Source of the DNA: an uncultured Peptostreptococcaceae bacterium
GTDB lineage: Bacteria > Bacillota > Clostridia > Peptostreptococcales > Acidaminobacteraceae
Assembly (NCBI GenBank): GCA_964424355.1
Contig: CAYRIO010000014.1
Location: 2,890 to 66,889, forward strand
DNA: 64,000 nucleotides
Reading direction: 5' to 3'
Part shown: positions 1-64,000 of the stretch, piece after piece
How the letters are laid out: every line of letters begins with the position of its first letter
Position numbering within the stretch: position 1 is the stretch's first letter
Position numbers and translations under genes: made by a program
The notes under the pieces: generated by a model
The model's input: only the letters and a program-made list of their open reading frames with translations
Told to the model about the DNA's origin: nothing
Database searches by the model: none

Positions 1-1
1 C

Positions 2-712
2 AAGCCCATGATTCAAGTCGGTGGCAGACCGTTGCTCTGGCATATCATGAAAATCTATTCCCACTACGGCATTAAAGAATTCATTATTTGCCTCGGCTAC
101 AGGGGCAATGTCATCAAGGATTATTTTTTGCACTATGAGTCCCAGAACAGCGATTTCACAGTAGATTTGAAGAAAAAAAGCATCGAATATCACAGCAACC
201 ATTGTGAAGACGACTGGAAGGTTACATTGGTTGACACCGGTCTGGATACGTTGAAGGGTTCTCGACTGAAGCAGGTGGAGGAATTTTTGGATGACGATGT
301 CAACCTGCTGACATATGGAGACGGCTTGGCAGATATCAATATCCTGGAGACCCTTGAATTTCATAAGAAAACAGGAAAAGTCATCACGATTTCCGGGGTT
401 CACCCCCCGGCAAGATTTGGGGAGCTGATCGCCGATGGTGATATCTTGACTTCCTTTGAAGAAAAGTCACAGACCTCACAGGGCTTGATCAATGGGGGCT
501 ATATGGTATTCAATAAAGAGCTTTTAAGCTATCTTTCGGCGGATGCCTCGTGTGATCTTGAAGTTGGCGTATTGGACGCCCTGGCAGGCGAAGGCAAGGT
601 TGCGGTATTTCGACACCAAGGTTTATGGGCCTGTGTGGACCATGAGCGTGACTTAAACTACCTTGAATCCGTCTGGCGAAAAGGCAGCGCTTTCTGGAAA
701 AAATGGGGTTAA
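2..712 (+). CDS. rfbF: glucose-1-phosphate cytidylyltransferase, 5' end cut by the window edge
   Basis: The frame is open from the window start. The sequence GGRPLLWHIMKIYSHYGIKEFIICLGYRGNVIKDYF and the C-terminal WACVDHERDL...FWKKW match the RfbF/DdhA family. Confidence 0.9.
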   Translation, partial: KPMIQVGGRPLLWHIMKIYSHYGIKEFIICLGYRGNVIKDYFLHYESQNSDFTVDLKKKSIEYHSNHCEDDWKVTLVDTGLDTLKGSRLKQVEEFLDDDVNLLTYGDGLADINILETLEFHKKTGKVITISGVHPPARFGELIADGDILTSFEEKSQTSQGLINGGYMVFNKELLSYLSADASCDLEVGVLDALAGEGKVAVFRHQGLWACVDHERDLNYLESVWRKGSAFWKKWG

Positions 713-741
713 TGTGGGCATACAAAGGATAGGTGTTGACG

Positions 742-1941
742 ATGAAAATTCTGATGGTCAACAAATTCTTGTTTCTCAACGGCGGATCTGAAACGTATAT
801 TTTCAAGCTCGGTGACTATCTGGTCTCACAGGGCCACGCGGTTGAGTATTTTGGTATGGACCATGAAATGAGAATGGGATCCAATAGCGCAGATGCTTAT
901 GTTTCCACTATGGATTTTCATACCCATAAGCTGCAACGGTTGCTATACCCCTTCAAAATAATCTATTCTGTCGAAGCCAGAAAAAAAATCAAAGCCGTAC
1001 TTGAAATGTTCAAGCCAGATGTCGTCCACCTGAACAATTTCAATTTTCAGCTTACGCCATCCATCCTCTATGAAATCAAAGCTTATGAACGGAAGAATCA
1101 ACACCCTATCGCCGTCGTTTACACGGCTCATGACTATCAGCTTGTCTGTCCAAACCATATGATGCACATCCCCTCTTCAAAAGATAACTGTGAACGATGC
1201 CTCGATGGTCGTTACAGGCACTGCGTGCAATTCAGATGCATTCATAATTCCCTGACACGCAGCCTCATTGGGGCCTTCGAGGGATATCTGTACAAATGGC
1301 TGGGTACGTACCGCTTGATAGATCATGTAATTTGCCCTTCCATTTTCATGGCGGGAAAGGTTGCTGCTAACAGCGCCTTAAAGGGTAAAACAGTGGTGCT
1401 TCATAATTTCATCTCGAAGAGTGAAGCCGTTCATCCGGAAAAGGAACGCTACGTTCTCTATTTTGGCCGTTTTTCAGAGGAGAAAGGCATAAAGACACTC
1501 CTCTCGGCCTGTAAAGCCCTTCCCCACATTCCTTTTGTGTTCGCGGGATCCGGGCCCCTGGAGCAAGCTCTATCCAACCTGCCAAATATCAAAAATGAAG
1601 GCTTTCTGACAGGAGACGCTTTGGAAACGCTCATTAGAAAGGCCAGCTTCAGCGTCTACCCCTCTGAATGGTATGAAAACTGTCCCTTTTCTGTGATGGA
1701 ATCTCAAATGATGGGGACCCCTGTCATTGGCGCCAATATCGGCGGCATTCCTGAGCTGATTGAGGATGGTGTCACAGGGGATTTGTTCACCAGCGGCAGC
1801 CCGGACTCCCTGAAGACAGCCATCGAGCGTTTGTGGAATGACGCGGATACCCTGAACCTCTATACCCGGAACTGTTTGACAAAGAAGTTTGTTTCACTGC
1901 CTGAATACAGTGATCAATTGATGAAGACTTATGATACCTGA
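742..1941 (+). CDS. GT4-family glycosyltransferase
   Basis: The ATG at 742 follows GGATAGGTG. The N-terminus MKILMVNKFLF..GGSETY and the C-terminal EGFLTG..PSEWYENCPFSVMESQMMGTPVIG resemble the GT4 E-x7-E region. The 733 GTG given in the ORF track sits inside the RBS. Confidence 0.85.
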   Translation: MKILMVNKFLFLNGGSETYIFKLGDYLVSQGHAVEYFGMDHEMRMGSNSADAYVSTMDFHTHKLQRLLYPFKIIYSVEARKKIKAVLEMFKPDVVHLNNFNFQLTPSILYEIKAYERKNQHPIAVVYTAHDYQLVCPNHMMHIPSSKDNCERCLDGRYRHCVQFRCIHNSLTRSLIGAFEGYLYKWLGTYRLIDHVICPSIFMAGKVAANSALKGKTVVLHNFISKSEAVHPEKERYVLYFGRFSEEKGIKTLLSACKALPHIPFVFAGSGPLEQALSNLPNIKNEGFLTGDALETLIRKASFSVYPSEWYENCPFSVMESQMMGTPVIGANIGGIPELIEDGVTGDLFTSGSPDSLKTAIERLWNDADTLNLYTRNCLTKKFVSLPEYSDQLMKTYDT

Positions 1942-1969
1942 TCCCCTTAGAGAATCGGGAGGTCTTTTT

Positions 1970-2995
1970 ATGACAAAGAGAACCTTGTACGGTACAGTTA
2001 TCGTCACATATCGCTGCAACGCACGCTGCACGATGTGTGACTGCTATAAGTTCCCCACGAGTCCCAAGGAGGAAATTTCCCTGGAGGTCATCAACAAGCT
2101 TCCCGAAATGGCATTTACAAATATTACCGGCGGGGAGCCGTTTGTGAGACAGGATCTTCCTGAAATTGTCGAGGCATTGTATAAGAAAACAAATCGGATC
2201 GTTATTTCAACCAATGGCTATTTTACCGATAGGATTCTGGATCTGTGCAAAAGGTTTCAGAACATTGGCATCCGGATCAGCCTTGAGGGTTTGCGGGAAA
2301 CCAATGACCAGATCCGAGGCATCCCAAACGGCTTTGAACGCGGTTATCAGACCTTGAAAACCTTAGTGGAAATGGGCCATAAGGACGTTGGCATGGCAAT
2401 GACCGTTCAGGATCAAAATTGCATGGATCTTGTGCCGCTCTATAAAATCTCAGAGTCCCTTGGAATGGAATTCGCTACGGCAACCCTTCACAACTCCTTC
2501 TATTTCAGAAAAAACGACAACAAAATCGACAAAAAATATCTGGTTGCTAAAAACTTTGAGCTGCTGATCAACGAGATGTTAAAAAGCAATGCGCCCAAAC
2601 AGTGGTTCCGAGCTTATTTCAACCATGGATTGATCAACTACATCTATGGTAATCCCAGGCTTCTGCCTTGCGACATGTCCAAAAATGCATTTTTTATTGA
2701 TCCCTACAGTGATGTCGTGCCATGCAACGGCATGAAAGAAAAGGCTGTCATGGGCAATTTGAAAGCACAGACTTGGGAGGAGCTTTGGCACTCAGAACAA
2801 GCAGACAAGGTCCGGCTCCAGACCAAATCCTGTGGTAGAAATTGTTGGATGATCGGAAGTGCCTCCCCGGCAATACATCAATATATTTGGGTGCCTGTCT
2901 GGTGGATCATCAAGCACAAGCTTTTCTTGAAGAACACTTACAGACTTGAGGAAAATGCCTTTATCACGGAATCTCCAGAGTCTGATTCTCTTTAG
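1970..2995 (+). CDS. radical SAM enzyme with a Cys-rich SPASM/twitch-like C-terminal domain
   Basis: CNARCTMC is a CxxxCxxC motif near the N-terminus, and GGEPF follows it. Distal cysteines occur at LPCD...VVPCNG...KSCGRNCW. The ATG at 1970 follows GGGAGG. Confidence 0.85.
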   Translation: MTKRTLYGTVIVTYRCNARCTMCDCYKFPTSPKEEISLEVINKLPEMAFTNITGGEPFVRQDLPEIVEALYKKTNRIVISTNGYFTDRILDLCKRFQNIGIRISLEGLRETNDQIRGIPNGFERGYQTLKTLVEMGHKDVGMAMTVQDQNCMDLVPLYKISESLGMEFATATLHNSFYFRKNDNKIDKKYLVAKNFELLINEMLKSNAPKQWFRAYFNHGLINYIYGNPRLLPCDMSKNAFFIDPYSDVVPCNGMKEKAVMGNLKAQTWEELWHSEQADKVRLQTKSCGRNCWMIGSASPAIHQYIWVPVWWIIKHKLFLKNTYRLEENAFITESPESDSL

Positions 2996-3194
2996 AAGAC
3001 TGGTGAGAAAGGACTCTTTCGTCTTGTCTTCGCGAGTGCAGCGCGGCGATCTCTCCCTGGGATTGTAATATAGTAATTGCAATAGCTTTAAGGGAGAGGT
3101 TGCCGCGTCGGCTTACGCCTCCTCGCAAAGACAGATAAAGACGTAAGCACAGCGTTTGTAACCGGTCTTTTGGCGGCATTTTGAATAGAATATG

Positions 3195-3256
3195 AAAAGC
3201 GGTGCAATTCCTCCGGTGTATTCTGACCTGACACCATAAGGATTGTACCGCTTTTT
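3195..3256. terminator. bidirectional rho-independent terminator between the radical SAM gene and the epimerase gene
   Basis: The arms AAAAGCGGTGCAATTCCT and AGGATTGTACCGCTTTTT pair, with an inner GGTGT/ACACC stem. T-runs flank the hairpin on both strands. Confidence 0.7.
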
Positions 3257-3824
3257 ATTTATCCTGTGTGAGACCTTTCAGATACCCTTTGAAGCTGGGA
3301 TGGTTCAGATCCCGCTCGGATATGATCAGATCCTCTCCAATTAAGTGGAGCGGCCAATCAATGGACAGCTCCCGATCACGCCACAATATCCCCGTGTCAT
3401 GGGGCTCGCTGTATTTGTCGTTACATTTATACACCATGACCGTGTCGTCTTCCAAGGCCAAAAATCCATGGGCAAAGCCCGCTGGAATATAAATCATCGC
3501 GTGATTTTGAGCGTTCAAATAAAATCCTTCCCATTGACCAAGCGTCGCTGAGTCCAGTCTCAGATCTACGGCCACATCGAAAACCGCCCCTTGAGTCACT
3601 CGGATCAACTTTCCCTGAGGGTGCTTCGTTTGAAAATGCAGGCCCCTTAAGGTACCCTTCCTTGACATGGACTCAAAGCTCTCATAAAGATCAAAACGAA
3701 TCCCGTTTTTGATAAATTCATCTTTTTCAAAATCTTTGATGAAGTAACCGCGTTCATCCTGATGACAGTGCGGTTGTATTAATACTAGACCTTCAAGGGA
3801 TGTCTTTTTAAATGAAAATGCCAT
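3255..3824 (-). CDS. RmlC-type 4-keto-6-deoxyhexose 3,5-epimerase (cupin fold)
   Basis: At 189 aa it has the family's size. GLVLIQPHCHQDERGYF..LRGLHFQ...KLIRVTQGAVFDVAVDLR...GFAHGF are typical RmlC family motifs. Confidence 0.85.
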   Translation of the reverse strand: MAFSFKKTSLEGLVLIQPHCHQDERGYFIKDFEKDEFIKNGIRFDLYESFESMSRKGTLRGLHFQTKHPQGKLIRVTQGAVFDVAVDLRLDSATLGQWEGFYLNAQNHAMIYIPAGFAHGFLALEDDTVMVYKCNDKYSEPHDTGILWRDRELSIDWPLHLIGEDLIISERDLNHPSFKGYLKGLTQDK

Positions 3825-3855
3825 GTCTAACCTCTCCCTCTATGTGACATCATCT

Positions 3856-4899
3856 CTACTCAAAATAAGATTTGATCTGCTCATCCATAACCCTGTTGGC
3901 TTCTGCACTACCTAAGTACGCTTTATACCACTCAATTGTTCTTCCCAAAGCCATATCAATATGCCACTGGGGTCTCCAGCCCGTGGCACTTTTGATCTTC
4001 GAGCAATCCAGCTTCAGATAATTCGCTTCGTGGGGTCCTTGAATGGGATCACTGAACCATTCCAGACCTTCTCCCCATTTCTCGCAGAACAATTTTGCCA
4101 GAGCGCCGGTGGTTTTGACATCTTCCTCATCCGGTCCAACATTGTACGCCCCTTCATAGCGCCGGTCGTTAAACTGCATTTCGGCAATCATCAAATAGGC
4201 GCCAACAGCCTCCAGGACATGCTGGTAAGGCCTGATGGAATTGGGATTTCTGATGAAAATCCGTTCCCCCTTAGAAGCCGCCCGGACGCAGTCGGGTATG
4301 ATTCGGTCTGGCGCGAAGTCGCCACCGCCAATCACATTGCCGGCCCTTGCCGTTGAAATACTCAAATCCCTGAGATCAAAAAAAGCTCGCTTATAGCACT
4401 GTGTAATCATATCCGAGCAGGATTTGCTGTTTGAATAGGGATCAAATCCATCCAAAACATCATTTTCTCGATAGCCCCAGGCCCATTCCTTATTCTCGTA
4501 AACCTTGTCAGTTGTCACGTTGACGACCGATTTCACTGTATCACAGGCCCTGACAGACTCCATGAAGTTAACCGTCCCCATGATATTGGTCTCGTAGGTC
4601 AAATGAGGGTCCACGTATGAGGCCCGCACAATGGCTTGAGCCGCCATATGAAGCGCAATTTCCGCACCGGACGCCCGCATGCATTGCCTGAGGGAAGCCA
4701 GATCCCGGATGTCACCGATGACAGAAAACATCTCCTTTTCACACCCCGTGATCGAAAACAAATCCGGCTCAGTGGGCGGATCAAGAGAATAGCCTGTGAC
4801 CTCGGCCCCGGCGTTTATCAACGCTCTGCACATCCACGCGCCTTTGAAGCCCGTATGTCCGGTGATAAAAACCTTTTTCCCCTTGAAAAATTCAAGCAT
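3856..4899 (-). CDS. rfbG: CDP-glucose 4,6-dehydratase
   Basis: KKVFITGHTGFKGAWM is a Rossmann motif, and YSNSK is the SDR catalytic motif. The C-terminal half is RfbG-like. The ATG at 4899 lies 6 nt after GAGGTG. Confidence 0.9.
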   Translation of the reverse strand: MLEFFKGKKVFITGHTGFKGAWMCRALINAGAEVTGYSLDPPTEPDLFSITGCEKEMFSVIGDIRDLASLRQCMRASGAEIALHMAAQAIVRASYVDPHLTYETNIMGTVNFMESVRACDTVKSVVNVTTDKVYENKEWAWGYRENDVLDGFDPYSNSKSCSDMITQCYKRAFFDLRDLSISTARAGNVIGGGDFAPDRIIPDCVRAASKGERIFIRNPNSIRPYQHVLEAVGAYLMIAEMQFNDRRYEGAYNVGPDEEDVKTTGALAKLFCEKWGEGLEWFSDPIQGPHEANYLKLDCSKIKSATGWRPQWHIDMALGRTIEWYKAYLGSAEANRVMDEQIKSYFE

Positions 4900-4959
4900 T
4901 TTGCTCACCTCGCCTTCCCTGCCGTCCTACAGTTAGACCCACCACTGATGATTATTTGT

Positions 4960-6075
4960 TCAAGCCCGTATAAAGGCCTCAATCTCCCCTGCGATTGTGT
5001 CAATATCGAACAACTTGTCTGAAACCTTTCGCACGTCCATCGGATCGTAATCCAACCGCGCCATTCGCGCCAGAACAGAATGAATCGTTTCACCTAAAGC
5101 TTCTGGCGTCATTTCCTGAATAAAAAAGCCGTTTTTTCCCGCCACCACATATTCGTCAAAGCAGCCCACGGGATTAACGATGACCGGCTTGTAATAATAA
5201 TTTGCGATTTGAATCGTTTGAGTCCCTGTCGCATCCTTATAAGGCAAAATCACAGCCTTGGCCTTGACAATGAATTCTGCCAACGCCCTGTTGGACACAT
5301 AGGTATCTATGAAGGTGACATCCCTGTCATTTTCCACGCCGCGCTTCACCCATTCTTTCAATTCTCCCCGGCCGCCGATTATCAGAATTTTGGCCGCGCG
5401 CTTGGACTTGTGAAGATATTGATTGGCCTCAAGCAGTAGATCAATACCCTTGTAAGCCTCCAGCCTTCCATAAAAGACCAGATCATATTCTATTTTCACT
5501 TGCCGCTGCTCAACCGCCTTCCTCAGATCCGGAAATTCCATTACTGGCATCCCTGGCAGCCTCACGGAGACCAGCTTCGCATCTTTGAAGACCGGATGGT
5601 TTTCTACAATCTCCGCCTTTGCTTTTTCGTACGATAAAATACAGGTGGCATGCTTGGCATAATAAGGGTACGTGAATTTTCTTATAAACCGGATCACCCC
5701 CTGCTCTCCGGAATGATGCTTCGGATCATGAATATATACCGTCGTCTTGATTTTTCTCAAGGCCGGGATCATCAAGTGAATCAAATTGGGCCATTCACTG
5801 TCGCTGTAGATAAAGATCCCCTCAACACCCTCCTGCCTGACCACACGGCCGAGCCTCATATAAAAGCTTAGGCATAGCAGCTTGGATGTGATCTTCCCTT
5901 TATCCCTGAAGTCCTCCACGATTACCCGGTGAAGATTCCCGTCAAATTCCTCCCGGCTGCAAACACCGGGAATGACAGCAATCACTTGGCTCTTGGCGCT
6001 AAAGTGATTGACTAGCCCCACATAGCCATCCACAATGGCATTTCTGTTATTAGAAGCACAAATGGTCATAATCAT
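4960..6075 (-). CDS. glycosyltransferase (GT4-like)
   Basis: The FYGRLEAYKGIDLL...LPYKDATGTQTIQIA region resembles GT-B fold transferases. The start overlaps the upstream stop by 4 nt. Confidence 0.75.
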   Translation of the reverse strand: MIMTICASNNRNAIVDGYVGLVNHFSAKSQVIAVIPGVCSREEFDGNLHRVIVEDFRDKGKITSKLLCLSFYMRLGRVVRQEGVEGIFIYSDSEWPNLIHLMIPALRKIKTTVYIHDPKHHSGEQGVIRFIRKFTYPYYAKHATCILSYEKAKAEIVENHPVFKDAKLVSVRLPGMPVMEFPDLRKAVEQRQVKIEYDLVFYGRLEAYKGIDLLLEANQYLHKSKRAAKILIIGGRGELKEWVKRGVENDRDVTFIDTYVSNRALAEFIVKAKAVILPYKDATGTQTIQIANYYYKPVIVNPVGCFDEYVVAGKNGFFIQEMTPEALGETIHSVLARMARLDYDPMDVRKVSDKLFDIDTIAGEIEAFIRA

Positions 6076-7247
6076 GGCTTCACCTGACTTCCCAAACTGA
6101 GAACCGCTTCAATTTCTTTCGCAACGGCATCGTTGAACCCCTGAACATATGTGTATCCAGAATCCGCGATTTCTTTCAGATGGGATTCATCTGTCATCAG
6201 CTGTATAATCGCTCTTGCAAACACCTCCGGCTCATCTGCAATGATAAAGTTGCTGTCATTGTCACTGTCCAGGCCCATCGCGCCATTGGAGGAGGTGACC
6301 AGAGCCCTGTGATAAGCCAGTGCTTCAACGCACTTGATTTTAAGACCCGTGCCCGACTCGATCGGATTAATCACAATATCCGCCATGGCGTATGCGGTTT
6401 CCAGCTCGTCCACCAGTCCGATCGATGTAATCCCCGCCGCCTCATAGCGAAGATGCCGGCTGACAGTACCAGCGATGATCAGTTCAGCATCATTGAAACG
6501 CCCCCTGACGATTGGGAAGATCTTTTCAACAAAATACTGAATGGTTCTGATATTCAACAGATTCCCCGAAGCAAGAAATAACATCTTCCTCGGATGTACC
6601 AGCGGCAATTTTTTCAGGACCAGTTGATGACCAATGACTTTCACCGATCTCAAGCCCTCCACCATCCGCTCAAAGACCTTGCCCTCCTCCGCTTGAATGG
6701 CAATGATGACATCCGACCGCCTCAGCCCTTTCATCTCGTCCTGCTCTGAAACGGAATACCACCGGTAGGGCTTTCGGTCCTTGATATAGAGCTTGTAACG
6801 ATCCGTGAATCTGTCATGGGTATCCAATACCTTCAGTTTTTCAGCACCGAACCCCTCAAAAATCCTGCTGAAAAAAACGTACTCTACCCAGATCACATCA
6901 TAATGATGGACCTCATCCAGGGATTTGATGAATGCCACGGTTTTTCTGGAACAATAATCATCCAGCCCGTTGTTCACATAAAATAGGAACTGCCTGTCGG
7001 TAAACCTTTTTACAAAGCGTCTCACTGCACTGAGTAAATCGCCGCTGTATTGAAATTCGAGGGAATGATAGTGACTCTCACCCACAAATTGCTTATCCTT
7101 CTCAAAATCCCCTTCTTCCATCCTCACATGCAAAAAGTCGATTTCATGACCGGTTTCCTGAATTGCCTGATAAAGGTTTCTGATGCGCGCTCGGTTGCCC
7201 TGATCGGGCGGATGCATCGGACATGGCGAGATCATAAGAATCTTCAT
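6072..7247 (-). CDS. glycosyltransferase (GT-B fold)
   Basis: The N-terminus MKILMISPCPMHPPDQGN follows GGAGGGGG, and ESGTGLKIKCVEALAYHRALV lies in the C-terminal half. The longer start at 7307 in the ORF track is unlikely. Confidence 0.75.
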   Translation of the reverse strand: MKILMISPCPMHPPDQGNRARIRNLYQAIQETGHEIDFLHVRMEEGDFEKDKQFVGESHYHSLEFQYSGDLLSAVRRFVKRFTDRQFLFYVNNGLDDYCSRKTVAFIKSLDEVHHYDVIWVEYVFFSRIFEGFGAEKLKVLDTHDRFTDRYKLYIKDRKPYRWYSVSEQDEMKGLRRSDVIIAIQAEEGKVFERMVEGLRSVKVIGHQLVLKKLPLVHPRKMLFLASGNLLNIRTIQYFVEKIFPIVRGRFNDAELIIAGTVSRHLRYEAAGITSIGLVDELETAYAMADIVINPIESGTGLKIKCVEALAYHRALVTSSNGAMGLDSDNDSNFIIADEPEVFARAIIQLMTDESHLKEIADSGYTYVQGFNDAVAKEIEAVLSLGSQVKP

Positions 7248-8676
7248 CGCTGACCCCCTCCTCATTACCCTGAATGGCCTTTCTATACTCGAATTCCATG
7301 AAGGCAAAGATTAAGCCCATATAAAACAGCGCCATGCTCTCCTGAAAGAAGAAAATCATTAAGCTGTTAATTAAAATCGCCCCATTGCACAGCAACGGAA
7401 AAAAAATACGTTGATCCCTTTTATAGATCCGCCATGAGATTATAAAGGCATTGGCCAGCAGTTGGAACGCCACCAAGCTCCCGAGAATGCCATACTGATA
7501 AATATATCCCACGATGCCCGTATCCACCGTATAATGCCAAAATTCAACGCCGGATAGATAGTAGGCCTTTGGAAACCCTATATTGAGGGAACCCCAACCC
7601 AATAGCCAATGGTCCTTTATGTTTTCAGTAAAATACAGCACGGCATTCGATCTGATTCCGGCATTTCCAGAAATCGTGAATATTTCTTTTAACGTATCCA
7701 TCACTAAATCAAACCTCGGCGCTTTCCCCAAGAGATACAACGCAATCAAAAGAGCTGAAATCCCAAGGGTTAACCATACCAGAAAAGCCAAGACAAGGCG
7801 TCTTGGAATACGCTTCTGAAGAATCACCAGGGCTATCGCAATCAAAATCACTGTCGACACGGTTATGAAGCGGCTTTGCGCAATAAAAAGAAAGGTGTGC
7901 ATCTGCACGAGCAGCGCCACAATATAGGCGTAGCGTTTCATCCCTAATTCTTTTCCCGATTTGGCGATTAGCTCATTCAGTGTTACGAAGGCACAAAACA
8001 GCATAAACACGGTGAATTCCGTAAAGCGCAAATTGCCATTCCTGAATCGGAAGTCTGTCACGAGAAAAACATAGCTCGGATAGAGCCAAGTCTGGAGGAT
8101 GTAAATCACACCCGCCACGAGTGAGGAATAGATGAATAATGTCTTGAATTTTTCATAGCGACTGATTTTTTCAATGAGAAAACACGCGAAGAAATAAATC
8201 AGAATCATGGCAGGGAGCAATAGATTGTAGGCCCCTTTAATCAATGGCTGACCCAGCGTGAAATATGCAGTGAAAATCGAAAGGATCTGATACCCCATAA
8301 ATAAAACCACGCTCTTGAAAAGCAGAAAATGACTTTGGATAATTCTCGGCAGGTAGATGATGAACATCCCCATCAGAAAGAGACCTGTGAGCTGCTTCAA
8401 ATCGTAAATGAAAACCAGTCTTGAACGATCGAAAATATAGAAGAAATTTTCAACCATGAGAATCAGCGATAAGAAAATAAACGCTCTGATATTTTTAGTC
8501 AGAACAAATGCCAGCCCGATGCCGAGAGCCAGGACTAGTGCAATACCAACCATGCCAGCCTGATAATACAGCACATATGAAATGAGGATCATCAGGGTGA
8601 CTGCCAGCAGCAAAAAAAGCGTTTTAAAACGGTTGATGAGTTGAAGGGCTTTTACCAGGCCATATTCCATACACAT
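7144..8676 (-). CDS. polytopic membrane protein, O-antigen polymerase/ligase-like (Wzy-like)
   Basis: It has more than 10 predicted hydrophobic helices and lies between the flippase and a glycosyltransferase. Its start overlaps the wzx stop in a TGATG arrangement. The 3' end overlaps the next gene by about 100 nt. Confidence 0.65.
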   Translation of the reverse strand: MCMEYGLVKALQLINRFKTLFLLLAVTLMILISYVLYYQAGMVGIALVLALGIGLAFVLTKNIRAFIFLSLILMVENFFYIFDRSRLVFIYDLKQLTGLFLMGMFIIYLPRIIQSHFLLFKSVVLFMGYQILSIFTAYFTLGQPLIKGAYNLLLPAMILIYFFACFLIEKISRYEKFKTLFIYSSLVAGVIYILQTWLYPSYVFLVTDFRFRNGNLRFTEFTVFMLFCAFVTLNELIAKSGKELGMKRYAYIVALLVQMHTFLFIAQSRFITVSTVILIAIALVILQKRIPRRLVLAFLVWLTLGISALLIALYLLGKAPRFDLVMDTLKEIFTISGNAGIRSNAVLYFTENIKDHWLLGWGSLNIGFPKAYYLSGVEFWHYTVDTGIVGYIYQYGILGSLVAFQLLANAFIISWRIYKRDQRIFFPLLCNGAILINSLMIFFFQESMALFYMGLIFAFMEFEYRKAIQGNEEGVSDEDSYDLAMSDASARSGQPSAHQKPLSGNSGNRS

Positions 8677-10139
8677 CAGGCTCCTTTTAGCGAAGCGATG
8701 CCCTTTAATACTTTATGAAGCAGAGCGCTGTCAATTTGCTTCGTATAAAAGTAAACGCAATAAGTCGATACGACATACAGGGTGCCATATACAAAGAAAT
8801 TCAGAATATCCCCCAGAGGCGCCAGATATGAAATCCAGGCAAATAATCCTGCCATACCACTGGACGTCATGATGATTTTGAATAGGCGCTTGAACTCAAA
8901 AATATCTGTCAGTTTTATTTTTGTGAAGTGAATCACGGCGAAAATCTCCATCGCATTGACGACATACTGGATGATGACTGTGGCTATCGCCGCGCCGATC
9001 ATCCCGAAAAATCTTATGAATACCAAGCTGAGAATGATATTGCTCACAACGCCGATAAAGGAGATTAAGGCAATATATCGCTTTTTATCAATGACTATCA
9101 ACAAGTGGCAGTAAATTGTAAAGGTAATCATGAATCGCAGCAGATACACCCGCATGATGGGAACCGAATCCAGGTAGCGCTCAGAAAAAATGAAGCTGAC
9201 ATATCCCTCGGCAAAAATCATGAACAGCCACATGAACGTGATGAGGATCAACGCGGTGTTGGTTGCGGCATTTCTCCAAATTGACAACCCATCCATAAAG
9301 GATTTTTCTTTTGTCTCTTTTGAAAGCCTGGGGAATATGACAGACCCGACAGTTACCGTTAACAATTGGACGATCGGGATATTCATGGCGCCATTGTTGT
9401 AAATGGCATATGCCTCAGGGGGGAATCGCGAGGAGATGATCAACTGATCCACGTAAACGTTTAAAGTAATCATAATGAGTGAAATGCCCATAGGGAATGA
9501 GAATCTGACCAGCTCTTTGAGGTATATCCAGTCAAAATTCAGCCGGAACGACTCTTTTTTAAGGATAATCCCAAAAAACACGACACTTTTGATCAATTCA
9601 AAAATTGCGATTTCAATGATTAAATACAATTCGTTTTGGGACAATAGGATAATGGCTACGGCGATCAAATAATGAATCGTATAGGAAACGATTTGAAGCT
9701 TGCCCAAAAGGACCGCCTGCCCCGCGCTTAAGAAGAGACTGTCTAAAAGGCTCTCAAGGGTATAAATGAAAGTCAGCGCTGCAATAATGGGCATGTAGTC
9801 ATTCAGGCGGCTATTGTTCAGGAACTGCCCCAAGGTGTTTCCAGACAGCAGCAGCAACGCCACCACCGGAAGGATGACCATGAGCTTGATCACGATCATG
9901 TTCGTGATCAGCTGATCGCGCTTCACCTTCTCTATGATTCTGTAGTTGTATGAGATTGTCTCATTCATGCCCAGCAGCAGGATCAGATTGATGGTATTGG
10001 CGATCAGCAGGACTTGTCTGTATGTCCCGTACTCCGTTGTCGACAAATATCTGGAAATCAGCATTACAAATAGCAGAGCCAACACGCTTTGATATGTCTT
10101 CCCGAATAAGCTGTAAGCTGACTCCTTCAACAGTGACAT
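8676..10139 (-). CDS. wzx: Wzx-type oligosaccharide flippase (MOP superfamily)
   Basis: It is 487 aa with about 12-14 hydrophobic helices. The N-terminus SLFGKTYQSVLALLFVMLISRYLSTTEYGTY is typical of polysaccharide biosynthesis flippases. The RBS is AAGGAGG. Confidence 0.8.
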   Translation of the reverse strand: MSLLKESAYSLFGKTYQSVLALLFVMLISRYLSTTEYGTYRQVLLIANTINLILLLGMNETISYNYRIIEKVKRDQLITNMIVIKLMVILPVVALLLLSGNTLGQFLNNSRLNDYMPIIAALTFIYTLESLLDSLFLSAGQAVLLGKLQIVSYTIHYLIAVAIILLSQNELYLIIEIAIFELIKSVVFFGIILKKESFRLNFDWIYLKELVRFSFPMGISLIMITLNVYVDQLIISSRFPPEAYAIYNNGAMNIPIVQLLTVTVGSVIFPRLSKETKEKSFMDGLSIWRNAATNTALILITFMWLFMIFAEGYVSFIFSERYLDSVPIMRVYLLRFMITFTIYCHLLIVIDKKRYIALISFIGVVSNIILSLVFIRFFGMIGAAIATVIIQYVVNAMEIFAVIHFTKIKLTDIFEFKRLFKIIMTSSGMAGLFAWISYLAPLGDILNFFVYGTLYVVSTYCVYFYTKQIDSALLHKVLKGIASLKGA

Positions 10140-10234
10140 TTCATACCCTCCTTACTGCAGCCTACCCATATCCGGTCAGCATTGTGAAAAAAGGATACAT
10201 TTGCCCCCACATGCATTCCGATGCCCCAGAATGA

Positions 10235-11521
10235 CTACTCCTGATAGGCGATGCCCAAAAAACGAGCGTTCAGCGCTTTAAAATTATCGACAATGTAACG
10301 CACGTTCTCGCGGTTTGAATTATTGGAAGCAGCCAATATGACGGATCCTCTGTTCGCTAACTTCGTTATGATCCGCTCTTCAGCACTGACACTCAAAATA
10401 ATCAGATCATAGTTCTTTTCAATTTCATTCAACAAGGATTCGAATTTTTCAAGGGACTCCTGATTAAAGGCTATTCTCTTATCCGTTCCCATCAGAATGT
10501 CAAACGAATAAGATACACTGCAGATCAGCTGCGGCAACGGCTCCTTCTGAAAAAGCGCCTTGCTGAGCCGGTTTTCGTGGCCGAATCTCTCCGTCAAAAT
10601 ATTACTGAACGTGGATACCGGATTAATGGGAATGTACAGTGCCTTTTCATAGCTTTTTCCCATGTAATTGGCAAAGGCCAGTGCAAAGGCTTCGTTTTTT
10701 CCGCTGTCATCACTGGTAATGACTGTGCAAAGCTTTTGGTGATGCTGCTCAATGTCATTATTGACCGTCTGCCAGACAAAATGATAATCCTCATTTTTCA
10801 TCGTATTCAGGAGATGTGTGATATTCCTTCCCTTCATGCCATGCTTTGTGCAGCTCAGCACTTTTTTCCGGGAGATGGTTTCCGCTTCAATATAGGTCTT
10901 GAGTTCCTTGCTTAAAAGAAATTTTAGAAGGATCAGGCTCATGCCAATGAAGGCGCCCAGAACCGCGCCCAAAATGACCAGCATGACCTTTTGGGGCGCT
11001 ATGGGTTCCTTTGAAAGATAGGAGGCATCAACGTTCTCAACCGTTGAAATTCTGACGATTTTAGCGGCTTCTCTTGACAAAACCCGCTCAATTCGACTCG
11101 AAACCGCCATGGCAAGGCCTTGATCAGTGCTGTCATAGCCCACTTTAAAAAATGTGGAATCCATGGATATTTCTACATACAAATGCGCCATATAATCTTC
11201 ATAGCTTAACAGCTGTATATCGTTTTCAACGGCTGAAAGGGCTTTGATCTCATCGTAAAACCTCCGGCTTTCTATCAGGTTCTCAATGTCAAGTAACAGC
11301 AAATTATAGAATTGAAATTCATTGATCGTGAAGAAAGCGCTGTTCAACTCTGATTTATTCAGATAATAAGTCGCATGCGCTCTATAAACAGGGGGGATAT
11401 AAACGACCAGGATTAGCGCCATAATTATTCCAACCACCATGGTTATGGCCAGGATCCAAAGGTTTCTGAATAAAAAGAAGAGATCACTCACCCAATTTTT
11501 ATCTTCAAATGACCTTTCCAT
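10235..11521 (-). CDS. Wzz-type chain-length determinant fused to a degenerate BY-kinase-like domain
   Basis: The layout is N-terminal TM, periplasmic-type region, second TM (VMLVILGAVLGAFIGMSLILL), then a CpsD-like fold. The Walker A region reads SDDSGKNE, and no Tyr-rich tail is present. Confidence 0.7.
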   Translation of the reverse strand: MERSFEDKNWVSDLFFLFRNLWILAITMVVGIIMALILVVYIPPVYRAHATYYLNKSELNSAFFTINEFQFYNLLLLDIENLIESRRFYDEIKALSAVENDIQLLSYEDYMAHLYVEISMDSTFFKVGYDSTDQGLAMAVSSRIERVLSREAAKIVRISTVENVDASYLSKEPIAPQKVMLVILGAVLGAFIGMSLILLKFLLSKELKTYIEAETISRKKVLSCTKHGMKGRNITHLLNTMKNEDYHFVWQTVNNDIEQHHQKLCTVITSDDSGKNEAFALAFANYMGKSYEKALYIPINPVSTFSNILTERFGHENRLSKALFQKEPLPQLICSVSYSFDILMGTDKRIAFNQESLEKFESLLNEIEKNYDLIILSVSAEERIITKLANRGSVILAASNNSNRENVRYIVDNFKALNARFLGIAYQE

Positions 11522-11535
11522 GGCTGTCCCTCCGT

Positions 11536-12648
11536 TTAAATCTCCTGCTGCATTTTAAAAACCGATTGATACACCTGATTCGTTTTTGCCGCCACACAGT
11601 CCCACGAATAATTTTCTTTGATGTATTCAATCGTCCGATCACCATCATAACTATTTTTCGAAATCAACAGCTGTTCCAACTTGTTTCTGAGATCCTCTAC
11701 GTCCCTGCTTCGGAACGTAAAGCCATACGCATCAACAACCGTCCTGTTCTCCTCGATATCGCTGGTAAGACAAAGGGTCCCATAGCTCATGGCTTCAAGC
11801 AGCGATATAGGAAGCCCTTCCACAGTAGACGGCAGCACATACATGTACGCGTAACTGAAAAGCGCTTCGAGAGCCTCTCCCTCTACAAATCCTGTAAAAA
11901 CAATATTGGGGTTGCTCTCCGCCAGTTTTTTTACTTTTTTTACGTACGCATCAGAGTGACTTGTCCCACCGGCGACCACCAATTTCTTATCGGTATTCAG
12001 ACCCTTAAAGGCCTCAATCAGAAAATGAAGACCTTTTTCTGGAACGATTCTGCTGAGAAACAGAATGTATGAATCCGCCGCCAGTCCGTATGTCTCCTCA
12101 ATTATCTTCTCCGATGGTTTTTGCTTCACATAGACCCCGTTGGGAATATAGACAGGGGTTTTGTGGTATTTCTCTTCAAAGTAGGGTAAGAGTGTCTTGC
12201 TGACACTGATGGTCTGATGCGCATAGCGAACGCCAACCTGTTCACCAAGCTTGAGGATGAGTTTCGTCAGCCGTCCCCACTTATCCCGCTTCCAGTCAAG
12301 ACCGTGTATGGTGCATATCACCTTACGGCCGAACAACCTTGGCAAGAATGCGAACAGGGAAGGTCCCAACGCGTGAAAATGGATCAGTTCTGCTCCGGAC
12401 TTAAGTGCGTGCAGGGTTGACGCTGCCGTATAGGTAATCGTGTCAAAATGATTCGTATTCACACTGGGGATCTGTATGATCCTCATCCCCTTGTAGCTTT
12501 CGAGCAATGCGCTGCAATAATCGCTTCTGGCATATATCCAGAGATCATGTCCCATTGCCGCAAGCCTACATCCGATTTCTTCTACGTGGACTTCTATGCC
12601 TCCGGCCCGAGAAGGCATCCCCTTTTGACCGATCATGGCAATTTTCAC
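11536..12648 (-). CDS. GT4 glycosyltransferase of the DUF1972/RgpA-WchF-like type
   Basis: The GTG at 12648 follows GGGGAGG, giving VKIAMIGQKGMPSRAGGIEVHVEE, which is typical of this N-terminal domain. A C-terminal EGLPISLLEAMSYG motif is present. The ATG at 12783 adds an implausible 45-aa leader. Confidence 0.8.
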   Translation of the reverse strand: MKIAMIGQKGMPSRAGGIEVHVEEIGCRLAAMGHDLWIYARSDYCSALLESYKGMRIIQIPSVNTNHFDTITYTAASTLHALKSGAELIHFHALGPSLFAFLPRLFGRKVICTIHGLDWKRDKWGRLTKLILKLGEQVGVRYAHQTISVSKTLLPYFEEKYHKTPVYIPNGVYVKQKPSEKIIEETYGLAADSYILFLSRIVPEKGLHFLIEAFKGLNTDKKLVVAGGTSHSDAYVKKVKKLAESNPNIVFTGFVEGEALEALFSYAYMYVLPSTVEGLPISLLEAMSYGTLCLTSDIEENRTVVDAYGFTFRSRDVEDLRNKLEQLLISKNSYDGDRTIEYIKENYSWDCVAAKTNQVYQSVFKMQQEI

Positions 12649-12855
12649 CGGTGCACCTCCCCATGGAGAAGCTACAAATTTTTGCCGATTATTAACCCCG
12701 TGATTTAACATTCCGTCAGGTGCGTTTATTAATTTATACCCTTTGCAATCCGAGATATAATCATAATTCGTGAATAAACACACTTTTAATTGGCCTTATT
12801 CCTCGCCCATTCCGTTGGGGATCCCATGAGGGGATCTTCAGGTGCGGCAGCAACT

Positions 12856-12900
12856 AAAAAGGAGCTGTCATAAATGATCAACCTCATCATCTACAGCTCC
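12856..12900 (-). terminator. putative terminator after the secreted-protein gene
   Basis: The arms GGAGCTGT and ACAGCTCC pair and are followed by a T-run on the minus strand. The loop is large (24 nt). Confidence 0.4.
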
Positions 12901-12981
12901 GTGTTTATCAGCTCAGGCAGGCGGCACTCCGTTCTTCCCACTTAGCAATTAACGATATCCCGATTTCCTGAATTCTGACCC

Positions 12982-13470
12982 TTATTGGAATCCAGGTATT
13001 TTAAGCCATAATCCGGCTACATCATCATCACCCTCATAAACAAAGGGTACGCCGCCAGCCTCGAATTGAATGCCTGCAGCGACATAGCCATCAGCATCGC
13101 CTGCAATTACATCTGCGAAAAGCGCCTGCAGCGCAGGGATGGAGAAGTGCATGACAAGATCCATTTCTCCGTCACCGTTAACGTCTTCCAGGTTCCACCG
13201 GATAGGTACAACGAGTCGTTCGCCCGCAGGGCCAAAAAGAATGGTGGCCGGATCGACAGCATCAATATCGAATGCGCCATTTCCACCAAGCAATGCAACT
13301 GGCAGAACACCCCGGTTATTGAAGTTGACAGCATTGGGGCAGCTCCCCGGCTTGACATCTACGTACGTTTCACCCGCAGCGAACGAATAGGTCATTAGTA
13401 AAGTCGTCAGCAAGAGTGACACAATCATCAACACACTGAACGTCCTTCCGAAACGACTTCTGCTCAACAT
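12982..13470 (-). CDS. secreted hypothetical protein with a DxNGDGxxD calcium-binding-like motif
   Basis: The ATG at 13470 follows GGAGGTGA. A signal peptide is visible (MLSRSRFGRTFSVLMIVSLLLTTLLMTYSFAAG), and the motif DVNGDGEMDLV is present. Confidence 0.6.
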   Translation of the reverse strand: MLSRSRFGRTFSVLMIVSLLLTTLLMTYSFAAGETYVDVKPGSCPNAVNFNNRGVLPVALLGGNGAFDIDAVDPATILFGPAGERLVVPIRWNLEDVNGDGEMDLVMHFSIPALQALFADVIAGDADGYVAAGIQFEAGGVPFVYEGDDDVAGLWLKIPGFQ

Positions 13471-13651
13471 TATTATCACCTCCAGTTCCATGATCTGTGC
13501 TTGAAACAGTTGGTAATGTAAACTCAATGCGCAACGCAATCCAGAATGCAGCCTGCTTGAACTGGGTTGATTCCATTCGGTTTCTTTCTAGGCGATTGAA
13601 TGGCAGTGTCAAATGAACGTTCCAGTGCATATATACCCAAAAACACGATTA

Positions 13652-14980
13652 TTAAACCGATTCGCGTATAACTTGAACCATCACTTCCAGCATTTCCTGT
13701 GTAAGTCCCGGATACACACCCACCCAAAAACTGTTGTTCATGATGGCATCCGTTCGCGCAAGGGTGCCTACGGCTCTGAATCCCATCCCGCTTCGGCGCA
13801 GCCCGTCAAAACAAGGATGTTTGATGAGGTTGCCGCTGAAGAGCATCCGGGTCTGTACCCCTTTTGCTTCTATTTGGCGTACAACCTGTTCCCTGCTCAA
13901 ATCCGCCTCTGGCCGCAGCGTCATCATGAAGCCGAACCAGGAAGGCGCAGCGCCTTCACAGGCCACTGGAAGAATGACGCGGTCGCCGATGTCACGCAGC
14001 GCATTCCTTAAATACGCCCAGTTTTCCCGGCGGCGTTCCACAAAGCTGTCCAGCTTTGTTAGCTGGGCACATCCAACAGCGGCTTGCATATCCGTTGCTT
14101 TCAAGTTGTAGCCAAAATGAGAATACACGTATTTATGGTCATAGCCTTGAGGGAGCTCGCCGTAGCGGCCATCAAAGCGGTGTCCACAGCGATTGTCCAT
14201 GCCAGGCTTGCATTGACAGTCTCGCCCCCAGTCCCTCAGGGACATTACAATTGGAGCCAGCAAGTCATTATTTGTGTAAACTGCCCCCCCTTCGCCCATG
14301 GTCATATGATGCGGCGGGTAAAAGCTGGATGTCGCCAAATCACCGAAGGTTCCCGTCAATCGGGTCACACCGTCAAGATCATAAGTCGAGCCCAGGGCGT
14401 CACAATTATCTTCCACAAGCCATAAATCATGGACCTCACAAAATTTTTTCACTTTTGAGATATTAAAGGGGTTTCCAAGGGTATGAGCAATCATGACAGC
14501 CTTTGTGCGTTCGCTCAACGCCGCATCCAGTTGGTCCACGTCCAGGTTGTATTGGGGGATCGTCACATCCACAAATACGGGAACAGCGCCGAATTGGATG
14601 ATAGGCGCCACCGTTGTTGGAAATGCTGCGGCAACTGTAATGATTTCATCGCCCCGTTGGATGGCTTTATCGCCCAGCAGCGGTGAGGTGAGCGCCATGA
14701 ATGCCAACAAATTTGCTGATGATCCAGAGTTCACCAAAAAACAGTGGCGGACGCCCAAATACGCCGCGAAATCTTGTTCAAAGCGCTCAGTGTAAACACC
14801 GCCAGTCAGCCAAAAATCCAGGGCGCTGCGGACCAGCATCATCATTTCCTCTTCGTCATAGACCCTGCCAGCGTATGCCATCCTGTCACCGGGCCGATAC
14901 CCCTTTTGATGGTATTTCCCATGATAGGACTTCACAAGCTGCAGAATCTCATCTCTGGCACGTTCCTCTTCTCTTGTCAC
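13652..14980 (-). CDS. rfbH: CDP-4-keto-6-deoxy-D-glucose 3-dehydrase (E1, DegT family)
   Basis: It is 442 aa. SFYPPHHMTMGEGG carries His-His where aminotransferases of this fold have the Schiff-base Lys. A DCQCKPGMDNRC cluster (C-x-C-x7-C) fits the E1 iron-sulfur motif as I recall it. The N-terminus is RfbH-like. The start is GTG. Confidence 0.85.
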   Translation of the reverse strand: MTREEERARDEILQLVKSYHGKYHQKGYRPGDRMAYAGRVYDEEEMMMLVRSALDFWLTGGVYTERFEQDFAAYLGVRHCFLVNSGSSANLLAFMALTSPLLGDKAIQRGDEIITVAAAFPTTVAPIIQFGAVPVFVDVTIPQYNLDVDQLDAALSERTKAVMIAHTLGNPFNISKVKKFCEVHDLWLVEDNCDALGSTYDLDGVTRLTGTFGDLATSSFYPPHHMTMGEGGAVYTNNDLLAPIVMSLRDWGRDCQCKPGMDNRCGHRFDGRYGELPQGYDHKYVYSHFGYNLKATDMQAAVGCAQLTKLDSFVERRRENWAYLRNALRDIGDRVILPVACEGAAPSWFGFMMTLRPEADLSREQVVRQIEAKGVQTRMLFSGNLIKHPCFDGLRRSGMGFRAVGTLARTDAIMNNSFWVGVYPGLTQEMLEVMVQVIRESV

Positions 14981-15071
14981 GATGCATCCCCCCCATCCCT
15001 AGCATGAAACCACTGTCGCAATCCTCACGTGTCGTCAACAACCGCAGGCAAACGAACAATTGGAGGTCATT

Positions 15072-16451
15072 ATGAAGATCATCATTCTCGCCGGTGGATC
15101 CGGCACCCGGTTGTGGCCCCTCAGCCGCTCTCATTACCCCAAGCAATTCATCAAATTCCATGGCAAATCGAAATCCCTGTTTCAGGAAACTTTTGAAAGG
15201 AGTCTCTTGCTGGCATCTCCAGGCGACATTTATGTCGTGACCCATGAGAACTTTAAGTTCCTGGTAATGGGTGCTGTCGAGGAATTGGGCTGCGCCTATG
15301 AAGAAGACCATATCTTAGTCGAGCCTGTGGCCAAGAATACCTTGCCTGCAATTTATGCGGGTGTCAGCGAAATCACACGTACTGGCAACGATGTTGTCGT
15401 TGTTTTCCCTTCAGATCATCTCATTGCCGATGGCAAAGCCTTCGCCGATCTGATTAAAGCATCGGAATCACTGACCAAGGACACCATCATAACCTTTGGC
15501 ATCCAGCCGGATCATCCCCATACGGGCTACGGCTATATCGAGTCGGGAGAACCGAAGGGCAATGGTTATCTCGTCAAAACCTTTAAAGAAAAACCCGATC
15601 TTGAAACCGCAAAAGCCTATATCCAGGCGGGTTATTACTGGAACGCCGGCATATTCATGTTTCACACCGGTCTCTTCAAGGAAGAGGTGGAAAGGTACGC
15701 ACCTGAGATCCATTCCGTCTTTTTAGAAGGCACTGATCTCAGAGACTGCTTTTCCAGAATTCAAAATCCGATATCCATCGACTATGGGCTCCTGGAGAAA
15801 AGCACCCGGATTTCGGTTGTACCTGCAGCCATTGGCTGGAACGATTTAGGCAGCTTCGACTCATTTTATGATGTGTTTGAAAAAGACACAGCGGGCAACA
15901 TTGCCACCAAAGACACCATTCTTATCAACGCCGCAGACAATCTGATTTACGCTGAACCCGGCAAGCTCGTCGCAACGGTGGGGGTCGATGATTTAATTAT
16001 CATCGACAGCGGAGATGCCCTCCTTATTTGTAAGAAAGACCAGTCCCAAAGGGTCAAGGATATTGTTGAAACCTTGAAACAGCAAGCTGATCCGCGGACG
16101 GAATACCATTTGCAGGACTACCGTCCATGGGGGCATTACAGAATTCTGGAGGCGGAAAAGGATTCCTTCAAAATTAAACGGATCACGGTCCTTCAAGGAA
16201 AGAAGCTCAGCTATCAGCTGCACCACCACAGAAGCGAACACTGGGTCGTCGTACGCGGCATGGCTCGCGTGACGATTGACGATACCGTCAGATTTGTGAG
16301 TGCAGGCGAAAGCATTTACATGAAGCCTGGTCAACGCCACCGCCTTGAGAATCCCGGAAAAATCCCCCTCGAGATCATTGAAGTTCAAATGGGCGAATAC
16401 CTGGAAGAGGATGACATTGTCCGGTTTGATGATGAATACGGGCGAAAATGA
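15072..16451 (+). CDS. manC: mannose-1-phosphate guanylyltransferase / mannose-6-phosphate isomerase
   Basis: The N-terminus MKIIILAGGSGTRLWPLSR follows GGAGG. A C-terminal cupin domain is present (HHHRSEHWVVVRG...ENPG). Confidence 0.9.
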   Translation: MKIIILAGGSGTRLWPLSRSHYPKQFIKFHGKSKSLFQETFERSLLLASPGDIYVVTHENFKFLVMGAVEELGCAYEEDHILVEPVAKNTLPAIYAGVSEITRTGNDVVVVFPSDHLIADGKAFADLIKASESLTKDTIITFGIQPDHPHTGYGYIESGEPKGNGYLVKTFKEKPDLETAKAYIQAGYYWNAGIFMFHTGLFKEEVERYAPEIHSVFLEGTDLRDCFSRIQNPISIDYGLLEKSTRISVVPAAIGWNDLGSFDSFYDVFEKDTAGNIATKDTILINAADNLIYAEPGKLVATVGVDDLIIIDSGDALLICKKDQSQRVKDIVETLKQQADPRTEYHLQDYRPWGHYRILEAEKDSFKIKRITVLQGKKLSYQLHHHRSEHWVVVRGMARVTIDDTVRFVSAGESIYMKPGQRHRLENPGKIPLEIIEVQMGEYLEEDDIVRFDDEYGRK

Positions 16452-16467
16452 TTTTAACGCCTCTGTT

Positions 16468-18210
16468 TTAGCAGCGGTCAGCACAGGATGCCAAGCGGGT
16501 TCTGATTTCTGCTTTTAGGGCTTCCAGCTTCTGCTCGGCATCACTCTGACTTATTCCTTTGACCCCCACATAGATCTTCATCTTCGGTTCCGTCCCTGAG
16601 GGCCGGATACAGAACCATGACGCATTTTCCATGACGATTTTTATGGCATTGCTGGATGGCAGATGGATGGCGGCTGTCATTCCCGTGATTGGATTGGTTT
16701 GTGTCTGGGTCAGATAATCGCACACATGAACCACCCTGCTTCCCGCCATGACATCCCAGCCGTTCTGTCGGAAGCTTTCCATGATCTCACGGATCCGATC
16801 CGTTTCGCCGGCTTTCAAGTCAATGTTGATCAGTTCTTCTTTAAAATATCCGTATTCCTCATACAAATCCTCCAGTGCCTGAAGAAGCGTCTTCCCCTGC
16901 ATCTGGTGATAAGCGGCCATTTCCGCCGTCAGCAAGGCGGCCTGCATGGCGTCTTTATCCCGGACAAAATCTCCGGCGAGAAAGCCGTAGCTTTCCTCAT
17001 AGCCGAACAGAAAGGTATTGAGGTGCTTGTCAGACCTTTCTGTGATTGTTTCCCCGATATATTTGAACCCTGTCAGTGTTTCAACGACCTCGACGCTATA
17101 CTTGGATGCAATGGCTTTTCCCATCCCGGTGGTGACAACCGTCTGCACCATCATTCCGTCAGAAGGCAGGGTTTGATTTTTTGTGTGCTGGGACAGGATG
17201 TATGCCAGCATCAGGCAGCCCAGTTGATTGCCAGTCAGGGGCGTATATCCGCCAAACACGTTGCGGACAGCCACACCCAATCGGTCTGCGTCCAAATCGG
17301 TCGACATCAGCACATCTGCCCTTTCCTTCTGCCCCAAATCAATGGCCATCCCGTATACCGACCAATCCTCCGGGTTTGGATATTTCACGGTCGGACAGGA
17401 AGGGTCCTGCACCATCTGCTCCGGCACCGGGAAAAGATCCGTGATGTCGTTCATCCGCAATACCCTGGGAACATAATCGGCCCCTGTGCCATGGAGGGGG
17501 GTATAGACAACCCTGACAGGCAGAGGGCCTTTTGCCCACCAATTCCGGCGGAAACTGATTCCAGACACCTGTTTTACATACTGATCCGCAACCTCTTTCC
17601 CCACCCAGCGCAGCAATCCTTTTGATTCTGCATCAGCCAGGTCCATGGCCGGTACCGTCAGTTCGTCCTGAACTTCACTTATTTGCTTCATGATGGCTTG
17701 AGCAAAAATGTCGGTAATCTGCCCGCCATCCGGACCATACACTTTATACCCGTTGTCCGCAGGGGGATTATGGCTGGCTGTAATCACAATCCCGGCAGAG
17801 GCATTCATTGCTCTGACGGCAAAAGAGAGAAGCGGCGTCGGGGCCGGACACGGAAAAAGACAGGCCTGAATACCCATATAAGCAAGGACTGCGGCGGTTT
17901 CCCGGGAAAATCTGACCGAGTTCCTCCTGGTATCATGGGCAATTACAACCGAAATAGGGCCTTGCTCTGCACTATTCTCCAATAGATACCTGGCAAGACC
18001 CATCGTCGCTTTCCTAACCTGATAAATGTTGATCCGAGCTGTACCGCTGCCCATTTCTCCGCGGATACCGCCCGTACCGAATGTCAGAATCCGATCGAAC
18101 CGCTCACGGATTTTCACATCATCCTCTGCAATCTCATCTAATTCCTGTTTCAGCTCCGGATCCATATGGATATAGCCGTGCCAGCGCTGATATTGATCAT
18201 GATAGCCCAT
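16468..18210 (-). CDS. phosphoglucomutase/phosphomannomutase family protein
   Basis: TASHNPPADNGYKVY is the phosphoserine loop, and DLDADRLG is the metal-binding loop. At 580 aa it has the size of the PgcA type. Confidence 0.9.
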   Translation of the reverse strand: MGYHDQYQRWHGYIHMDPELKQELDEIAEDDVKIRERFDRILTFGTGGIRGEMGSGTARINIYQVRKATMGLARYLLENSAEQGPISVVIAHDTRRNSVRFSRETAAVLAYMGIQACLFPCPAPTPLLSFAVRAMNASAGIVITASHNPPADNGYKVYGPDGGQITDIFAQAIMKQISEVQDELTVPAMDLADAESKGLLRWVGKEVADQYVKQVSGISFRRNWWAKGPLPVRVVYTPLHGTGADYVPRVLRMNDITDLFPVPEQMVQDPSCPTVKYPNPEDWSVYGMAIDLGQKERADVLMSTDLDADRLGVAVRNVFGGYTPLTGNQLGCLMLAYILSQHTKNQTLPSDGMMVQTVVTTGMGKAIASKYSVEVVETLTGFKYIGETITERSDKHLNTFLFGYEESYGFLAGDFVRDKDAMQAALLTAEMAAYHQMQGKTLLQALEDLYEEYGYFKEELINIDLKAGETDRIREIMESFRQNGWDVMAGSRVVHVCDYLTQTQTNPITGMTAAIHLPSSNAIKIVMENASWFCIRPSGTEPKMKIYVGVKGISQSDAEQKLEALKAEIRTRLASCADRC

Positions 18211-18327
18211 GCGCGTACACCCCCTTGCGCTTGAATCTTATCAAAAAACATACCCCTGACATGGGCATTCAATCAGAATTATCTGCTGTGGCTCCCCGGT
18301 TCTGCCCCATACGACAGCATCGGCCGC

Positions 18328-19344
18328 TTACTGGATTCCCTTGATTTTTTCCCTTAAAGCCTTGATCCGGTCGGCATCATAGCCTGCAGCCTCCGATTTT
18401 TCCAGGGCTTCCGTGGCCTCGGCATATTTGGCCTGATCAAAGAGAACGAGACTCAACAGATAGTTCCCAAAGGCAGGTTCCAGGGCCGCCATCTCACGGC
18501 TGTATTTTTCAGCGGTGGGATAGTCCCCCTGCACCGCGGCACTGCGGACAACATAGTACAGGATATCACTGCGGACGGCACTGTCGGCTGGAAGCTCCTT
18601 CAGGCGGCCGATTCCGTATACCTGCATGGCATCCCACTGCTCTGCCGCCTCCAGATCCATCAGGGTGGAGATATAGGACTGCTGGATGTTCAGGGCTTTG
18701 GTGAAACCGTACCAGGTGGCCCCTGCGGTCAGGAGTGCCAGGACCAGGGCCGATACGACCCGGCTGTTGAGGGGAAACCGCTCCACGGCGGAAATGAGGA
18801 TGCCGGTGGTTAAGAATCCGCCCACAAGACCGCCCAGATGGGCAAAGTTATCAATTCCGGAAGCCGTGAAGCCGTAGGCCAGGTTGATCACCGCCAGGAC
18901 CAGGATGTCCTTGCCAAAGCCCGAACGCATGAAATCCGGGTTCTTAACGCCCAGGTACAGCATGGCTCCCAAAAGGCCGAAAATGGCGCCGGAGGCCCCC
19001 ACGCCCGGGTAGGCGGAGAAACAGAGACTGCTCAGGTTTCCCAGGATCCCCGCTGCAAAATAGATGACAATGAACCGCTTCCGCCCATAGACATTTTCGG
19101 TGATGGTACCGATGGCGTTCAGGGAAACGCTGTTGAGCAGCAGATGGACGAAGCCGCCGTGGAGGAACATGGCTGTAATGAGCCGCCAGTATTCCCCCGC
19201 CACGATATTGCCGTTGATCTTAGCCCCGTACCGGAGCAGCAGATCCCCATAGACACCGGTATCGAAACCGGCAAGGACCATCAGGACTGCGTATACGGCC
19301 ACATTGATGCCGATGAGGATGTAAGACAGGATTGGTTTTTTCAT
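18328..19344 (-). CDS. rhomboid intramembrane serine protease with a C-terminal TPR-like domain
   Basis: The motifs HGGFVHLLLN, GASGAIFGLLG (catalytic Ser) and AHLGG (catalytic His) are present, followed by a helical repeat tail. An alternative GTG start lies at 19371. Confidence 0.85.
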   Translation of the reverse strand: MKKPILSYILIGINVAVYAVLMVLAGFDTGVYGDLLLRYGAKINGNIVAGEYWRLITAMFLHGGFVHLLLNSVSLNAIGTITENVYGRKRFIVIYFAAGILGNLSSLCFSAYPGVGASGAIFGLLGAMLYLGVKNPDFMRSGFGKDILVLAVINLAYGFTASGIDNFAHLGGLVGGFLTTGILISAVERFPLNSRVVSALVLALLTAGATWYGFTKALNIQQSYISTLMDLEAAEQWDAMQVYGIGRLKELPADSAVRSDILYYVVRSAAVQGDYPTAEKYSREMAALEPAFGNYLLSLVLFDQAKYAEATEALEKSEAAGYDADRIKALREKIKGIQ

Positions 19345-19399
19345 GGGACCCTCTTTATCGTTATGATTCACCTTGCCCTCCGCGGGAGGGAGAAGGTGC

Positions 19400-21205
19400 T
19401 TATTGTGCCTTGTAAGCCTGCCAGAATGGACCGTCCTTATCCAGGATATCCTCCAGCTTGATCCAGGGAATGGTGAAGCTGGGCTGCCCGGCGGCGTAAG
19501 GGGCTAATTCGTACACCTGATAATAGATCTCAAGACCGCCCTCCTGAAGGCGGAAGGGGTGGTCGCCGGAAACCGGCTCCACCATCTCCGGATCCGCAAC
19601 ATCGGCCAGATCCCCCTGGGGGATCAGCTCTTTGATGGACTGGGACAGGCGCACATCGAAGCCATGATCCGGATAGAACAGGTCCTGCAGCAGGTAGCGA
19701 TCCCCGGTGTCCAGATCGAAATAGGTGGTGTCTGTCCAGGATGAACCGTGGGCAGCTCCCAAGGGATACTGGTAGCCATCGGACTGGATTTCCAGCAGAT
19801 TGCCCAGGATCCGCTCCTTGAAGCTCACGCTGGTATCCGTGGGGTTTTCCGCGTCCGGCATCTGACTGGCATAGGGCTTCAGGAATTGATCCGTGAGGGC
19901 CCCGTTGATTTTTTCTGCAGCCGCAGGATTCCCGAGGCCGGATACCACCGGATATTCCACCAGGGTGAAGCGATCGAACCGCTTGGCCTGGGTCTTGACG
20001 GTCACCTTGGGATACACGGCGATCCGTTCCTGCTGCCACAGTAGCTTTCCATCCGTTGTGTAGTAGCGGATGTCGTTATCCACCGCTGCCCGGATGAGGC
20101 TGCCCTGTTTGGTCAGGACCCCTACGCCGGGAACCCGGAACCCGGGGGCTGCCAGCGCCCCGGACCGGTCGATGAGGAAGGTGTCGGTACCGTCAGAGGC
20201 GGAAAGCGTGCCCGCATCGAACCAAGAGAGATTATAGAACTTCTCCGAGGTCAGCAGCTTGCCGCTGCCGTCCATCAGCGCCGCCTTTTGAAAGGAAGCC
20301 GCCTGATCGCTATCCAGGAAGCTCTGTGTCACCGCTGCGTACAGGTCCTCCCCCAGATACAGGAGTGCCCCGTATGCCATGGGAACCACGAATTCCCCCT
20401 GGGTGTTGACCAGTCCGCGCAGGGGGCCATCGCCGCCCCACTGACCGGCAACCGCCAGACCCTTGTGAAACTCGCCCACGTCATCCATGGCGGCCTCCAG
20501 GATAACGGCCCCTGTGGCATCCACATAACCATAGCGCAGGAACCCTTCTTCATTGGGGATGCCATGGACATACAGGCCTTCCCCGGCACTCCACATGGAT
20601 TCATAATCAAACGCTTTCAGAACAGCCCCCTTGGGGTCGATGAGGCGGTACGCCCCATCCGGTGTCTTTACCAGGGCTTTCCCCTGAACAAATTCCCCGG
20701 CTTCCGTGTACTGGGGGGCAATGACATCCTTGCCGGTGGCATCCGCATAGCCGAAGAGCCCATCCGGATTCTGCACCCCCACCAGTCCCTCTTTATAGTA
20801 GCCCGTGATCCCCGTCCGGGTGAAAAGCACCTTCCCGGCAGGATCCAGGACATCATACTCCTTATAATCCACAGTGGCTACGGCCAGCCCTTCACTGTAG
20901 GGCGCCAGGGAGGCGTATTTCGGTTCCAGGACCACTTCGCCCTGGGCATTGATGAGCCCCATGAGGTCTTTCCGGGTCACAATGGCCACGCCGCTGGTGT
21001 TGAAGGGTTCGGCGAACTGCCACGCCGGCGGTACGGCAAATTTTCCCGTATCGTCGATATAGCCCCAGAGGGTTTCGCCGTTCACCGGCTGCGAGGCCGG
21101 GTAAAGCTTGATTTCAGCTGTCGTTTCCTTGTCCGGCTGCGGGGTACAGCCCGCGGTCAGAACCAAAGCCAGGAGAAGGATGAAGGAAAGGATCCGCTTG
21201 TTCAT
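19400..21205 (-). CDS. WG-repeat lipoprotein with a DUF3298-like C-terminal domain
   Basis: The ATG at 21205 follows GAGGTG. The lipobox is LTAGC. Repeated G(Y/L)(I/V)D..GK..(I/V)P.(Y/F) units are present. Confidence 0.75.
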   Translation of the reverse strand: MNKRILSFILLLALVLTAGCTPQPDKETTAEIKLYPASQPVNGETLWGYIDDTGKFAVPPAWQFAEPFNTSGVAIVTRKDLMGLINAQGEVVLEPKYASLAPYSEGLAVATVDYKEYDVLDPAGKVLFTRTGITGYYKEGLVGVQNPDGLFGYADATGKDVIAPQYTEAGEFVQGKALVKTPDGAYRLIDPKGAVLKAFDYESMWSAGEGLYVHGIPNEEGFLRYGYVDATGAVILEAAMDDVGEFHKGLAVAGQWGGDGPLRGLVNTQGEFVVPMAYGALLYLGEDLYAAVTQSFLDSDQAASFQKAALMDGSGKLLTSEKFYNLSWFDAGTLSASDGTDTFLIDRSGALAAPGFRVPGVGVLTKQGSLIRAAVDNDIRYYTTDGKLLWQQERIAVYPKVTVKTQAKRFDRFTLVEYPVVSGLGNPAAAEKINGALTDQFLKPYASQMPDAENPTDTSVSFKERILGNLLEIQSDGYQYPLGAAHGSSWTDTTYFDLDTGDRYLLQDLFYPDHGFDVRLSQSIKELIPQGDLADVADPEMVEPVSGDHPFRLQEGGLEIYYQVYELAPYAAGQPSFTIPWIKLEDILDKDGPFWQAYKAQ

Positions 21206-21237
21206 GGAGTCACCTCGACGTGATTTTGGGGGCATCG

Positions 21238-21274
21238 GTAAAAAAAGCCGATTCCCTCTTACAAAGAAATCGGC
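21238..21274 (-). terminator. rho-independent terminator of ptsI
   Basis: The stem AGCCGATT / AATCGGCT is followed by T7 on the minus strand. Confidence 0.6.
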
Positions 21275-21280
21275 TGGTGA

Positions 21281-23014
21281 TCATTGCATGCATTCTCCAG
21301 CCAATTCGTAGGCCTGAAGCTTGACGGTACGGAGGAAATCCTTGACGCTTTCAGCATCGCCCAGGGCCATGGCCTCCTCCACGAAATGGGTGAGGTTGTC
21401 CATGCGGTGCCGGCTGATCAATTCCCGGGTACGGAGGATCTGGGGCGGATTCATGCTGAGCTCCTGAATGCCCATGCCCAGCCATAGTGGAATCAGCTTC
21501 TGAACGGAAGCGGCCTCGCCACACATGCTGACCCAGATGCCCGCCTTCCGGCCATTCTCAACCGCCAGACGGATCAACCGGAGCACCGAGGGCTGATACG
21601 GGGTCAGGAGGCCTGCCAGTTTGGGATTGGTCCGATCTGCGGAGAGGGTGTATTGATACAGGTCGTTGGTGCCGATGCTGAAAAAATCCACTTCCTTGGC
21701 CAGGATATCTGAAATCATCGCCGCCGAGGGAACCTCGATGAGAATACCCACCTCAATGCGCTCCGCTACCGGGATACCCCGGCGCTGCACCTGCTCCACG
21801 GCTTCCTGAAGCATGATCTTGGCCCGCCGGAGCTCTTCCAGGGTGGAAACCATGGGGAACATGATTTTCAGCCGTCCGTGGGCACTGGCCCGGGCCAGCG
21901 CACGCAGCTGGGTCAGGAACAGGTCCCTGGCCTCCAGGCAGTACCGGAGGGAACGAAAGCCCAGAAAGGGGTTCTGTTCCTCCTTGAACTGGATATAGGA
22001 AAGCTTCTTGTCCCCGCCGATGTCCAGGGTGCGGATGGTGACCGCTTTTTCAGGATACGCTTTGACAATGGCACTGTAGGCCTGATACTGTTCCTCTTCG
22101 TCCGGAGCGAATTCCCGGTCCATGTAGAGGTATTCCGTACGGTACAGTCCCACACTCTCGCCGTCGTTGCGTTCCACGGCTGCCAGGTCCAGGGGGGAAC
22201 CGATGTTGCAGGTCAGTTCGATGGGCTGCCCATCGGCAGTCAGGGTCGGCACGCCCACCAGGTCTTTCAGGCGGGTCCGGGTGATGAACTCGCAGTTCAT
22301 GCGGTTGGTGAACACGTTGAGCATGCCGGGATCAGGGCTCAGGTGGAACTCCCCGGTATGCCCGTCCATGGCCACGGTATCCCCCTCAGAAAGCTTGTCG
22401 AAAAGGGGCCCTGCGCCGACAATCGCCGGAATTTCCAGGGATCTTGCAAGAATCGCCGCATGGGTGGTGGAGCCGCCGATCTCCGTGATGATGCCGATGA
22501 TGCAGCCATCCCGGATGTGCCCCATTTCAGTGGGGGTCAGATCGTGGGCGATCAATATGGAGGGCTCAAGGATTTTACAGGGGTTGAAAGGGTCCTGGTT
22601 CTGAAGAAGCAGGATCAGATGCTCCCCGATTTCCCGAACATCAGCCGCCCGGGCCATCAGGAAGGGGTCTTCCATGCTTTCGAAAATCCGGGCAAAATCC
22701 TCAACGGTTCTCTGAACCGCCCAATCGGCATTGACACATTCTTTCCGAATCCGTTCCTCTACCCGGGCACGGAAATCCGGGTCGTCCAGGATCATCCGCT
22801 GGGCTTCAAAAATACTGGCGCCCTCATGGCCCACTTCCGCATGATTTCTGGCCGCCAGGCCTTCTACCAGCTTTCTCGCCCGGCCAAGGCACTCTTCCAG
22901 CCTGGACAGCTCCAGCCCGCAATCACGGCTGGGCTCTTTTGTAACGGGACTCGATTCCGGTTTTATGATGACTTTCCCGACGGCAATGCCGTAGGACGCT
23001 GCAACGCCTCTCAT
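21281..23014 (-). CDS. ptsI: phosphoenolpyruvate-protein phosphotransferase (PTS enzyme I)
   Basis: GGSTTHAAILARSLEIPAIVG is the active-site His region, and FFSIGTNDLYQY is present in the PEP-utilising domain along with a conserved Cys region. The ATG at 23014 lies 5 nt after GGAGG. Confidence 0.9.
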   Translation of the reverse strand: MRGVAASYGIAVGKVIIKPESSPVTKEPSRDCGLELSRLEECLGRARKLVEGLAARNHAEVGHEGASIFEAQRMILDDPDFRARVEERIRKECVNADWAVQRTVEDFARIFESMEDPFLMARAADVREIGEHLILLLQNQDPFNPCKILEPSILIAHDLTPTEMGHIRDGCIIGIITEIGGSTTHAAILARSLEIPAIVGAGPLFDKLSEGDTVAMDGHTGEFHLSPDPGMLNVFTNRMNCEFITRTRLKDLVGVPTLTADGQPIELTCNIGSPLDLAAVERNDGESVGLYRTEYLYMDREFAPDEEEQYQAYSAIVKAYPEKAVTIRTLDIGGDKKLSYIQFKEEQNPFLGFRSLRYCLEARDLFLTQLRALARASAHGRLKIMFPMVSTLEELRRAKIMLQEAVEQVQRRGIPVAERIEVGILIEVPSAAMISDILAKEVDFFSIGTNDLYQYTLSADRTNPKLAGLLTPYQPSVLRLIRLAVENGRKAGIWVSMCGEAASVQKLIPLWLGMGIQELSMNPPQILRTRELISRHRMDNLTHFVEEAMALGDAESVKDFLRTVKLQAYELAGECMQ

Positions 23015-23233
23015 GGGGACCTCCGGTGTGCACTGGGTGCACCTGTATGAAAATGCCTGTATCGCTGCAACAAGCACGGTTTAAGCCTGTTTCGATACAC
23101 GAGCGGTTACGAAATTAGTGAAACTCTCTCACTTTTCATTATAGACCAATCCCAAAAATATAACAGAGGGGTTCGCGTTGGAAACGTTTGCAGAATGCGG
23201 AATGCTCTAGGGATGTTTGTGGGTTTCTCCCCC

Positions 23234-23262
23234 TTGACACACCGCGTCATCCCATCTATACT
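23234..23262 (+). promoter_or_regulatory. sigma-A type promoter of the metal-efflux operon
   Basis: TTGACA (23234-23239) and TATACT (23257-23262) are separated by a 17-nt spacer. Confidence 0.6.
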
Positions 23263-23274
23263 GAACTCAGAAAC

Positions 23275-23294
23275 ATATGAATACATGTTCATAT
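23275..23294. promoter_or_regulatory. ArsR/SmtB-type operator (inverted repeat)
   Basis: ATATGAA-TACATG-TTCATAT is a perfect 7-bp inverted repeat. It lies between the -10 element and the RBS of the ArsR-family gene and resembles CadC/CzrA-type operators. Confidence 0.6.
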
Positions 23295-23312
23295 ATGATA
23301 AGGAGCACGCTG

Positions 23313-23690
23313 ATGAAACCACCAGTAACCTGTAGTTGCACCATCCTCCATGAGGATATCATTGAAAAAGTCCGGCAGGATATGCCGGAAGAAGGGTTGC
23401 TCTATGATCTGGCTGAGCTGTTCAAGGTCTTTGGGGATTCCACGCGGATCCGGATCCTTTATGCCCTCAGCGCTTCGGAGATGTGCGTATGTGATATCGC
23501 CGCGCTGCTGAATATGACACAAAGTGCCATTTCCCACCAGCTTCGGATTCTGAAAGCCGCACGGCTGGTAAAACACCGCAAAACCGGCAAGGTGGTCTTC
23601 TACTCCCTGGACGATTCCCATGTGGCCCATATCTTCGCCCAAGGCCTTGAACACGTGAAGGAGCAAGGAAGAGGTGGCAACTATGAATAA
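23313..23690 (+). CDS. ArsR/SmtB-family metalloregulator (CadC-like)
   Basis: ELFKVFGDSTRIRILYAL..MCVCDIAALLNMTQSAISHQLRIL is the winged-helix region. The CVC pair and N-terminal cysteines (TCSC) resemble CadC. The ATG at 23313 follows AAGGAG. Confidence 0.85.
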   Translation: MKPPVTCSCTILHEDIIEKVRQDMPEEGLLYDLAELFKVFGDSTRIRILYALSASEMCVCDIAALLNMTQSAISHQLRILKAARLVKHRKTGKVVFYSLDDSHVAHIFAQGLEHVKEQGRGGNYE

Positions 23691-25788
23691 CCTCACCCGT
23701 AAGACCTATACCCTGGGGGGCTTGGGCTGCGCCCACTGCGCCGATAAGATCCAGCAGGGATTGACCCAACTGGATCCGAACGTCCGGTTCCTCCTCAACT
23801 TCTCCACCGGCACCCTGGTTCTCGAGACCACCCAGCCCGAAGGGATTCCGCATTTGATGGCCCAGGCCCAGGCACTGATCACCGGTATCGAGCCCGGTGT
23901 AACCCTCCGGTCCCAGGAGCTCGCGAAGGTCCCGGAGGTCAAAGCCCTGCCCATCCTGGAGTACCGGTTGGGGTTCGCCTTCCTGCTATTCATCCCGCCC
24001 CTGCTGCTTCACCTGGATTCCTTCCTTGAAATCACACTGTACCTGGCTGCCTACGGCATCGCCGGCTATGATGTGATCTGGAGGGCCCTGCGCAACATCG
24101 TCAAGGGCCATATGCTGGACGAGCATTTCCTGATGGCCATCGCGACGATAGGCGCCCTGGCGGTGGGGCAGCTGGCAGAGGCGGCCGCGGTGATGCTGTT
24201 CTACCAGGTAGGAGAGCTGTTCCAAGGGCTGGCGGTTCAAAAAAGCCGCCGCTCGGTGAAGGCCCTGCTGACCATGAAGGTAGAAGAAACCCGGGTCCTT
24301 GAAAACGGCATTGAAATCCTGAGACCGACCGAAGAGGTCCCCATCGGGACTCTGATTGCGGTAAAGCCTGGCGAGCGCCTGCCTCTGGACGGCGTTGTTG
24401 AAGTTGGTGCCGGAACCCTGGACACCTCGGCCCTGACCGGCGAATCCCTCCCGCGAGAGGTTCAGCCTGGGGAGGAAGTGCTCTCTGGAAGCATCAACCT
24501 GACAGCGCTCCTGAAGATCCGGGTGACCCGGCCCTATACAGACAGCGCCGTGGCGAAGATTCTCCATCTGGTGGAGGATGCCACCAGCCGGAAGGCTCCC
24601 ACGGAGCAGTTCATCACCCGTTTTGCCCGGATTTATACCCCTGCGGTGGTCGCCGGGGCCGCTGCCCTGGCATTTTTCCCGCCCCTCTTCCTGGGCTGGG
24701 AGCAATGGCCGGTCTGGCTCTATCGCTCCCTGGTGTTCCTGGTCATCTCCTGCCCCTGCGCCCTTGTCATTTCCATCCCGCTGGGATTCTTCGGCGGGAT
24801 CGGGGCGGCCTCCAAGTCCGGGATCCTGGTGAAGGGCAGCAACTATCTGGAAGCCCTGACCCATGTGGACACCGTGGTGTTCGACAAGACCGGAACCCTG
24901 ACGGAAGGACGCTTTACGGTGTATGCCCTGGAGCCCGCAGCTGGATATTCCGAGGAACAGCTCCTTGAGCTGGCCGCAATCGGCGAAAGCGCGTCCACCC
25001 ACCCCATCGCCCGCAGCGTTGTCAGCGCATGGAAAGGCCCCCTGGATCCAAACCGTTTCTCCGCCGTATCTGAAATCCATGGGCAGGGGGTTCGGGGACA
25101 GTTTGACGGACAGCCGCTGCTGGTGGGCAGTAAAAAACTGCTGCTGGAGGCCGGTGTGACGGGCGGCACCGATACCGGGAAGGGTACCGCTGTCCACGTT
25201 GCCCTGAACGGCCATTACGTTGGCCGGATCCAGATGCGTGACCAAATAAAACCCGGAACCGCCGAAGCCCTGAAAGCCTTGAAAGCATCCGGGGTGCGAC
25301 GACTGGCCCTGTTGACCGGAGATTCCCAGGAAGCCGCCTGGACCATTGCCCGGGAGGCCGGTATCGAAGAAGTCCATGCCGAGCTGCTGCCTCAGGACAA
25401 GGTGACCGTTCTGGAATCATTGATGAGCACGCTGCCCGCCGGAAAGAAACTGGTGTTTGTGGGCGACGGCATCAACGATGCCCCGGTTCTGGCCCGGGCT
25501 GATATCGGCATCGCCATGGGAGGCCTTGGCTCCGATGCCGCAGTGGAGGCTGCCGATGTGGTGCTGATGACCGACGAGCCTGCCAAGGTGGTTGAAGCCC
25601 TTCGGATCGCCCGCTTTACGCGGCAGGTCGTGATGCAGAACATCGCCCTGGCATTCGCCGTGAAGGGGATTGTGCTCCTGCTGGGGGCCGGCGGACTGGC
25701 CACGTTGTGGGAAGCGGTCTTCGCCGATGTGGGCGTTGCCGTGCTGGCAATCCTCAACGCCATGCGGGTGATTGGAAGTTCAAAATAA
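23683..25788 (+). CDS. cadA: heavy-metal (Cd/Zn/Co-type) P1B-type ATPase
   Basis: An N-terminal GCAHC metal-binding site is present, with the CPC transmembrane motif, DKTGTLT and GDGINDAP. The gene overlaps the regulator's stop. Confidence 0.9.
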   Translation: MNNLTRKTYTLGGLGCAHCADKIQQGLTQLDPNVRFLLNFSTGTLVLETTQPEGIPHLMAQAQALITGIEPGVTLRSQELAKVPEVKALPILEYRLGFAFLLFIPPLLLHLDSFLEITLYLAAYGIAGYDVIWRALRNIVKGHMLDEHFLMAIATIGALAVGQLAEAAAVMLFYQVGELFQGLAVQKSRRSVKALLTMKVEETRVLENGIEILRPTEEVPIGTLIAVKPGERLPLDGVVEVGAGTLDTSALTGESLPREVQPGEEVLSGSINLTALLKIRVTRPYTDSAVAKILHLVEDATSRKAPTEQFITRFARIYTPAVVAGAAALAFFPPLFLGWEQWPVWLYRSLVFLVISCPCALVISIPLGFFGGIGAASKSGILVKGSNYLEALTHVDTVVFDKTGTLTEGRFTVYALEPAAGYSEEQLLELAAIGESASTHPIARSVVSAWKGPLDPNRFSAVSEIHGQGVRGQFDGQPLLVGSKKLLLEAGVTGGTDTGKGTAVHVALNGHYVGRIQMRDQIKPGTAEALKALKASGVRRLALLTGDSQEAAWTIAREAGIEEVHAELLPQDKVTVLESLMSTLPAGKKLVFVGDGINDAPVLARADIGIAMGGLGSDAAVEAADVVLMTDEPAKVVEALRIARFTRQVVMQNIALAFAVKGIVLLLGAGGLATLWEAVFADVGVAVLAILNAMRVIGSSK

Positions 25789-25795
25789 AACGCAA

Positions 25796-25841
25796 GCAAC
25801 CTCTGATTCGTCCCTTGGGACAGTTCAGAGGTTGCTTTTTA
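25796..25841 (+). terminator. rho-independent terminator of cadA
   Basis: The arms GCAACCTCTGA and TCAGAGGTTGC form a perfect 11-bp stem, followed by TTTTTATT. Confidence 0.8.
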
Positions 25842-25861
25842 TTCGCCGATGCCGCATGCGG

Positions 25862-26161
25862 TTATTTTTCGCCGATCACCCGGTCTAAAACCATGTTGTA
25901 TCCCCCGGGCCCGTGGTGGAGGCATTTGCTGATCCGGCTGATTGTCGCGGTGCTGACGCCGGTTTTTTCTTCAATATGTGAATAGGTCATGTTCTCTTTG
26001 AGCATGCGAGCCACCTTGAGCCGCTGGGAGATGGACTGCAGTTCCTTGATGGTACAGATATCCTCGAAGAACCGGTAGCATTCCTCTACGGTTTTCAGGG
26101 TGAGAATGCCTTCGTACAGTTCCTCGATCAGTTCATCTTTAAAGGATGATTCATACGTCAT
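25862..26161 (-). CDS. YerC/YecD (TrpR-like) family DNA-binding protein
   Basis: ISQRLKVARMLKENMTYSHIEEKTGVSTATISRISKCL is typical of the family. The ATG at 26161 follows AAGGAGG. Confidence 0.8.
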   Translation of the reverse strand: MTYESSFKDELIEELYEGILTLKTVEECYRFFEDICTIKELQSISQRLKVARMLKENMTYSHIEEKTGVSTATISRISKCLHHGPGGYNMVLDRVIGEK

Positions 26162-26232
26162 GGGAATAACCTCCTTGCCCAGCTCGGTCAATGTCAGCAC
26201 GATTCCAACGGATCACATGGGGCTCCCAGACA

Positions 26233-27672
26233 CTACGCTTCCCGCAGCTCCCGCTTCATGATCTTTCCGGTTGCAGTCTTGGGTAATGAATCCATCAGGA
26301 TGATTTCCTTCGGCAGCTTGAAATTCGCCAGATTTTCCTGAAGGTAACGCATCAGGGCTTTCCGATCATACACTGCGCCCTCCTTGAGGGCGATGTAGGC
26401 ACAGACCACTTCGCCCCGGAGCTTGTCCGGAACGCCGATGACCGCCGCCTCCTGTATGCCCGGATATTGATAGAGGACTTCCTCCACCTCCCGGGGATAG
26501 ACATTGAGTCCGCCGACGATGATGATATCCTTGAGGCGGTCCACGATGTAGATGAAGCCGTCTTCATCCATCCGGGCCAGATCCCCTGTATGGAGCCAGC
26601 CGTCTCTAATGGAATCCGCAGTCGCCTCCGGCTGATTGAAATACCCCAGCATCACATTGGGACCCCGGGTAACCAGCTCTCCCACTTCACCCGCCGGCAG
26701 AACAACCCCTTCAGGGCTTTCAATCCGAACGGCAATATCCTGAAGTGGCAACCCGATGGAACCGGGACGCACCCGACCGACACGGTTGACGGTGACAACC
26801 GGAGAGGCTTCCGACAGGCCATACCCTTCGGTGATATCAATGCCGAATTTCTGTTTGAAGCTGCTGATGATCTCGCCGGGCAGGGACGCCCCGCCTGAAA
26901 CAAAGATCCGAACGGTTTGGTACGCTTCCGGAGAGCCCAGGGACAGATAATACCCGAACATGGCCGGAACCCCGCATACGATGGTGACCGCTTCTTCTTT
27001 GATGGTTTTGACGGCGTCCTTGGGCTGGAAGGTTTCCATGATGGTGATGCTGCTGCCCAGAAGCAGGGCATCCATGACCGTGACCGTCCAGGCAAAGCTG
27101 TGGAACATAGGGAGCACACAGAGGATATTGTCGTCCCCGTCGATCCCCAGGGCCTCGCTGATCCCCCAGGCATTGCTGGCCAGGTTGGTATGGGTCAGCA
27201 CCGCCCCTTTGGGCCGTCCGGTGGTGCCGGAGGTATAGATGATGACCGCGGGATCCTCCGCGTGAATGTCCACAGGAGCTGCTGCGGGGAACTCCTTCCG
27301 GGCCACCGCTTCCAGAACGTCCGGCATCAGGAGCTGGCGGATTTCAGTGCCCAGAGCCAGGGGCGTCATGGCGATGAGATGCTTCATCCCCGCATCATCG
27401 GCAATGAAGGAAACCTCACGGGGTGTCAGGGTCCGGTTCAGCGGAACAATGACCGCCCCCAGACTGACCACTCCGAAATAAGCATACACGAATTCCGGAC
27501 AGTTCTTACAGTAAAGCCCCACATTTTCGCCGGGACGAACGCCTACATAGTGGAAATAATCGCGAAACTGTCGGACTTTCTCACGGAATTCGCCATAAGT
27601 GGTGGTTTGACCATGGTCCCGAAAGAGGATCCGGCCGCCGTCGTGATTTTCATACATCTGATGTATCAGCAT
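26233..27672 (-). CDS. AMP-dependent acyl-CoA synthetase/ligase
   Basis: YTSGTTGRPKGAVLTH is the AMP-binding motif. YGLSE, TGDLARMDEDGFIYIVDR and a C-terminal PKTATGKI are also present. Confidence 0.85.
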   Translation of the reverse strand: MLIHQMYENHDGGRILFRDHGQTTTYGEFREKVRQFRDYFHYVGVRPGENVGLYCKNCPEFVYAYFGVVSLGAVIVPLNRTLTPREVSFIADDAGMKHLIAMTPLALGTEIRQLLMPDVLEAVARKEFPAAAPVDIHAEDPAVIIYTSGTTGRPKGAVLTHTNLASNAWGISEALGIDGDDNILCVLPMFHSFAWTVTVMDALLLGSSITIMETFQPKDAVKTIKEEAVTIVCGVPAMFGYYLSLGSPEAYQTVRIFVSGGASLPGEIISSFKQKFGIDITEGYGLSEASPVVTVNRVGRVRPGSIGLPLQDIAVRIESPEGVVLPAGEVGELVTRGPNVMLGYFNQPEATADSIRDGWLHTGDLARMDEDGFIYIVDRLKDIIIVGGLNVYPREVEEVLYQYPGIQEAAVIGVPDKLRGEVVCAYIALKEGAVYDRKALMRYLQENLANFKLPKEIILMDSLPKTATGKIMKRELREA

Positions 27673-27696
27673 GGGTGTACTCCGTTTCTATGAGTA

Positions 27697-27740
27697 AAAG
27701 TAATGGGGGTGGATCGGCATGCCGGCTCCCCCCATTTTTT
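27697..27740 (-). terminator. intercistronic hairpin (possible attenuator or terminator)
   Basis: AATGGGGG...CCCCCATT encloses the palindrome CGGCATGCCG and lies immediately after the stop at 27741. The T-tract on the minus strand is weak. Confidence 0.35.
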
Positions 27741-28991
27741 TTAAAGCCGTATGCGCCGGGCCTTCAGAAGGGTTTCCATGATATCGTTGATGACCACCAT
27801 GCCCAGGAGCTTGCGGTTCACATCCACCACCGGGACTGCCATGAGGCTGTACTTGGAGATGATTTCATTCAGGGAATCGATCTTATCGGTATCCTGCGCA
27901 AAGACAATGTTCTTGTTCATGATCTGGTTCAGCTTCACATCCGGCTCGGAGATGATGATATCCCGGAGGGATACCGTGGAGATCAGCCGTTCCTCAGAAT
28001 CCACGACGTAGAGGTAGTAGATCATGTCGGATTCAGGCTTCATCTGCCGCAGTTCCTTGATGGTCTCTTCCACGGTATGGTTTTCGAAAAAGCAGAAAAT
28101 ATCCGTGGACATCAGGCTCCCCACCGTATTATCCGGATATTCCATAAGCTCCCGGACATCCTCCGAGGACTCCATATCCATTTCGTTGAGCAGCTCCTCC
28201 GCTTTGGACTCATGGAGCTCATCCAGCAGGTCCGCCACTTCGTCCGCCGGCATTTTTTCCAGCAGGTCCGCCGCCTTTTCAACGGACAGCCCTTCGATCA
28301 TATTGATCTGAGCCTCTGTCTCCAGCTCTTCCAGTACGTCGGCCGCCTGTTCGTCATTCAGAGACGAGAACACCGCCATCTGGGTGGGCCGGTCCAAATC
28401 CTCCAGAATATCCGCCAGATCCGCCGGATGGAGCCGGGCCAGATTGGAATGGTCCTTGGAGTGCCGGATCGCCGCATGGCCAAAATCCACCGCCTCCACT
28501 TCGTCCCAGGGGATCAGGTGGGTCGGCACCGCGGCTCCGGTGAGCTTGGCCCACCGTTTTGCCTGACGATCCAGGCCCCAGCGGCGCAGGCGCCCTTCAA
28601 TACCCGTATCGATGGCAGTGACAAACGTCCCTTCGGCGGACACCGCCATTTTCAGGTCGATGACCTTCACCATCCTGCGCCCCTGCAGATCCACCACGTT
28701 GTGATCCAGGACCCGTTGTCCCAAAAGCACCGTCTGGTCCGTATCCAGATCTATTTCCACCAGGGACTGGCATATCAGTACCATCTCCCCATCCCGCTCC
28801 TCCAGGGTGCATCCCGAAAAATCCATGGTCCGGATATCTCCCTGAACCTTCACCACCAGGGCAACCACCTTGGGCCGGGTCTGATCCATGGCAACGACCA
28901 GGTCCTTCACCTTCCCCAGGACCTTGCCGGAATCGGTACAGATGGATTTTCCAAGTATCTGGCTGAAAAACCAGCTTGCAATGACCGTCAT
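27741..28991 (-). CDS. soluble PRC-barrel / MgtE_N / CBS-pair protein with no transporter domain
   Basis: The MgtE N-domain signature LHPADLADILEDL...ADVLEEL...ADLLDEL is followed by two CBS motifs. No hydrophobic C-terminal segment is present. Confidence 0.75.
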   Translation of the reverse strand: MTVIASWFFSQILGKSICTDSGKVLGKVKDLVVAMDQTRPKVVALVVKVQGDIRTMDFSGCTLEERDGEMVLICQSLVEIDLDTDQTVLLGQRVLDHNVVDLQGRRMVKVIDLKMAVSAEGTFVTAIDTGIEGRLRRWGLDRQAKRWAKLTGAAVPTHLIPWDEVEAVDFGHAAIRHSKDHSNLARLHPADLADILEDLDRPTQMAVFSSLNDEQAADVLEELETEAQINMIEGLSVEKAADLLEKMPADEVADLLDELHESKAEELLNEMDMESSEDVRELMEYPDNTVGSLMSTDIFCFFENHTVEETIKELRQMKPESDMIYYLYVVDSEERLISTVSLRDIIISEPDVKLNQIMNKNIVFAQDTDKIDSLNEIISKYSLMAVPVVDVNRKLLGMVVINDIMETLLKARRIRL

Positions 28992-29017
28992 TTCTATTCC
29001 TCCGTTAAGGGCAAAGC

Positions 29018-32000
29018 CTATCCAATCTCCCGGCGCACCCGCTTCACTGTCTCATGGACCCGTCCAACCTGGAGGCAGAAGCTTTCCAGTCGGGATTCAA
29101 TGACCTGCGGAAAGGCGCTGCCATCCGTTTCAATGCTGAGGAACGGCAGGGCGGGATGATGATCCATCACCTTATCCACCAATTCCTTCTCCAGGGCAAT
29201 GGCGGATTTCCGCTCACTGAGCCGCTCCGTGATGATGGCCTCCGAAATCCGGGCCGGCATGCAGCCGAAGGGACCCAGGGCCAGGACCCCGTCCACGGTT
29301 TCCACGATTTCCGTCAGGGCCGCCCCCACCGTGAGGATGGTTTCTCCGGTGAGCCGGGGCGATACCAGGTTCTGTACTGATTCTATCATATGCGCCACAT
29401 CGACGGTATGGGGAATATACAGCCCCGATTCCCCCAGCAATGCTTTGATTCTGGTTTCATAAGGATTTTTGAAGAACGCCTGGACAGTGACCCGGACCCT
29501 GTCCTGCCAGCGGGATTTCACCACCAGACTGTTTTTCACAATGTAATCACAGTAGTGAAGCCACTCGGCAATGGGGGCCGTACGAACCCAAAAGCCGTTG
29601 AGGCTGAGGCGTTCCACTAAATTCTTGCGGGAAAAGCTGTCCCGGCGCACATAGATTTCACCGATAAGGGCGATGGAAGGAAGATCTGCCAGCTCGCCTT
29701 TTTTAGGGATGCTGCGCAGGGTGTCGGCCCTCCTGCGGAGGGTTTCCTTCAAGCCATTCCACGAATCCTGTTCCACACTGATGCACAGGCTTTCCTCCAC
29801 CTGCCGGTAGGTGATCAGGGCCGCTTCCGGATCCACCGCCAGGGCCAGGACGGCACTGTAGATCTCCTCCATGACATCGGAGATGATCACGGACTGCCAG
29901 GCACGGAGGGCGAAGCGGGTGCCGAAGCCGGCATAGCTGTTTTCCGAGCTGAGGGACAGCAGTGCCACATTGGAGAGGGCCAGCTTTTCCACCAGCTCCT
30001 GCATCATGACATTGTACTGCCCGAACCGGCAGGGACCTGAGGTTTCCGGCATGAAATAGACCAGGACCTCCTGGGGATCCCAGGATTCTTCCACATAGCG
30101 GATCAGACTGCCCACCGTGAGGATCAGGGGCAGGCATTCCTTGCAGGAGGCATAGCCCCGCCCCAGCTTCAGCTCTTTTTCCGCCGGCGCCGGCAGGGCC
30201 GAGGCCTTCACGCCCACATGGCGAAGGCTGGCCGCCAGGACCCGGGCGCCCAGATCCCCCATGGAGGGCAGAAGCACCCGCACCCGGGGACTGTCCAGGG
30301 GCAGGCGGGTCCCCTCGGAATCCACCACCACCGCTTTCCCGGCTTCCATTTCTACCCGGGCAGCCCGGAAGGGCGGCTTTACGGCGGGAACCGCATTCTT
30401 ATTGATTTCCAGATAGCTTCTCATGACGTCGATGAAGGCTTCGATGCGGGTATCGATCCCGGCATCGGCGGAGTGGGAATCCAGCTCCAGGGTAAGGCTG
30501 GGCTTGGCGCCCATGATATCCCTGAAATAGTTGAGGAGGAAAGAATCCGGGCCGCAGCTGAAATTGGTGACATAGGCCCCGAAGAGCTGAGGGTGACGCT
30601 GGGTATAGCGGGCCGCCTTGAGGATGGTCTGCCCCATGGCCCAGTACATGTTGCTCTGTGATGTCTCCGGTTCCAGGGGCAGGAAGTCTTGAGGGATGAT
30701 CCGGAATCCCCGGGAAGCGAACTTCCGCGGAATCCCCATGTTGCCCAGCTTGCAAAAGGCATTGTAGGGACGGCCGAACAGCACCACGGCATTCTCCGTG
30801 GGATGGGTTGCCAGGTCTGCCAGGACCCGGGTGCCAATATCGCTGAACTCCGCCTGCAGGGCGGCCTGAGCCCGACAGCCGTTTTCAAAGGCCTTCCGGC
30901 CCACAGCGGCATCGTGGCCTAGGGATCGGGCCATTTCCACGAAGGTGGCCTGACCGGCTTCCATGCCCAGGGAAAAATCCAGGACCGGCGACAGGACGGT
31001 CAGCGCTTTCAACTCATCAAAGGCGGCCTTTAAATAGTAGGGCTCGGCCTGCACAAAGGGGCAGGTAACCCGGGCCGGGTCTCCGCCCGGAACAGGCATG
31101 GCCTTGATATGGGGCATGAACAGGAAGTCCGGTTTTTTGTCCAGCAGGTTCTGGAGCGTGCCGTGGGCCAGCTCCACCGGATAGCAGAAAGCGGACCCTC
31201 TGCGCTCGCAGCCATCGGGATCCACGGCGTCGCTGAGGACCACGGCGTAGCCCAGGCTCTTGAAAAACCCATGGTAGAGGGGAAACAGGTTGTTGGTCAT
31301 CAGGGAGTTGTTGATGCCCACGGTTTTTCCAGTGGCAGGAGCCGCTGCGGCTTCCCACTGAATCCCATAGGTTTCAAAAATCATTTTCTCCCGCAGGGCC
31401 ACCAGATCCAAGTCGGCGACATCCACCTCCGGCTGATGCTTCAGCAGGTTGTAGTATTTATTGCAGGCACCGCCGAAGGGGTACACCTGCTCCTTGATGC
31501 GGATCATGCTGATGCTGCACTTCCGGTCGCAGGCTTCCTTCCCGCCTTTGCAGACAAAGGGCTGCTGATAGGCCACTTCCCGGCCCGAAAGCTCTGACAG
31601 GTTGAAGGTCATGGGCTCCAGCAGGCCCAGTTCCAGCTTGTTTCCCGTTTCCAGGGCAACGCCGTAAGCGCCCATGAGGCCGGGCTCCGGGGGCACGATG
31701 ATCTCCTTGCCGGTGAGGGCCGCCATGGCGATGGGAACCGCCTGATTGTAACAGACGCCCCCCTGCATGAAAATTTTGCGCCCCACGGCCCGGTTCCCCT
31801 TCACCCGGTTCATGTAGTTCAGACAGATGGAATAGACCAGACCCGCGGCGATATCGTGCTTTTCCAGACCGCTTTGAATGGCTGTCTTGATATCGCTGCC
31901 GATGAAGGCCGCGCATTGATCGTTGAAATTGGGCGGCCGGGTTCCTGCCATGGCATAATCGCCGATGGCCTCCGTGGCCAGATTCAGGGATTCCATGGCC

Positions 32001-33310
32001 GCTTCCTCCAGGAAGGAGCCGGTCCCCGCCGAACAGGCTTCGTTCATGGCGTAGTCCGAGGCCACGCCGTTGGTCAGATAAGTGTATTTGGCGTCCTGTC
32101 CCCCAATCTCAAACAGGGTGTCCACCTCGGGGTCAAAATACGCCGCTGCTGTGGCATGGGCGATAATTTCGTTGATAATGGCCGGTGTCAGGGCATGGAG
32201 CCCCGCAATCTGCCGCCCGGAGCCCGTTACCCCAAGGCCCACGATGGACACCGGCACGGTTACCTGCTCCGCAATGGCCGCATAGCAGCGCCGGGAAGCC
32301 CCGATCGGGTCCCCGTTGGTCCGCAGGTAGCAGCTGGCCAGGATGACGCGGTCCTCTTGACGCATCAGGACCGCCTTGGTGGTGGTGGAGCCCACATCGA
32401 GGCCTACCAGGCACACATCCCCAGGGGCGGCAGTGCCCCGCTCCTGAGATTTGAAGGAGACCCGGTGAACATGGTCCTTCAGAGGTTCCAGGTATGTAAA
32501 GCCCTGATCGGCATCCGAAAAAAGGGCTTCATCGAAATCGATGGCTTCCGTCTCATTCGCCTGAGCCCACAGAGCGGCCCCCAAGGCTTCGGCACAGCGC
32601 CCGTGTTCCGGCACCACAACCCCCAGACCGGAATCCCGGAGGAAACCGATCATCACGGAGTTGGCAGAGCTGCCCCCCACCACCATGACGTGCTGGTCCT
32701 CCACACTGCGAAGCAGCTCGGTGATTTTGCCGGCCATCATCTCGCAGAGCCCGGCCACCACGCTTTCCTTGCTGGCGCCCTTGTTCAGGGCGTGGGTGCA
32801 GTCACTTTTGCAGAACACGCTGCAGCGGCCCGCAACCTTGTAGGAATTCTTCCGGTCCGCTACCGCTACCGCTTCCTCCACGGTGAGATCCATCCGCTTC
32901 AACTGCTGCAGGAAGAATTCCCCCGTACCGGAGGCGCATTTATTGCCGGTGTACACATCGATGATCCGCCCCACAGCATCCAGGCGATAGACCATGAAGG
33001 TTTCCCCCCCGGCGCTGACCACCACCTGGGCCCGGTTGCCCTGGGCAGAGTAGTGGCTGTAAGCGGTTTCCAACGCTTCTGGCTCCGACAGGGTGGTCGC
33101 CTTCAGCAGATGCCTCAGCTTGCGCCCCGTAACGGCGATGCGGTCCGCCGAGCGGATTGTGGACTCCTGAAACAGAGCGGCCAGAACCGCCCGGGGATTG
33201 CCTTCATGGGGAATGGAACGGCTGTCAGTGACAGCCTGACCCGTTGGGCCACCAGTCACCGATGCCAGGGTTATGGTAGAAGCACCAATACAGATGCCTA
33301 TTGTTTTCAT
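29018..33310 (-). CDS. fusion of two BadF/BcrA/HgdC-type activase ATPase modules with a dehydratase-like (DUF2229/HgdB-like) C-terminal part
   Basis: Two actin-fold ATPase starts are visible (IGICIGASTITL and VGLDVGSTTTKAV), each followed by a Cys-containing region. A C-terminal part of about 800 aa follows. The ATG at 33310 follows GAGGTG. Confidence 0.8.
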   Translation of the reverse strand: MKTIGICIGASTITLASVTGGPTGQAVTDSRSIPHEGNPRAVLAALFQESTIRSADRIAVTGRKLRHLLKATTLSEPEALETAYSHYSAQGNRAQVVVSAGGETFMVYRLDAVGRIIDVYTGNKCASGTGEFFLQQLKRMDLTVEEAVAVADRKNSYKVAGRCSVFCKSDCTHALNKGASKESVVAGLCEMMAGKITELLRSVEDQHVMVVGGSSANSVMIGFLRDSGLGVVVPEHGRCAEALGAALWAQANETEAIDFDEALFSDADQGFTYLEPLKDHVHRVSFKSQERGTAAPGDVCLVGLDVGSTTTKAVLMRQEDRVILASCYLRTNGDPIGASRRCYAAIAEQVTVPVSIVGLGVTGSGRQIAGLHALTPAIINEIIAHATAAAYFDPEVDTLFEIGGQDAKYTYLTNGVASDYAMNEACSAGTGSFLEEAAMESLNLATEAIGDYAMAGTRPPNFNDQCAAFIGSDIKTAIQSGLEKHDIAAGLVYSICLNYMNRVKGNRAVGRKIFMQGGVCYNQAVPIAMAALTGKEIIVPPEPGLMGAYGVALETGNKLELGLLEPMTFNLSELSGREVAYQQPFVCKGGKEACDRKCSISMIRIKEQVYPFGGACNKYYNLLKHQPEVDVADLDLVALREKMIFETYGIQWEAAAAPATGKTVGINNSLMTNNLFPLYHGFFKSLGYAVVLSDAVDPDGCERRGSAFCYPVELAHGTLQNLLDKKPDFLFMPHIKAMPVPGGDPARVTCPFVQAEPYYLKAAFDELKALTVLSPVLDFSLGMEAGQATFVEMARSLGHDAAVGRKAFENGCRAQAALQAEFSDIGTRVLADLATHPTENAVVLFGRPYNAFCKLGNMGIPRKFASRGFRIIPQDFLPLEPETSQSNMYWAMGQTILKAARYTQRHPQLFGAYVTNFSCGPDSFLLNYFRDIMGAKPSLTLELDSHSADAGIDTRIEAFIDVMRSYLEINKNAVPAVKPPFRAARVEMEAGKAVVVDSEGTRLPLDSPRVRVLLPSMGDLGARVLAASLRHVGVKASALPAPAEKELKLGRGYASCKECLPLILTVGSLIRYVEESWDPQEVLVYFMPETSGPCRFGQYNVMMQELVEKLALSNVALLSLSSENSYAGFGTRFALRAWQSVIISDVMEEIYSAVLALAVDPEAALITYRQVEESLCISVEQDSWNGLKETLRRRADTLRSIPKKGELADLPSIALIGEIYVRRDSFSRKNLVERLSLNGFWVRTAPIAEWLHYCDYIVKNSLVVKSRWQDRVRVTVQAFFKNPYETRIKALLGESGLYIPHTVDVAHMIESVQNLVSPRLTGETILTVGAALTEIVETVDGVLALGPFGCMPARISEAIITERLSERKSAIALEKELVDKVMDHHPALPFLSIETDGSAFPQVIESRLESFCLQVGRVHETVKRVRREIG

Positions 33311-33493
33311 GGGTTTCACCTCAGATTGAGAATCGATCGTTATATCCTTTTAATTCTATCAATTTACCGGAAGGGGTACAAGGTACGGATGGATTATATA
33401 AAAAATAGCGCCCGACAGCTGGAAAGATTCAGATAGCGCCATGCCAGTGTTGCTTTTAGGCCAGCATTCTTTACTGTAAATGACCCGATACAG

Positions 33494-33523
33494 AAAATCC
33501 GGCAAAGCGATTGCTTTGCCGGA
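33494..33523 (-). terminator. rho-independent terminator
   Basis: The arms TCCGGCAAAGC and GCTTTGCCGGA form a perfect 11-bp stem with a 4-nt loop. A T-run follows on the minus strand. Confidence 0.7.
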
Positions 33524-33539
33524 CCCCCTGAACACCGTT

Positions 33540-33872
33540 CTATTCGTCATCCTTCACTTCTTCATACTGGACATCCACGGCTTCCTGCTTGTTGAAGCTG
33601 CCGGTTTCTTTCTCTTCAAACGGATTTTCACGTTCCCGTCCGGGTCCGGGTTCCGGCTCCTGACCTTTAAACTCATACATGCCGCCACCGGTCCTGCGGG
33701 CACGTCTGCGCCCTTCAAACCAATACCACAGACCGAAGGTGACCAGCAGAGCCAGACCCAGGGGGGTGGTAAGCAGCAGCTTGCTGAAAAAAATCAGCAG
33801 GTAGAAGAAGAAAAACAGGAACAGCAGGCCGATCAGACAGCCAAAGCTATTGTCAGCGCGATAGATTCGCAT
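33540..33872 (-). CDS. small membrane protein with an acidic tail (hypothetical)
   Basis: It has two hydrophobic segments followed by an RRRARR and Glu-rich tail. The start is ambiguous between 33881 and 33872. Confidence 0.5.
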   Translation of the reverse strand: MRIYRADNSFGCLIGLLFLFFFFYLLIFFSKLLLTTPLGLALLVTFGLWYWFEGRRRARRTGGGMYEFKGQEPEPGPGRERENPFEEKETGSFNKQEAVDVQYEEVKDDE

Positions 33873-33970
33873 GGGTTTCATCCTTTCGATGGGGAGTGAA
33901 TCTATTATAACATGAGGTTATGAGGGGTTTATAAAGGATTTCTTGTGTTTTTATTAACTCCGATACGGCG

Positions 33971-34480
33971 CTATTTCTTGAGCAATCCATACCCGCCGTA
34001 GATGGGCTTGGTTTCGGATACCGTGATGACGGCATTGGCCTGCTTGGCCTTGATCAGGGTGACCGCTTCCTTCACCCGCTTGCGCTGCGTGAACAGGAAC
34101 AGCATATGCCGCGATTTGCTCATCCCGCTGCCCTCCACCATGGTGACCGCAAAATCATGGTCCCGCAGATGCTCCGAAAGCTCCTCTCCGTGATCGTCCT
34201 TAACGATGACCACGATCTCCGAAAGGCCGATGCCGATCATTTCCTCCAGGATGCTGCCGAAATAATTGCCCAGCGCGAAGCCCAGGGCGTAGAACACCGC
34301 TTTCAGCGGATCTGCGGCGATTCCCGTCAGAACGTTGCTGGCAATGTATATCCAGAGCATCACCTCAAAGAAACCGATGATTGCGCCTATTTTCCGCTCA
34401 CCCTTGGTAATCAAAACGGTTCGAACCGTGGCCAAAGACACTTCGATTATTTTAGCAAAGAGAATCAGAGCATAGATCAT
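33971..34480 (-). CDS. UPF0316/DUF2179 family membrane protein
   Basis: The N-terminal helices (MIYALILFAKIIEVSLATVRTVLITKGERK) and a soluble DUF2179-like C-terminus resemble the YebE-type family. Confidence 0.7.
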   Translation of the reverse strand: MIYALILFAKIIEVSLATVRTVLITKGERKIGAIIGFFEVMLWIYIASNVLTGIAADPLKAVFYALGFALGNYFGSILEEMIGIGLSEIVVIVKDDHGEELSEHLRDHDFAVTMVEGSGMSKSRHMLFLFTQRKRVKEAVTLIKAKQANAVITVSETKPIYGGYGLLKK

Positions 34481-34654
34481 AGGGGAGTCCTTTCGTCATC
34501 AGGATCGAGGTTATTTTCTTCACTTCTACAGTGTACTCCACTTTTGAATTGGCTTCCACTGGTTTAAGAAACCTTTAATAAAGCTTAATGCCTTGGCCGG
34601 AACACCAAAGAAAAACAGGGCCTGACACGATTGCGTGCCTGGCCCCGGATAGCT

Positions 34655-35500
34655 TTACTGTGTGATGGTGACAACCTTGGTGGCATTGTCGTAGCTTACC
34701 GTCGCGCCCAAGGCCTCAGCGATTACCCGTACCGGAACCATCGTATGGCCGTCACTGATGATCGCAGCGGTATCCATCGTCTTTTCCATGCCGTTGACCT
34801 GGTAGGCGGACTGATTGATCTTGATGGCGACCGTCTGGGTTGCCGAGGTGAGGGTCACCGTCTGTGTGGCGCTGTCCCAGGCAATTTCGGCGCCCAGGGC
34901 TTCGGCTGCGGATCGGAGCTCGATGAGGGTCCGCCCGTTGTTATCGGCAAAGGGCTTGACGGTGCTGTTCACCGCGGCCCCATTGAACATGACTGTAATG
35001 CCGGCCGCTGTGCTTGAACTCTGCGTGCCTGCTGTATTCGCTGCAGTCGGCGGTGTGCCTGATGCCGTGCCGGTCGGGGGTGTCTGCCCATCACTGCCGT
35101 TATGGGCAGGTCTTTCAATCGTCGTCCAATCAATGGCTGCAGCTTGAGCCTCTGTAATCAGGCTGTTGCTGAGGAACTGTTCTTTAAAGGAAGTCGGCGC
35201 TTTCTTTTCTCCGGTCATCTGTGCCTGCCGCTCGGTTTCCGTCAGGTTCTGCATGGCATCCATCTCCGTCTTTCGGGCAGCGTCCTGGGCTGCTACAAAA
35301 GCGGTGATCCCATCCAATTCCGCTTGGGTAAGAACCCCGGAGGTGACATATTGCGTGAGCAGAGATGCGATGGACGGGGGGGCGCTGCCACCGGCGGGGG
35401 GCTGCTGGGATGTGGTGTCAGCGAAAACCGTGATGCCGGATAGGGATAGGACCAGTGTCAACACACCGGTGATGGCTCTTTTTAAAATGCGTACTCTCAT
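34655..35500 (-). CDS. secreted protein with copper-amine-oxidase N-terminal (stalk) domains
   Basis: A signal peptide is present. Two repeats of the form ...GRTLIELRSAAEALGAEIAWD... and ...GHTMVPVRVIAEALGATVSYD... are visible. Confidence 0.75.
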   Translation of the reverse strand: MRVRILKRAITGVLTLVLSLSGITVFADTTSQQPPAGGSAPPSIASLLTQYVTSGVLTQAELDGITAFVAAQDAARKTEMDAMQNLTETERQAQMTGEKKAPTSFKEQFLSNSLITEAQAAAIDWTTIERPAHNGSDGQTPPTGTASGTPPTAANTAGTQSSSTAAGITVMFNGAAVNSTVKPFADNNGRTLIELRSAAEALGAEIAWDSATQTVTLTSATQTVAIKINQSAYQVNGMEKTMDTAAIISDGHTMVPVRVIAEALGATVSYDNATKVVTITQ

Positions 35501-35598
35501 ATAGAATGCCTCCTGTTTGGTTTTCTTTATCCTAACAGGGGAATGTGAGGGTTCAGTGACTGGTCTGTGAAGAGATTGTGTGCAACCTGTGGGAAATG

Positions 35599-36549
35599 CT
35601 ACCGCTCTCCAGGAATCTTTTTACCAAGCCTTTTCAAATGGCTGTTATATTCACTATTACTGATTTGATTGGCTACAAAGCTATCCGTAATCAGCTGGGC
35701 CTGGATCCGGACAGATTCGTCCTGACCGCTGTGACGCTCTTCTGCACTCTTTTGAAGCGTTAAGAATTTCTCATCCCATTTTTCATTGTTGCCCGCTTCA
35801 AGATTCCCGATATCATCCAATTCACTTTTGAAAAAAATAGAGAATGTTTTGAGATTCATGACCCAATCCTTGATTGTATCCTCTTCTTGATCTATTGAAA
35901 GTTCATAACTGCTGTAAATTGAAAAACAACCGCCCATGATGCTTTTGTAAATGATCCTCAGCTTCAACACAGGGATGGCCGCACGTCCTTTCAGCAACGC
36001 CTCTAAAAGCCGCCCATCTAAATCATCTTTGAACCGAAAAACAGTGTCCCCCTCTTTCGTTAAACATTTTTCCTCGAGGATATTTATCCGCAAATCATTT
36101 GTCTCCAGTTTGAATTCTTCATCGCCATCCGTTATGCTCAGCTTTGCTGTTACATCGGCACAGATCAATGGTGAGTGCCCGACATTTTTTATGATCAGCC
36201 CCAAGGTGTAATCAGAAGAATATTCCTGCGTTTTCTCCTCACTGTTGTATATGAATTCCGGCCGTTCAACTTTCAAAGTAACCCCCTCAAACCAGGGCAT
36301 CGGCTGATTCTGCATTTCTCTTTCCAATTTTATTTCCGCTAACTGCTTTTTCATTACTTCCAGTTGATTGGTGGTTACATAGACATACACCACCGTCAGC
36401 ACCGCTACAAAGAGCGACGACAACCCTGATAAAGCGTTGATGAATCCAAAATCCGGGTGGATGATTCCGTAAACAAAAAGTGCACAGATTGTTGCAGCAA
36501 TTATGCCAAAGCTGACCATCGGTATCAATTTGCTTTTGTAATGCGTCAT
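35599..36549 (-). CDS. hypothetical two-TM protein
   Basis: The ATG at 36549 follows AAAGGAGAA. It has two N-terminal helices, and no family was recognised. The gene is lower in GC than its neighbours by eye. Confidence 0.5.
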   Translation of the reverse strand: MTHYKSKLIPMVSFGIIAATICALFVYGIIHPDFGFINALSGLSSLFVAVLTVVYVYVTTNQLEVMKKQLAEIKLEREMQNQPMPWFEGVTLKVERPEFIYNSEEKTQEYSSDYTLGLIIKNVGHSPLICADVTAKLSITDGDEEFKLETNDLRINILEEKCLTKEGDTVFRFKDDLDGRLLEALLKGRAAIPVLKLRIIYKSIMGGCFSIYSSYELSIDQEEDTIKDWVMNLKTFSIFFKSELDDIGNLEAGNNEKWDEKFLTLQKSAEERHSGQDESVRIQAQLITDSFVANQISNSEYNSHLKRLGKKIPGER

Positions 36550-36650
36550 AGCCCGTTCTCCTTTCTTTGATGAAACAAAAATAAACCGGGAATTCACCCG
36601 GTTTATACACAATTGCAAACATCGCGTGTCTGCTCCGTCATTTATTTGGT

Positions 36651-37880
36651 TTATCGAATCAAAGTGGATTCAAAGGTTACATTTGAGCCGGGAACCGTAG
36701 AGCTGACAATCGTTCCGGTGCCTGAAACATAGGTGTCGGACCCATCTATCATCAGGGAACCGATCTTGGTTGTTTTGTCCAAACTTAGGGTTGTGCCTTC
36801 CGGTTGGATATGGAAACTGTCACACTGTACATTTTTAAGAGTCACAGCCGTCTTGTACGGAGCGGTTTTACCCACTACGATGGCTTTTAACCCGGCACCC
36901 GTCAAATCCGACTCTTCCAGAATCGTGTCGGATACCGTTGTAACACTTCCAATCGCTGTTGTTCCTGAAACAATCAGGCTTACCGACTCAGAATCTTCCA
37001 GGATGATCACATTATCCGAAATTACATTGATCAGATGAATGCGGCTGTACTTACCGCTGCTGATGTAGATATTCCCCTTAACCGTGACATTTTCAAGAGT
37101 CGCACTGCCATCGCCCACTTCTTTATCAATCGTCGCGTTCCCGTTTACAATAACATTCTTAAGGGTAACGCCTGGAGATTTGATGACAATGTTCCCTGCA
37201 ATGGTGACGACATCCCCTGAGGGACCAAAGGAACCCGCTTGATAATATTTCAAATCCGGTGTTAGTGCAGAGGTATTGTAATTGTAACAATTATTTACAG
37301 CTACCAGTGCTTCTGCCCGTGTCATCTGCGCCTCCGGCATAAATTTCCCATCCGGATAACCTACCATGATTTTGGATTCAAATGCAGCTATGATCGCTGT
37401 TTTGCTCCACTCTGCTGTTAATGTGGCATCTGAAAAAGATAGCACATTGGTGGTTCTTAACAGGCTTTTGAGACGATTGACCACCACTGCCACTTCCTGA
37501 CGGGTGATGCGATCACCAGGGTGCATGCTGCCATCCGCATACCCGGAAATATACCCGGCCGTATTCGCTCTTACAGTCGCCTGATAGTACCACGAGTTTT
37601 GCGGCACATCGGTATAAATCACATCAGCCATCTTCGTGAATCCAAATCGCTTATTCACCATTTGAAAGAATTCCGCCCGGGTGATCGTTGTATCCGGTTG
37701 GAAGGAACCATCCGGGTATCCGGTGACCATGCCGCTGTCCAGTGCGGCTTGAATCGGAACTTTTGCCCAATGTGATCCATAATCGTTTGAAGCAGCGGAA
37801 CCGATCATTGGCATAAATGCCGAGAACACCATCATCAAGCTTAAAATCAATGGAAATGTCTTTTTCATCGTTCTTTTCAT
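36651..37880 (-). CDS. SLH-domain cell-surface protein
   Basis: A signal peptide is followed by three SLH repeats of the type GYPDGSFQPDTTITRAEF. The C-terminal part is a beta-helix-like repeat region. Confidence 0.8.
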   Translation of the reverse strand: MKRTMKKTFPLILSLMMVFSAFMPMIGSAASNDYGSHWAKVPIQAALDSGMVTGYPDGSFQPDTTITRAEFFQMVNKRFGFTKMADVIYTDVPQNSWYYQATVRANTAGYISGYADGSMHPGDRITRQEVAVVVNRLKSLLRTTNVLSFSDATLTAEWSKTAIIAAFESKIMVGYPDGKFMPEAQMTRAEALVAVNNCYNYNTSALTPDLKYYQAGSFGPSGDVVTIAGNIVIKSPGVTLKNVIVNGNATIDKEVGDGSATLENVTVKGNIYISSGKYSRIHLINVISDNVIILEDSESVSLIVSGTTAIGSVTTVSDTILEESDLTGAGLKAIVVGKTAPYKTAVTLKNVQCDSFHIQPEGTTLSLDKTTKIGSLMIDGSDTYVSGTGTIVSSTVPGSNVTFESTLIR

Positions 37881-37937
37881 TGTATCCTCCTGTTGTTTTC
37901 AACCATTCTAACAAGCCGCGTCTTTCCTTGTTCGTCA

Positions 37938-38087
37938 CTACAAGATTTTCCTGCCTTGTATGATCTGCAGCAAAACCATAATGATTGCCATTACCAAAAG
38001 TACATGAATCAACCCGCCAATCGTGTATGAACCGGCAATTCCCAACAACCATAAAGCAATCAGAATCGCTGCAAGTGTATAAAGCAT
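37938..38087 (-). CDS. lmo0937-family small membrane protein (49 aa, absent from the ORF track)
   Basis: My own translation gives MLYTLAAILIALWLLGIAGSYTIGGLIHVLLVMAIIMVLLQIIQGRKIL, preceded by AGAGGAA. This matches the pattern of the small two-helix lmo0937 family. Confidence 0.6.
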   Translation of the reverse strand: MLYTLAAILIALWLLGIAGSYTIGGLIHVLLVMAIIMVLLQIIQGRKIL

Positions 38088-38212
38088 ATGGCATTCCTCT
38101 TTAGGGGGTGATCCGGCACACTACAGATGGCACCTTTCTCCCTACGCCTTTCTACTCTTCATTATAGCGAGGGCGCCTGACAGGATTCTGACAGGTTTTC
38201 TCACGATAACGC

Positions 38213-38255
38213 AAAGCGCGCACACACCGGGATATACCAAGTGTGTGCGCGCTTT
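38213..38255. terminator. strong hairpin terminator
   Basis: The arms AAAGCGCGCACACAC and GTGTGTGCGCGCTTT form a perfect 15-bp stem. Confidence 0.7.
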
Positions 38256-38424
38256 ATAGCCGGCCCGGATGAGCCGCAGAGAAAAGTGAAAAATAATGGT
38301 TCACGCTTTCCAACGAGGAGATCCCATCCAATTCAGCCCATAGGTAGCTGACCCCCGGATAGGTATAGACTTCTGCTGGCAATTCATTCTTCAGGAGTTT
38401 CCATCGCGGTGTCCAGGGTGTTAG

Positions 38425-38865
38425 CTATTCAAAAATCTGCTCCAGATGGTGTGACTGGTGGGCCAGATATTGCTCCAGAAGTTGAGCCAGCGTTACGGGG
38501 GCACCGGATCCCACCTGGCAGGTCAAGGCTTCCATGGATTCACACGGGATTTTTGAAATAATTCGGCGCAGGTGGCTGTTCAGGACCGTCCACATCTCCA
38601 GGAGCTCCTCCGTGTCCATGTCATGGTACCCCTGGAGCCTCACCCAATCCGCCTGGTCGTAGCCGGGCACTGCCAAGGGCTGCTCATACTGGGCCCGGAT
38701 GAATCTCGCCTGGTTGTTGACGGCCGAATCGCACAGATGGCCCAAAATCTCCCGGCGGCTCCACTTTCCAAAAACACGGACCGACATCGTTTCTTCTGAC
38801 ATTTCACGAATTCGATCAGGAACCATTTCAATCAGGGCTTGAAGGGCCTCATTACCGTTACGCAT
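38425..38865 (-). CDS. DinB-family protein
   Basis: It has the His-rich four-helix pattern (ILGHLCDS ... HQSHHLEQI). The ATG at 38865 follows AAGGAGG. Confidence 0.8.
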   Translation of the reverse strand: MRNGNEALQALIEMVPDRIREMSEETMSVRVFGKWSRREILGHLCDSAVNNQARFIRAQYEQPLAVPGYDQADWVRLQGYHDMDTEELLEMWTVLNSHLRRIISKIPCESMEALTCQVGSGAPVTLAQLLEQYLAHQSHHLEQIFE

Positions 38866-38917
38866 CACTGCCTCCTTGTGCCGCATCAGTGCGGTGTTGT
38901 CTGAAAATCGAACGGGC

Positions 38918-39322
38918 TCATGACCCGCTGCGCGATAACGCATTTTCTACGGCTTTCCGAATCACTTTACTGGAGCTGGTAGCACCGCTGACAGAATCCA
39001 CAGCGGTCGTCTGCTTTTCTAAAATCGAATCTACAATCCCCTCGGCTGGGGCCCCCTTGCCGTTTCTGTGTTCAAGAAGTTTCAGGTCAGTCATCACGCC
39101 ATGCTTAACCGTTGCACTGACACGTGCATAGACTAGCCCCGCATCAAAATCCCCTTCGTAGGTCCCATCCGGAACGGCTGTGATATCAATATTTGAAAAT
39201 TTCATATTCTGGATAGTCGCTTTGTATGCCTGCGTGTCCAGAAGAAGTTTACCGCCTGCAATAACGGCGATTGCAGCAACCGTGATGGCGAGGAGCCGGA
39301 ATGCCTTCCGAGCGGACTTCAT
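38918..39322 (-). CDS. FMN-binding domain protein, membrane-anchored
   Basis: An N-terminal anchor helix is present. DSVSGATSSSKVIRKAVENAL is the FMN_bind signature. Confidence 0.7.
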   Translation of the reverse strand: MKSARKAFRLLAITVAAIAVIAGGKLLLDTQAYKATIQNMKFSNIDITAVPDGTYEGDFDAGLVYARVSATVKHGVMTDLKLLEHRNGKGAPAEGIVDSILEKQTTAVDSVSGATSSSKVIRKAVENALSRSGS

Positions 39323-39744
39323 TGTTTTCCCTTTCCTGTGATGCATTCCTTGGCGAATTCTACCGCAGCCGCTATGTCCTCCTGGTTGGGGTGCGAAAAC
39401 CCTTTAAAAAGGAAGCTTCCTTCACAGACATACTCCTCTTCCTTCACGGCGATACCACGCTCCGTCAGAGCGTTCCGCAATCCCCGTTGAGTTACCTTGG
39501 TGGCCGAGGAGGTGATCAGCGCCGCCGATTTTGCATCATCCGGCGTAAGTGTGTTCACATACGCCAACAATTCCGGCTTGCATCCGCCGCCATAAATTCC
39601 GCTGACGATCAGCATAAGATCATAGCCTTCCAAACGCGGCTTCTCATTAATATTATACACAGGGACACTCAGTTCCTGTGAAATCCTTTGCGCGATTTTT
39701 TTACTGTGCCCGGTCATGCTGGCATAAATAACGGCTGTTTTCAT
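39319..39744 (-). CDS. flavodoxin-family protein
   Basis: The N-terminus MKTAVIYASMTGHSKKIA follows GGAGG. The stop overlaps the start of the downstream FMN-binding gene. Confidence 0.75.
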   Translation of the reverse strand: MKTAVIYASMTGHSKKIAQRISQELSVPVYNINEKPRLEGYDLMLIVSGIYGGGCKPELLAYVNTLTPDDAKSAALITSSATKVTQRGLRNALTERGIAVKEEEYVCEGSFLFKGFSHPNQEDIAAAVEFAKECITGKGKQ

Positions 39745-39911
39745 TTTGATACCTCCACAAGTTCCACGAAAGGGGCTGCCTATACACTTAATGTATTCCC
39801 CATACACCGCACCGTCAATAAACATCCGCTTATGAAGTTCTTAAAAAAAACAAAACACCCATGGCACTTCAAAACCTCCTTCTTGCTCCTTCAGGATTGC
39901 CCTGCCACAGC

Positions 39912-39956
39912 AAAACCGGGCATATCTCCACTGGAATGGGAGATATGCCCGGTTTT
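39912..39956. terminator. bidirectional rho-independent terminator
   Basis: The arms AAAACCGGGCATATCTCC and GGAGATATGCCCGGTTTT pair perfectly. Confidence 0.8.
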
Positions 39957-40043
39957 CATGTTCTAAAGTATGTACTCACAGAAAGAAACCTTCAGGTATC
40001 AAGTAACTCCCAGGTTATCCGCTTGAAATGGCAAAGACCCGCC

Positions 40044-40493
40044 TCACCGCATCCGCGTTGAAAGGCCACGGCTCTGAAACCGGCCGCTCGCCCCACCACC
40101 CGAAAAAGTAGCCGCTGAACGCACAACCTGCGGCGCTGAAAGAGCTATACAATCATAACAATGCCGACCTGTCGAAATGGATGCACCGCATTTTTCACAC
40201 CGCAGCAATCCGGCCATGGCCGACTCTGGCGTGAGGCTTAGGGTCTCCTGGCGAACCATCCGGTTCAATTGGGTGATTGAGATCTTCAACTCCTTCGAAA
40301 TCGTCTGCATCGGCACATTGTTGCCCTTGGCGTAGATATAGCCCCGTACGATGCTCACACGGACCGACTCGTCGCTGATACACTGCAGACAGCCCTCCGG
40401 GTGCCCTTGAACGTGTGAATAGATTTCACCGCAGGTCTTGCACTCTTTTGGATCAATGGCAATTTCCTCATCAAAATATCGCGTAGAGAACAT
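40044..40493 (-). CDS. zinc-ribbon plus HTH protein, possibly YvyF/TIGR03826-like
   Basis: CKTCGE...CLQC and CEKCG...CYDC Cys pairs flank an HTH-like segment (PMQTISKELKISITQLNRMVRQ). The family assignment is tentative. Confidence 0.45.
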   Translation of the reverse strand: MFSTRYFDEEIAIDPKECKTCGEIYSHVQGHPEGCLQCISDESVRVSIVRGYIYAKGNNVPMQTISKELKISITQLNRMVRQETLSLTPESAMAGLLRCEKCGASISTGRHCYDCIALSAPQVVRSAATFSGGGASGRFQSRGLSTRMR

Positions 40494-40773
40494 GGTACCT
40501 TCCTCCTTCATAATCGTTGATATGCCCCTTGGCACAAACGATCAAAAAATAGAAAAGAGCAGCAGAATGAGCCTGCTACTCATCGTTGGCGGCCCGGCGG
40601 TCATAGTCCGAAGACCTTAGATCCGTAGCTTTGCGTCCCGCTCTTTCGAACGGTTTGCCATTATCAGTGATTGGTACGTATGTACATTATAGCATATTCC
40701 GTTACTGGCCAATAGCCGCAATTTTCGTCCTGATGGGTGGGGCTGGCAGTATCACAACACGTGCAGTCCCCAG

Positions 40774-41985
40774 CTATATCTGTTCATGAAGCAGAAAATC
40801 AGGGATATAGCGATGCAGAATGCCCTGCCTTCCCATATCAAATCGATCCATGGATAAAACGTATTTCGGGTAATTGTCCTCAATGGCCAGCAACGATCCG
40901 AATTCCCGTTCCACTGTTTCATCCGACGCCAAAAGATACGCTACCTGCAAGTAAATTCTTTGGCCTGCCTTTTCGCACACAAAATCGACTTCCCGGTTCC
41001 CCACTCGCCCTACCCGGACAGCGTAGCCACGGCGAAGCATCTCCATATAGACGATATTCTCCAGGATGCGCTGAATGTCTCGTTGGTTATTACCGTATAC
41101 CGCTTGCCGAATCCCATGGTCTGCAACATAGTACTTTTCATTCACCTGCAGAATCTGCTTGCCAACGAGGTCGATTCGGGGCACCCGATGAAACAGAAAC
41201 GCTTCCTCACACCCTCTGAGGTGGTTCATAACCGTTTCCGGCGCCACTTTTCGCCCTTCACTCTTGAAGTATTTCGAAATGGCATTGGCAGAGAAGGTTT
41301 CCCCAACATGTGCAATGACATAGAGGAGAATGCGTTCCAGTAAGTCTACATCTCTAAACTGATTCCGCTTCATCACATCCTTGATTAGAACTGAACTGTA
41401 AATATCCTTCAGGTATTGTGCGACAGCAGCAGGTTCCTCACTGAAATGCCGGAGAAACGGAAATCCGCCGAACTGAATATACCTGTCAAATTGCCAGTCT
41501 ATGGTCTGATGTTCGCCTTCACGCTGGTACAACGCAGTGAACTCTTCAAAGGAAAACGGAAACACATGAATTTCGATATATCGCCCCGCAAGGAATGTGG
41601 CCAGCTCACCCGATAGCAGCTTTGCATTGGAACCCGTTATGTAGATATCAAACGCACCTTTAGAAAGAAGGGAGTTGATACAGCGTTCCCATTCCTCCAC
41701 CTCTTGGATTTCATCAAAAAATAGATAGCGAAGTTCTGGATTTTCCGTAGCCTTTGCCATCACGGCTTCGTGGAGTTTGGCCGCTTCTGTCAGATCCGCG
41801 TTGGCCATATCTTCAAAGTTCAGCGCCAGTATCTGATGTTCCTTCACGCCGCGTTCCTTTAGCACCTCTTGAATGAGATCCAGCATGACGGATTTTCCGC
41901 ACCGACGGATGCCCGTGAGCACCTTTATCACCTGCTTATCCATGAACGGTCGCACTTTGCGAATATACATTTCTCGCTTGATCAT
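40774..41985 (-). CDS. AAA+ ATPase with a DUF4143-type C-terminal domain
   Basis: The Walker A region is TGIRRCGKS and the Walker B region is LFFDEIQ. The size and C-terminal half are typical of the family. Confidence 0.85.
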   Translation of the reverse strand: MIKREMYIRKVRPFMDKQVIKVLTGIRRCGKSVMLDLIQEVLKERGVKEHQILALNFEDMANADLTEAAKLHEAVMAKATENPELRYLFFDEIQEVEEWERCINSLLSKGAFDIYITGSNAKLLSGELATFLAGRYIEIHVFPFSFEEFTALYQREGEHQTIDWQFDRYIQFGGFPFLRHFSEEPAAVAQYLKDIYSSVLIKDVMKRNQFRDVDLLERILLYVIAHVGETFSANAISKYFKSEGRKVAPETVMNHLRGCEEAFLFHRVPRIDLVGKQILQVNEKYYVADHGIRQAVYGNNQRDIQRILENIVYMEMLRRGYAVRVGRVGNREVDFVCEKAGQRIYLQVAYLLASDETVEREFGSLLAIEDNYPKYVLSMDRFDMGRQGILHRYIPDFLLHEQI

Positions 41986-42031
41986 ATGTTCACCCCCGTT
42001 CAGTTAATTCAATTATATCTTCTTCAATAAC

Positions 42032-42078
42032 AAAAAACAAGGATTGTCACAGTTACAACTGTAACAATCCTTGTTTTA
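42032..42078. terminator. bidirectional terminator, probably the ancestral guaA terminator
   Basis: The arms AACAAGGATTGTCACAGTT and AACTGTAACAATCCTTGTT pair with one mismatch. An A6 run lies upstream and a T4 run downstream. On the minus strand the stem is followed by TTTTTTG. Confidence 0.65.
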
Positions 42079-42217
42079 ATGATATTTTCAGTGTATATCT
42101 TGCAAATTGTCAGCCCTGTATTGAACTCTACGTCGCTTCATCCAAGGAGCAGAGTCTACAAGAGCAAACACGACCAGGTAGCTTATTTTCATATAAGCAT
42201 GGTGTAGCTTATGTGAT

Positions 42218-42228
42218 TATTCCATCTC
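42218..42228. repeat. att core copy distal to guaA
   Basis: TATTCCATCTC is identical to 61445-61455. The minus-strand reading here gives ...GIEME-stop, which mimics the guaA C-terminus ...GTIEME-stop. Confidence 0.7.
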
Positions 42229-42330
42229 AATTCCGAAAAGCGTTGCACTGGTGATTTTATGTGGTTTTACGTTGCTATTGTTGCATATTTTCGTGTTTTT
42301 TGCAGGGTGTTTTTTGAGTGTCGGGAAAAG

Positions 42331-42350
42331 TGGAGTCAATTTGGAGTCAC
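42331..42350 (+). repeat. paired arm-type repeats TGGAGTCAA-N2-TGGAGTCAC
   Basis: Two GGAGTCA cores lie 11 bp apart. The same paired arrangement occurs at 61367-61386. Confidence 0.55.
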
Positions 42351-42680
42351 AACACAGTGCCACCTCGGAACGCTGACTATCATCGCCAAACAAAATGATC
42401 AAGGTTATATCAAAGGGAGAATTGTGCCTAATTGAACAAGTGTGCTATTTATCTTTTTTGTGTTAACCCTTGCATCTTGCTAAATTGATTTACGATACCG
42501 CGCTTCCATATTTATGGTATATCAAGTTTTTCAAATGCATAATGTGAGTTGGTCGACTCGCGTATCTTCATGAATATTCCTACTTACAAACACAAAAAAA
42601 ACGAGATAAATCTCACCTTTTCGTGTTGATATTAAGACTGCAATTATCTGTTCCAAGCAAAAAATGGATTTCAACAAGAG

Positions 42681-43067
42681 TTAATCTATTGCATTTTCGA
42701 TACTATCTTTACGACATGCTACAACTGATATCCCTTTCTCTTTCCAGTATGTAGCGACGGCATTGGTAGCGCACGTATCCACCGCAATAATTGTCTTTCC
42801 TTTCCCAATTGCATAGTCTATTTCTTTACGCCCCATGCTCCCTACCATTACAGCCGCAGGACGTGCAGGTGCAAGAACCACACTCGCGCTGTCAATCTTA
42901 CCTTTAATAGCAGTAGTCACTTCTCTAACGGTCCCAACCAATGGATTTGAACTCTCAACCGACCTATCAGATACATCATATTTTGTCCGATCAATTGCCG
43001 CACTGATTTTATCAAAATCGTCTTTATAATCCCAACGGTGACTTATGAACACATTTTTCTTTGCCAT
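42681..43067 (-). CDS. small TIR-like protein (ThsB/DUF1863-like), 128 aa
   Basis: MAKKNVFISHRWDYKDD is the beta-A strand motif. ...SVVLAP... and GRKEIDYAIGKGKTIIAV carry a conserved Glu82 in the position of the ThsB catalytic Glu. The RBS is GGAGGG. Confidence 0.65.
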   Translation of the reverse strand: MAKKNVFISHRWDYKDDFDKISAAIDRTKYDVSDRSVESSNPLVGTVREVTTAIKGKIDSASVVLAPARPAAVMVGSMGRKEIDYAIGKGKTIIAVDTCATNAVATYWKEKGISVVACRKDSIENAID

Positions 43068-43190
43068 TATTCAACCCTCCATTTTTATTTCCATAGGTGC
43101 AATGTAAGTTTTGTGTACAATAAACAACCAGCAATCCATCGTCAGTAGCTAAACAGAGATGCCACATTATTAAAAGTTATCGACATGATT

Positions 43191-44159
43191 CTATATCGTA
43201 TTCTTTTTTGCAAGTTGCCAATAGTGTTGCCCTTGTACGGTTAATTTACAAAATTTGCGATTGATCGCTGCATAATACATGTGTTCGGCACCTACAGGTA
43301 CCACTAAGTTGAGTTTAACATATTTTTGCAAAATGGCAAATATTGCTTCATGAGCTTTGTCCACTTCTTTCGTGTCTGCTTCATGCTTATCTGGCTCATA
43401 TGTTGGATCTAAAGCAAATTCATCATATGGCGTACTGAAAAACTCTGTAATTCTACGCAATTCGGCTATTTCAATCGGTGGTGAATTCTTTCTTAGAGAT
43501 ACAAAGCCGCTAATATTTGCTTTAAAAATCGGTCGTTGCTCCCACCATCCAAGAGAACGATCGATATACGAATAAATGCTGCCAGGAGAAACTTCCCCAA
43601 GTAGATTCATAGCACCGCCATATAATGCTTCAATCAGCAAAGTTGTAAATACTCCATGTCCATTTTCCTCAGATGAATATTGCTTTTCATCGCATGCAGC
43701 TAGTATAGTAGTTCCCTTATGTAATACTGAATAATGTTGCATTTGATTGGAGCTAGCTACAAGCCCACTATGGCAGCTATCAAGTATCACAACTTTGTTA
43801 CTCGCTTTTGATTGAGCTACAATACCCATTAGATCATTCAAGGATAAACCCTCGTCTACACGGCCCACTTCACTTGTACATAGATATCCACCAAGAGCAT
43901 CATATGAGCCATGTCCAGCATAATATAACACAGCTATCTCCGATTGACCTTCAAAAAGCTCCTGAATCGCATCTTTTAGAATCCCTCTTGTAATGTATGA
44001 TGCATCACTAGTCGCACACAACAACTTGGTTTGAAAGTTCAATGTGCCATCTCCATTACGTTCCAACACAGCATTTACTCCATTTGCATCATTGACGCAC
44101 CCGTGTAAAGCTTTAATTTTTTCATAACTGTCAATTCCAACACATAATGCTTTTCTCAT
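43191..44159 (-). CDS. caspase-like (peptidase C14) protease with an uncharacterised C-terminal domain
   Basis: ALCVGIDSY and LHGCVNDA are present. The catalytic His lies in VLYYAGHG (His83) and the catalytic Cys in VVILDSCHSG (Cys129). The last 130 aa or so match nothing I recognise. The RBS is AAGGAGG. Confidence 0.8.
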   Translation of the reverse strand: MRKALCVGIDSYEKIKALHGCVNDANGVNAVLERNGDGTLNFQTKLLCATSDASYITRGILKDAIQELFEGQSEIAVLYYAGHGSYDALGGYLCTSEVGRVDEGLSLNDLMGIVAQSKASNKVVILDSCHSGLVASSNQMQHYSVLHKGTTILAACDEKQYSSEENGHGVFTTLLIEALYGGAMNLLGEVSPGSIYSYIDRSLGWWEQRPIFKANISGFVSLRKNSPPIEIAELRRITEFFSTPYDEFALDPTYEPDKHEADTKEVDKAHEAIFAILQKYVKLNLVVPVGAEHMYYAAINRKFCKLTVQGQHYWQLAKKNTI

Positions 44160-44287
44160 TATATTTGCCTCCTTAATTCCTTTACAATAGTTATACTCCG
44201 ACCGAATTTATCCAACACTTTATGCATGAAAACGAAAAGTGCTTGCACGCATCCATCATACCTAGTCATTATCGCAAAACTGTAAAA

Positions 44288-45955
44288 TCATATGTCCCTA
44301 TACTTTAACAACAGCTCATATTCATTCATTCTATCAATCAAGTGATTGTTAAGCTGCTCAGCTCTTTTAAAACCATTGATCCCAAGTATTGATCTATACG
44401 GTGAATCAGTAAACACTTTTATACACCTTAGAATATCATCAGCCAAAGAGCTGTTCGCTCCGTTTTCGTCAACATTATTCTTAAAATCCATGCTATTTAA
44501 AAAATCAACTATTTCTTGAGATGCTTGCTGAGGATCATAGTTTCTGTTCCCTGTCTCTATACCCAGCTTTGAGCGAATGTAGCCAAGATCATTTTGGGCA
44601 AACACCTTACTGAGGAATATTATCAAAGTTTCTTTTAGCATTTCAATGTCTCTATTGTTGACAATAACGCGAGTACTCATATAAAAGTACTGCAATCTTG
44701 AAAAAGTCTCTTCAAACGTATCTTTACAGAAACGTTCTACATCACTTTGTTTTATTTTAGTTCGCGCAAAGGGTAAGAACTTTTTTTCGAACCACTCCGC
44801 AGCTGTTCGTATTCCCCATCTGTCTTTGCCATTGATATAAGATATCGATTTGTGGTTCAAATCAACGAAGTCACTTATGTCAACATAAACAGTAACGTAG
44901 TCATGTTGAATGCTGTCATCTTTCACCGCTCTATATATCACATGTTCACCCGCGTTTAGATTCCGATTGTATGAAATAACCGGACTATACACATGAATAT
45001 AGTTATAGTTGCGTTGAAAAATATGCCACTCGCTTTTTCCATTGTCCCAATCATAATTATTCGCAAAATCAATTAGTTCGAGCCAGAGACTTCGATCAAT
45101 ACTTGCGATTTTATATGCGCACACACCGTCCAACATTTTATAATTTTCCACTTCATAACCAACTTCATACTTTCTCAAGTTCATAATATAATTTTCTTTA
45201 TTATCATGTATACATTTGAGAAATTGATCAACACTGTTCTCTTTTATTGGCATAAAAAAAGCATCTGATGCAAATTGCTTAATATGTCCATTCGCCCACT
45301 CCCAATCACGATATTCCCGGAGAAACAAGTCTGTTGTTTGTTTGTGACTCAATAAGATCACAGTATCTTTGTATAATATTCTTGTTGATAATCTAGGCGG
45401 TGTACCATCACACATTATTTCAATATTTACTTCATCTTCATCAATTTTTTCTATTAGTGAAATCGGAACATTATCCCAATCGCATTCTTTTTGGGAGTTA
45501 TCCCTGCTCGTATCAAGACTATGTCTCAGGCGATTCAAAGATCTCTCGTAATGTGCATCTGATGACATATCATGATAGTCCATCGTATCTAATTTTCTTG
45601 GCAAAAATTCACTTTCCTTTTCCTGTTTTGCCAATACAAACAGCAACGATTCTTTTTTCCGTTGACTTCGCTTGATTATATTATCCATTTCAATTTCAAC
45701 ATGCGAGCGCATTTTATCCGAATATGGTTTGTTAGCTTTCTTAACGTATGAAGGTGTCACAATAATCAATATGTAATCGGCTTCATCCATTTCATCAGCT
45801 ATAAAGCGTGAAATATCGCGACCCCCAACTTGGCCTTCATCTTGGTCGTAAACAATCGAATATTTTTCACTATTTAGGTCCGTAATCAGCTTTTTAATTA
45901 AACGAGTATCTGTATCGTCTCTGCTATAACTAATATAAATTTTTGCTTTTTCCAT
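44288..45955 (-). CDS. TIR-domain protein with a C-terminal domain of about 400 aa and unknown function
   Basis: The ATG at 45955 follows AAGGAGGTG. KIYISYSRDD, YILIIVTPSYVKK, SHVEIEMDN (candidate catalytic Glu) and LLFVL form a bacterial TIR core. The remainder is unrecognised. Confidence 0.75.
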   Translation of the reverse strand: MEKAKIYISYSRDDTDTRLIKKLITDLNSEKYSIVYDQDEGQVGGRDISRFIADEMDEADYILIIVTPSYVKKANKPYSDKMRSHVEIEMDNIIKRSQRKKESLLFVLAKQEKESEFLPRKLDTMDYHDMSSDAHYERSLNRLRHSLDTSRDNSQKECDWDNVPISLIEKIDEDEVNIEIMCDGTPPRLSTRILYKDTVILLSHKQTTDLFLREYRDWEWANGHIKQFASDAFFMPIKENSVDQFLKCIHDNKENYIMNLRKYEVGYEVENYKMLDGVCAYKIASIDRSLWLELIDFANNYDWDNGKSEWHIFQRNYNYIHVYSPVISYNRNLNAGEHVIYRAVKDDSIQHDYVTVYVDISDFVDLNHKSISYINGKDRWGIRTAAEWFEKKFLPFARTKIKQSDVERFCKDTFEETFSRLQYFYMSTRVIVNNRDIEMLKETLIIFLSKVFAQNDLGYIRSKLGIETGNRNYDPQQASQEIVDFLNSMDFKNNVDENGANSSLADDILRCIKVFTDSPYRSILGINGFKRAEQLNNHLIDRMNEYELLLKYRDI

Positions 45956-45993
45956 AAAACACCTCCTTGTATGGAGCATCCGAATTACCGGAT

Positions 45994-47337
45994 TTAGAAA
46001 TAATGGCTCACCAGCATATCTCCCAACAATTTCAACGCGCTTTCCTCTTCGGGATCGTTCGTTCCTAGTTCTCCACGAAAGGCACGAGCAAGGATGGATT
46101 TTTTCATGGAATTAATCAAATCCAAAGTGTCACAAAGTTCCTCTGCCTTTTGCTCTTTTGCAACAATGTCATCAAGAATGATTGATATTTTTTCTTGCTC
46201 AATATAAGTAAAATTTGGTACAGGTATTTGACCTACTATACCTTCGTTAAGGTTTTTCATCGTGATACCTTTTGCATTTACTTCTAGATATTCTACCGTT
46301 GCCTGGCTAGACAAAATCCGCGAATACAACAATCCGCTATACGCTTCTGGCATGCGGATTCTGACACTACCAGTTCCACACAACCATCCATTTTCATTGC
46401 TTGAAACGTACGCCGTACGCCCCATTTCACCTCTTCTGGCCATGATTATGTCATTTTCTTTCAGCTTATATTTCGATAATTCCTCTGCCTTTTCTTTAGA
46501 TATTGTGACACTATCTTGTGGAAATATCTTTTGATTAACTATGTGCTTCGGATTTATAACAGGAATACCGCCTTCAATGTAATCTTTAGCATGAAGCATT
46601 GTTCCAAATGGTCCAATTTTGATTTCCTGAGCAATTGTCTTCAACTCAACAATCGAGGGAATAGCACCAATCAATTCCCCACTAAAAGCCTTATGAAGAA
46701 TGGCCGCCTTCCGATTTTCAAAGGAATCCAGCGCATCCTGAATAAGCCCTTTTGCCTGATCCAGCTTTTCAAAAAGGCTTTCAATGCTGTCGACGATGCG
46801 TTGTTGCTCGGGGAGGGGAGGGAGAGGAAATGGGAGAGTGGACATTTTCCCTTTATTTACAATAGATATCGTTGTCGCTGAAGCAAGGTTTCGGAGCTCA
46901 TTAACGAAAGACTCTGAATTGCAGTAGTAGTATGTAAACAATTTGTTGAATTTAGGTATCAGTGTATTTATTTGCTGGTTCGTAGTTGATTCCATCTCAA
47001 TATATCCGCACTTACCAATGGTTCCGATACAACATACACTTGTAGAACCTGATGGGATGATTCTTGACACACTTCTCCCCTTATCAGTTAAATACTCTGA
47101 TGCAAAGTTCACATGCCTTCCTTGATCAAGATCCGCAGGCTTAACAAACGGAAAACTACCTCCATAGAACTCATTATTGTTCTTGCTTGGAGTCCCGCCA
47201 GTTACAATATCGGATACTTCGTTAAGCCTCACCCAAACCCAATTTTCCAGCACCTGATATGGCTGCTCACCCTCTGGCACCAATGCCTGTTCCAACAGTT
47301 CCTTCGGCGTTAAATCCTTCGCATTAACCTTCGCCAT
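45994..47337 (-). CDS. hsdS: type I restriction-modification specificity subunit
   Basis: Two target-recognition halves are each followed by a conserved helix (LPPLPEQQRIVDSIESLFEKLDQAKGL and EQEKISIILDDIVAKEQKAEEL). Confidence 0.9.
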   Translation of the reverse strand: MAKVNAKDLTPKELLEQALVPEGEQPYQVLENWVWVRLNEVSDIVTGGTPSKNNNEFYGGSFPFVKPADLDQGRHVNFASEYLTDKGRSVSRIIPSGSTSVCCIGTIGKCGYIEMESTTNQQINTLIPKFNKLFTYYYCNSESFVNELRNLASATTISIVNKGKMSTLPFPLPPLPEQQRIVDSIESLFEKLDQAKGLIQDALDSFENRKAAILHKAFSGELIGAIPSIVELKTIAQEIKIGPFGTMLHAKDYIEGGIPVINPKHIVNQKIFPQDSVTISKEKAEELSKYKLKENDIIMARRGEMGRTAYVSSNENGWLCGTGSVRIRMPEAYSGLLYSRILSSQATVEYLEVNAKGITMKNLNEGIVGQIPVPNFTYIEQEKISIILDDIVAKEQKAEELCDTLDLINSMKKSILARAFRGELGTNDPEEESALKLLGDMLVSHYF

Positions 47338-47339
47338 GA

Positions 47340-48749
47340 TTACTTTCCCTCCAACGAACGGAGTTCCTTCACCACGCTCTGAATCAAGTCTACAGCCTCT
47401 TCCAGCTTGGCAATGATTTCTTCGCCGCTTTCGATGGGGTCCTGCAGGTCTTCATAATCCAGAATGCTATCATCCCGAATAAGCCCCAGGTCTAGGCTGT
47501 TGTTCTTGGCCGCTATCTGCTCACGGGTATAGCAATTAAACCGCTCATCCTTCACTTGGGTCCGGTCTTCAGCAGTATAGGCTTTGATAAAGTCTTCAAA
47601 ATGCTCTTCCTTCAAGGTGTTGGTCTTGCCAAAGTTCTGCATATTGGTGCGAAGATCGAAGAACCATACATCCTTGGTATTGCCCTTTTCTGCCTTGCCA
47701 CGGGTAAAGAAAAGCACATTGGTCTTAACCCCTTGAGCATAGAAAATACCAGTGGGCAGACGCAGGATGGTGTGTAGATTGCATTTATCCATCAAGTCAG
47801 CTCGAATAGACGCGCCATCCCCATCGGCAAACAGCACATTGTCCGGTAAAATCACTGCCGCTCTGCCGTTAGTGTCTAGGCTTCGGTAGATGTGCTGTAG
47901 AAAATTCAGCTGTTTGTTTGAGGATGGATAGACCAAGTCTTTTCGTGTAGCACGCTCTCCACCTTTCTTGGTTCCAAAAGGCGGATTAGTAAGCACCACA
48001 TCAAAGTACTTCATCGTCTCACCCTGACTAGACAGGGTATCGGCCAGCAGGATCTTTCCGTCAATATCATGAAGCATAGCATTCATCAAAGCCAAACGGT
48101 GGGTTTCGTGAACCAGCTCACAGCCGGTGAAAGCCTTGTTAATTTGGAAGTTTTGCTGATCCACTGATAGCACTTCCAAGTTACTCGTTTGGTCTTTAAT
48201 ATGTCGGTCTGCCGCTATCATAAAACCAAATGTGCCACAGGCTGGATCGTTGCACCGCTCACCGGGTTTGGGATCAATCAGCTTTGTCATAATATTGATC
48301 AGCACACGGGGCGTAAAATACTGCCCCGCACCGGATTTCTTCTCATTAGCATTTTTCTCAAGCAAGCCTTCGTACAGGTTGCCAAGCCCTTCTTCCCGTG
48401 CAGAATACCAGTCCAAGGCATCAATAGAGGTAATGATTTTTTCTAAGTTCTTAGGCTCTTCAATATTGGAACGGGAGCCTGCATAGATTTCACGAATGCG
48501 GCCCGTACATTCTTCACCTAGGTGGGTAAGGAGTTTAAGATAGTACTTTTTCAGTTCAATACCGGATTTGCCCACCAGCTCATCCCATCGGTAGGCTTCA
48601 GGAATGGCGCTTTCCGTAGCGGTTTCTTTAGCCATTTTCAAAAATAGAATATATGTTAGCTCGGTAACATACTGATGATAGGTAATGCCATCATCACGAA
48701 GCACATTACACAGGTTCCAAAGCTTTGCTACGATCTCTTGATTATTCAT
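47340..48749 (-). CDS. hsdM: type I R-M N6-adenine DNA methyltransferase subunit
   Basis: An N-terminal HsdM_N-like segment (LWNLCNVLRDDG) is present, with DPACGTFGF (motif I) and VLTNPPFG (motif IV). Confidence 0.9.
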   Translation of the reverse strand: MNNQEIVAKLWNLCNVLRDDGITYHQYVTELTYILFLKMAKETATESAIPEAYRWDELVGKSGIELKKYYLKLLTHLGEECTGRIREIYAGSRSNIEEPKNLEKIITSIDALDWYSAREEGLGNLYEGLLEKNANEKKSGAGQYFTPRVLINIMTKLIDPKPGERCNDPACGTFGFMIAADRHIKDQTSNLEVLSVDQQNFQINKAFTGCELVHETHRLALMNAMLHDIDGKILLADTLSSQGETMKYFDVVLTNPPFGTKKGGERATRKDLVYPSSNKQLNFLQHIYRSLDTNGRAAVILPDNVLFADGDGASIRADLMDKCNLHTILRLPTGIFYAQGVKTNVLFFTRGKAEKGNTKDVWFFDLRTNMQNFGKTNTLKEEHFEDFIKAYTAEDRTQVKDERFNCYTREQIAAKNNSLDLGLIRDDSILDYEDLQDPIESGEEIIAKLEEAVDLIQSVVKELRSLEGK

Positions 48750-51700
48750 GATGCCACATTGCCTCCGTCGTCATATAGATAGTCGTTCAGCTCGTCCAAT
48801 ACTTCATCCAGTTTTTCATCAAAGATTTTGTTCACGCGACCAAAGCCACCCTGCTTTTTGAAAGCTCCTGTATCGAAAGATTCCTTAGTGATGACCGATT
48901 CGTTCATCAGGTATTTTTCCATGCGCTCAATCCAGCCCATTTCCATCCTGCTGAATTTGTGATTCTTTTTCAGCCGTTCAACTGCCCGTTTGATTCGCTC
49001 TTCATGGTTAAGAAGCGCCGAACCTAGGGCTTGCTGGCGAATGAGGCTGATGATATCTGCTGCAATATCCTCATTCTTGAGTTCTTTAAGAGCAGTATTG
49101 AGCTGCTGTTCTGTAAATTGGTGTCGGTCTAATTCAAGCTTCAAGCTTTTAAGACTCTCACGGGTCAGCTCTTTCGGTCGTGTACACACCACATTCAGGG
49201 CAGCAATTTGGTTCATGTTTTCTGTAATAAATACTCTGAATTCCTCCAGATAGTCTCCTGGCTTTTTCCCATTATAGTCTCGCGTATGACTACGAAGCTC
49301 ATCCTGTTTTTGTGAAATGACAACGGGTTTCCGGAAACCTGTACCCCCTTCATTCAACAGTTCGAACAGTTTCTTGTGTTTCAGAATATGGGCTTTGGCC
49401 AGTTCTGCAGGCATGGATTTAATCAGTTCAATAAATCCTGTGGGGCTTAATCCACCGGAAAGATCCACAAAATGCTCCATGGTTTTTTCTGAAATGTCTC
49501 TTTTTTTCCGTTGTAGTTTAGCTAAGATCATATCGATCTGGCTTTCTACCTGACGCTCTGTATGTAATACCTCCAAGCCGCCTAGCAAATCATCAAACGT
49601 TGTTGTTGCATTGGCTACAACCGGTTTCATGGTGCTCACCGGCTGCAGAGATTCGTAGACCCCTACAGGATCATAGATTTCGAAATGGGTTTTTCGGATG
49701 GCAGGGCAAAGCCTTGTGGCGCGACCGACCATCTGTTCAAACAAAATCCGTGATTTAACCCGCCGCATAAACACAAGGGTGCTAATTTCAGGCACATCAA
49801 TTCCCGTTGTCAGCAAATCCACCGTAACCACAACGTTGGGGTATTTTTCATTCTTAAATTTTTTAATGGCTTCCATGATCTTCTTCTTATTTCCACCCGC
49901 CACACTGCCGGTAATTTTCATAATGGCTTCGTGATCTACACCCCGGGGCTCATAAATCTCTTTTAGAATTTTAACAATCATATCTGCATGAGCATCATCC
50001 ACGGCAAAGATTAAGGTTTTCCCTTCTCCATCCGGATCTAACTCAATTGCGATTTCTTCCAAATTCACACGGTTAAAAGACTCCGTTATCACCCTACGAT
50101 TAAACGTGTCCACATCAAAACGAATCTCATCTTCAATTTCATCACTATTAGTTATTTCTCCAGTGACCGGATCATAAATTACAACGGTTTCACCTTTTTG
50201 AAACACAATACCATCTTCACTCAACTTGGTTGTAAGGGTGTGAGGCGCATCGTGGTCCACTAAGTAGCCTTCTATAACCGCTTCACGATAGGTGTAGTTG
50301 AAGACGGGTTTTCCGAAAATTTCAGTCGTATGTAAAGCAGGGGTTGCAGTTAAGGCGACTTTTACAGCATCAAAGTAATCCATTACCGAACGGTACTTGC
50401 TAACGTAGTCATCCTGATTCCGGTACAGAATTTCATCCTCATCCATTTCTTTATCCAGAATATAGCCTCGGTGAGCTTCATCCACCACAATCAGGTCATA
50501 ATCGGATATGGCTGGAATTATATTCCCTTCATTGAACATAATCCGCTTCACCATACTCTGGACTGTGGCGATCTGGATCTTAGTTTCTTTCTCAGGTATG
50601 CTCTCCCCAAGGTTTTTAATATCGTAGATCTCATCCAAGGTCATAAGTTCTTCGATTTTCACCTCTTTAAACACGTCTTGAGCCTGTTCACCAAGGGCAG
50701 AACGATCTACCATGAACAAGATTCGTCTAAACCGATCGGTTTTCAGGAAGCGATAGATCATCCCCAACACCGTACGCGTTTTTCCGGTTCCGGTAGCCAT
50801 AGACAGAAGAACAGTATCCCTGCCGTTAATAACGGCATTTTCAGCGGCTTTAATAGCTTGTACCTGATAATCCCGCAGGTTAAGACCGTCTGGATCAGTT
50901 AAAAGGTCGTATTCATAGTTCTGAAGCTTGTGGTTGGCTGCTTCGATATCCTTTTCCAGCAATTCGCTGATTCCAGAAGGGCTCATCCACCCCTGCTGAA
51001 CCTTTGGAATGTTATAAGGCTTACGAACATCCAAACACCAGATGCCGGACTTGGTTTCTAGCTGTTTCAGATACTTTCGCCCGTTAGTTGCAAAGAGCAA
51101 AGGTACTTTATAACCGTCCCACTGGCCGACCATATACTCCTCATCTTCGTCTTTTATTCCTTTTGCATAATCTTTGCACTGGTAATCAATCACAGAGGGA
51201 ATATCAGCAGCCATTCGTTTGGCTTCGATGATGCCCACCAGTTTCAAGTCTACGAAAAGAGCATAATCTGCATATCCGTGGTCCCCAACGGTGGAATTGG
51301 TGGGCCATTCTGCAATAGCCAAGTTCCTGCCTTTCTCCGGCCGGGTTCCTTTAGAGTAGCGAAAATTCACCGTATCGACTTCCCAGCCCACAAGTCGTAA
51401 CTGTGCATCAATCAGATAGCGGGTTTCCTGTTCCGACAGTTCCATCATCTTGAGGGCAGATGAAGCCCGTTCAACGCGCTCAGATTTTGACACAACTTTT
51501 AAAGGCTTTTGGTTCTTTAGCTGCTCATTCAGTTGCTCAATAAGAGCTTCTTTATCTTTAAGGAGTGATTCATAGTCCACATCATTCCGCTGATCTTGAG
51601 GACTCACGAAAGTTTCCGCTTGGTACTGCCAATCTCCATAGGTCTGCATAAACCAAATAGCCAAGGTGTGTGCCATTTCGAGACGGATTTTACACTCTTC

Positions 51701-52009
51701 AAAATCATCATAATTGTCGTGTACGGCTTTATTTCGGGTCATACGGAGGGCATATAGGATATCGTCAATGCTCTTTGAAAGCAGGCCTTCTTTTTTCAGG
51801 ATCTTAATCCGGCTGGCGTGGGTGTCGTTAGAGTCCGGCCGTGGAATGTCATCCAGTTGAAGCATCAAATTAACAATGGTCTCACCGAATAGTCCCAACT
51901 TGATCAGGCAGGAGTTGGTGTCTGAATATAGATATTTTTCCGCAGTACTCCCAAGATTCATCAGTACAGGAAAAGTGGCATCTAAGAAACTGAAATTCGA
52001 TCCCATCAT
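48746..52009 (-). CDS. hsdR: type I restriction endonuclease R subunit with an N-terminal DUF4145-like extension
   Basis: Walker A is MATGTGKT and the DEAH box is VVDEAHRG. Helicase motif VI, QMVGRATR, is present. The gene overlaps hsdM by 4 nt. Confidence 0.9.
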   Translation of the reverse strand: MMGSNFSFLDATFPVLMNLGSTAEKYLYSDTNSCLIKLGLFGETIVNLMLQLDDIPRPDSNDTHASRIKILKKEGLLSKSIDDILYALRMTRNKAVHDNYDDFEECKIRLEMAHTLAIWFMQTYGDWQYQAETFVSPQDQRNDVDYESLLKDKEALIEQLNEQLKNQKPLKVVSKSERVERASSALKMMELSEQETRYLIDAQLRLVGWEVDTVNFRYSKGTRPEKGRNLAIAEWPTNSTVGDHGYADYALFVDLKLVGIIEAKRMAADIPSVIDYQCKDYAKGIKDEDEEYMVGQWDGYKVPLLFATNGRKYLKQLETKSGIWCLDVRKPYNIPKVQQGWMSPSGISELLEKDIEAANHKLQNYEYDLLTDPDGLNLRDYQVQAIKAAENAVINGRDTVLLSMATGTGKTRTVLGMIYRFLKTDRFRRILFMVDRSALGEQAQDVFKEVKIEELMTLDEIYDIKNLGESIPEKETKIQIATVQSMVKRIMFNEGNIIPAISDYDLIVVDEAHRGYILDKEMDEDEILYRNQDDYVSKYRSVMDYFDAVKVALTATPALHTTEIFGKPVFNYTYREAVIEGYLVDHDAPHTLTTKLSEDGIVFQKGETVVIYDPVTGEITNSDEIEDEIRFDVDTFNRRVITESFNRVNLEEIAIELDPDGEGKTLIFAVDDAHADMIVKILKEIYEPRGVDHEAIMKITGSVAGGNKKKIMEAIKKFKNEKYPNVVVTVDLLTTGIDVPEISTLVFMRRVKSRILFEQMVGRATRLCPAIRKTHFEIYDPVGVYESLQPVSTMKPVVANATTTFDDLLGGLEVLHTERQVESQIDMILAKLQRKKRDISEKTMEHFVDLSGGLSPTGFIELIKSMPAELAKAHILKHKKLFELLNEGGTGFRKPVVISQKQDELRSHTRDYNGKKPGDYLEEFRVFITENMNQIAALNVVCTRPKELTRESLKSLKLELDRHQFTEQQLNTALKELKNEDIAADIISLIRQQALGSALLNHEERIKRAVERLKKNHKFSRMEMGWIERMEKYLMNESVITKESFDTGAFKKQGGFGRVNKIFDEKLDEVLDELNDYLYDDGGNVAS

Positions 52010-52221
52010 TCGCTCTCCTTTTCCCTAACGATATCCACAATTTCCCCGATATTGCAGCTCAGCACCTTACAAATTCGAACCAGCACTTCCATGCTGACAT
52101 ATTGATCTTTTCCCAGCTTGGCCATAGTGGAAGTCCCCATTTCAGCTTCTTGCATTAATTCGGTACGATTCATTTTTTTATCAATGAGTAGTTTCCAAAG
52201 CTTATTGTAGCTAACCGCCAT
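52006..52221 (-). CDS. small XRE/Cro-type HTH protein translationally coupled to hsdR
   Basis: It is 71 aa. MNRTELMQEAEMGTSTMAKLGKDQYVSMEVLVRICKVLSCNIGEI is an HTH_26/Cro-like pattern. The stop overlaps the hsdR start (ATGA). Confidence 0.75.
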   Translation of the reverse strand: MAVSYNKLWKLLIDKKMNRTELMQEAEMGTSTMAKLGKDQYVSMEVLVRICKVLSCNIGEIVDIVREKESE

Positions 52222-52612
52222 TCAAACGCACCTCGCTTTTAGCTTCTTAATATTTACCAGATTATCACTATGTGCAGAATTTAACAAATATTATTTCGTA
52301 GTGCTCATATTTTCTTTGCATTCCTGTAGTTTTCCTGTTGACACACACGAAGGGAAATAGAGTTTGTACCGCAAACAGCCACTTTGTTAAGCAAAACGCG
52401 GTTTTTGTAAATGAGATGCCACTTTTGTAACCGAAATGCAGTCTATGCTTATGCAATGGACCAACGCATGCAAACGTAGCAGTACGTTGACATCATGATA
52501 CGATAGTATTAAGCATTTAAAGTACTATTGAATCAATATCCTTCGCAATCATTTGCAAATTCCGACCATAAAATTTATAATGTTCATATTCCAAATTGTA
52601 GCAATACCGTAC

Positions 52613-52641
52613 TTGACTTGGCTACCCCAAAAGCCTATACT
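52613..52641 (+). promoter_or_regulatory. sigma-A type promoter of the higB-like operon
   Basis: TTGACT (52613-52618) and TATACT (52636-52641) are separated by a 17-nt spacer. Confidence 0.55.
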
Positions 52642-52650
52642 GATTGTACA

Positions 52651-52679
52651 GTTTTGTTTACCCATTAGGTAAATAAAAC
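52651..52679. promoter_or_regulatory. candidate antitoxin operator
   Basis: GTTTTGTTTACC-cattа-like 5-nt spacer-GGTAAATAAAAC forms an inverted repeat with 11 of 12 positions matching. It lies between the -10 element and the RBS. Confidence 0.5.
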
Positions 52680-52697
52680 TTATTCCGAGGTGATTGT

Positions 52698-53015
52698 TTG
52701 AAACTAGAATACAAGAACAAGACACTTGAAAAAGAATGCACCGACTTTTCCAAAGCTAAACGTTCCTATGGAGACAAGTGCGCCGAGCGTCTTCATCTGA
52801 GAGTGAAGCAGTTGACAGCCGCAGACTCATTAGACGAAATGGTTGCCCATCGAATCGGGCGATGCCATCCGTTAAAAGGCGACCTGATCGGAAAATATGC
52901 TCTGGATCTTGAGCATCCTTATCGGCTGATCGTTGAACCAACGACAGATTCAAACAACACCAGTGGAATAAAAATAGTCCGGCTATTGGAGGTGGATGAT
53001 TATCATGGAAATTAA
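52698..53015 (+). CDS. higB: HigB-type (plasmid maintenance killer, RelE superfamily) toxin
   Basis: The TTG start follows GAGGTGA. HPLKGDLIGKYALDLEHPYRLIV...VDDYH matches the HigB/killer protein pattern. Confidence 0.75.
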   Translation: MKLEYKNKTLEKECTDFSKAKRSYGDKCAERLHLRVKQLTAADSLDEMVAHRIGRCHPLKGDLIGKYALDLEHPYRLIVEPTTDSNNTSGIKIVRLLEVDDYHGN

Positions 53016-54081
53016 AAACAGTATTATTGCCATCCCTCCTGGCGAGAGCATTAAAGAACAGCTGGAAGACCGTAATATGAGCCAAGTGGAATTTGCTGAA
53101 AGGATGGGCTCCAGCACGAAGTTCATTAGTCAGCTGCTGAACGGCAAAGTTCCTCTTACCCATCAGACTGCTCTAAAATTGGAGAGCGTACTCGGTGTAC
53201 CCGCGCGCTTCTGGAACAACCTCGAAGCTCTTTACCAAGAAGATCTGGCCAGAATTGATCAGGAAACTGAGCTTGAATCCGAGATTTCGGTAGCCACTTG
53301 CTTCCCGTTCAACGATATGGTTAAAAAAGGCTGGGTCGCTGCAAAAAAAGCTCCTCATGAGCGTGTCGAGGAGCTAAGGCGTTTTTTTGAGGTTGCTTCA
53401 CTGAGTCAAGTCAATCATATTAGCAAGCTTGCTCCCGTTTTTAGAAAACTGGATAACGGGAAGGCATCTGATTTCGCTTTATCTGCATGGCTTCAGAAGG
53501 GTTACTTAGAAGCGCGTGAAATCAACACAAAACCCTTCAACAAGCTAAGATTAAAAACCAGCATCCCTAAAATACGATCATTGATCAGCGAAAATCCAGA
53601 AGTCTTTCAGCCAAAACTTATTGAGATATTGTCTGATTGCGGCGTTGCGCTGGTTTTCCTGCCTCATTTGCAAAACACATTTGCTCACGGAGCTACTACA
53701 TGGGAGAACAAGACCAAAGCCATCATCGCCCTTTCATTGCGCGGAAAGGATGCCGACAAATTCTGGTTCAGTCTGTTCCACGAATTAGGGCATTTGATTC
53801 TCCATGAAAAGGATAATACTTTCATTCAGTACGATGATCCTGCATCCGTAGACATCAGAGAAACAGAAGCAGATGCATTCGCTTCCGACACTTTAATTCC
53901 CCCGGAACCCTATACAACATTCATCCAATATGGGTTGTTTTCAGAACAGGCCGTACTGAAGTTTGCAGCGGCAATATCCACCCAGCCCGGCATTGTGGTT
54001 GGGCGACTTCAACACGATCACGAGATCGGATTCAATCAACTAAATCACATGAAGATCAAATACGAATGGGTTATACACTAA
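53005..54081 (+). CDS. HigA-type XRE HTH antitoxin fused to an ImmA/IrrE (COG2856) zinc metallopeptidase domain
   Basis: The N-terminal part, PPGESIKEQLEDRNMSQVEFAERMGSSTKFISQLLNGKVPLT, is HigA-like. The C-terminal FHELGHLILHE is an HEXXH motif. An alternative ATG lies at 52996. Confidence 0.75.
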   Translation: MEIKNSIIAIPPGESIKEQLEDRNMSQVEFAERMGSSTKFISQLLNGKVPLTHQTALKLESVLGVPARFWNNLEALYQEDLARIDQETELESEISVATCFPFNDMVKKGWVAAKKAPHERVEELRRFFEVASLSQVNHISKLAPVFRKLDNGKASDFALSAWLQKGYLEAREINTKPFNKLRLKTSIPKIRSLISENPEVFQPKLIEILSDCGVALVFLPHLQNTFAHGATTWENKTKAIIALSLRGKDADKFWFSLFHELGHLILHEKDNTFIQYDDPASVDIRETEADAFASDTLIPPEPYTTFIQYGLFSEQAVLKFAAAISTQPGIVVGRLQHDHEIGFNQLNHMKIKYEWVIH

Positions 54082-54205
54082 CACTTTGACAGCATGACAC
54101 TTTACCATTATGCATTCATAGTGCTAAGCATTCTAGAATTGCGCCATAGTGAATTCAGATTCAAAGCGGTTTGCTAATCCATCCGTAATGAGAGCTTTAA
54201 AAGCA

Positions 54206-54236
54206 AAAGCGAGCGGCCTAAGCCCCTCGCTTTTTT
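54206..54236 (+). terminator. rho-independent terminator
   Basis: The stem GCGAGCGG / CCCCTCGC is followed by TTTTTT. Confidence 0.65.
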
Positions 54237-54240
54237 ACGT

Positions 54241-54263
54241 AAACAGCCCTGAAAATGACAGGG
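54241..54263. repeat. hairpin-containing repeat copy 1 (AAACAGCCCTG..AAATGACAGGG)
   Basis: It is nearly identical to 55146-55173. The two copies bracket the membrane-protein gene at 54264-55115. Confidence 0.6.
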
Positions 54264-55115
54264 TTATTGCGGCTTTATATTTATCTTCATAACAGTATTT
54301 TTATAAATTAGTACATGTTCCTTTTTTTCTTCATCGAAGCACAAGAAGTATTCATTACTAGAGTTTACAAATGTAAGGCCTTTCAACGGCAGTGATCCAG
54401 CTATTTCAAAAGAATATGAGTACTTCTTCTCAAATCGCTTTTTTATAATAAACCAAGGCGCAGAGACTATCATTCTCCACAAACCATAAATGCAAAAGAG
54501 TAATGTGAAAAATCCACCCATTGCAACGATTGCCTTGGTAATTTCTTCCTTTTGCGAAGGCCTTTTTTCCCCAACTGCCTTTTGGTCTCTATCTGGTTCT
54601 TTTACCGGCTCATTTTCAATTTCTTTCATCGTACTAATTACCACGCCTGCCATTGTGTGATCAGATATTTTGTCTTTCCCGACAATTTCATTGAATGCAG
54701 CATAAATATGTACATAAATAGCGATCAGCACTACGGAGTATATAATAACTTGAAGTACTGATATCCAAAAGTTTTTAGAATCATACCACAACAAGAACCG
54801 CGAAACCGGCCTCCTTAAATTTCCCATGATAACAATTACTGTTTCAATTGTTTGTGTTGAAAAAAATACAACTACGCCAATCATGTAAATTATATAGTAT
54901 ATAGCTTTGTGTCCCGGCTCCAAAATCGGAATGCAAAAAAATGTAACGAATAAAACAACTGTCCCCCCTAAAACTTCATATAAAATCTTTCTCAAAAGCT
55001 TTTCAGACTGCGAATCAAATGTTTTTTCAACATTATGTTTCTGTGCATTCAAAAATATTTTCCAGAAGAAAACAATTAAAGCTGCCAAAACAGCTAAAAA
55101 CTCGTTCATATTCAC
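54264..55115 (-). CDS. hypothetical polytopic membrane protein
   Basis: It is 283 aa with several hydrophobic helices and a charged central linker. No family was recognised. Confidence 0.55.
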   Translation of the reverse strand: MNMNEFLAVLAALIVFFWKIFLNAQKHNVEKTFDSQSEKLLRKILYEVLGGTVVLFVTFFCIPILEPGHKAIYYIIYMIGVVVFFSTQTIETVIVIMGNLRRPVSRFLLWYDSKNFWISVLQVIIYSVVLIAIYVHIYAAFNEIVGKDKISDHTMAGVVISTMKEIENEPVKEPDRDQKAVGEKRPSQKEEITKAIVAMGGFFTLLFCIYGLWRMIVSAPWFIIKKRFEKKYSYSFEIAGSLPLKGLTFVNSSNEYFLCFDEEKKEHVLIYKNTVMKINIKPQ

Positions 55116-55145
55116 TATTTTCCTTTCATCTACATTTTTTTAAAT

Positions 55146-55173
55146 AAACAGCCCTGTCAAATGACAGGGCTGT
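55146..55173. repeat. hairpin-containing repeat copy 2, with terminator-like structure
   Basis: ACAGCCCTGTCA-aa-TGACAGGGCTGT is a perfect 12-bp palindrome that shares the AAACAGCCCTG...AAATGACAGGG string with 54241-54263. Confidence 0.6.
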
Positions 55174-55409
55174 AGCATTTTCTTATTCACCGTCTACTTG
55201 TAACACGCATAACGGGTAGCGTACACCATTTTAAACGCTGTAAGGTGGTAAGCGCCCACCCTCTTATTAGTCGCATGGGTGATTGCGAGATACTTACGGG
55301 TTCATTTTACATCAACTTGTTCGAAGGTTCAATACAAATATTGTAACTCAAAGCGTGCAGCTGCAGCCAGGATGATCTGAAAAAAATGAGTTACATTGAT
55401 TTCTGCAGC

Positions 55410-55910
55410 TTAATTTTGCTTTTCGAATATTGTATAGTAGTTATCCGCTTCTCCACCAGCTCCAACCTTAGCAGAAACATAGGTAACTGCTGCTTCACTG
55501 CGGTCATCCTTCAGGAATGTCAGCTGAGTAATTCCACCATCTGCTTTGATTTGAATTTGCCGGGCTCTGGTGTTTACGCTGCCAGCGCGAATCATTTCAA
55601 GAATCAATTCATCTTGAGATATCGTATACGTGCCATTGCCCCACGTTTCAGCGTGCGATACGCCCAAATCCGAATCTTTATCACCCTCAGTGGTGTAAGT
55701 GCCATCCTTGTTAAAAGTGATGCTCCAAGTCTTATAAGCCGGCATTTCAGGAATATCTTTGTAGTACCTCCACGTCCCCACAATCAGGCTATCCATCTCA
55801 ATACGGAGCTCAGAAGCTAATCTGTCTGGAGACGCACTTTCTTTTGAGCATCCAAACAGCGTCAACGCTATGATGCAGCTTAAAGCAATGATCATTTCCT
55901 TTTTCATCAA
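55410..55910 (-). CDS. lipoprotein (hypothetical)
   Basis: It has a signal peptide with the lipobox LTLFGC. It is 166 aa. Confidence 0.65.
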   Translation of the reverse strand: MMKKEMIIALSCIIALTLFGCSKESASPDRLASELRIEMDSLIVGTWRYYKDIPEMPAYKTWSITFNKDGTYTTEGDKDSDLGVSHAETWGNGTYTISQDELILEMIRAGSVNTRARQIQIKADGGITQLTFLKDDRSEAAVTYVSAKVGAGGEADNYYTIFEKQN

Positions 55911-55916
55911 GCCCTC

Positions 55917-56747
55917 CTACGCCGCATTGAATATCGACTTCGACAGTTTACCAGTCATAAAAATAGCAATTACAAGCACCATCGTATAACGCAGCACCTC
56001 CCAGAGTACTGCCGTCACATCAACGGGATCAAATTCGGTTGCAATCCCAGCAATCAGCGTTCCGTACATACTGAGAATGATGTAAATCAATACCCCTTGC
56101 ATGCATACGGCGAGAAAGTTCTTTAAAAAATTCTTACCAATCTGGCTGGCTTCGGAGTTCCCAAGGGTAGCCATCGGGAGAGCAGCAACCGCCATCATAA
56201 CATATATCTCAATCATCCTTCCAAAGATGATCACGCTGATCATTGTCGTGGAGAACTTATAAACAAGCCACAGTATCGATATTTGGGATGCCATCATAAG
56301 CTTTACACCAAAGTCCATATTTCCTATGGTTTCTCGCATCACTTCTAGATTTTGAGCTATATTGGGTGCATTTGCTCCAAATACGTTTCCAATGTTCATG
56401 ACGACCTCATTACTCATCTGAAATATTGCTCCAAGAATGAGTGGCGTGCTATCCAAAGCTAGCTTGCATAATGCAAATTTGAACATAATCCTAAACGGAA
56501 TCTCTGTTCCAAGGGTTCCATTAAGCCCATCAGTGCGAACAATGATATTATTCAACTCCAATAGGAAAAACAGGGCTAGAAGCATGTATCCAATTGGCAT
56601 AACCGCATTCGTTGCTATTGTTGTAACCCCGTTGTACAAAACGGCATTAAAGGTTTCAGGAGTCTGCGTTAATATGCTCGTATTTGAACCGAGGCTTTGT
56701 GTTCCAACAATCATACTTCTAACCAATCCAACGATATAGTCTTCCAC
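55917..56747 (-). CDS. polytopic membrane protein, possibly VirB6/TrbL-like
   Basis: It is 276 aa with 5-6 helices and lies in the transfer and replication backbone of the element. The family call is tentative. Confidence 0.45.
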   Translation of the reverse strand: MEDYIVGLVRSMIVGTQSLGSNTSILTQTPETFNAVLYNGVTTIATNAVMPIGYMLLALFFLLELNNIIVRTDGLNGTLGTEIPFRIMFKFALCKLALDSTPLILGAIFQMSNEVVMNIGNVFGANAPNIAQNLEVMRETIGNMDFGVKLMMASQISILWLVYKFSTTMISVIIFGRMIEIYVMMAVAALPMATLGNSEASQIGKNFLKNFLAVCMQGVLIYIILSMYGTLIAGIATEFDPVDVTAVLWEVLRYTMVLVIAIFMTGKLSKSIFNAA

Positions 56748-56750
56748 GCT

Positions 56751-57080
56751 CTAATACCTCCCGTTCCTTTTCCCAACCACTTTTTTCAACTCCAACACTT
56801 TCCTTACTGCCAGTTTCAAAGTCCACCCGAGCGCCGCTATGGAGCTTATCAGCATTGGTATAGAGACAATAGCCGGTAGGTTGGGATCAAGGCCGATGAA
56901 GTATGCAGCCACAAAGGGATATATAATAATCATGGTTTCTTTTCTTGGCATTATCCTGATTTTTCTCATTTTTCTATTTTTAACCTCCGAATGATGTTTT
57001 TTTACCGTGTAGCAGACTACACGGCTTAAAATTCTATCCATCTTTTGTTTTATCCGATAGGACTTTTTGAAAGTTAACAT
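56751..57080 (-). CDS. small membrane protein (hypothetical)
   Basis: The ORF has a basic N-terminus and two hydrophobic segments. The start is uncertain. Confidence 0.4.
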   Translation of the reverse strand: MLTFKKSYRIKQKMDRILSRVVCYTVKKHHSEVKNRKMRKIRIMPRKETMIIIYPFVAAYFIGLDPNLPAIVSIPMLISSIAALGWTLKLAVRKVLELKKVVGKRNGRY

Positions 57081-57361
57081 TCAAAACCATCATTCAAATG
57101 CGAGGTCAGGATCTTGTTTTTAACTCTTGGATCGACCATGCAGCTTGGACGGATTCGATGCTTTTCGAAATTGTAGATTTTATCTGCGTTCTTGTACAGA
57201 TACTTGTCTCCGGCAATGATGCAGAACAGAATTTTTCGGCTTAGATCATCATCACTGGTCTGGTCTCTAATCATCAGTTTGAATTGCCGCTTAATGAACT
57301 TACTTGGGAAACACCGACCTTTAATATCGCCGCTTTGAATAGTATCACTAAACCAAGACAT
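57074..57361 (-). CDS. hypothetical protein
   Basis: This 95-aa ORF is tightly packed between its neighbours. No family was recognised. Confidence 0.4.
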   Translation of the reverse strand: MSWFSDTIQSGDIKGRCFPSKFIKRQFKLMIRDQTSDDDLSRKILFCIIAGDKYLYKNADKIYNFEKHRIRPSCMVDPRVKNKILTSHLNDGFEC

Positions 57362-57384
57362 AAACGGGTCCTCCTTTCATATCT

Positions 57385-57723
57385 CTATGACATCCTCATT
57401 AGCTTGCTTAAAAGCTCATTCACCAATCCAACAATCCTTTCCTGAGCAGCTACCATCTCGTTGATATCCGCTTCATCAATATGCTTGCATTCATTTGCAA
57501 CACGGGCGATTTGATTCACATTGCTCCCGATTTTGCCCAACTCTCCTGTGAGCTTTTTCACATCGCTATAATCTTTTTTGATAACATATCCATCGATAGC
57601 CATTTTCCGCAGATACCCTCCTTTGTTCCTTGTTCCAAGCTGCTTCATCTTTGTTTCAATCATTTCGATTTCTTCGTTTGTCACCATGAAATAGATCGGT
57701 ATTGTCCGATATCTTTCTGCCAT
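57385..57723 (-). CDS. MobC-like relaxosome accessory protein
   Basis: The ATG at 57723 follows AGGGAGG. An RHH-like N-terminus (IPIYFMVTNEEIEMIETKMKQLG) is present, and LGKIGSNVNQIARVAN matches the MobC signature. Confidence 0.7.
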   Translation of the reverse strand: MAERYRTIPIYFMVTNEEIEMIETKMKQLGTRNKGGYLRKMAIDGYVIKKDYSDVKKLTGELGKIGSNVNQIARVANECKHIDEADINEMVAAQERIVGLVNELLSKLMRMS

Positions 57724-57960
57724 CGCAGCCTCCCTTGCAGGCTCTATAAAAGGGGATTGGGGGAAACCCCAACAAGCGGAAACATCAAAGCATCCAACGG
57801 ATGATTTTGATCGTTTCGGGCAAGTGTATATACACTTGCAATGCTTGCTATCCTCAAAAACGTTATTGCACAAGAACCAGAAACCCCAATCCGCCTTCGG
57901 CTATCCTCGCTCAAATTCTCGCTCGGAAAGCATGATGGATTGAATCTAAATCCCCCATCC

Positions 57961-58947
57961 TTAAACTTCAAGAGCATTCAGCTTCACCTTATAGGTCAAC
58001 AGGCTATTCCAGATGCAGGATTTCATGTATGGGATAACAGCCCGAATTTCCTGCTGCCTGCTCACATCATCAAACTCAAATACAAACGCATGAACGAACT
58101 CCATTATGTTCAACAAACCGTAGGACCAATCTATTCTCTGGTTAATCATATCTATTACCTTTGCGTAGGTTACCGCAGACCCTTTATACTTCTCGACACC
58201 GTCCATGCATGCCATATCGATAAGGCACACCATAAACAGCTTGTAGATTTCTTGCTTGGATTCTTCATGGTAGCCTTGGATGCTATAGCTGTCCCAATTG
58301 GTTAGAATATGAATAGCTCTTGTCATTTTTCCTCTGTCAGCTTTAAATGAATATGGGATGCCCCTGTTGGATCGTATTTCGTATTCAATATCGTCTGAAC
58401 GGCTATGAGCTTTACCGGTCATGAAGTCAATCACTCCATCATATTGATAGATTGATTCATCAGTATAATCATTATTTAGTTCTATTGGTTCTTTAGTTAA
58501 ATCATTATTTAGTAGCTTCGGGTTTTCCGTATTCGGTTTATCCGTTTTCGGATTCTCCGGATACGGTTTAACCGGATACGGATTTCCCGTTTCTGGTTGA
58601 ACGCCTTCATTCTCAATATTAAAGCCAGATTCTGTGCTCGGAAGCTCATAAACACTGTATAAGTATCCTCTCAGAAGCCCCCTTTCATCTCTGTTAATCT
58701 CACGAGTGCAATACCCATACTTCATCAACTCTTTTATGCCGGATGCCGTCCCATCTCTGCCATCTGCAGCATGCTTTTTAAGTTCATTCACGTAGATTTT
58801 CCAATCATCCGGCAGTGCCAACAAATAGCTCATCAGCCCCTTCGCCTTCCAGCTCAGCCTTGGATCATTGATTACCGCCTTATCTATCATCACATAAGGA
58901 TTTTCTCTGTGTTTTACCCTAATCATGGTTTTGGACGAGTTCGACAT
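57961..58947 (-). CDS. winged-helix replication initiator / replisome-organiser-like protein
   Basis: YVMIDKAVINDPRLSWKAKGLMSYLLALPDDWKIYVNELKKHA...GIKELMKYGY is typical of DnaD/Rep-type N-domains on Firmicute mobile elements. A Pro-rich pentapeptide linker follows. Confidence 0.6.
   Translation of the reverse strand: MSNSSKTMIRVKHRENPYVMIDKAVINDPRLSWKAKGLMSYLLALPDDWKIYVNELKKHAADGRDGTASGIKELMKYGYCTREINRDERGLLRGYLYSVYELPSTESGFNIENEGVQPETGNPYPVKPYPENPKTDKPNTENPKLLNNDLTKEPIELNNDYTDESIYQYDGVIDFMTGKAHSRSDDIEYEIRSNRGIPYSFKADRGKMTRAIHILTNWDSYSIQGYHEESKQEIYKLFMVCLIDMACMDGVEKYKGSAVTYAKVIDMINQRIDWSYGLLNIMEFVHAFVFEFDDVSRQQEIRAVIPYMKSCIWNSLLTYKVKLNALEV
58527..58601. repeat. five imperfect 15-bp tandem repeats inside the rep-like gene
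   Basis: The units are CCGTATTCGGTTTAT / CCGTTTTCGGATTCT / CCGGATACGGTTTAA / CCGGATACGGATTTC / CCGTTTCTGGTTGAA. Confidence 0.7.
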
Positions 58948-58978
58948 TATAGCCCCACCTCTTTTTCACTGCCGCTAC

Positions 58979-59296
58979 TTATTTTGCATCTATAACACAC
59001 TGAATTTCTTTGAGCAACGCTCTGATTTCTAGCAGTAGCTTTTCAATTTCATCTGAATCATCCGATAGGATTCTACTGCATTCTTCTCTCAATTTCTTGA
59101 TTTCAAGACTCAGCCGGTCGCTTTGGTACCTTCCTGCCATGATGTTGATTTGACTCTCTAAAATCGATCTGCGTATGAACTCTGCCTTCGGCGTGCCGCT
59201 GACTTTATAACGCGCTTTAATCAATCGGCCTTCTTCAGGCGAAACACGGAAGGATATGGTTTTATTTCGAAAACGGTTATAATCTAATCCCGGCAT
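58979..59296 (-). CDS. ribbon-helix-helix-like small protein (MobC N-domain-like)
   Basis: KTISFRVSPEEGRLIKARYKVSGTPKAEFIRRSIL is an RHH pattern. The start overlaps the integrase stop. Confidence 0.5.
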   Translation of the reverse strand: MPGLDYNRFRNKTISFRVSPEEGRLIKARYKVSGTPKAEFIRRSILESQINIMAGRYQSDRLSLEIKKLREECSRILSDDSDEIEKLLLEIRALLKEIQCVIDAK

Positions 59297-60360
59297 TCAA
59301 AATCCTCCTTAAACTCCTCTGCCAGTTTATTTGCAATTGCTTCTTGCTTATTTGGATACAAATGAGCATATACCATCGTAGAATGTAACGAAGAATGACC
59401 GAGGCGCTGTCCAATTTCCAAAATAGGAAAATTCAATTCGATTAAATGGGCCACATGCGAATGCCTCAATGAATGAGTTTTGATTTTTTTAACCCCACTG
59501 ATCCTTACGCCACGCTTCATTTCACTCATCAAGTACCCCTTCGTAATCGGAAACAGTCTGTCATTGTCAGCAATCCCATAACAACTCTGAATAAAATCGT
59601 TGAGTATTTCTGAAAGAAATTCGGGTATACTGACCTCACGCCTACTTTTTGGAGTCTTCGGCTCTGTAATAACATCCCGACCGCTCAGTCTTTGATATGA
59701 CTTCGTAATTGAAATGGTTTTTTTATCAGTATTAATATCTGTTTTAGAAAGTGCCATAAGTTCGCCAATACGAATTCCGGTGTAATAAAGCGTCATAAAG
59801 GCAACATACGACACGCGTTTATCCATCACAGCATCAATGAACTTAGAAAATTCTTCTTTAGTCCAAAACTCCATCTCATCAGCCTTATTTCTTCCCATTG
59901 TTTCGCCTTTAGAGCATGGATTGCTTTTCAAATCGTGATATCTAACAGCATGTGAAAAGATTGCATTTAATTGATTTTGTATCGTACGAAGATAAGTTTG
60001 CGAATATCCCTGATTAATCAAACCGTTCTGCCACTTACGTATGTGAACCGGCTTTGTTTCATTCATCTTAAGACGGCCCAGTACAGGACTGATTTTTAAA
60101 TCAATAATGTACTTTTTTGTCCTCATTGTGTGTTCTCTTAATCGCGGCCCAACGTCTGCATAATACAACTGGATATAGTCAGCTAGCAGCATGTTTAAAT
60201 CTACTTGTTGGGTCATTATATAGTTCCTGAGCCACTCTTCCGCTTCCCTCTTTGTTGAAAACCCTCGTTTTGTAGATTTTTTAGTGTTTCCAAAAACGTC
60301 CTTGATTCGATATTGAATCTTCCACTTTCCAGCGATGCTGTCTTTTTGAGCTTTCAGAAT
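59284..60360 (-). CDS. int: tyrosine recombinase/integrase; the arm-binding N-domain lies upstream of the first ATG
   Basis: The catalytic region is HSLRHSHVAHL...LGHSSLHSTMVYAHL. The first ATG is at 60216, but the frame stays open to 60363. That extension encodes KWKIQYRIKDVFGNTKKSTKRGFSTKREAEEWL, an Arm/AP2-like domain. Only ATT (60360) or CTG (60357) is available as a start, after AAAGGGGTGA. Confidence 0.8.
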   Translation of the reverse strand: MLKAQKDSIAGKWKIQYRIKDVFGNTKKSTKRGFSTKREAEEWLRNYIMTQQVDLNMLLADYIQLYYADVGPRLREHTMRTKKYIIDLKISPVLGRLKMNETKPVHIRKWQNGLINQGYSQTYLRTIQNQLNAIFSHAVRYHDLKSNPCSKGETMGRNKADEMEFWTKEEFSKFIDAVMDKRVSYVAFMTLYYTGIRIGELMALSKTDINTDKKTISITKSYQRLSGRDVITEPKTPKSRREVSIPEFLSEILNDFIQSCYGIADNDRLFPITKGYLMSEMKRGVRISGVKKIKTHSLRHSHVAHLIELNFPILEIGQRLGHSSLHSTMVYAHLYPNKQEAIANKLAEEFKEDFECRD

Positions 60361-60378
60361 TTGTCACCCCTTTATGCA

Positions 60379-60561
60379 CTATGATTGAAAAAAGCGTTTT
60401 TCGAAATACTTTGCTGGTATACGGCCTGTGATAACGATATATCCGCTTTCTTCTAGTTCTTTGTTGAGCTTTCGTATAATCCTGTAACTTGATCCGACTG
60501 AAATTTGTAGCAGTTCACTCAAATCGTGCGCACGAAGCATAAGTTTGTCATCTGTTTTCAT
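60379..60561 (-). CDS. excisionase-like small HTH protein
   Basis: It is 60 aa. LRAHDLSELLQISVGSSYRIIRKLNKELEE is an HTH pattern, and the gene lies directly upstream of int. Confidence 0.65.
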   Translation of the reverse strand: MKTDDKLMLRAHDLSELLQISVGSSYRIIRKLNKELEESGYIVITGRIPAKYFEKRFFQS

Positions 60562-60581
60562 AAAATGATTCTCCTTTCAAT

Positions 60582-60659
60582 AATGTAACTCATTAGCTAC
60601 ATTTGTTTTTCGCCGCATTATATGCCACATTTTCAACATTGTCAAATTTGAGTTACATT
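60582..60659. promoter_or_regulatory. divergent switch region with 11-bp inverted repeats
   Basis: AATGTAACTCA (60582-60592) and TGAGTTACATT (60649-60659) are perfect reverse complements. They lie between the xis-like and XRE genes. Confidence 0.5.
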
Positions 60660-60718
60660 TTTGAATGCACATAACTCCTCTATATTCTTTGTGATACTAT
60701 AAACATGGTGGTGATAAA

Positions 60719-61363
60719 ATGACAATCGGCGAAAAAATACGGTATTTCCGAAAACAACGCGGCATGAACCAACTACAATTAGCTGAGTCCGCAGGTATCC
60801 ACCACGTTTCGATACGTAAATACGAAACAAATAGATCACAACCCCAATTCTCCCAAATTGAAAAAATCTCACAAGCCTTGAACATCAGCACAAATGTTTT
60901 TGTAGATTCAGAGGCCGCTCACTTTCGTTTTGAGACAGTCGGAGATCTAATGGGGATACTAATTATCCTATGCAACTCAAAAATCATTAGTATTACCGGA
61001 GAAAGAACGGTCGATGGATTCATTAGCAACGAAACCATCTCAATAAGAATCAACCCTGTCCTTGCATCTTTTTTTGCGTTCTGTACCGATAACTATTCAA
61101 ATGGCAAAACCCTTTTAACTCTCAACGAAATTCACTTATTGATAGCAAACCCTCTCATTTTACCGGATATTCTTAAATGGGAACGGATTAGCCACCTGTA
61201 TGATATCGCTATTTCTAAACACAGCGATAATGCTAATGAAGCTACAAAGCTAGCTTTTAAAGAACTTTCCTCAATAAAAGAACAGTTTGAGTTAGAAATG
61301 CAGCGTTCTATGATACACCTTGATTTGTCTGACGGAATCAGAGTTAGAATGACAGAATATTAG
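60719..61363 (+). CDS. XRE-family HTH regulator (element repressor candidate)
   Basis: MTIGEKIRYFRKQRGMNQLQLAESAGIHHVSIRKYE is a classic XRE HTH. The 150-aa C-terminal domain is unrecognised. Confidence 0.8.
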   Translation: MTIGEKIRYFRKQRGMNQLQLAESAGIHHVSIRKYETNRSQPQFSQIEKISQALNISTNVFVDSEAAHFRFETVGDLMGILIILCNSKIISITGERTVDGFISNETISIRINPVLASFFAFCTDNYSNGKTLLTLNEIHLLIANPLILPDILKWERISHLYDIAISKHSDNANEATKLAFKELSSIKEQFELEMQRSMIHLDLSDGIRVRMTEY

Positions 61364-61366
61364 TTT

Positions 61367-61386
61367 TGGAGTCAAAACGGAGTCAA
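61367..61386 (+). repeat. paired arm-type repeats TGGAGTCAA-N2-CGGAGTCAA
   Basis: It has the same GGAGTCA pair with 11-bp spacing as 42331-42350, in the same orientation, about 60 bp from the att core. Confidence 0.55.
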
Positions 61387-61397
61387 AAAATAAAAAG

Positions 61398-61435
61398 AAC
61401 CCCGAAAACATTGTTTTAGCAATGCTTTCGGGGTT
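61398..61435. terminator. bidirectional terminator serving guaA and the XRE gene
   Basis: The arms AACCCCGAAAACATTG and CAATGCTTTCGGGGTT pair with one mismatch. A and T runs flank the stem. Confidence 0.75.
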
Positions 61436-61443
61436 TGTTGTTA

Positions 61444-62985
61444 CTATTCCATCTCTATAGTCCCCGGCGGTTTCCCCGTGCAGTCATAGAACACACGGTT
61501 CACGCCTTTGACTTCATTTACGATTCGTGTCGTTACTTTGCCCAACAGCTCCCAGGGCAGCTCTGCACTTTCCGCTGTCATGAAGTCGGAGGTGGTGACG
61601 GCCCGAAGTACGACGGCATAGTCGTAGGTTCTAAAATCTCCCATGACGCCGACGGAGCGCATGTTGGTCAGGGCTGCAAAGTACTGGTTGATCTCTTTAT
61701 CGACACCGGCTTTTGCGACCTCTTCACGGTAGATGGCATCGGCTTCCTGGACGATTTTCACCTTTTCCGCGGTGACTTCGCCGATGATGCGGATCCCTAG
61801 ACCGGGGCCGGGGAAGGGCTGCCGGAATACCAGCTCGTGGGGGATACCCAGCTCCAGCCCTGCTTTTCGCACTTCATCCTTAAAGAGCATCCGAAGGGGC
61901 TCGACGATTTCTTTGAAGTCCACACAATCGGGGAGTCCGCCCACGTTGTGGTGGGATTTGATGACTGCGGATTCTCCATGGCCACTTTCGATGACATCGG
62001 GATAGATGGTTCCCTGAACCAGGAAGTCCACGGTGCCGATTTTCTTCGCTTCTTCTTCGAACACGCGGATGAATTCTTCCCCGATGACCTTTCGCTTGGC
62101 CTCCGGCTCTTCAATGCCCTGGAGCTTTGCATAGAACCGTTCCTGGGCGTTGACCCGGATGAAGTTCAGATCATAGTCGCCCCCTGGACCGAAGACGGCT
62201 TCCACTTCATCCCCCTCATTCTTCCGAAGGAGACCATGGTCCACAAAGACGCAGGTGAGCTGGCTGCCCACTGCCTTTGAAAGCAGCACCGCGGCCACGG
62301 AGGAATCCACGCCTCCGGAAAGGGCGCAAAGCACCTTGCCGTTTCCGACCTTTTCCTTGATGGTCCGAATGGCTTCTTCCACAAAGGAATCCATCTTCCA
62401 GTCGCCCTTGCAGCCGCAGACATCCTTGACGAAGGCTCCCAGCATTTTTGTTCCTTCCTGGGTGTGGTTCACTTCCGGATGGTGCTGCATGGCATAGAGG
62501 TTCTTTTCGGTGTTTTCCATGGCTGCCACGGGGCATACCGGGGTGGAGGCCGTGATGACAAAGCCTGCCGGCACCTGTGAGATATAGTCCGTATGACTCA
62601 TCCAACAGATGGTCTTCTCGGAGACCTCCTTGAACAGCATGGATTTCCGGTCGACCGTCACTTCCGTTCTTCCGTACTCGGATACCGGCGCGGTTTCCAC
62701 CTTGCCGCCCAGTTGATGGGCCAGGAGCTGTGCGCCGTAGCACAGGCCCAGAATGGGAATCCCCATTTGGTACAGTTCCGGCTGACACTGGGGCGAATCC
62801 TCTCCATAAACGCTGTTGGGCCCCCCCGTAAGGATGATGCCCTTGGGATTGATTTGCTTGATCTCCTCAAGGGAAATCGTGTAGGGGTGCACTTCGCAGT
62901 AGACGCTCAGTTCCCTTACTCTTCTTGCAATCAGCTGATTATACTGACCACCAAAGTCCAAAACGATTATTTTTTCCTGCTGCAT
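61444..62985 (-). CDS. guaA: GMP synthase (glutamine-hydrolysing)
   Basis: The GATase Cys lies in [10 protein letters not shown] and the PP-loop is SGGVDSSV. The C-terminus KPPGTIEME is typical. It is 513 aa. Confidence 0.95.
61445..61455. repeat. att core copy overlapping the guaA stop codon
   Basis: TATTCCATCTC is identical to 42218-42228. Confidence 0.7.
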
Positions 62986-63035
62986 GATAGGCCTCTTTCG
63001 CTCTGCATTATTCAGTAACGGTGATTGAAGTCAGA

Positions 63036-64000
63036 TTACCTGGCAATATTGGAAGTATCCTTCAGGATGACATCGTGGGCGCCGCCTTCTACGATACTGG
63101 TGGCAGAAACCAGTGTCAACTTTGCATTTTTCTGAAGCTCCGGAATCGTCAGGGAGCCGCAGTTGCACATGGTGGATTTCACCTTGCTCAGGGACAGCTG
63201 AACATTGTCCTTCAAGCTGCCCGCATAGGGCACGTAGGAATCGACACCCTCTTCGAACTTCAGCTTGCCGTCGCCGCCCAGATCATAGCGCTGCCAGTTT
63301 CGGGCCCGGTTGGAGCCTTCGCCCCAGTATTCCTTCACGTAGGTTCCGTTGATGTTCAATTTATTGGTGGGAGATTCATCGAATCGGGAGAAGTATCTTC
63401 CCAGCATGATGAAATCAGAGCCCATGGCCAGGGCCAGGGTCATATGGTAATCATAGACGATGCCGCCGTCGGAACAGATGGGAACGTAGATCCCCGTTTC
63501 TTCATAATACGTGTTGCGGGCTTGTGCCACTTCGATAACCGCCGTTGCCTGCCCTCTGCCGATGCCCTTCATTTCCCGGGTGATGCAGATGGAGCCGCCG
63601 CCAATCCCAATCTTGATGAAGTCCGCTCCAGCCTCGGCCAAATAACGGAAGCCCTCTTCGTCCACCACGTTTCCTGCGCCGATCTTCACCGTATCGCCAT
63701 AGGTGGCTCTGACAAAGTCGATGGTATCCTTCTGCCACTCCGAAAAACCCTCGGATGAGTCGATGCACAGCACATCTGCGCCGGCTGCCACCAGGGCGGG
63801 GATTCGCTCTTCGTAGTCCCGTGTATTGATACCGGCGCCTACAATGTATCGTTTGTCGGCGTCGAGGAGTTCGTTGGGGTTTTCTTTATGGCTGTCGTAG
63901 TCCTTGCGGAATACGAAGTGGGTCAGGCGCCGATTCTTATCGATGACAGGAAGGGCGTTGAGCCTGTGCTCCCAAAGCATATCGTTCGCTTCAGACAGGG
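63036..64000 (-). CDS. IMP dehydrogenase family protein, 5' part beyond the window
   Basis: [12 protein letters not shown] is the catalytic Cys loop. A TIM-barrel pattern is visible, and a CBS-like segment lies near the window end. The frame is still open at position 64000. Confidence 0.8.

Follow-up and report, generated by a model that had tools for sequence, protein, structure and literature searches.

Organization of the guaA locus

The window, which is the whole 64,000-nucleotide stretch of DNA analysed from an uncultured Peptostreptococcaceae bacterium, carries an intact guaA gene for GMP synthase, the last codons of which overlap one copy of the 11-bp direct repeat TATTCCATCTC; the second, exact copy lies at the far end of a 19.2-kb segment rich in mobility and defence genes (Table 1). 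The window contains exactly these two copies against a chance expectation of 0.05, two copies were reached in 0 of 100 shuffles, and a scan of the whole 3.6-Mb genome located the repeat at the two element ends only (n = 2). The guaA product ends in ...PGTIEME-TAG, and the core repeat spans two bases of this stop codon; the third, a G, falls outside the core, towards the element. At the distal end, the minus strand (42217-42234) reads GIEME-TAA, which echoes the end of guaA at the level of codons. Logan assemblies from two independent sequencing runs were 100% identical to the window over both junctions, indicating that the junctions are real and not an assembly artefact. Thus, the direct repeat and the distal GIEME-stop echo of ...GTIEME-stop, both of which had been noted in the preliminary description, were borne out.

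Table 1. Features of the guaA locus, with positions counted from the first nucleotide of the window.
Feature	Position	Strand	Basis or remarks
guaA (GMP synthase), target gene, intact	61444-62985	-	GATase + GMP_synt_C
guaA-proximal 11-bp core copy, attL-like junction	61445-61455		overlaps last guaA codons and stop
Intrinsic terminator, supplied by the element	61398-61435	-	9 nt past guaA stop; -24.8 kcal/mol, z -7.0
Proximal arm-type repeat pair, GGAGTCA-N4-GGAGTCA	61368-61385	+	11-bp period; 59 bp from core
XRE-family HTH protein, 214 aa	60719-61363	+	HTH_3, 2e-13
Sigma-70 promoter upstream of xis, TTGACA-17-TATAAT	60617-60645	-	consensus match 12/12
Excisionase (Xis), 60 aa, ICEBs1 Xis-like	60379-60561	-	NF047858, 2e-16, under equivalog cut-off
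Tyrosine integrase (int)	59284-60360	-	Arm-DNA-bind_4, SAM-like and catalytic domains
NikA-like ribbon-helix-helix (RHH) protein	58979-59296	-	domain match; overlaps int end
DnaD/RepA_N-like replication initiator or replisome organiser, 328 aa	57961-58947	-	PHROG replication initiation proteins, 4e-24
NikA-like/MobC relaxosome accessory protein	57385-57873	-	domain match
Five genes of unclear role	54264-57361	-	DUF6075, 109-aa, TrbL_2/VirB6-like, lipocalin-like, 283-aa
DUF6075 protein	57074-57361	-	one of the five genes
TrbL_2/VirB6-like membrane protein	55917-56747	-	one of the five genes
Toxin-like 105-aa protein and HTH-Peptidase_M78 protein, 361 aa	52698-54081	+	PD-Lambda-2_B-like
HTH_26 regulator, then type I restriction-modification hsdR, hsdM, hsdS	45994-52221	-	domain/defence-model matches
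TIR protein (563 aa), caspase-like C14 peptidase (322 aa), short TIR-like protein (128 aa)	42681-45979	-	domain/defence-model matches
Distal element arm	42229-42349	+	second GGAGTCA-N4-GGAGTCA pair at its end (42332-42349), 103 bp from core
Distal 11-bp core copy, attR-like junction	42218-42228		exact match to proximal copy
Strong hairpin terminator outside the element	42034-42077	-	139 nt beyond echo stop; -29.7 kcal/mol, z -8.3
Accessory segment outside the element, 7.7 kb	34590-42217		absent from both congeners

The change of the guaA stop from TAA to TAG and the acquisition of a new terminator from the element, as had been proposed, follow from the junction sequences, and the relatives described below likewise have a terminator hairpin at the equivalent place right after the guaA stop. 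A second hairpin terminator, previously placed at 42032-42078 and regarded as fitting the ancestral terminator of guaA, is, like the first, present as an intrinsic-terminator-like structure, but this origin cannot be assigned to it because the 7.7-kb left flank is absent from both congeners; it may be the ancestral guaA terminator or belong to an older insert. The segment in question carries genes for a PDC-S01-type AAA_14 ATPase and flavodoxin, FMN_bind, DinB, SLH, and Cu_amine_oxidN1 proteins, and the conserved backbone picks up again near 34,590. As judged from its absence in both congeners, the left flank (34.6-42.2 kb) may be older inserted DNA, and the pre-insertion state is not reconstructable from the congeners because this flank is also non-ancestral. 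The GC content was 40.8% in the element, 54.8% in guaA/guaB, 48.7% in the left 7.7 kb, 57.7% in the conserved backbone, and 51.4% in the genome, so that the greater AT-richness claimed for the element relative to either flank is clear on the guaA side, whereas the contrast is weaker on the left.

Integration, mobilisation and cargo genes

The location of int, xis, and XRE genes at the guaA side, together with replication, MobC, and defence genes, was confirmed by open reading frame (ORF) and domain scans. The integrase has all of the catalytic residues (R, HxxR, H, and Y) and an N-terminal match to Arm-DNA-bind_4 (3e-12). Its full-length frame contains no ATG, GTG, or TTG ahead of the arm-binding domain: the first canonical start (ATG 60216) is downstream of that domain, and at the position where the relatives start with ATG the frame has CTG (60355-60357), preceded by ATT (60358-60360). 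The 48 codons upstream of ATG 60216 are in an open frame, and a Shine-Dalgarno sequence is present at 60363-60372, 5-7 nt before the CTG/ATT codons. Given such a start, translation of the arm-binding domain may be poor or lacking altogether. The match of Xis scored 59 bits against an equivalog cut-off of 100 (NF047858), and the pairing of xis with int is conserved in the relatives. Homologues of the XRE protein also hold the equivalent position in the relatives, and it is likely the repressor of the divergent xis-int operon. The integrase, with its non-canonical full-length start, and Xis constitute an integration and excision module of the element's own, as in an integrative mobilizable element (IME); also as in an IME, direct repeats (the 11-bp core at the two ends) mark a specific target, which is guaA in the relatives as well. 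Furthermore, the paired GGAGTCA motif was found, genome-wide, only at the two element ends and in the same orientation, and the combination of a predicted arm-binding domain with candidate arm repeats on both sides of the core is that of a lambda-type heterobivalent system.

The int-nikA pair is kept in most relatives, and no module other than the xis-int-nikA(RHH) trio is shared by the guaA-element family as a whole. Homologues of the DnaD-like protein carry PF13730, PF07261, and PF06970. Besides the DUF6075 and TrbL_2/VirB6-like genes, the genes of unclear role encode a 109-aa protein, a lipocalin-like 166-aa protein, and a 283-aa protein. The replication and MobC genes expected from the preliminary description were both present, although no relaxase was recognised alongside them in the element ORFs by Pfam, NCBIfam, or PHROGs. 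No coupling protein or VirB4 was recognised among the element ORFs scanned either, and no oriT was identified; mobilizability is therefore predicted from NikA and MobC only. These ORFs include no complete mating-pore apparatus, the sole related gene being the TrbL_2/VirB6-like one, which accords with an IME. Classification as an integrative and conjugative element (ICE) was rejected because no self-encoded type IV secretion system, coupling protein, or relaxase was found among the ORFs scanned.

In the defence cargo, the TIR-caspase cassette matched TIR_2 (2e-13) and Peptidase_C14 (1e-17) as well as the PADLOC models "caspase" and "bSEFIR". Type IV Thoeris is composed of a TIR protein and a caspase-like protease (bioRxiv 10.1101/2024.10.24.620036, PMC13243611). 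The island has in common with it a TIR-domain gene adjoining a Peptidase_C14 caspase-like gene, a likeness by domain content, but differs in having the extra 128-aa TIR-like gene and a TIR protein with a long C-terminal region to which no domain was assigned. The cassette can thus be described, from its predicted domains, as putative defence cargo resembling type IV Thoeris.

Comparison with other genomes

The 19-kb region is missing from both congeners. In one genome of the same genus, that of a sister species (G002), guaA is followed at the same site by a 3.6-kb remnant with no integrase. The distal arm of this remnant is 84% identical to positions 42226-42349 of the window, which include the last three bases of the core; the homology to the window ends at the core, and G002 has a guaA-end echo of its own, GIELE-stop. 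Its proximal arm repeat pair is inverted compared with that of the window, a point against the reading given below.

The search for the same integrase and attachment features elsewhere, which had been suggested as a check, revealed 21 integrase relatives with 45-61% identity in Lachnospiraceae genomes. Nine of the 21 lie directly after guaA, with the stop, the hairpin, and paired repeats of 11-bp period, and a further five follow pseudo-guaA ends, such as IEFE-stop, indicating tandem insertion. In one of the relatives (L016), the repeat pairs are alike at both ends and a guaA-end echo is present about 105 nt past the distal pair; its integrase gene is frameshifted. Another (L026) carries a Mob_Pre relaxase and defence cargo. 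The GGAGTCA arm motif was detected in 10 of 401 genomes of the order, compared with 0 for the reversed control. At most of the loci fetched, including some in other genera, a guaA-end echo (IEWE-stop or a variant close to it) is found about 105 nt away from the motif, and in two (G073 and G082) the motif follows a genuine guaA stop at a distance of about 60 nt, as in the window. The remnant and echo in G002, together with the integrase relatives at guaA, confirm the boundaries of the element. An empty guaA site joining 42217 to 61456 was not found, exact-protein look-ups giving the occupied arrangement only, and the collections searched, including two metagenome scans, yielded no empty or circular form of the element.

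Interpretation and alternative explanations

Both the anatomy of the element and the comparison with other genomes support the earlier proposal of a site-specific integrative element in the 3' end of guaA between the repeat copies. We conclude, with a probability of about 0.85, that positions 42218-61444 represent a 19.2-kb integrative mobilizable (IME-like) island that was inserted among the final codons of guaA by site-specific recombination. Although well supported, it is an ordinary example of an element of known kind. The idea that the repeat is coincidental and that the region is simply low-GC chromosomal DNA of ancestral origin could draw on the fact that the empty site was seen in no conspecific, but it is already effectively refuted by the chance expectation and shuffles given above, the extension of the guaA echo at the codon level, the restriction of the paired arm repeats to both ends, the absence of the region from both congeners, the homologous element ends present at the same site in G002, and the family-wide association with guaA.

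The 3' end of guaA is used by some SaPIs, and SaPIbov1 sits at the GMP synthase gene. This shared target, together with an int-xis-repressor module beside a replication initiator whose best PHROG matches are phage replication proteins, would be consistent with a phage satellite (PICI/SaPI-like) or prophage remnant with no conjugative mobilisation. We regard this as very unlikely because the terminase small subunit, capsid-remodelling, packaging, and structural genes are absent from the Pfam and PHROGs results for the main ORFs, PICI/SaPI packaging or capsid-redirecting genes (terS, cpm-like) were not encountered, with PHROGs giving a replication protein and a toxin only, the two NikA-like copies, MobC, and TrbL_2 point to conjugative plasmid or ICE ancestry, and the related element L026 has a Mob_Pre relaxase. 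It is possible, if doubtful, that the island was inserted as described and is now a fixed, decaying remnant that has lost its own excision and transfer and is kept for its defence cargo. The CTG in place of the relatives' ATG with no ATG, GTG, or TTG before the arm-binding domain, the unrecognised relaxase, and the commonness of decayed members at the guaA site (the integrase-less G002 remnant and the frameshifted L016 integrase) suggest such decay. However, both 11-bp cores are still identical, all frames are open, including that upstream of the integrase ATG, the CTG and ATT codons are permitted rare bacterial starts with a good Shine-Dalgarno sequence, and xis is intact, as are the XRE gene and the consensus promoter.

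Relation to known elements and proposed mechanism

Integration of IMEs and islands at the guaA 3' end has been published (PMC5357655, PMC5704250), as in the IMEs of Firmicutes with the streptococcal Tyr_3 integrase family, which targets guaA/rplL (Coluzzi et al, 2017, PMC5357655; reviewed in PMC5704250). With the Firmicutes guaA IMEs, the island shares the target, preserved by an element-borne mimic of the gene end, the tyrosine integrase and excisionase, the flanking direct repeats, and the small size; likewise shared are a gene for replication or a replisome organiser, accessory genes for mobilisation, the lack of mating-pore genes, and the placing of the cargo at the far end. In contrast to them, it has no recognisable relaxase. 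The likeness to the streptococcal Tyr_3 IMEs is one of target gene; the island differs from them in host lineage, its integrase relatives being in Lachnospiraceae genomes, and in carrying anti-phage defence genes, whereas resistance or bacteriocin genes are stressed in streptococci. Other guaA-inserted islands are GIsul2 of Proteobacteria, ATE-1 of Trueperella, and the Brucella suis IncP island (PMC5704250; PMC9376610). These and SaPIbov1 have in common with the island a tyrosine integrase directed to the guaA 3' end and Rep and toxin-antitoxin genes, but they are from unrelated hosts, their cargo and transfer differ (resistance genes in some; phage packaging in SaPIs), and their integrases are probably unrelated to that of the island. 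As in the ImmR/Int/Xis module of ICEBs1, a divergent XRE gene adjoins xis-int and Xis matches the ICEBs1 excisionase model, although below its equivalog cut-off; unlike ICEBs1, the island has no ImmA anti-repressor gene beside the XRE gene and no conjugation operon. CIMEs are remnants with an att site on either side that can be mobilised in cis, and accretion in tandem is described for ICESt1 and ICESt3. The integrase-less remnant of G002 is CIME-like in keeping both element ends at guaA, but differs in its inverted proximal arm repeats, and the five relatives after pseudo-guaA ends bear a signature like that of ICESt1/ICESt3 accretion.

For the IME-like island, it may be proposed that the attachment site of the element recombined site-specifically with the last guaA codons, resulting in its entry into the chromosome. 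By analogy with lambda-type heterobivalent integrases, the core would be bound by the SAM-like and catalytic domains of the tyrosine integrase and the paired GGAGTCA repeats by its N-terminal Arm-DNA-bind_4 domain, with strand exchange within the shared 11 bp. The guaA gene remains intact because its end is mimicked by the site of the element (GIEME-stop); it now ends in a stop base and a terminator derived from the element, with its original end (TAA) displaced to the far junction. The XRE protein would repress the consensus promoter driving xis-int-nikA-rep-mobC; Xis and Int would excise a circle, which the DnaD-like protein could replicate. NikA and MobC would present an oriT to the transfer apparatus encoded by a conjugative helper. 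Cargo makes up the distal half, with the type I restriction-modification system, the TIR-caspase cassette, and the toxin/HTH-M78 pair. The island is the guaA-proximal unit of a variable region of about 27 kb (34.6-61.4 kb), situated at a hotspot where related elements accumulate in tandem and decay.

A more speculative proposal, which we consider improbable, is that guaA elements move with no conventional relaxase, either by recruiting the relaxase of a helper to the element oriT or by having the tyrosine recombinase and its NikA-like partner nick the DNA for transfer. Nicking of this kind has been proposed for TcpM and MpsA, which are atypical recombinase-like relaxases. Integrase-less remnants with intact arms, such as that in G002, may be moved in trans; if this is true, the guaA hotspot would be an exchange point for defence cassettes.

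Boundaries of an integrative element at guaA

The preliminary description of this region as a 19.2-kb site-specific integrative element at the 3' end of guaA was supported by its repeats, its anatomy and its relatives. The proposed 11-bp direct repeat, TATTCCATCTC, was confirmed at both element ends, these two copies being the only ones in the 64-kb window, where 0.05 were expected by chance and none of 100 shuffles had two copies, as well as in the whole 3.6-Mb assembly by a script scan. The product of guaA, which has GATase and GMP_synt_C domains, ends in ...PGTIEME-TAG, with the proximal repeat copy spanning the final codons and two bases of the stop codon, and the distal copy reads ...FGIEME-TAA on the minus strand, so that reading the sequence bore out a GIEME-stop echo of the GTIEME-stop end of guaA. 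The bases just outside the core, which are the G of TAG at 61444 and the A of TAA at 42217, fit the claim that integration changed the guaA stop from TAA to TAG. Furthermore, the sequence between the copies was indeed more AT-rich, with a GC content of 40.8% compared with 54.8% for guaA/guaB and 48.7% for the 7.7 kb left of the element; the values for the conserved backbone and the whole genome were 57.7% and 51.4%. Logan contigs from two independent runs were 100% identical to the window across both junctions, and the arrangement is therefore not an artefact of MAG assembly; runs SRR13723393 and SRR13723396 contain this strain, with identical contigs.

An empty site was sought in conspecifics by exact look-ups of GuaA and the flanking AAA_14 protein, which gave only contigs with the same occupied arrangement, and metagenome scans for the guaA end of the species (24-mer) and the distal arm (23-mer) gave no matches. 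When a query of the joined flanks was compared with 40 relatives, the sister species G002 alone was close enough.

The hairpins at the two ends were both strong, terminator-like structures on the minus strand, but the distal one cannot be claimed as the ancestral guaA terminator, as had been proposed, because the 7.7 kb on the left may be older inserted DNA; it is simply whatever came after guaA when the element arrived. Synteny with both congeners picks up again only at about position 34,590, and the 7.7 kb from the distal repeat to this backbone is strain-specific, its AAA_14/DUF4143 ATPase matching PADLOC PDC-S01 at 3e-159. Since G002 holds a different 13 kb at the position of this segment, the region downstream of guaA is a hypervariable hotspot. 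A search left of 42217 for further guaA-end echoes or arm copies, which would mark an older element, found none. The GC content inside the window is 42-47% in 1-13000 versus 55-62% at 18-33 kb, and acquired segments further to the left are possible.

Features of the guaA element and its surroundings (window positions)
Feature	Position	Strand	Remarks
guaA	61444-62985	minus	
Proximal core copy	61445-61455		
Terminator hairpin	61435-61398	minus	9 nt past guaA stop
GGAGTCA repeat pair	61368-61385		11-bp period; proximal element end
XRE-family HTH gene	60719-61363	opposite guaA	
Promoter TTGACA-17-TATAAT	60645-60617	minus	perfect match
Excisionase (xis)		minus	60 aa; matches ICEBs1 Xis model
Arm-DNA-bind_4 coding part of int and Shine-Dalgarno sequence	60217-60372		
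int codon aligned with relatives' ATG	60355-60357		CTG
NikA-like ribbon-helix-helix gene		minus	overlaps int end
Genes between nikA and the cargo			328-aa DnaD-like protein, NikA-like/MobC protein, DUF6075, TrbL_2/VirB6-like membrane protein, three unknowns
HTH_26 regulator and type I R-M system			R-M system complete; between the toxin-like pair and the TIR genes
Toxin-like protein and HTH-Peptidase_M78 protein	52698-54081		105 aa and 361 aa; PD-Lambda-2_B-like
TIR, caspase-like C14 peptidase and short TIR-like proteins	42681-45979		563 aa, 322 aa and 128 aa
Second GGAGTCA pair	42332-42349		103 bp from distal core; same orientation as first pair
Distal core copy	42218-42228		
Distal hairpin	42034-42077	minus	
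Strain-specific 7.7-kb segment	34590-42217		PDC-S01-type AAA_14 ATPase, flavodoxin, FMN-binding, DinB, SLH and Cu_amine_oxidN1 surface proteins

Gene content and proposed working

The gene content matched the earlier account of int, xis and XRE genes at the guaA side together with replication and MobC genes and defence cargo. The paired GGAGTCA motif occurs in the whole genome only at the two element ends, and the tyrosine integrase (Int) has the catalytic R, HxxR, H and Y when aligned to XerA. Upstream of the first int ATG (60216), the reading frame stays free of stops for 48 codons, and the extended Int matches Arm-DNA-bind_4 (PF14657) at 3e-12, with 46 bits against a cut-off of 22, the corresponding coding part lying in frame upstream of that ATG. 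In all relatives, the homologous arm-binding domain stands behind an ordinary ATG; the CTG aligned with it in the window is preceded by ATT, and a good Shine-Dalgarno sequence, AAAGGGGTGA, is present just upstream of these codons. Thus, Int may be translated from a rare codon and hence be present at low levels. Alternatively, the int start may have been lost, so that only an Int protein without the arm-binding domain would be made, from the ATG at 60216. The non-canonical start is the chief doubt over the element still being active.

Neither a relaxase nor a coupling protein or VirB4 could be recognised in the element when its unknown ORFs were searched against Pfam, NCBIfam, PHROGs and PDB sequences. 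A 283-aa unknown gave a marginal 'nuclease' PHROG match (0.006) and no PDB match. A 328-aa protein was considered as a relaxase and rejected: it has no PDB match, its N-terminal part gave matches to phage replication initiators and to DnaD-like loaders, and its homologues carry PF13730, PF07261 and PF06970, which makes it a DnaD/RepA_N-like replication protein by homology.

Within the defence cargo, the gene of the 105-aa toxin-like protein overlaps the start of the HTH-Peptidase_M78 gene, for which PD-Lambda-2_B is the best PADLOC match (1e-47); neither an A nor a C partner of PD-Lambda-2 came to light. The TIR and C14 caspase-like domains form the pair published as type IV Thoeris, the likeness being one of domain content. 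A caspase homologue (44% identity) was found upstream of a related element at locus L025, where it presumably belongs to the cargo of a tandem element lying before that one.

The evidence shows the target and core, the arm repeats, how the domains of Int are arranged, that Xis and an XRE protein are present, and that the family as a whole is associated with guaA. From there, the working of the element can be modelled on lambda-type heterobivalent integrases and ICEBs1-like modules. Int would bridge the arm repeats and the core, and strand exchange would take place inside the 11 bp that both copies share. The XRE protein would repress the xis-int operon at its consensus promoter, and Xis would direct excision. 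Replication of the resulting circle might be supported by the DnaD-like protein, and NikA/MobC would mark an oriT for the transfer machinery of a helper. Most relatives encode EWE or EFE at the guaA end, unlike the EME found here; because the 11 bases are nevertheless identical, the incoming attP must already have had an EME-type core, which suggests that the element circulates among hosts with an EME guaA end.

Related elements in other genomes

The guaA of G002 is 86% identical to that of the window at the DNA level and 95% at the protein level, and ends in GTIELE-TGA followed by a GGAGTCA-N4-GGAGTCA pair. Downstream lies a 3.6-kb integrase-less remnant (locus L014, 10082-13672, G002:C12) with AbiEi-like, truncated AbiEii and AAA_14 ATPase genes; the arm region is present in a third copy inside it (11541-11579). 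Next come a 124-bp stretch that includes the distal repeat pair and is 84% identical to window 42226-42349, and then an echo of its own (GIELE-TGA). Homology to the window stops at the core, and the distal arm of the window is therefore a conserved element terminus. When the proximal ends were aligned, the guaA ends matched and the arm regions did not, because the GGAGTCA pairs are on opposite strands, that of G002 being inverted. The flank beyond the remnant has no synteny with the left flank of the window. Judged from these sequences, G002 holds a decayed, CIME-like relative at the same guaA site.

A second guaA copy in this genome was considered and rejected, with one guaA found here and one in each congener. 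The GuaA proteins of this genome and G002 share about 79% identity with Lachnospiraceae GuaA and only 59% with the single GuaA of the other congener, in which guaA is upstream of the orthologous guaB (93% identity), not downstream (L038, G001:C18:8000-18000). It seems that guaA was replaced or relocated in one lineage of the genus.

Searches for related int genes and arm sites were also productive. A scan of one genome per species gave 21 integrase relatives (45-61% identity), every one from a genome of Lachnospiraceae type, and 9 of these lie directly downstream of guaA in the order stop, hairpin, paired repeats, (XRE), xis, int and nikA; their paired repeats keep the 11-bp period, the sequence varying between subfamilies. 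Five further relatives (L018, L021, L024, L025 and L028) stand behind a pseudo-guaA end, e.g. IEFE-stop, with guaA absent upstream, as would be expected if they had inserted in tandem, each into the echo of the element before it. Locus L016 has the full layout, with one repeat pair about 70 nt downstream of guaA, another about 105 nt short of a distal echo, and the orientation of the window throughout. The integrase at this locus (9830-10920), the closest in Lachnospiraceae (61% identity), has frameshifts in its arm-binding and SAM-like region and is either a decayed copy or a MAG sequence error. Integrases at 38-46% identity in the family of the window itself also abut guaA, with a different gene order.

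Of 401 genomes of the order, 10, which represent 8 genera, contained the arm motif TGGAGTCAA-N3-GGAGTCA, and none contained the reversed control pattern. Most of the fetched loci have a reverse-complement guaA-end echo (IEWE-stop or a close variant) at a distance of about 105 nt from the motif, and in two the motif follows the stop of a real guaA by about 60 nt. A candidate minimal xis-int-nikA element in one genome of this comparison (G073) was rejected, as the module belongs to a larger element and occupies its distal end, after a gene for a DinG-like helicase. At locus L026, genes for AAA_25, TnpV and a Mob_Pre relaxase precede those for HpaII R-M, AbiJ, FRG and GmrSD; the family therefore includes at least some complete IMEs and typically carries defence cargo.

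Classification and significance

SaPIbov1 integrates at the 3' end of guaA. The same end is the published integration site of streptococcal IMEs with Tyr_3 integrases (PMC5357655) and also the target of ATE-1, the Brucella IncP island and GIsul2 (PMC5704250; PMC9376610). In common with IMEs, the element has its own recombination module, is bounded by att repeats and lacks a mating pore; on the side of the relaxase or oriT that an IME also carries, NikA-like and MobC accessory proteins were seen. Going by the ORFs scanned, it is neither an ICE nor a PICI. Its caveats are the empty site not found, the non-ancestral left flank, the relaxase not recognised and the non-canonical int start. A full-text literature search found no paper on guaA-targeting islands in Lachnospiraceae; this family of guaA elements may be undescribed as such, although the kind of element is well known.

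This analysis cleanly delimits a mobile island of an uncultured gut-type Firmicute and locates its att core, arm sites and regulatory module at base resolution. One element family uses the 3' end of guaA across several genera of the order and Lachnospiraceae, and its members appear to stack in tandem and to decay to integrase-less remnants. The defence systems at the guaA hotspot comprise type I and type II R-M, the TIR-caspase cassette, AbiE, AbiJ, GmrSD and the PDC-S01 ATPase, which should be of use in annotating defence islands and in predicting the movement of defence genes in gut communities. As IMEs that target guaA are already established, and so is defence cargo on mobile elements, current understanding is unchanged; the value of the finding is that it annotates the island precisely and portrays guaA as a hotspot where defence-carrying elements gather.

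Follow-up and report, generated by a model that had tools for sequence, protein, structure and literature searches.

Type IV Thoeris systems pair a short TIR protein of the ThsB type with a caspase-like effector, ThsE, and two-gene TIR-caspase operons suffice for defense in Escherichia coli (10.1101/2024.10.24.620036). [quoted passage not shown] 1-7 is signal binding, and their Table S1 lists type IV operons that contain a further TIR, in some cases with gene IDs flanking the caspase (10.1101/2024.10.24.620036). A further described system with relevance for the present locus is bSEFIR, which works alone and depletes NAD+ (10.1101/2022.05.11.491447; 10.1101/2024.02.11.579819).

The current analysis deals with a stretch of 64,000 nucleotides from an uncultured Peptostreptococcaceae bacterium (the window), in which a large SEFIR-like TIR protein (A), a caspase-like protease (B), and a short TIR protein (C) are encoded side by side. 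Comparison with the described systems indicates that the cassette is a known system, the predicted type IV Thoeris pair B-C, together with a rare accessory or neighboring TIR, and not a new one. The first-pass annotation of the locus had left the choice between a new variant and an undescribed system; the former can be retained, the latter has to be given up.

Gene content and genomic setting

The three proposed genes proved to be real open reading frames (ORFs), all of them located on the minus strand at the positions originally assigned. The features of the locus are as follows.

48746-52009, minus strand: hsdR, type I restriction-modification (ORF; Pfam domains in the identical contig L001)
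47340-48749, minus strand: hsdM, type I restriction-modification (ORF; Pfam domains in L001)
45994-47337, minus strand: hsdS, type I restriction-modification (ORF; Pfam domains in L001)
44288-45955, minus strand: gene A, SEFIR-like TIR protein, 555 aa (ORF; TIR_2 and SEFIR matches)
45506-45955, minus strand: TIR domain of A (approximately residues 1 to 150)
45695-45697, minus strand: invariant Glu87 of A
45689-45691, minus strand: invariant Glu89 of A
44288-45505, minus strand: novel C-terminal region of A, ~400 aa
43191-44159, minus strand: gene B, ThsE-type caspase-like protease, 322 aa (Peptidase_C14)
43590-44159, minus strand: C14 domain of B (approximately residues 1 to 190)
43911-43913, minus strand: His83 of B
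43773-43775, minus strand: Cys129 of B
43194-43589, minus strand: conserved C-terminal domain of B (residues 191 to 322)
42681-43067, minus strand: gene C, short ThsB-type TIR protein, 128 aa (PADLOC ThsB; homology)
42822-42824, minus strand: predicted catalytic Glu82 of C
42594-42624, minus strand: hairpin with an adjoining run of eight T, located ~60 nt behind the C stop codon (sequence and fold)

The motifs quoted for A (KIYISYSRDD and SHVEIEMD), B (YYAGHG with His83 and DSCHSG with Cys129), and C (VFISHRWD, with Glu82) were all recovered from the translations. A longer ORF of A reaches position 45979; the start was set at the ATG at 45955 because an AAGGAGG ribosome-binding site is located 7 to 8 nt before it. 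The hairpin behind C is, from reading the sequence, a probable intrinsic terminator that would close the transcription unit; a consensus scanner gave no terminator call for it. Terminator-like sites between the three genes and RNA structures in the A-B and B-C spacers were looked for in the window, and none were found.

As previously described, the cassette lies directly downstream of a type I restriction-modification operon (45994-52009), with 38 nt left between its end and the start of A. Such an operon was tested as a regular neighbor of the B-C module and is not recurrent. Further upstream, genes for an integrase, MobC/NikA, a TrbL-like protein, and an HTH-M78 protein are located in a low-GC stretch adjoining guaA, and the previously assumed mobile-element setting is therefore plausible, with the whole block probably located at the distal end of an integrative mobilizable element of low GC content that was inserted beside guaA.

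B and C as a type IV Thoeris pair

The proposed C14 caspase-like protease with an intact catalytic dyad was corroborated for B by a Peptidase_C14 match over residues 2 to 183 (E 1e-17) and by the conservation within its family, in which His83 is invariant and Cys129 is at least 90% conserved. Homologues of B number 7152, the best 120 of which are all at least 75% identical and 318 to 332 aa long; at the 50% level, 403 clusters reach E<=1e-30, most of them with an alignment over residues 1 to 320, and the family comprises thousands of full-length relatives from at least 532 species (genome scan with a 12-sequence alignment). Conserved positions in the C-terminal domain include F241, L250, E255, P288, G310, and Y313. 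Over its full length, B is 50 to 53% identical to the caspases of four genomes (L045, L051, L069, and L083) that are entered as type IV Thoeris in Table S1 of Rousset et al. The N terminus of the Pseudomonas sp. 1-7 caspase reads MRKALVVGI versus MRKALCVGI in B, and the catalytic Cys is residue 129 in both; what connects B to the validated caspase is the listing of these genomes in Table S1, the nine residues of the N terminus, and homology throughout the family. A sequence search of the PDB with B yielded metacaspases and MALT1 alone, with matches confined to the protease domain, and no solved ThsE structure. An assignment of B to the EACC1-associated caspases (NF047832) was discarded, with 91.6 bits being below the curated cutoff of 140.

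The assignment of C as a ThsB-like TIR is backed by PADLOC (ThsB, E 6.7e-8), with weak Pfam matches (TIR_2, 2.7e-3; ThsB_TIR, 0.045) and no meaningful match in a PDB sequence search. C is detected by the rule of Rousset et al., namely a TIR_2 or ThsB match with an i-E-value of <=0.1 at most one gene away. It aligns end to end with the type IV TIR of E. coli 328 (26% identity, E 2e-10), its Glu82 falling on Glu84, and has no significant match to the TIR of Pseudomonas sp. 1-7; C is a member of the class represented by the TIR of E. coli 328. Moreover, C is 77% identical (96/124 residues) to a TIR domain entered as "Caspase - Type IV" in Table S1 of Yirmiya 2025. The type IV Thoeris system of TIR plus caspase-like protease that had been named in the first-pass annotation therefore corresponds to B and C, and the notion of an undescribed system failed, since the TIR cluster of C is already catalogued as type IV.

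Among 78 sampled species-level B loci, an adjacent, co-oriented short C-like TIR gene is present in 71, several of which carry two, and extra TIRs in these loci have a size of 85 to 314 aa. A homologue of A is absent from all 78. Among these loci, B homologues are regular neighbors of C-like TIR genes and not of A-like ones, a comparison that the first-pass annotation had suggested. The DNA homology among B-C modules ends at approximately 44172 to 44182, ~20 nt upstream of B at its ribosome-binding site, which places A outside the conserved module; missing from the 78 loci and located beyond this boundary, A is predicted to be dispensable for B-C. Judged from homology, B and C correspond to a canonical type IV Thoeris module of a ThsE caspase-like effector and a ThsB short TIR, and the only contribution of this pair is a further representative of an abundant system that has already been catalogued. 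Two TIRs flanking a single caspase are no novelty either, as Table S1 of Rousset et al. already lists extra TIR genes for some type IV operons.

The SEFIR-like TIR protein A

That A is a TIR protein was substantiated by a Pfam TIR_2 match over residues 6 to 143 (E 2.3e-13, 51.2 bits), accompanied by a SEFIR match (6e-5, 23.7 bits), and by Foldseek, which recovered the TIR fold in the model with the TIR domains of TLR2, MyD88, and AbTir at target-normalized TM-scores of ~0.6. The candidate catalytic Glu in SHVEIEMD gained support from the invariance of both Glu87 and Glu89 across the six sequences of the A family. The PADLOC bSEFIR profile matches all six proteins, solely via their N termini (3.8e-11 for A, 2.3e-24 for the best member), and neither PADLOC ThsB nor PF08937 matches any of them. 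By these profile matches, the TIR domain of A is closer to the NADase domain of the stand-alone bSEFIR system than to ThsB. Automated tools would tag A as bSEFIR from the N terminus alone.

The remaining ~400 aa, which had been described as unrecognized sequence, are indeed without a match to any known sequence or fold. The C-terminal region of A has no PDB, PADLOC, or consistent Pfam match, and in five members of the family the final 380 aa are without a PADLOC match at E<=1. Invariant motifs of this region in the family are DWDxG..W.IFQ.N....H..SP and AD..LRC...FTD. The top Foldseek matches of the full-length model (mean pLDDT, 66) are TIR-APAZ proteins of SPARTA (E ~1e-5); an APAZ-like C-terminal domain was rejected on the basis of TM-scores of ~0.2 and a best match of E 0.43 for a model of the C-terminal region alone (pLDDT, 68).

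Linkage of A to Thoeris

The A family comprises six members found so far, namely, the window and loci L096, L015, L010, L013, and L012, whose proteins are 33 to 39% identical to A. The search covered ~5.8 billion protein clusters; a profile search of a large protein collection added only one further member, and scans of metagenome and viral contigs and a tblastn search of plasmids yielded none. Thoeris genes adjoin the A-family gene in 6/6 loci, with type IV and type I accounting for three loci each, a count that represents about five independent lineages. The homologue is located next to a type IV effector in the window, L096, and L015, and next to the type I effector ThsA in L010 and L013 (with an IS element in between in L013); in L012, its neighbor is a ThsB array. 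One of the A homologues accompanied by ThsA is from Desulfosporosinus. In five of the six loci it is co-oriented and occupies the 5' end, immediately upstream of the type I or type IV operon, and L096 repeats the complete order of A, caspase, and short TIR with 38%, 40%, and 44% identity to A, B, and C, respectively. The short TIRs beside A homologues match several ThsB models. With respect to the assumed affiliation of A with the cassette, the universal Thoeris adjacency and the conserved order in L096 speak in its favor and the 78 B-C loci lacking A against it.

The TIR domains of the A family group by effector, with identities of 40 to 45% within type IV, 49 to 64% within type I, and 31 to 41% across groups; their C-terminal domains are roughly equidistant. 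In all cases, 128 to 292 nt separate the A homologue from the Thoeris core, compared with 10 to 31 nt between the genes inside most Thoeris cores. In L010, a terminator-like hairpin (13-bp stem) lies between the A homologue and ThsA, and the corresponding spacer of L015 contains a good promoter-like site, so that together with the spacing the A homologue often looks like its own transcription unit.

Proposed function and alternative explanations

Overall, we consider it likely, with a probability of roughly 0.6, that the locus is a type IV Thoeris system B-C with A as a Thoeris-linked accessory sensor. Given the homology of B and C, we infer their chemistry from the homologues: as in the validated systems of Pseudomonas sp. 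1-7 and E. coli 328, C would sense infection and convert NAD+ into N7-cADPR, B would receive this signal, probably via its conserved C-terminal domain, and the cleavage of cellular proteins after arginine by B would stop phage production (abortive infection). For A, whose linkage to Thoeris is observed and whose mode of coupling we infer, the C-terminal domain may recognize a phage cue and the TIR domain may consume NAD+, the output being either an extra signal for the neighboring effector, comparable to that of an extra long ThsB, or a parallel NAD+-depleting arm. Besides the adjacency in six loci and the gene order of L096, the linkage is favored by the grouping of the TIR domains by effector type and, in the window, by the lack of terminator-like sites between A, B, and C ahead of the hairpin behind C. 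Several observations count against the overall reading: no A-family protein matches a ThsB profile, with all six matching the single-gene, NAD+-depleting bSEFIR; the long spacers and the signals in L010 and L015 often make the A homologue look like a separate transcription unit; an A family that serves type I as well as type IV effectors would need different signals, i.e., 3'cADPR and N7-cADPR; the six members stand for about five independent lineages; and B is tied to the validated caspase through the three items given above.

A doubtful, yet serious, alternative is that the genes are unrelated neighbors in a defense island, with B-C as type IV Thoeris and A as an autonomous abortive-infection protein of the bSEFIR kind that senses with its C-terminal part and depletes NAD+ with its N-terminal part. 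The PADLOC matches (bSEFIR in 6/6 proteins, ThsB in 0/6), the known ability of bSEFIR to act alone, the 78 B-C loci without A, and the promoter-like and terminator-like signals in L015 and L010 are all in line with this explanation, as are the arrangement of an N-terminal effector and a large C-terminal domain, which is typical of single-protein systems, and the stepwise GC content of A (35%), B (39%), and C (42%). However, with Thoeris present in ~8% of genomes, adjacency in all six loci at 33 to 39% identity and with two effector types is hard to obtain by chance, and the A homologue occupies the co-oriented 5' position in five of the six loci. In addition, the C-terminal region has no bSEFIR model match, and TIR_2 scores higher than SEFIR in A, whereas the rule of Millman et al. 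wants SEFIR to be better (by HHsearch). A new kind of system with three obligate components, in which both TIRs are needed, e.g., with A nucleating or licensing C, would agree with the common order and similar divergence of all three proteins in L096 and the lack of terminator-like sites between the genes of the window, but is highly improbable in view of thousands of B-C pairs without A (some of them 82 to 88% identical to B), the defense of E. coli by two-gene TIR-caspase operons, and the pairing of the A family with type I ThsA.

We further propose tentatively, at somewhat less than even odds, that the A family is a new class of Thoeris accessory, in which a SEFIR-type TIR and a large sensor domain are placed upstream of ThsA or ThsE operons, with a TIR tuned to the effector, thereby widening the phage range or serving as a backup when phages neutralize signaling, e.g., by sponge proteins. 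The interest of A lies in a six-gene family with a domain without a detectable relative, whose members always occur beside Thoeris genes of one or the other of two types. Should A supply or back up Thoeris signaling, it would follow that dedicated sensors can be attached to TIR signaling systems and that SEFIR-type TIR domains can have a role within Thoeris, in addition to that of stand-alone NADases.

Comparison with described systems

The locus shares with type IV Thoeris a full-length effector homologue, in which a C14 domain with the His/Cys dyad is followed by a conserved C-terminal domain, and a minimal TIR (~125 aa) with a predicted catalytic Glu that is adjacent to and co-oriented with B. 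It differs in the order of caspase and TIR, which is the reverse of the TIR-then-caspase order in the validated Pseudomonas operon, in the B-C spacer of 123 nt versus 13 to 31 nt in most close relatives, and in the 555-aa SEFIR-like TIR gene upstream of B-C. The caspase-then-TIR order is common to the whole Firmicutes-type clade.

In A, as in bSEFIR (Millman et al. 2022), a SEFIR/TIR-type domain at the N terminus precedes a long C-terminal part, and all six family members match the PADLOC bSEFIR profile. In contrast to bSEFIR, the match is confined to the N terminus and leaves the C-terminal 380 aa without a match, TIR_2 outscores SEFIR in Pfam, and the A family has never been seen alone, always occurring beside Thoeris genes. 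The multi-ThsB operons and Thoeris islands (type I with several ThsB; the "Additional TIR" column in Table S1 of Rousset et al.; Yirmiya et al. 2025) likewise have more than one TIR gene around a single effector, and one TIR family can occur with various effectors. The extra TIRs in the 78 loci, however, are 85 to 314 aa long, and those checked in the A-family loci match ThsB profiles, whereas A is a 555-aa protein of the SEFIR type with a C-terminal domain that is seen nowhere else.

Gene content and surroundings of the cassette

The first-pass annotation had described three co-oriented genes downstream of a type I restriction-modification system; they were confirmed as minus-strand ORFs that come after hsdR, hsdM, and hsdS, and all motifs and residue numbers quoted for them were verified in the sequence.

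Genes of the cassette
44288-45955, minus strand: A, ORF of 555 aa (TIR protein)
43191-44159, minus strand: B, ORF of 322 aa (C14 caspase-like protease)
42681-43067, minus strand: C, ORF of 128 aa (short TIR)

The ORF of A is extendable to 45979, but the start was set at the ATG at 45955 because an AAGGAGG ribosome-binding site lies just 5' of it. The proposed TIR and C14 folds are backed by profile searches (TIR_2, Peptidase_C14, and PADLOC ThsB): A matches Pfam TIR_2 (2.3e-13, residues 6 to 143) and also SEFIR (6e-5), B matches Peptidase_C14 (1e-17, residues 2 to 183), and C is weak in Pfam (TIR_2, 2.7e-3) and matches PADLOC ThsB at 6.7e-8. No terminator-like site is present between the three genes in the window, and a hairpin with eight T residues lies 3' of C. 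The low-GC block of the cassette also contains an HTH-M78 regulator, a TrbL-like gene, a MobC/NikA gene, and a tyrosine integrase adjoining guaA.

An 11-bp direct repeat, TATTCCATCTC, occurs at positions 42218-42228 and 61445-61455. One copy overlaps the stop codon of guaA (..TIEME*), and the other is located at the GC drop, about 460 nt past C, in a small ORF ending in ..GIEME*. With about two chance matches of an 11-mer to be expected over the sequence space covered, the repeat is a weak candidate for an att core, which would bound an integrative mobilisable island of low GC content, about 19.2 kb long. Just outside this putative boundary lies an AAA_14/DUF4143 ATPase gene (40774-41985, minus strand). 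A c-di-GMP-I riboswitch (40585-40669, minus strand; RF01051, 75.9 bits, E 4e-13) is located just 5' of an ORF for a Cys-rich protein of 163 aa (40044-40535, minus strand) that has no Pfam match.

B and C as a type IV Thoeris pair

B and C very probably constitute an ordinary type IV Thoeris system, the TIR plus caspase-like pair named in the first-pass annotation; homology and catalogued relatives support this for both genes. In this system, the TIR protein produces N7-cADPR, which turns on a protease that cleaves after arginine; defence is abolished by TIR E79Q and caspase C129A, and two-gene TIR-caspase operons suffice for it (Rousset et al., bioRxiv 10.1101/2024.10.24.620036).

The family of B is very large and uniform. 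A protein search yielded 7152 matches, the best 120 of which are at least 75% identical and 318 to 332 aa long (nearly all 322 aa). The family comprises 403 clusters (50% level, E<=1e-30), mostly aligned over residues 1 to 320, with an invariant His83 and a Cys129 conserved at 90% or more, and relatives were located in at least 532 species of bacteria and archaea by scanning a single genome for each species. Short TIR genes were sought by iterative search seeded with C at the 78 loci analysable for neighbours of B relatives, and an adjacent co-oriented one was present at 71 (downstream of the caspase at 23, upstream at 43, and on both sides at 5); the downstream group takes in all close relatives of B (identity of >=64%). 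Several of the 78 loci have two TIR genes. Gene order splits by clade across the genome loci around B relatives (L016-L095), with the TIR gene downstream where the caspase shares at least 64% identity with B and upstream of most caspases with 50 to 55% identity; longer TIR genes (277 to 314 aa), or two, occur at several of them.

Four of the 78 loci belong to genomes in the type IV list of Rousset et al. (Table S1), i.e., Arthrobacter sp. Soil762, Flavobacterium sp. CF108 (tabulated with an additional TIR), Bacillus caseinilyticus SP, and Roseovarius marisflavi DSM 29327. C is identical at 96 of 124 positions to a TIR domain tabulated as "Caspase - Type IV" (cluster 2713644834; Yirmiya et al., bioRxiv 10.64898/2025.12.03.692087, Table S1). 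The window shares DNA homology with other B-C modules from about 44172-44182, the ribosome-binding site of B, to the stop codon of C, with none beyond either limit, and B-C is thus a discrete two-gene module that is catalogued already. The suggestion of an undescribed system was accordingly not borne out, and the two TIR genes around one caspase, regarded as unusual at first, represent a layout found in the "Additional TIR" column of Table S1 (10.1101/2024.10.24.620036).

A rare TIR protein attached to Thoeris operons

Within the cassette, only A is new: it is a very rare TIR of the SEFIR type that carries an unknown domain and is strikingly attached to Thoeris operons. Its N-terminal 150 residues form a TIR domain of SEFIR flavour; they adopt a TIR fold in the predicted model, for which Foldseek matched the TIR domains of TLR2, MyD88, and AbTir (target-normalised TM-score of about 0.6). 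The PADLOC bSEFIR model is matched by all six members of the A family (best E 2.3e-24) and the ThsB models by none; the short TIRs adjoining A-family genes match many ThsB models. Glu87 and Glu89 in SHVEIE, the motif with the candidate catalytic Glu, are invariant in the family.

The C-terminal region of about 400 residues is conserved across the family, with invariant motifs including DWDxG..W.IFQ.N....H..SP and AD..LRC...FTD. Its description as unrecognised sequence held: searches of PADLOC and of PDB sequences gave no match, Pfam gave no consistent one, and the best structural match of a C-terminal-only model (pLDDT 68) was no better than E 0.43. The TIR-APAZ matches of the full-length model stem from its TIR domain, and an APAZ-like C-terminal domain was rejected.

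Only six members were found in the protein collection, with no others in the metagenome contigs, viral contigs, or plasmids searched, and Thoeris genes adjoin the A-family gene at all six loci.

Loci of the A family
Window, this contig: A, caspase, short TIR
L096, metagenome: A homologue, caspase (322 aa), TIR (127 aa); 38/40/44% identical to A/B/C
L015, metagenome: A homologue, ThsB, caspase, TIR_2
L010, Desulfosporosinus: A homologue, SIR2-STALD ThsA, ThsB
L013, C. estertheticum: A homologue, IS element, ThsA, two ThsB
L012, C. botulinum: four ThsB, PDC-M50A, ThsB remnant directly upstream of A homologue

The homologues are only 33 to 39% identical to A of the window and thus represent about five independent lineages. 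TIR identity is 40 to 45% within the type IV group, 49 to 64% within the type I group, and 31 to 41% across them; the TIR domains cluster by effector type, and the C-terminal domains lack such grouping.

At L096, a DUF4062 gene (3892-4851) lies directly 3' of the cassette; in a 2026 preprint, this domain is given the new name NIR and described as an NADase domain (10.64898/2026.09.04.749371), which makes the gene the third consecutive one for NAD-related defence. The four-ThsB array, PDC-M50A gene, and ThsB remnant of L012 span 371-4859 (SXBS01000021.1), and tblastn with B of the window and the effectors of L010, L013, L015, and L096 detected neither ThsA nor a caspase. In a Chlorobium sp. (L089), a type IV Thoeris caspase is followed about 2.2 kb downstream by a gene for a 324-aa SEFIR-like protein (9215-10189); the N terminus of this protein matches A weakly (E 4e-6), and its C-terminal part is unrelated.

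Role of A

We favour an accessory, Thoeris-linked role of A, all modes of coupling included, with a probability of about 0.6. The link is supported by the Thoeris adjacency of every family member (6/6). Single TIR clusters are reported to occur alongside effectors of type I as well as type IV (Yirmiya et al., 10.64898/2025.12.03.692087), and in this respect A behaves like the ThsB genes. That A is instead an independent, bSEFIR-like NADase is a less probable, tentative alternative: the spacers of 128 to 292 nt that separate the A homologue from the Thoeris core at every locus, with a strong terminator-like hairpin at L010 and a good promoter-like site at L015, point to a separate unit, but Thoeris genes stand beside all six members in about five independent lineages. 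An obligate three-part system of A, B, and C is very improbable. Several findings argue against A as a core component: it was found at none of the 78 species-level B loci and is also missing from the surroundings of the closest B relatives, its family has only six members, and two-gene operons are sufficient.

Comparison with known systems

B begins with MRKALCVGI and the cloned caspase of Pseudomonas sp. 1-7 with MRKALVVGI (Table S2, 10.1101/2024.10.24.620036). C matches the validated E. coli 328 TIR over the full length (26% identity at E 2e-10), Glu82 of C pairing with Glu84, and the alignment of C with the Pseudomonas TIR is not significant. The single-gene bSEFIR system depletes NAD+ by its N-terminal SEFIR domain (10.1101/2022.05.11.491447; 10.1101/2024.02.11.579819), and this N-terminal domain type is all that A has in common with it.
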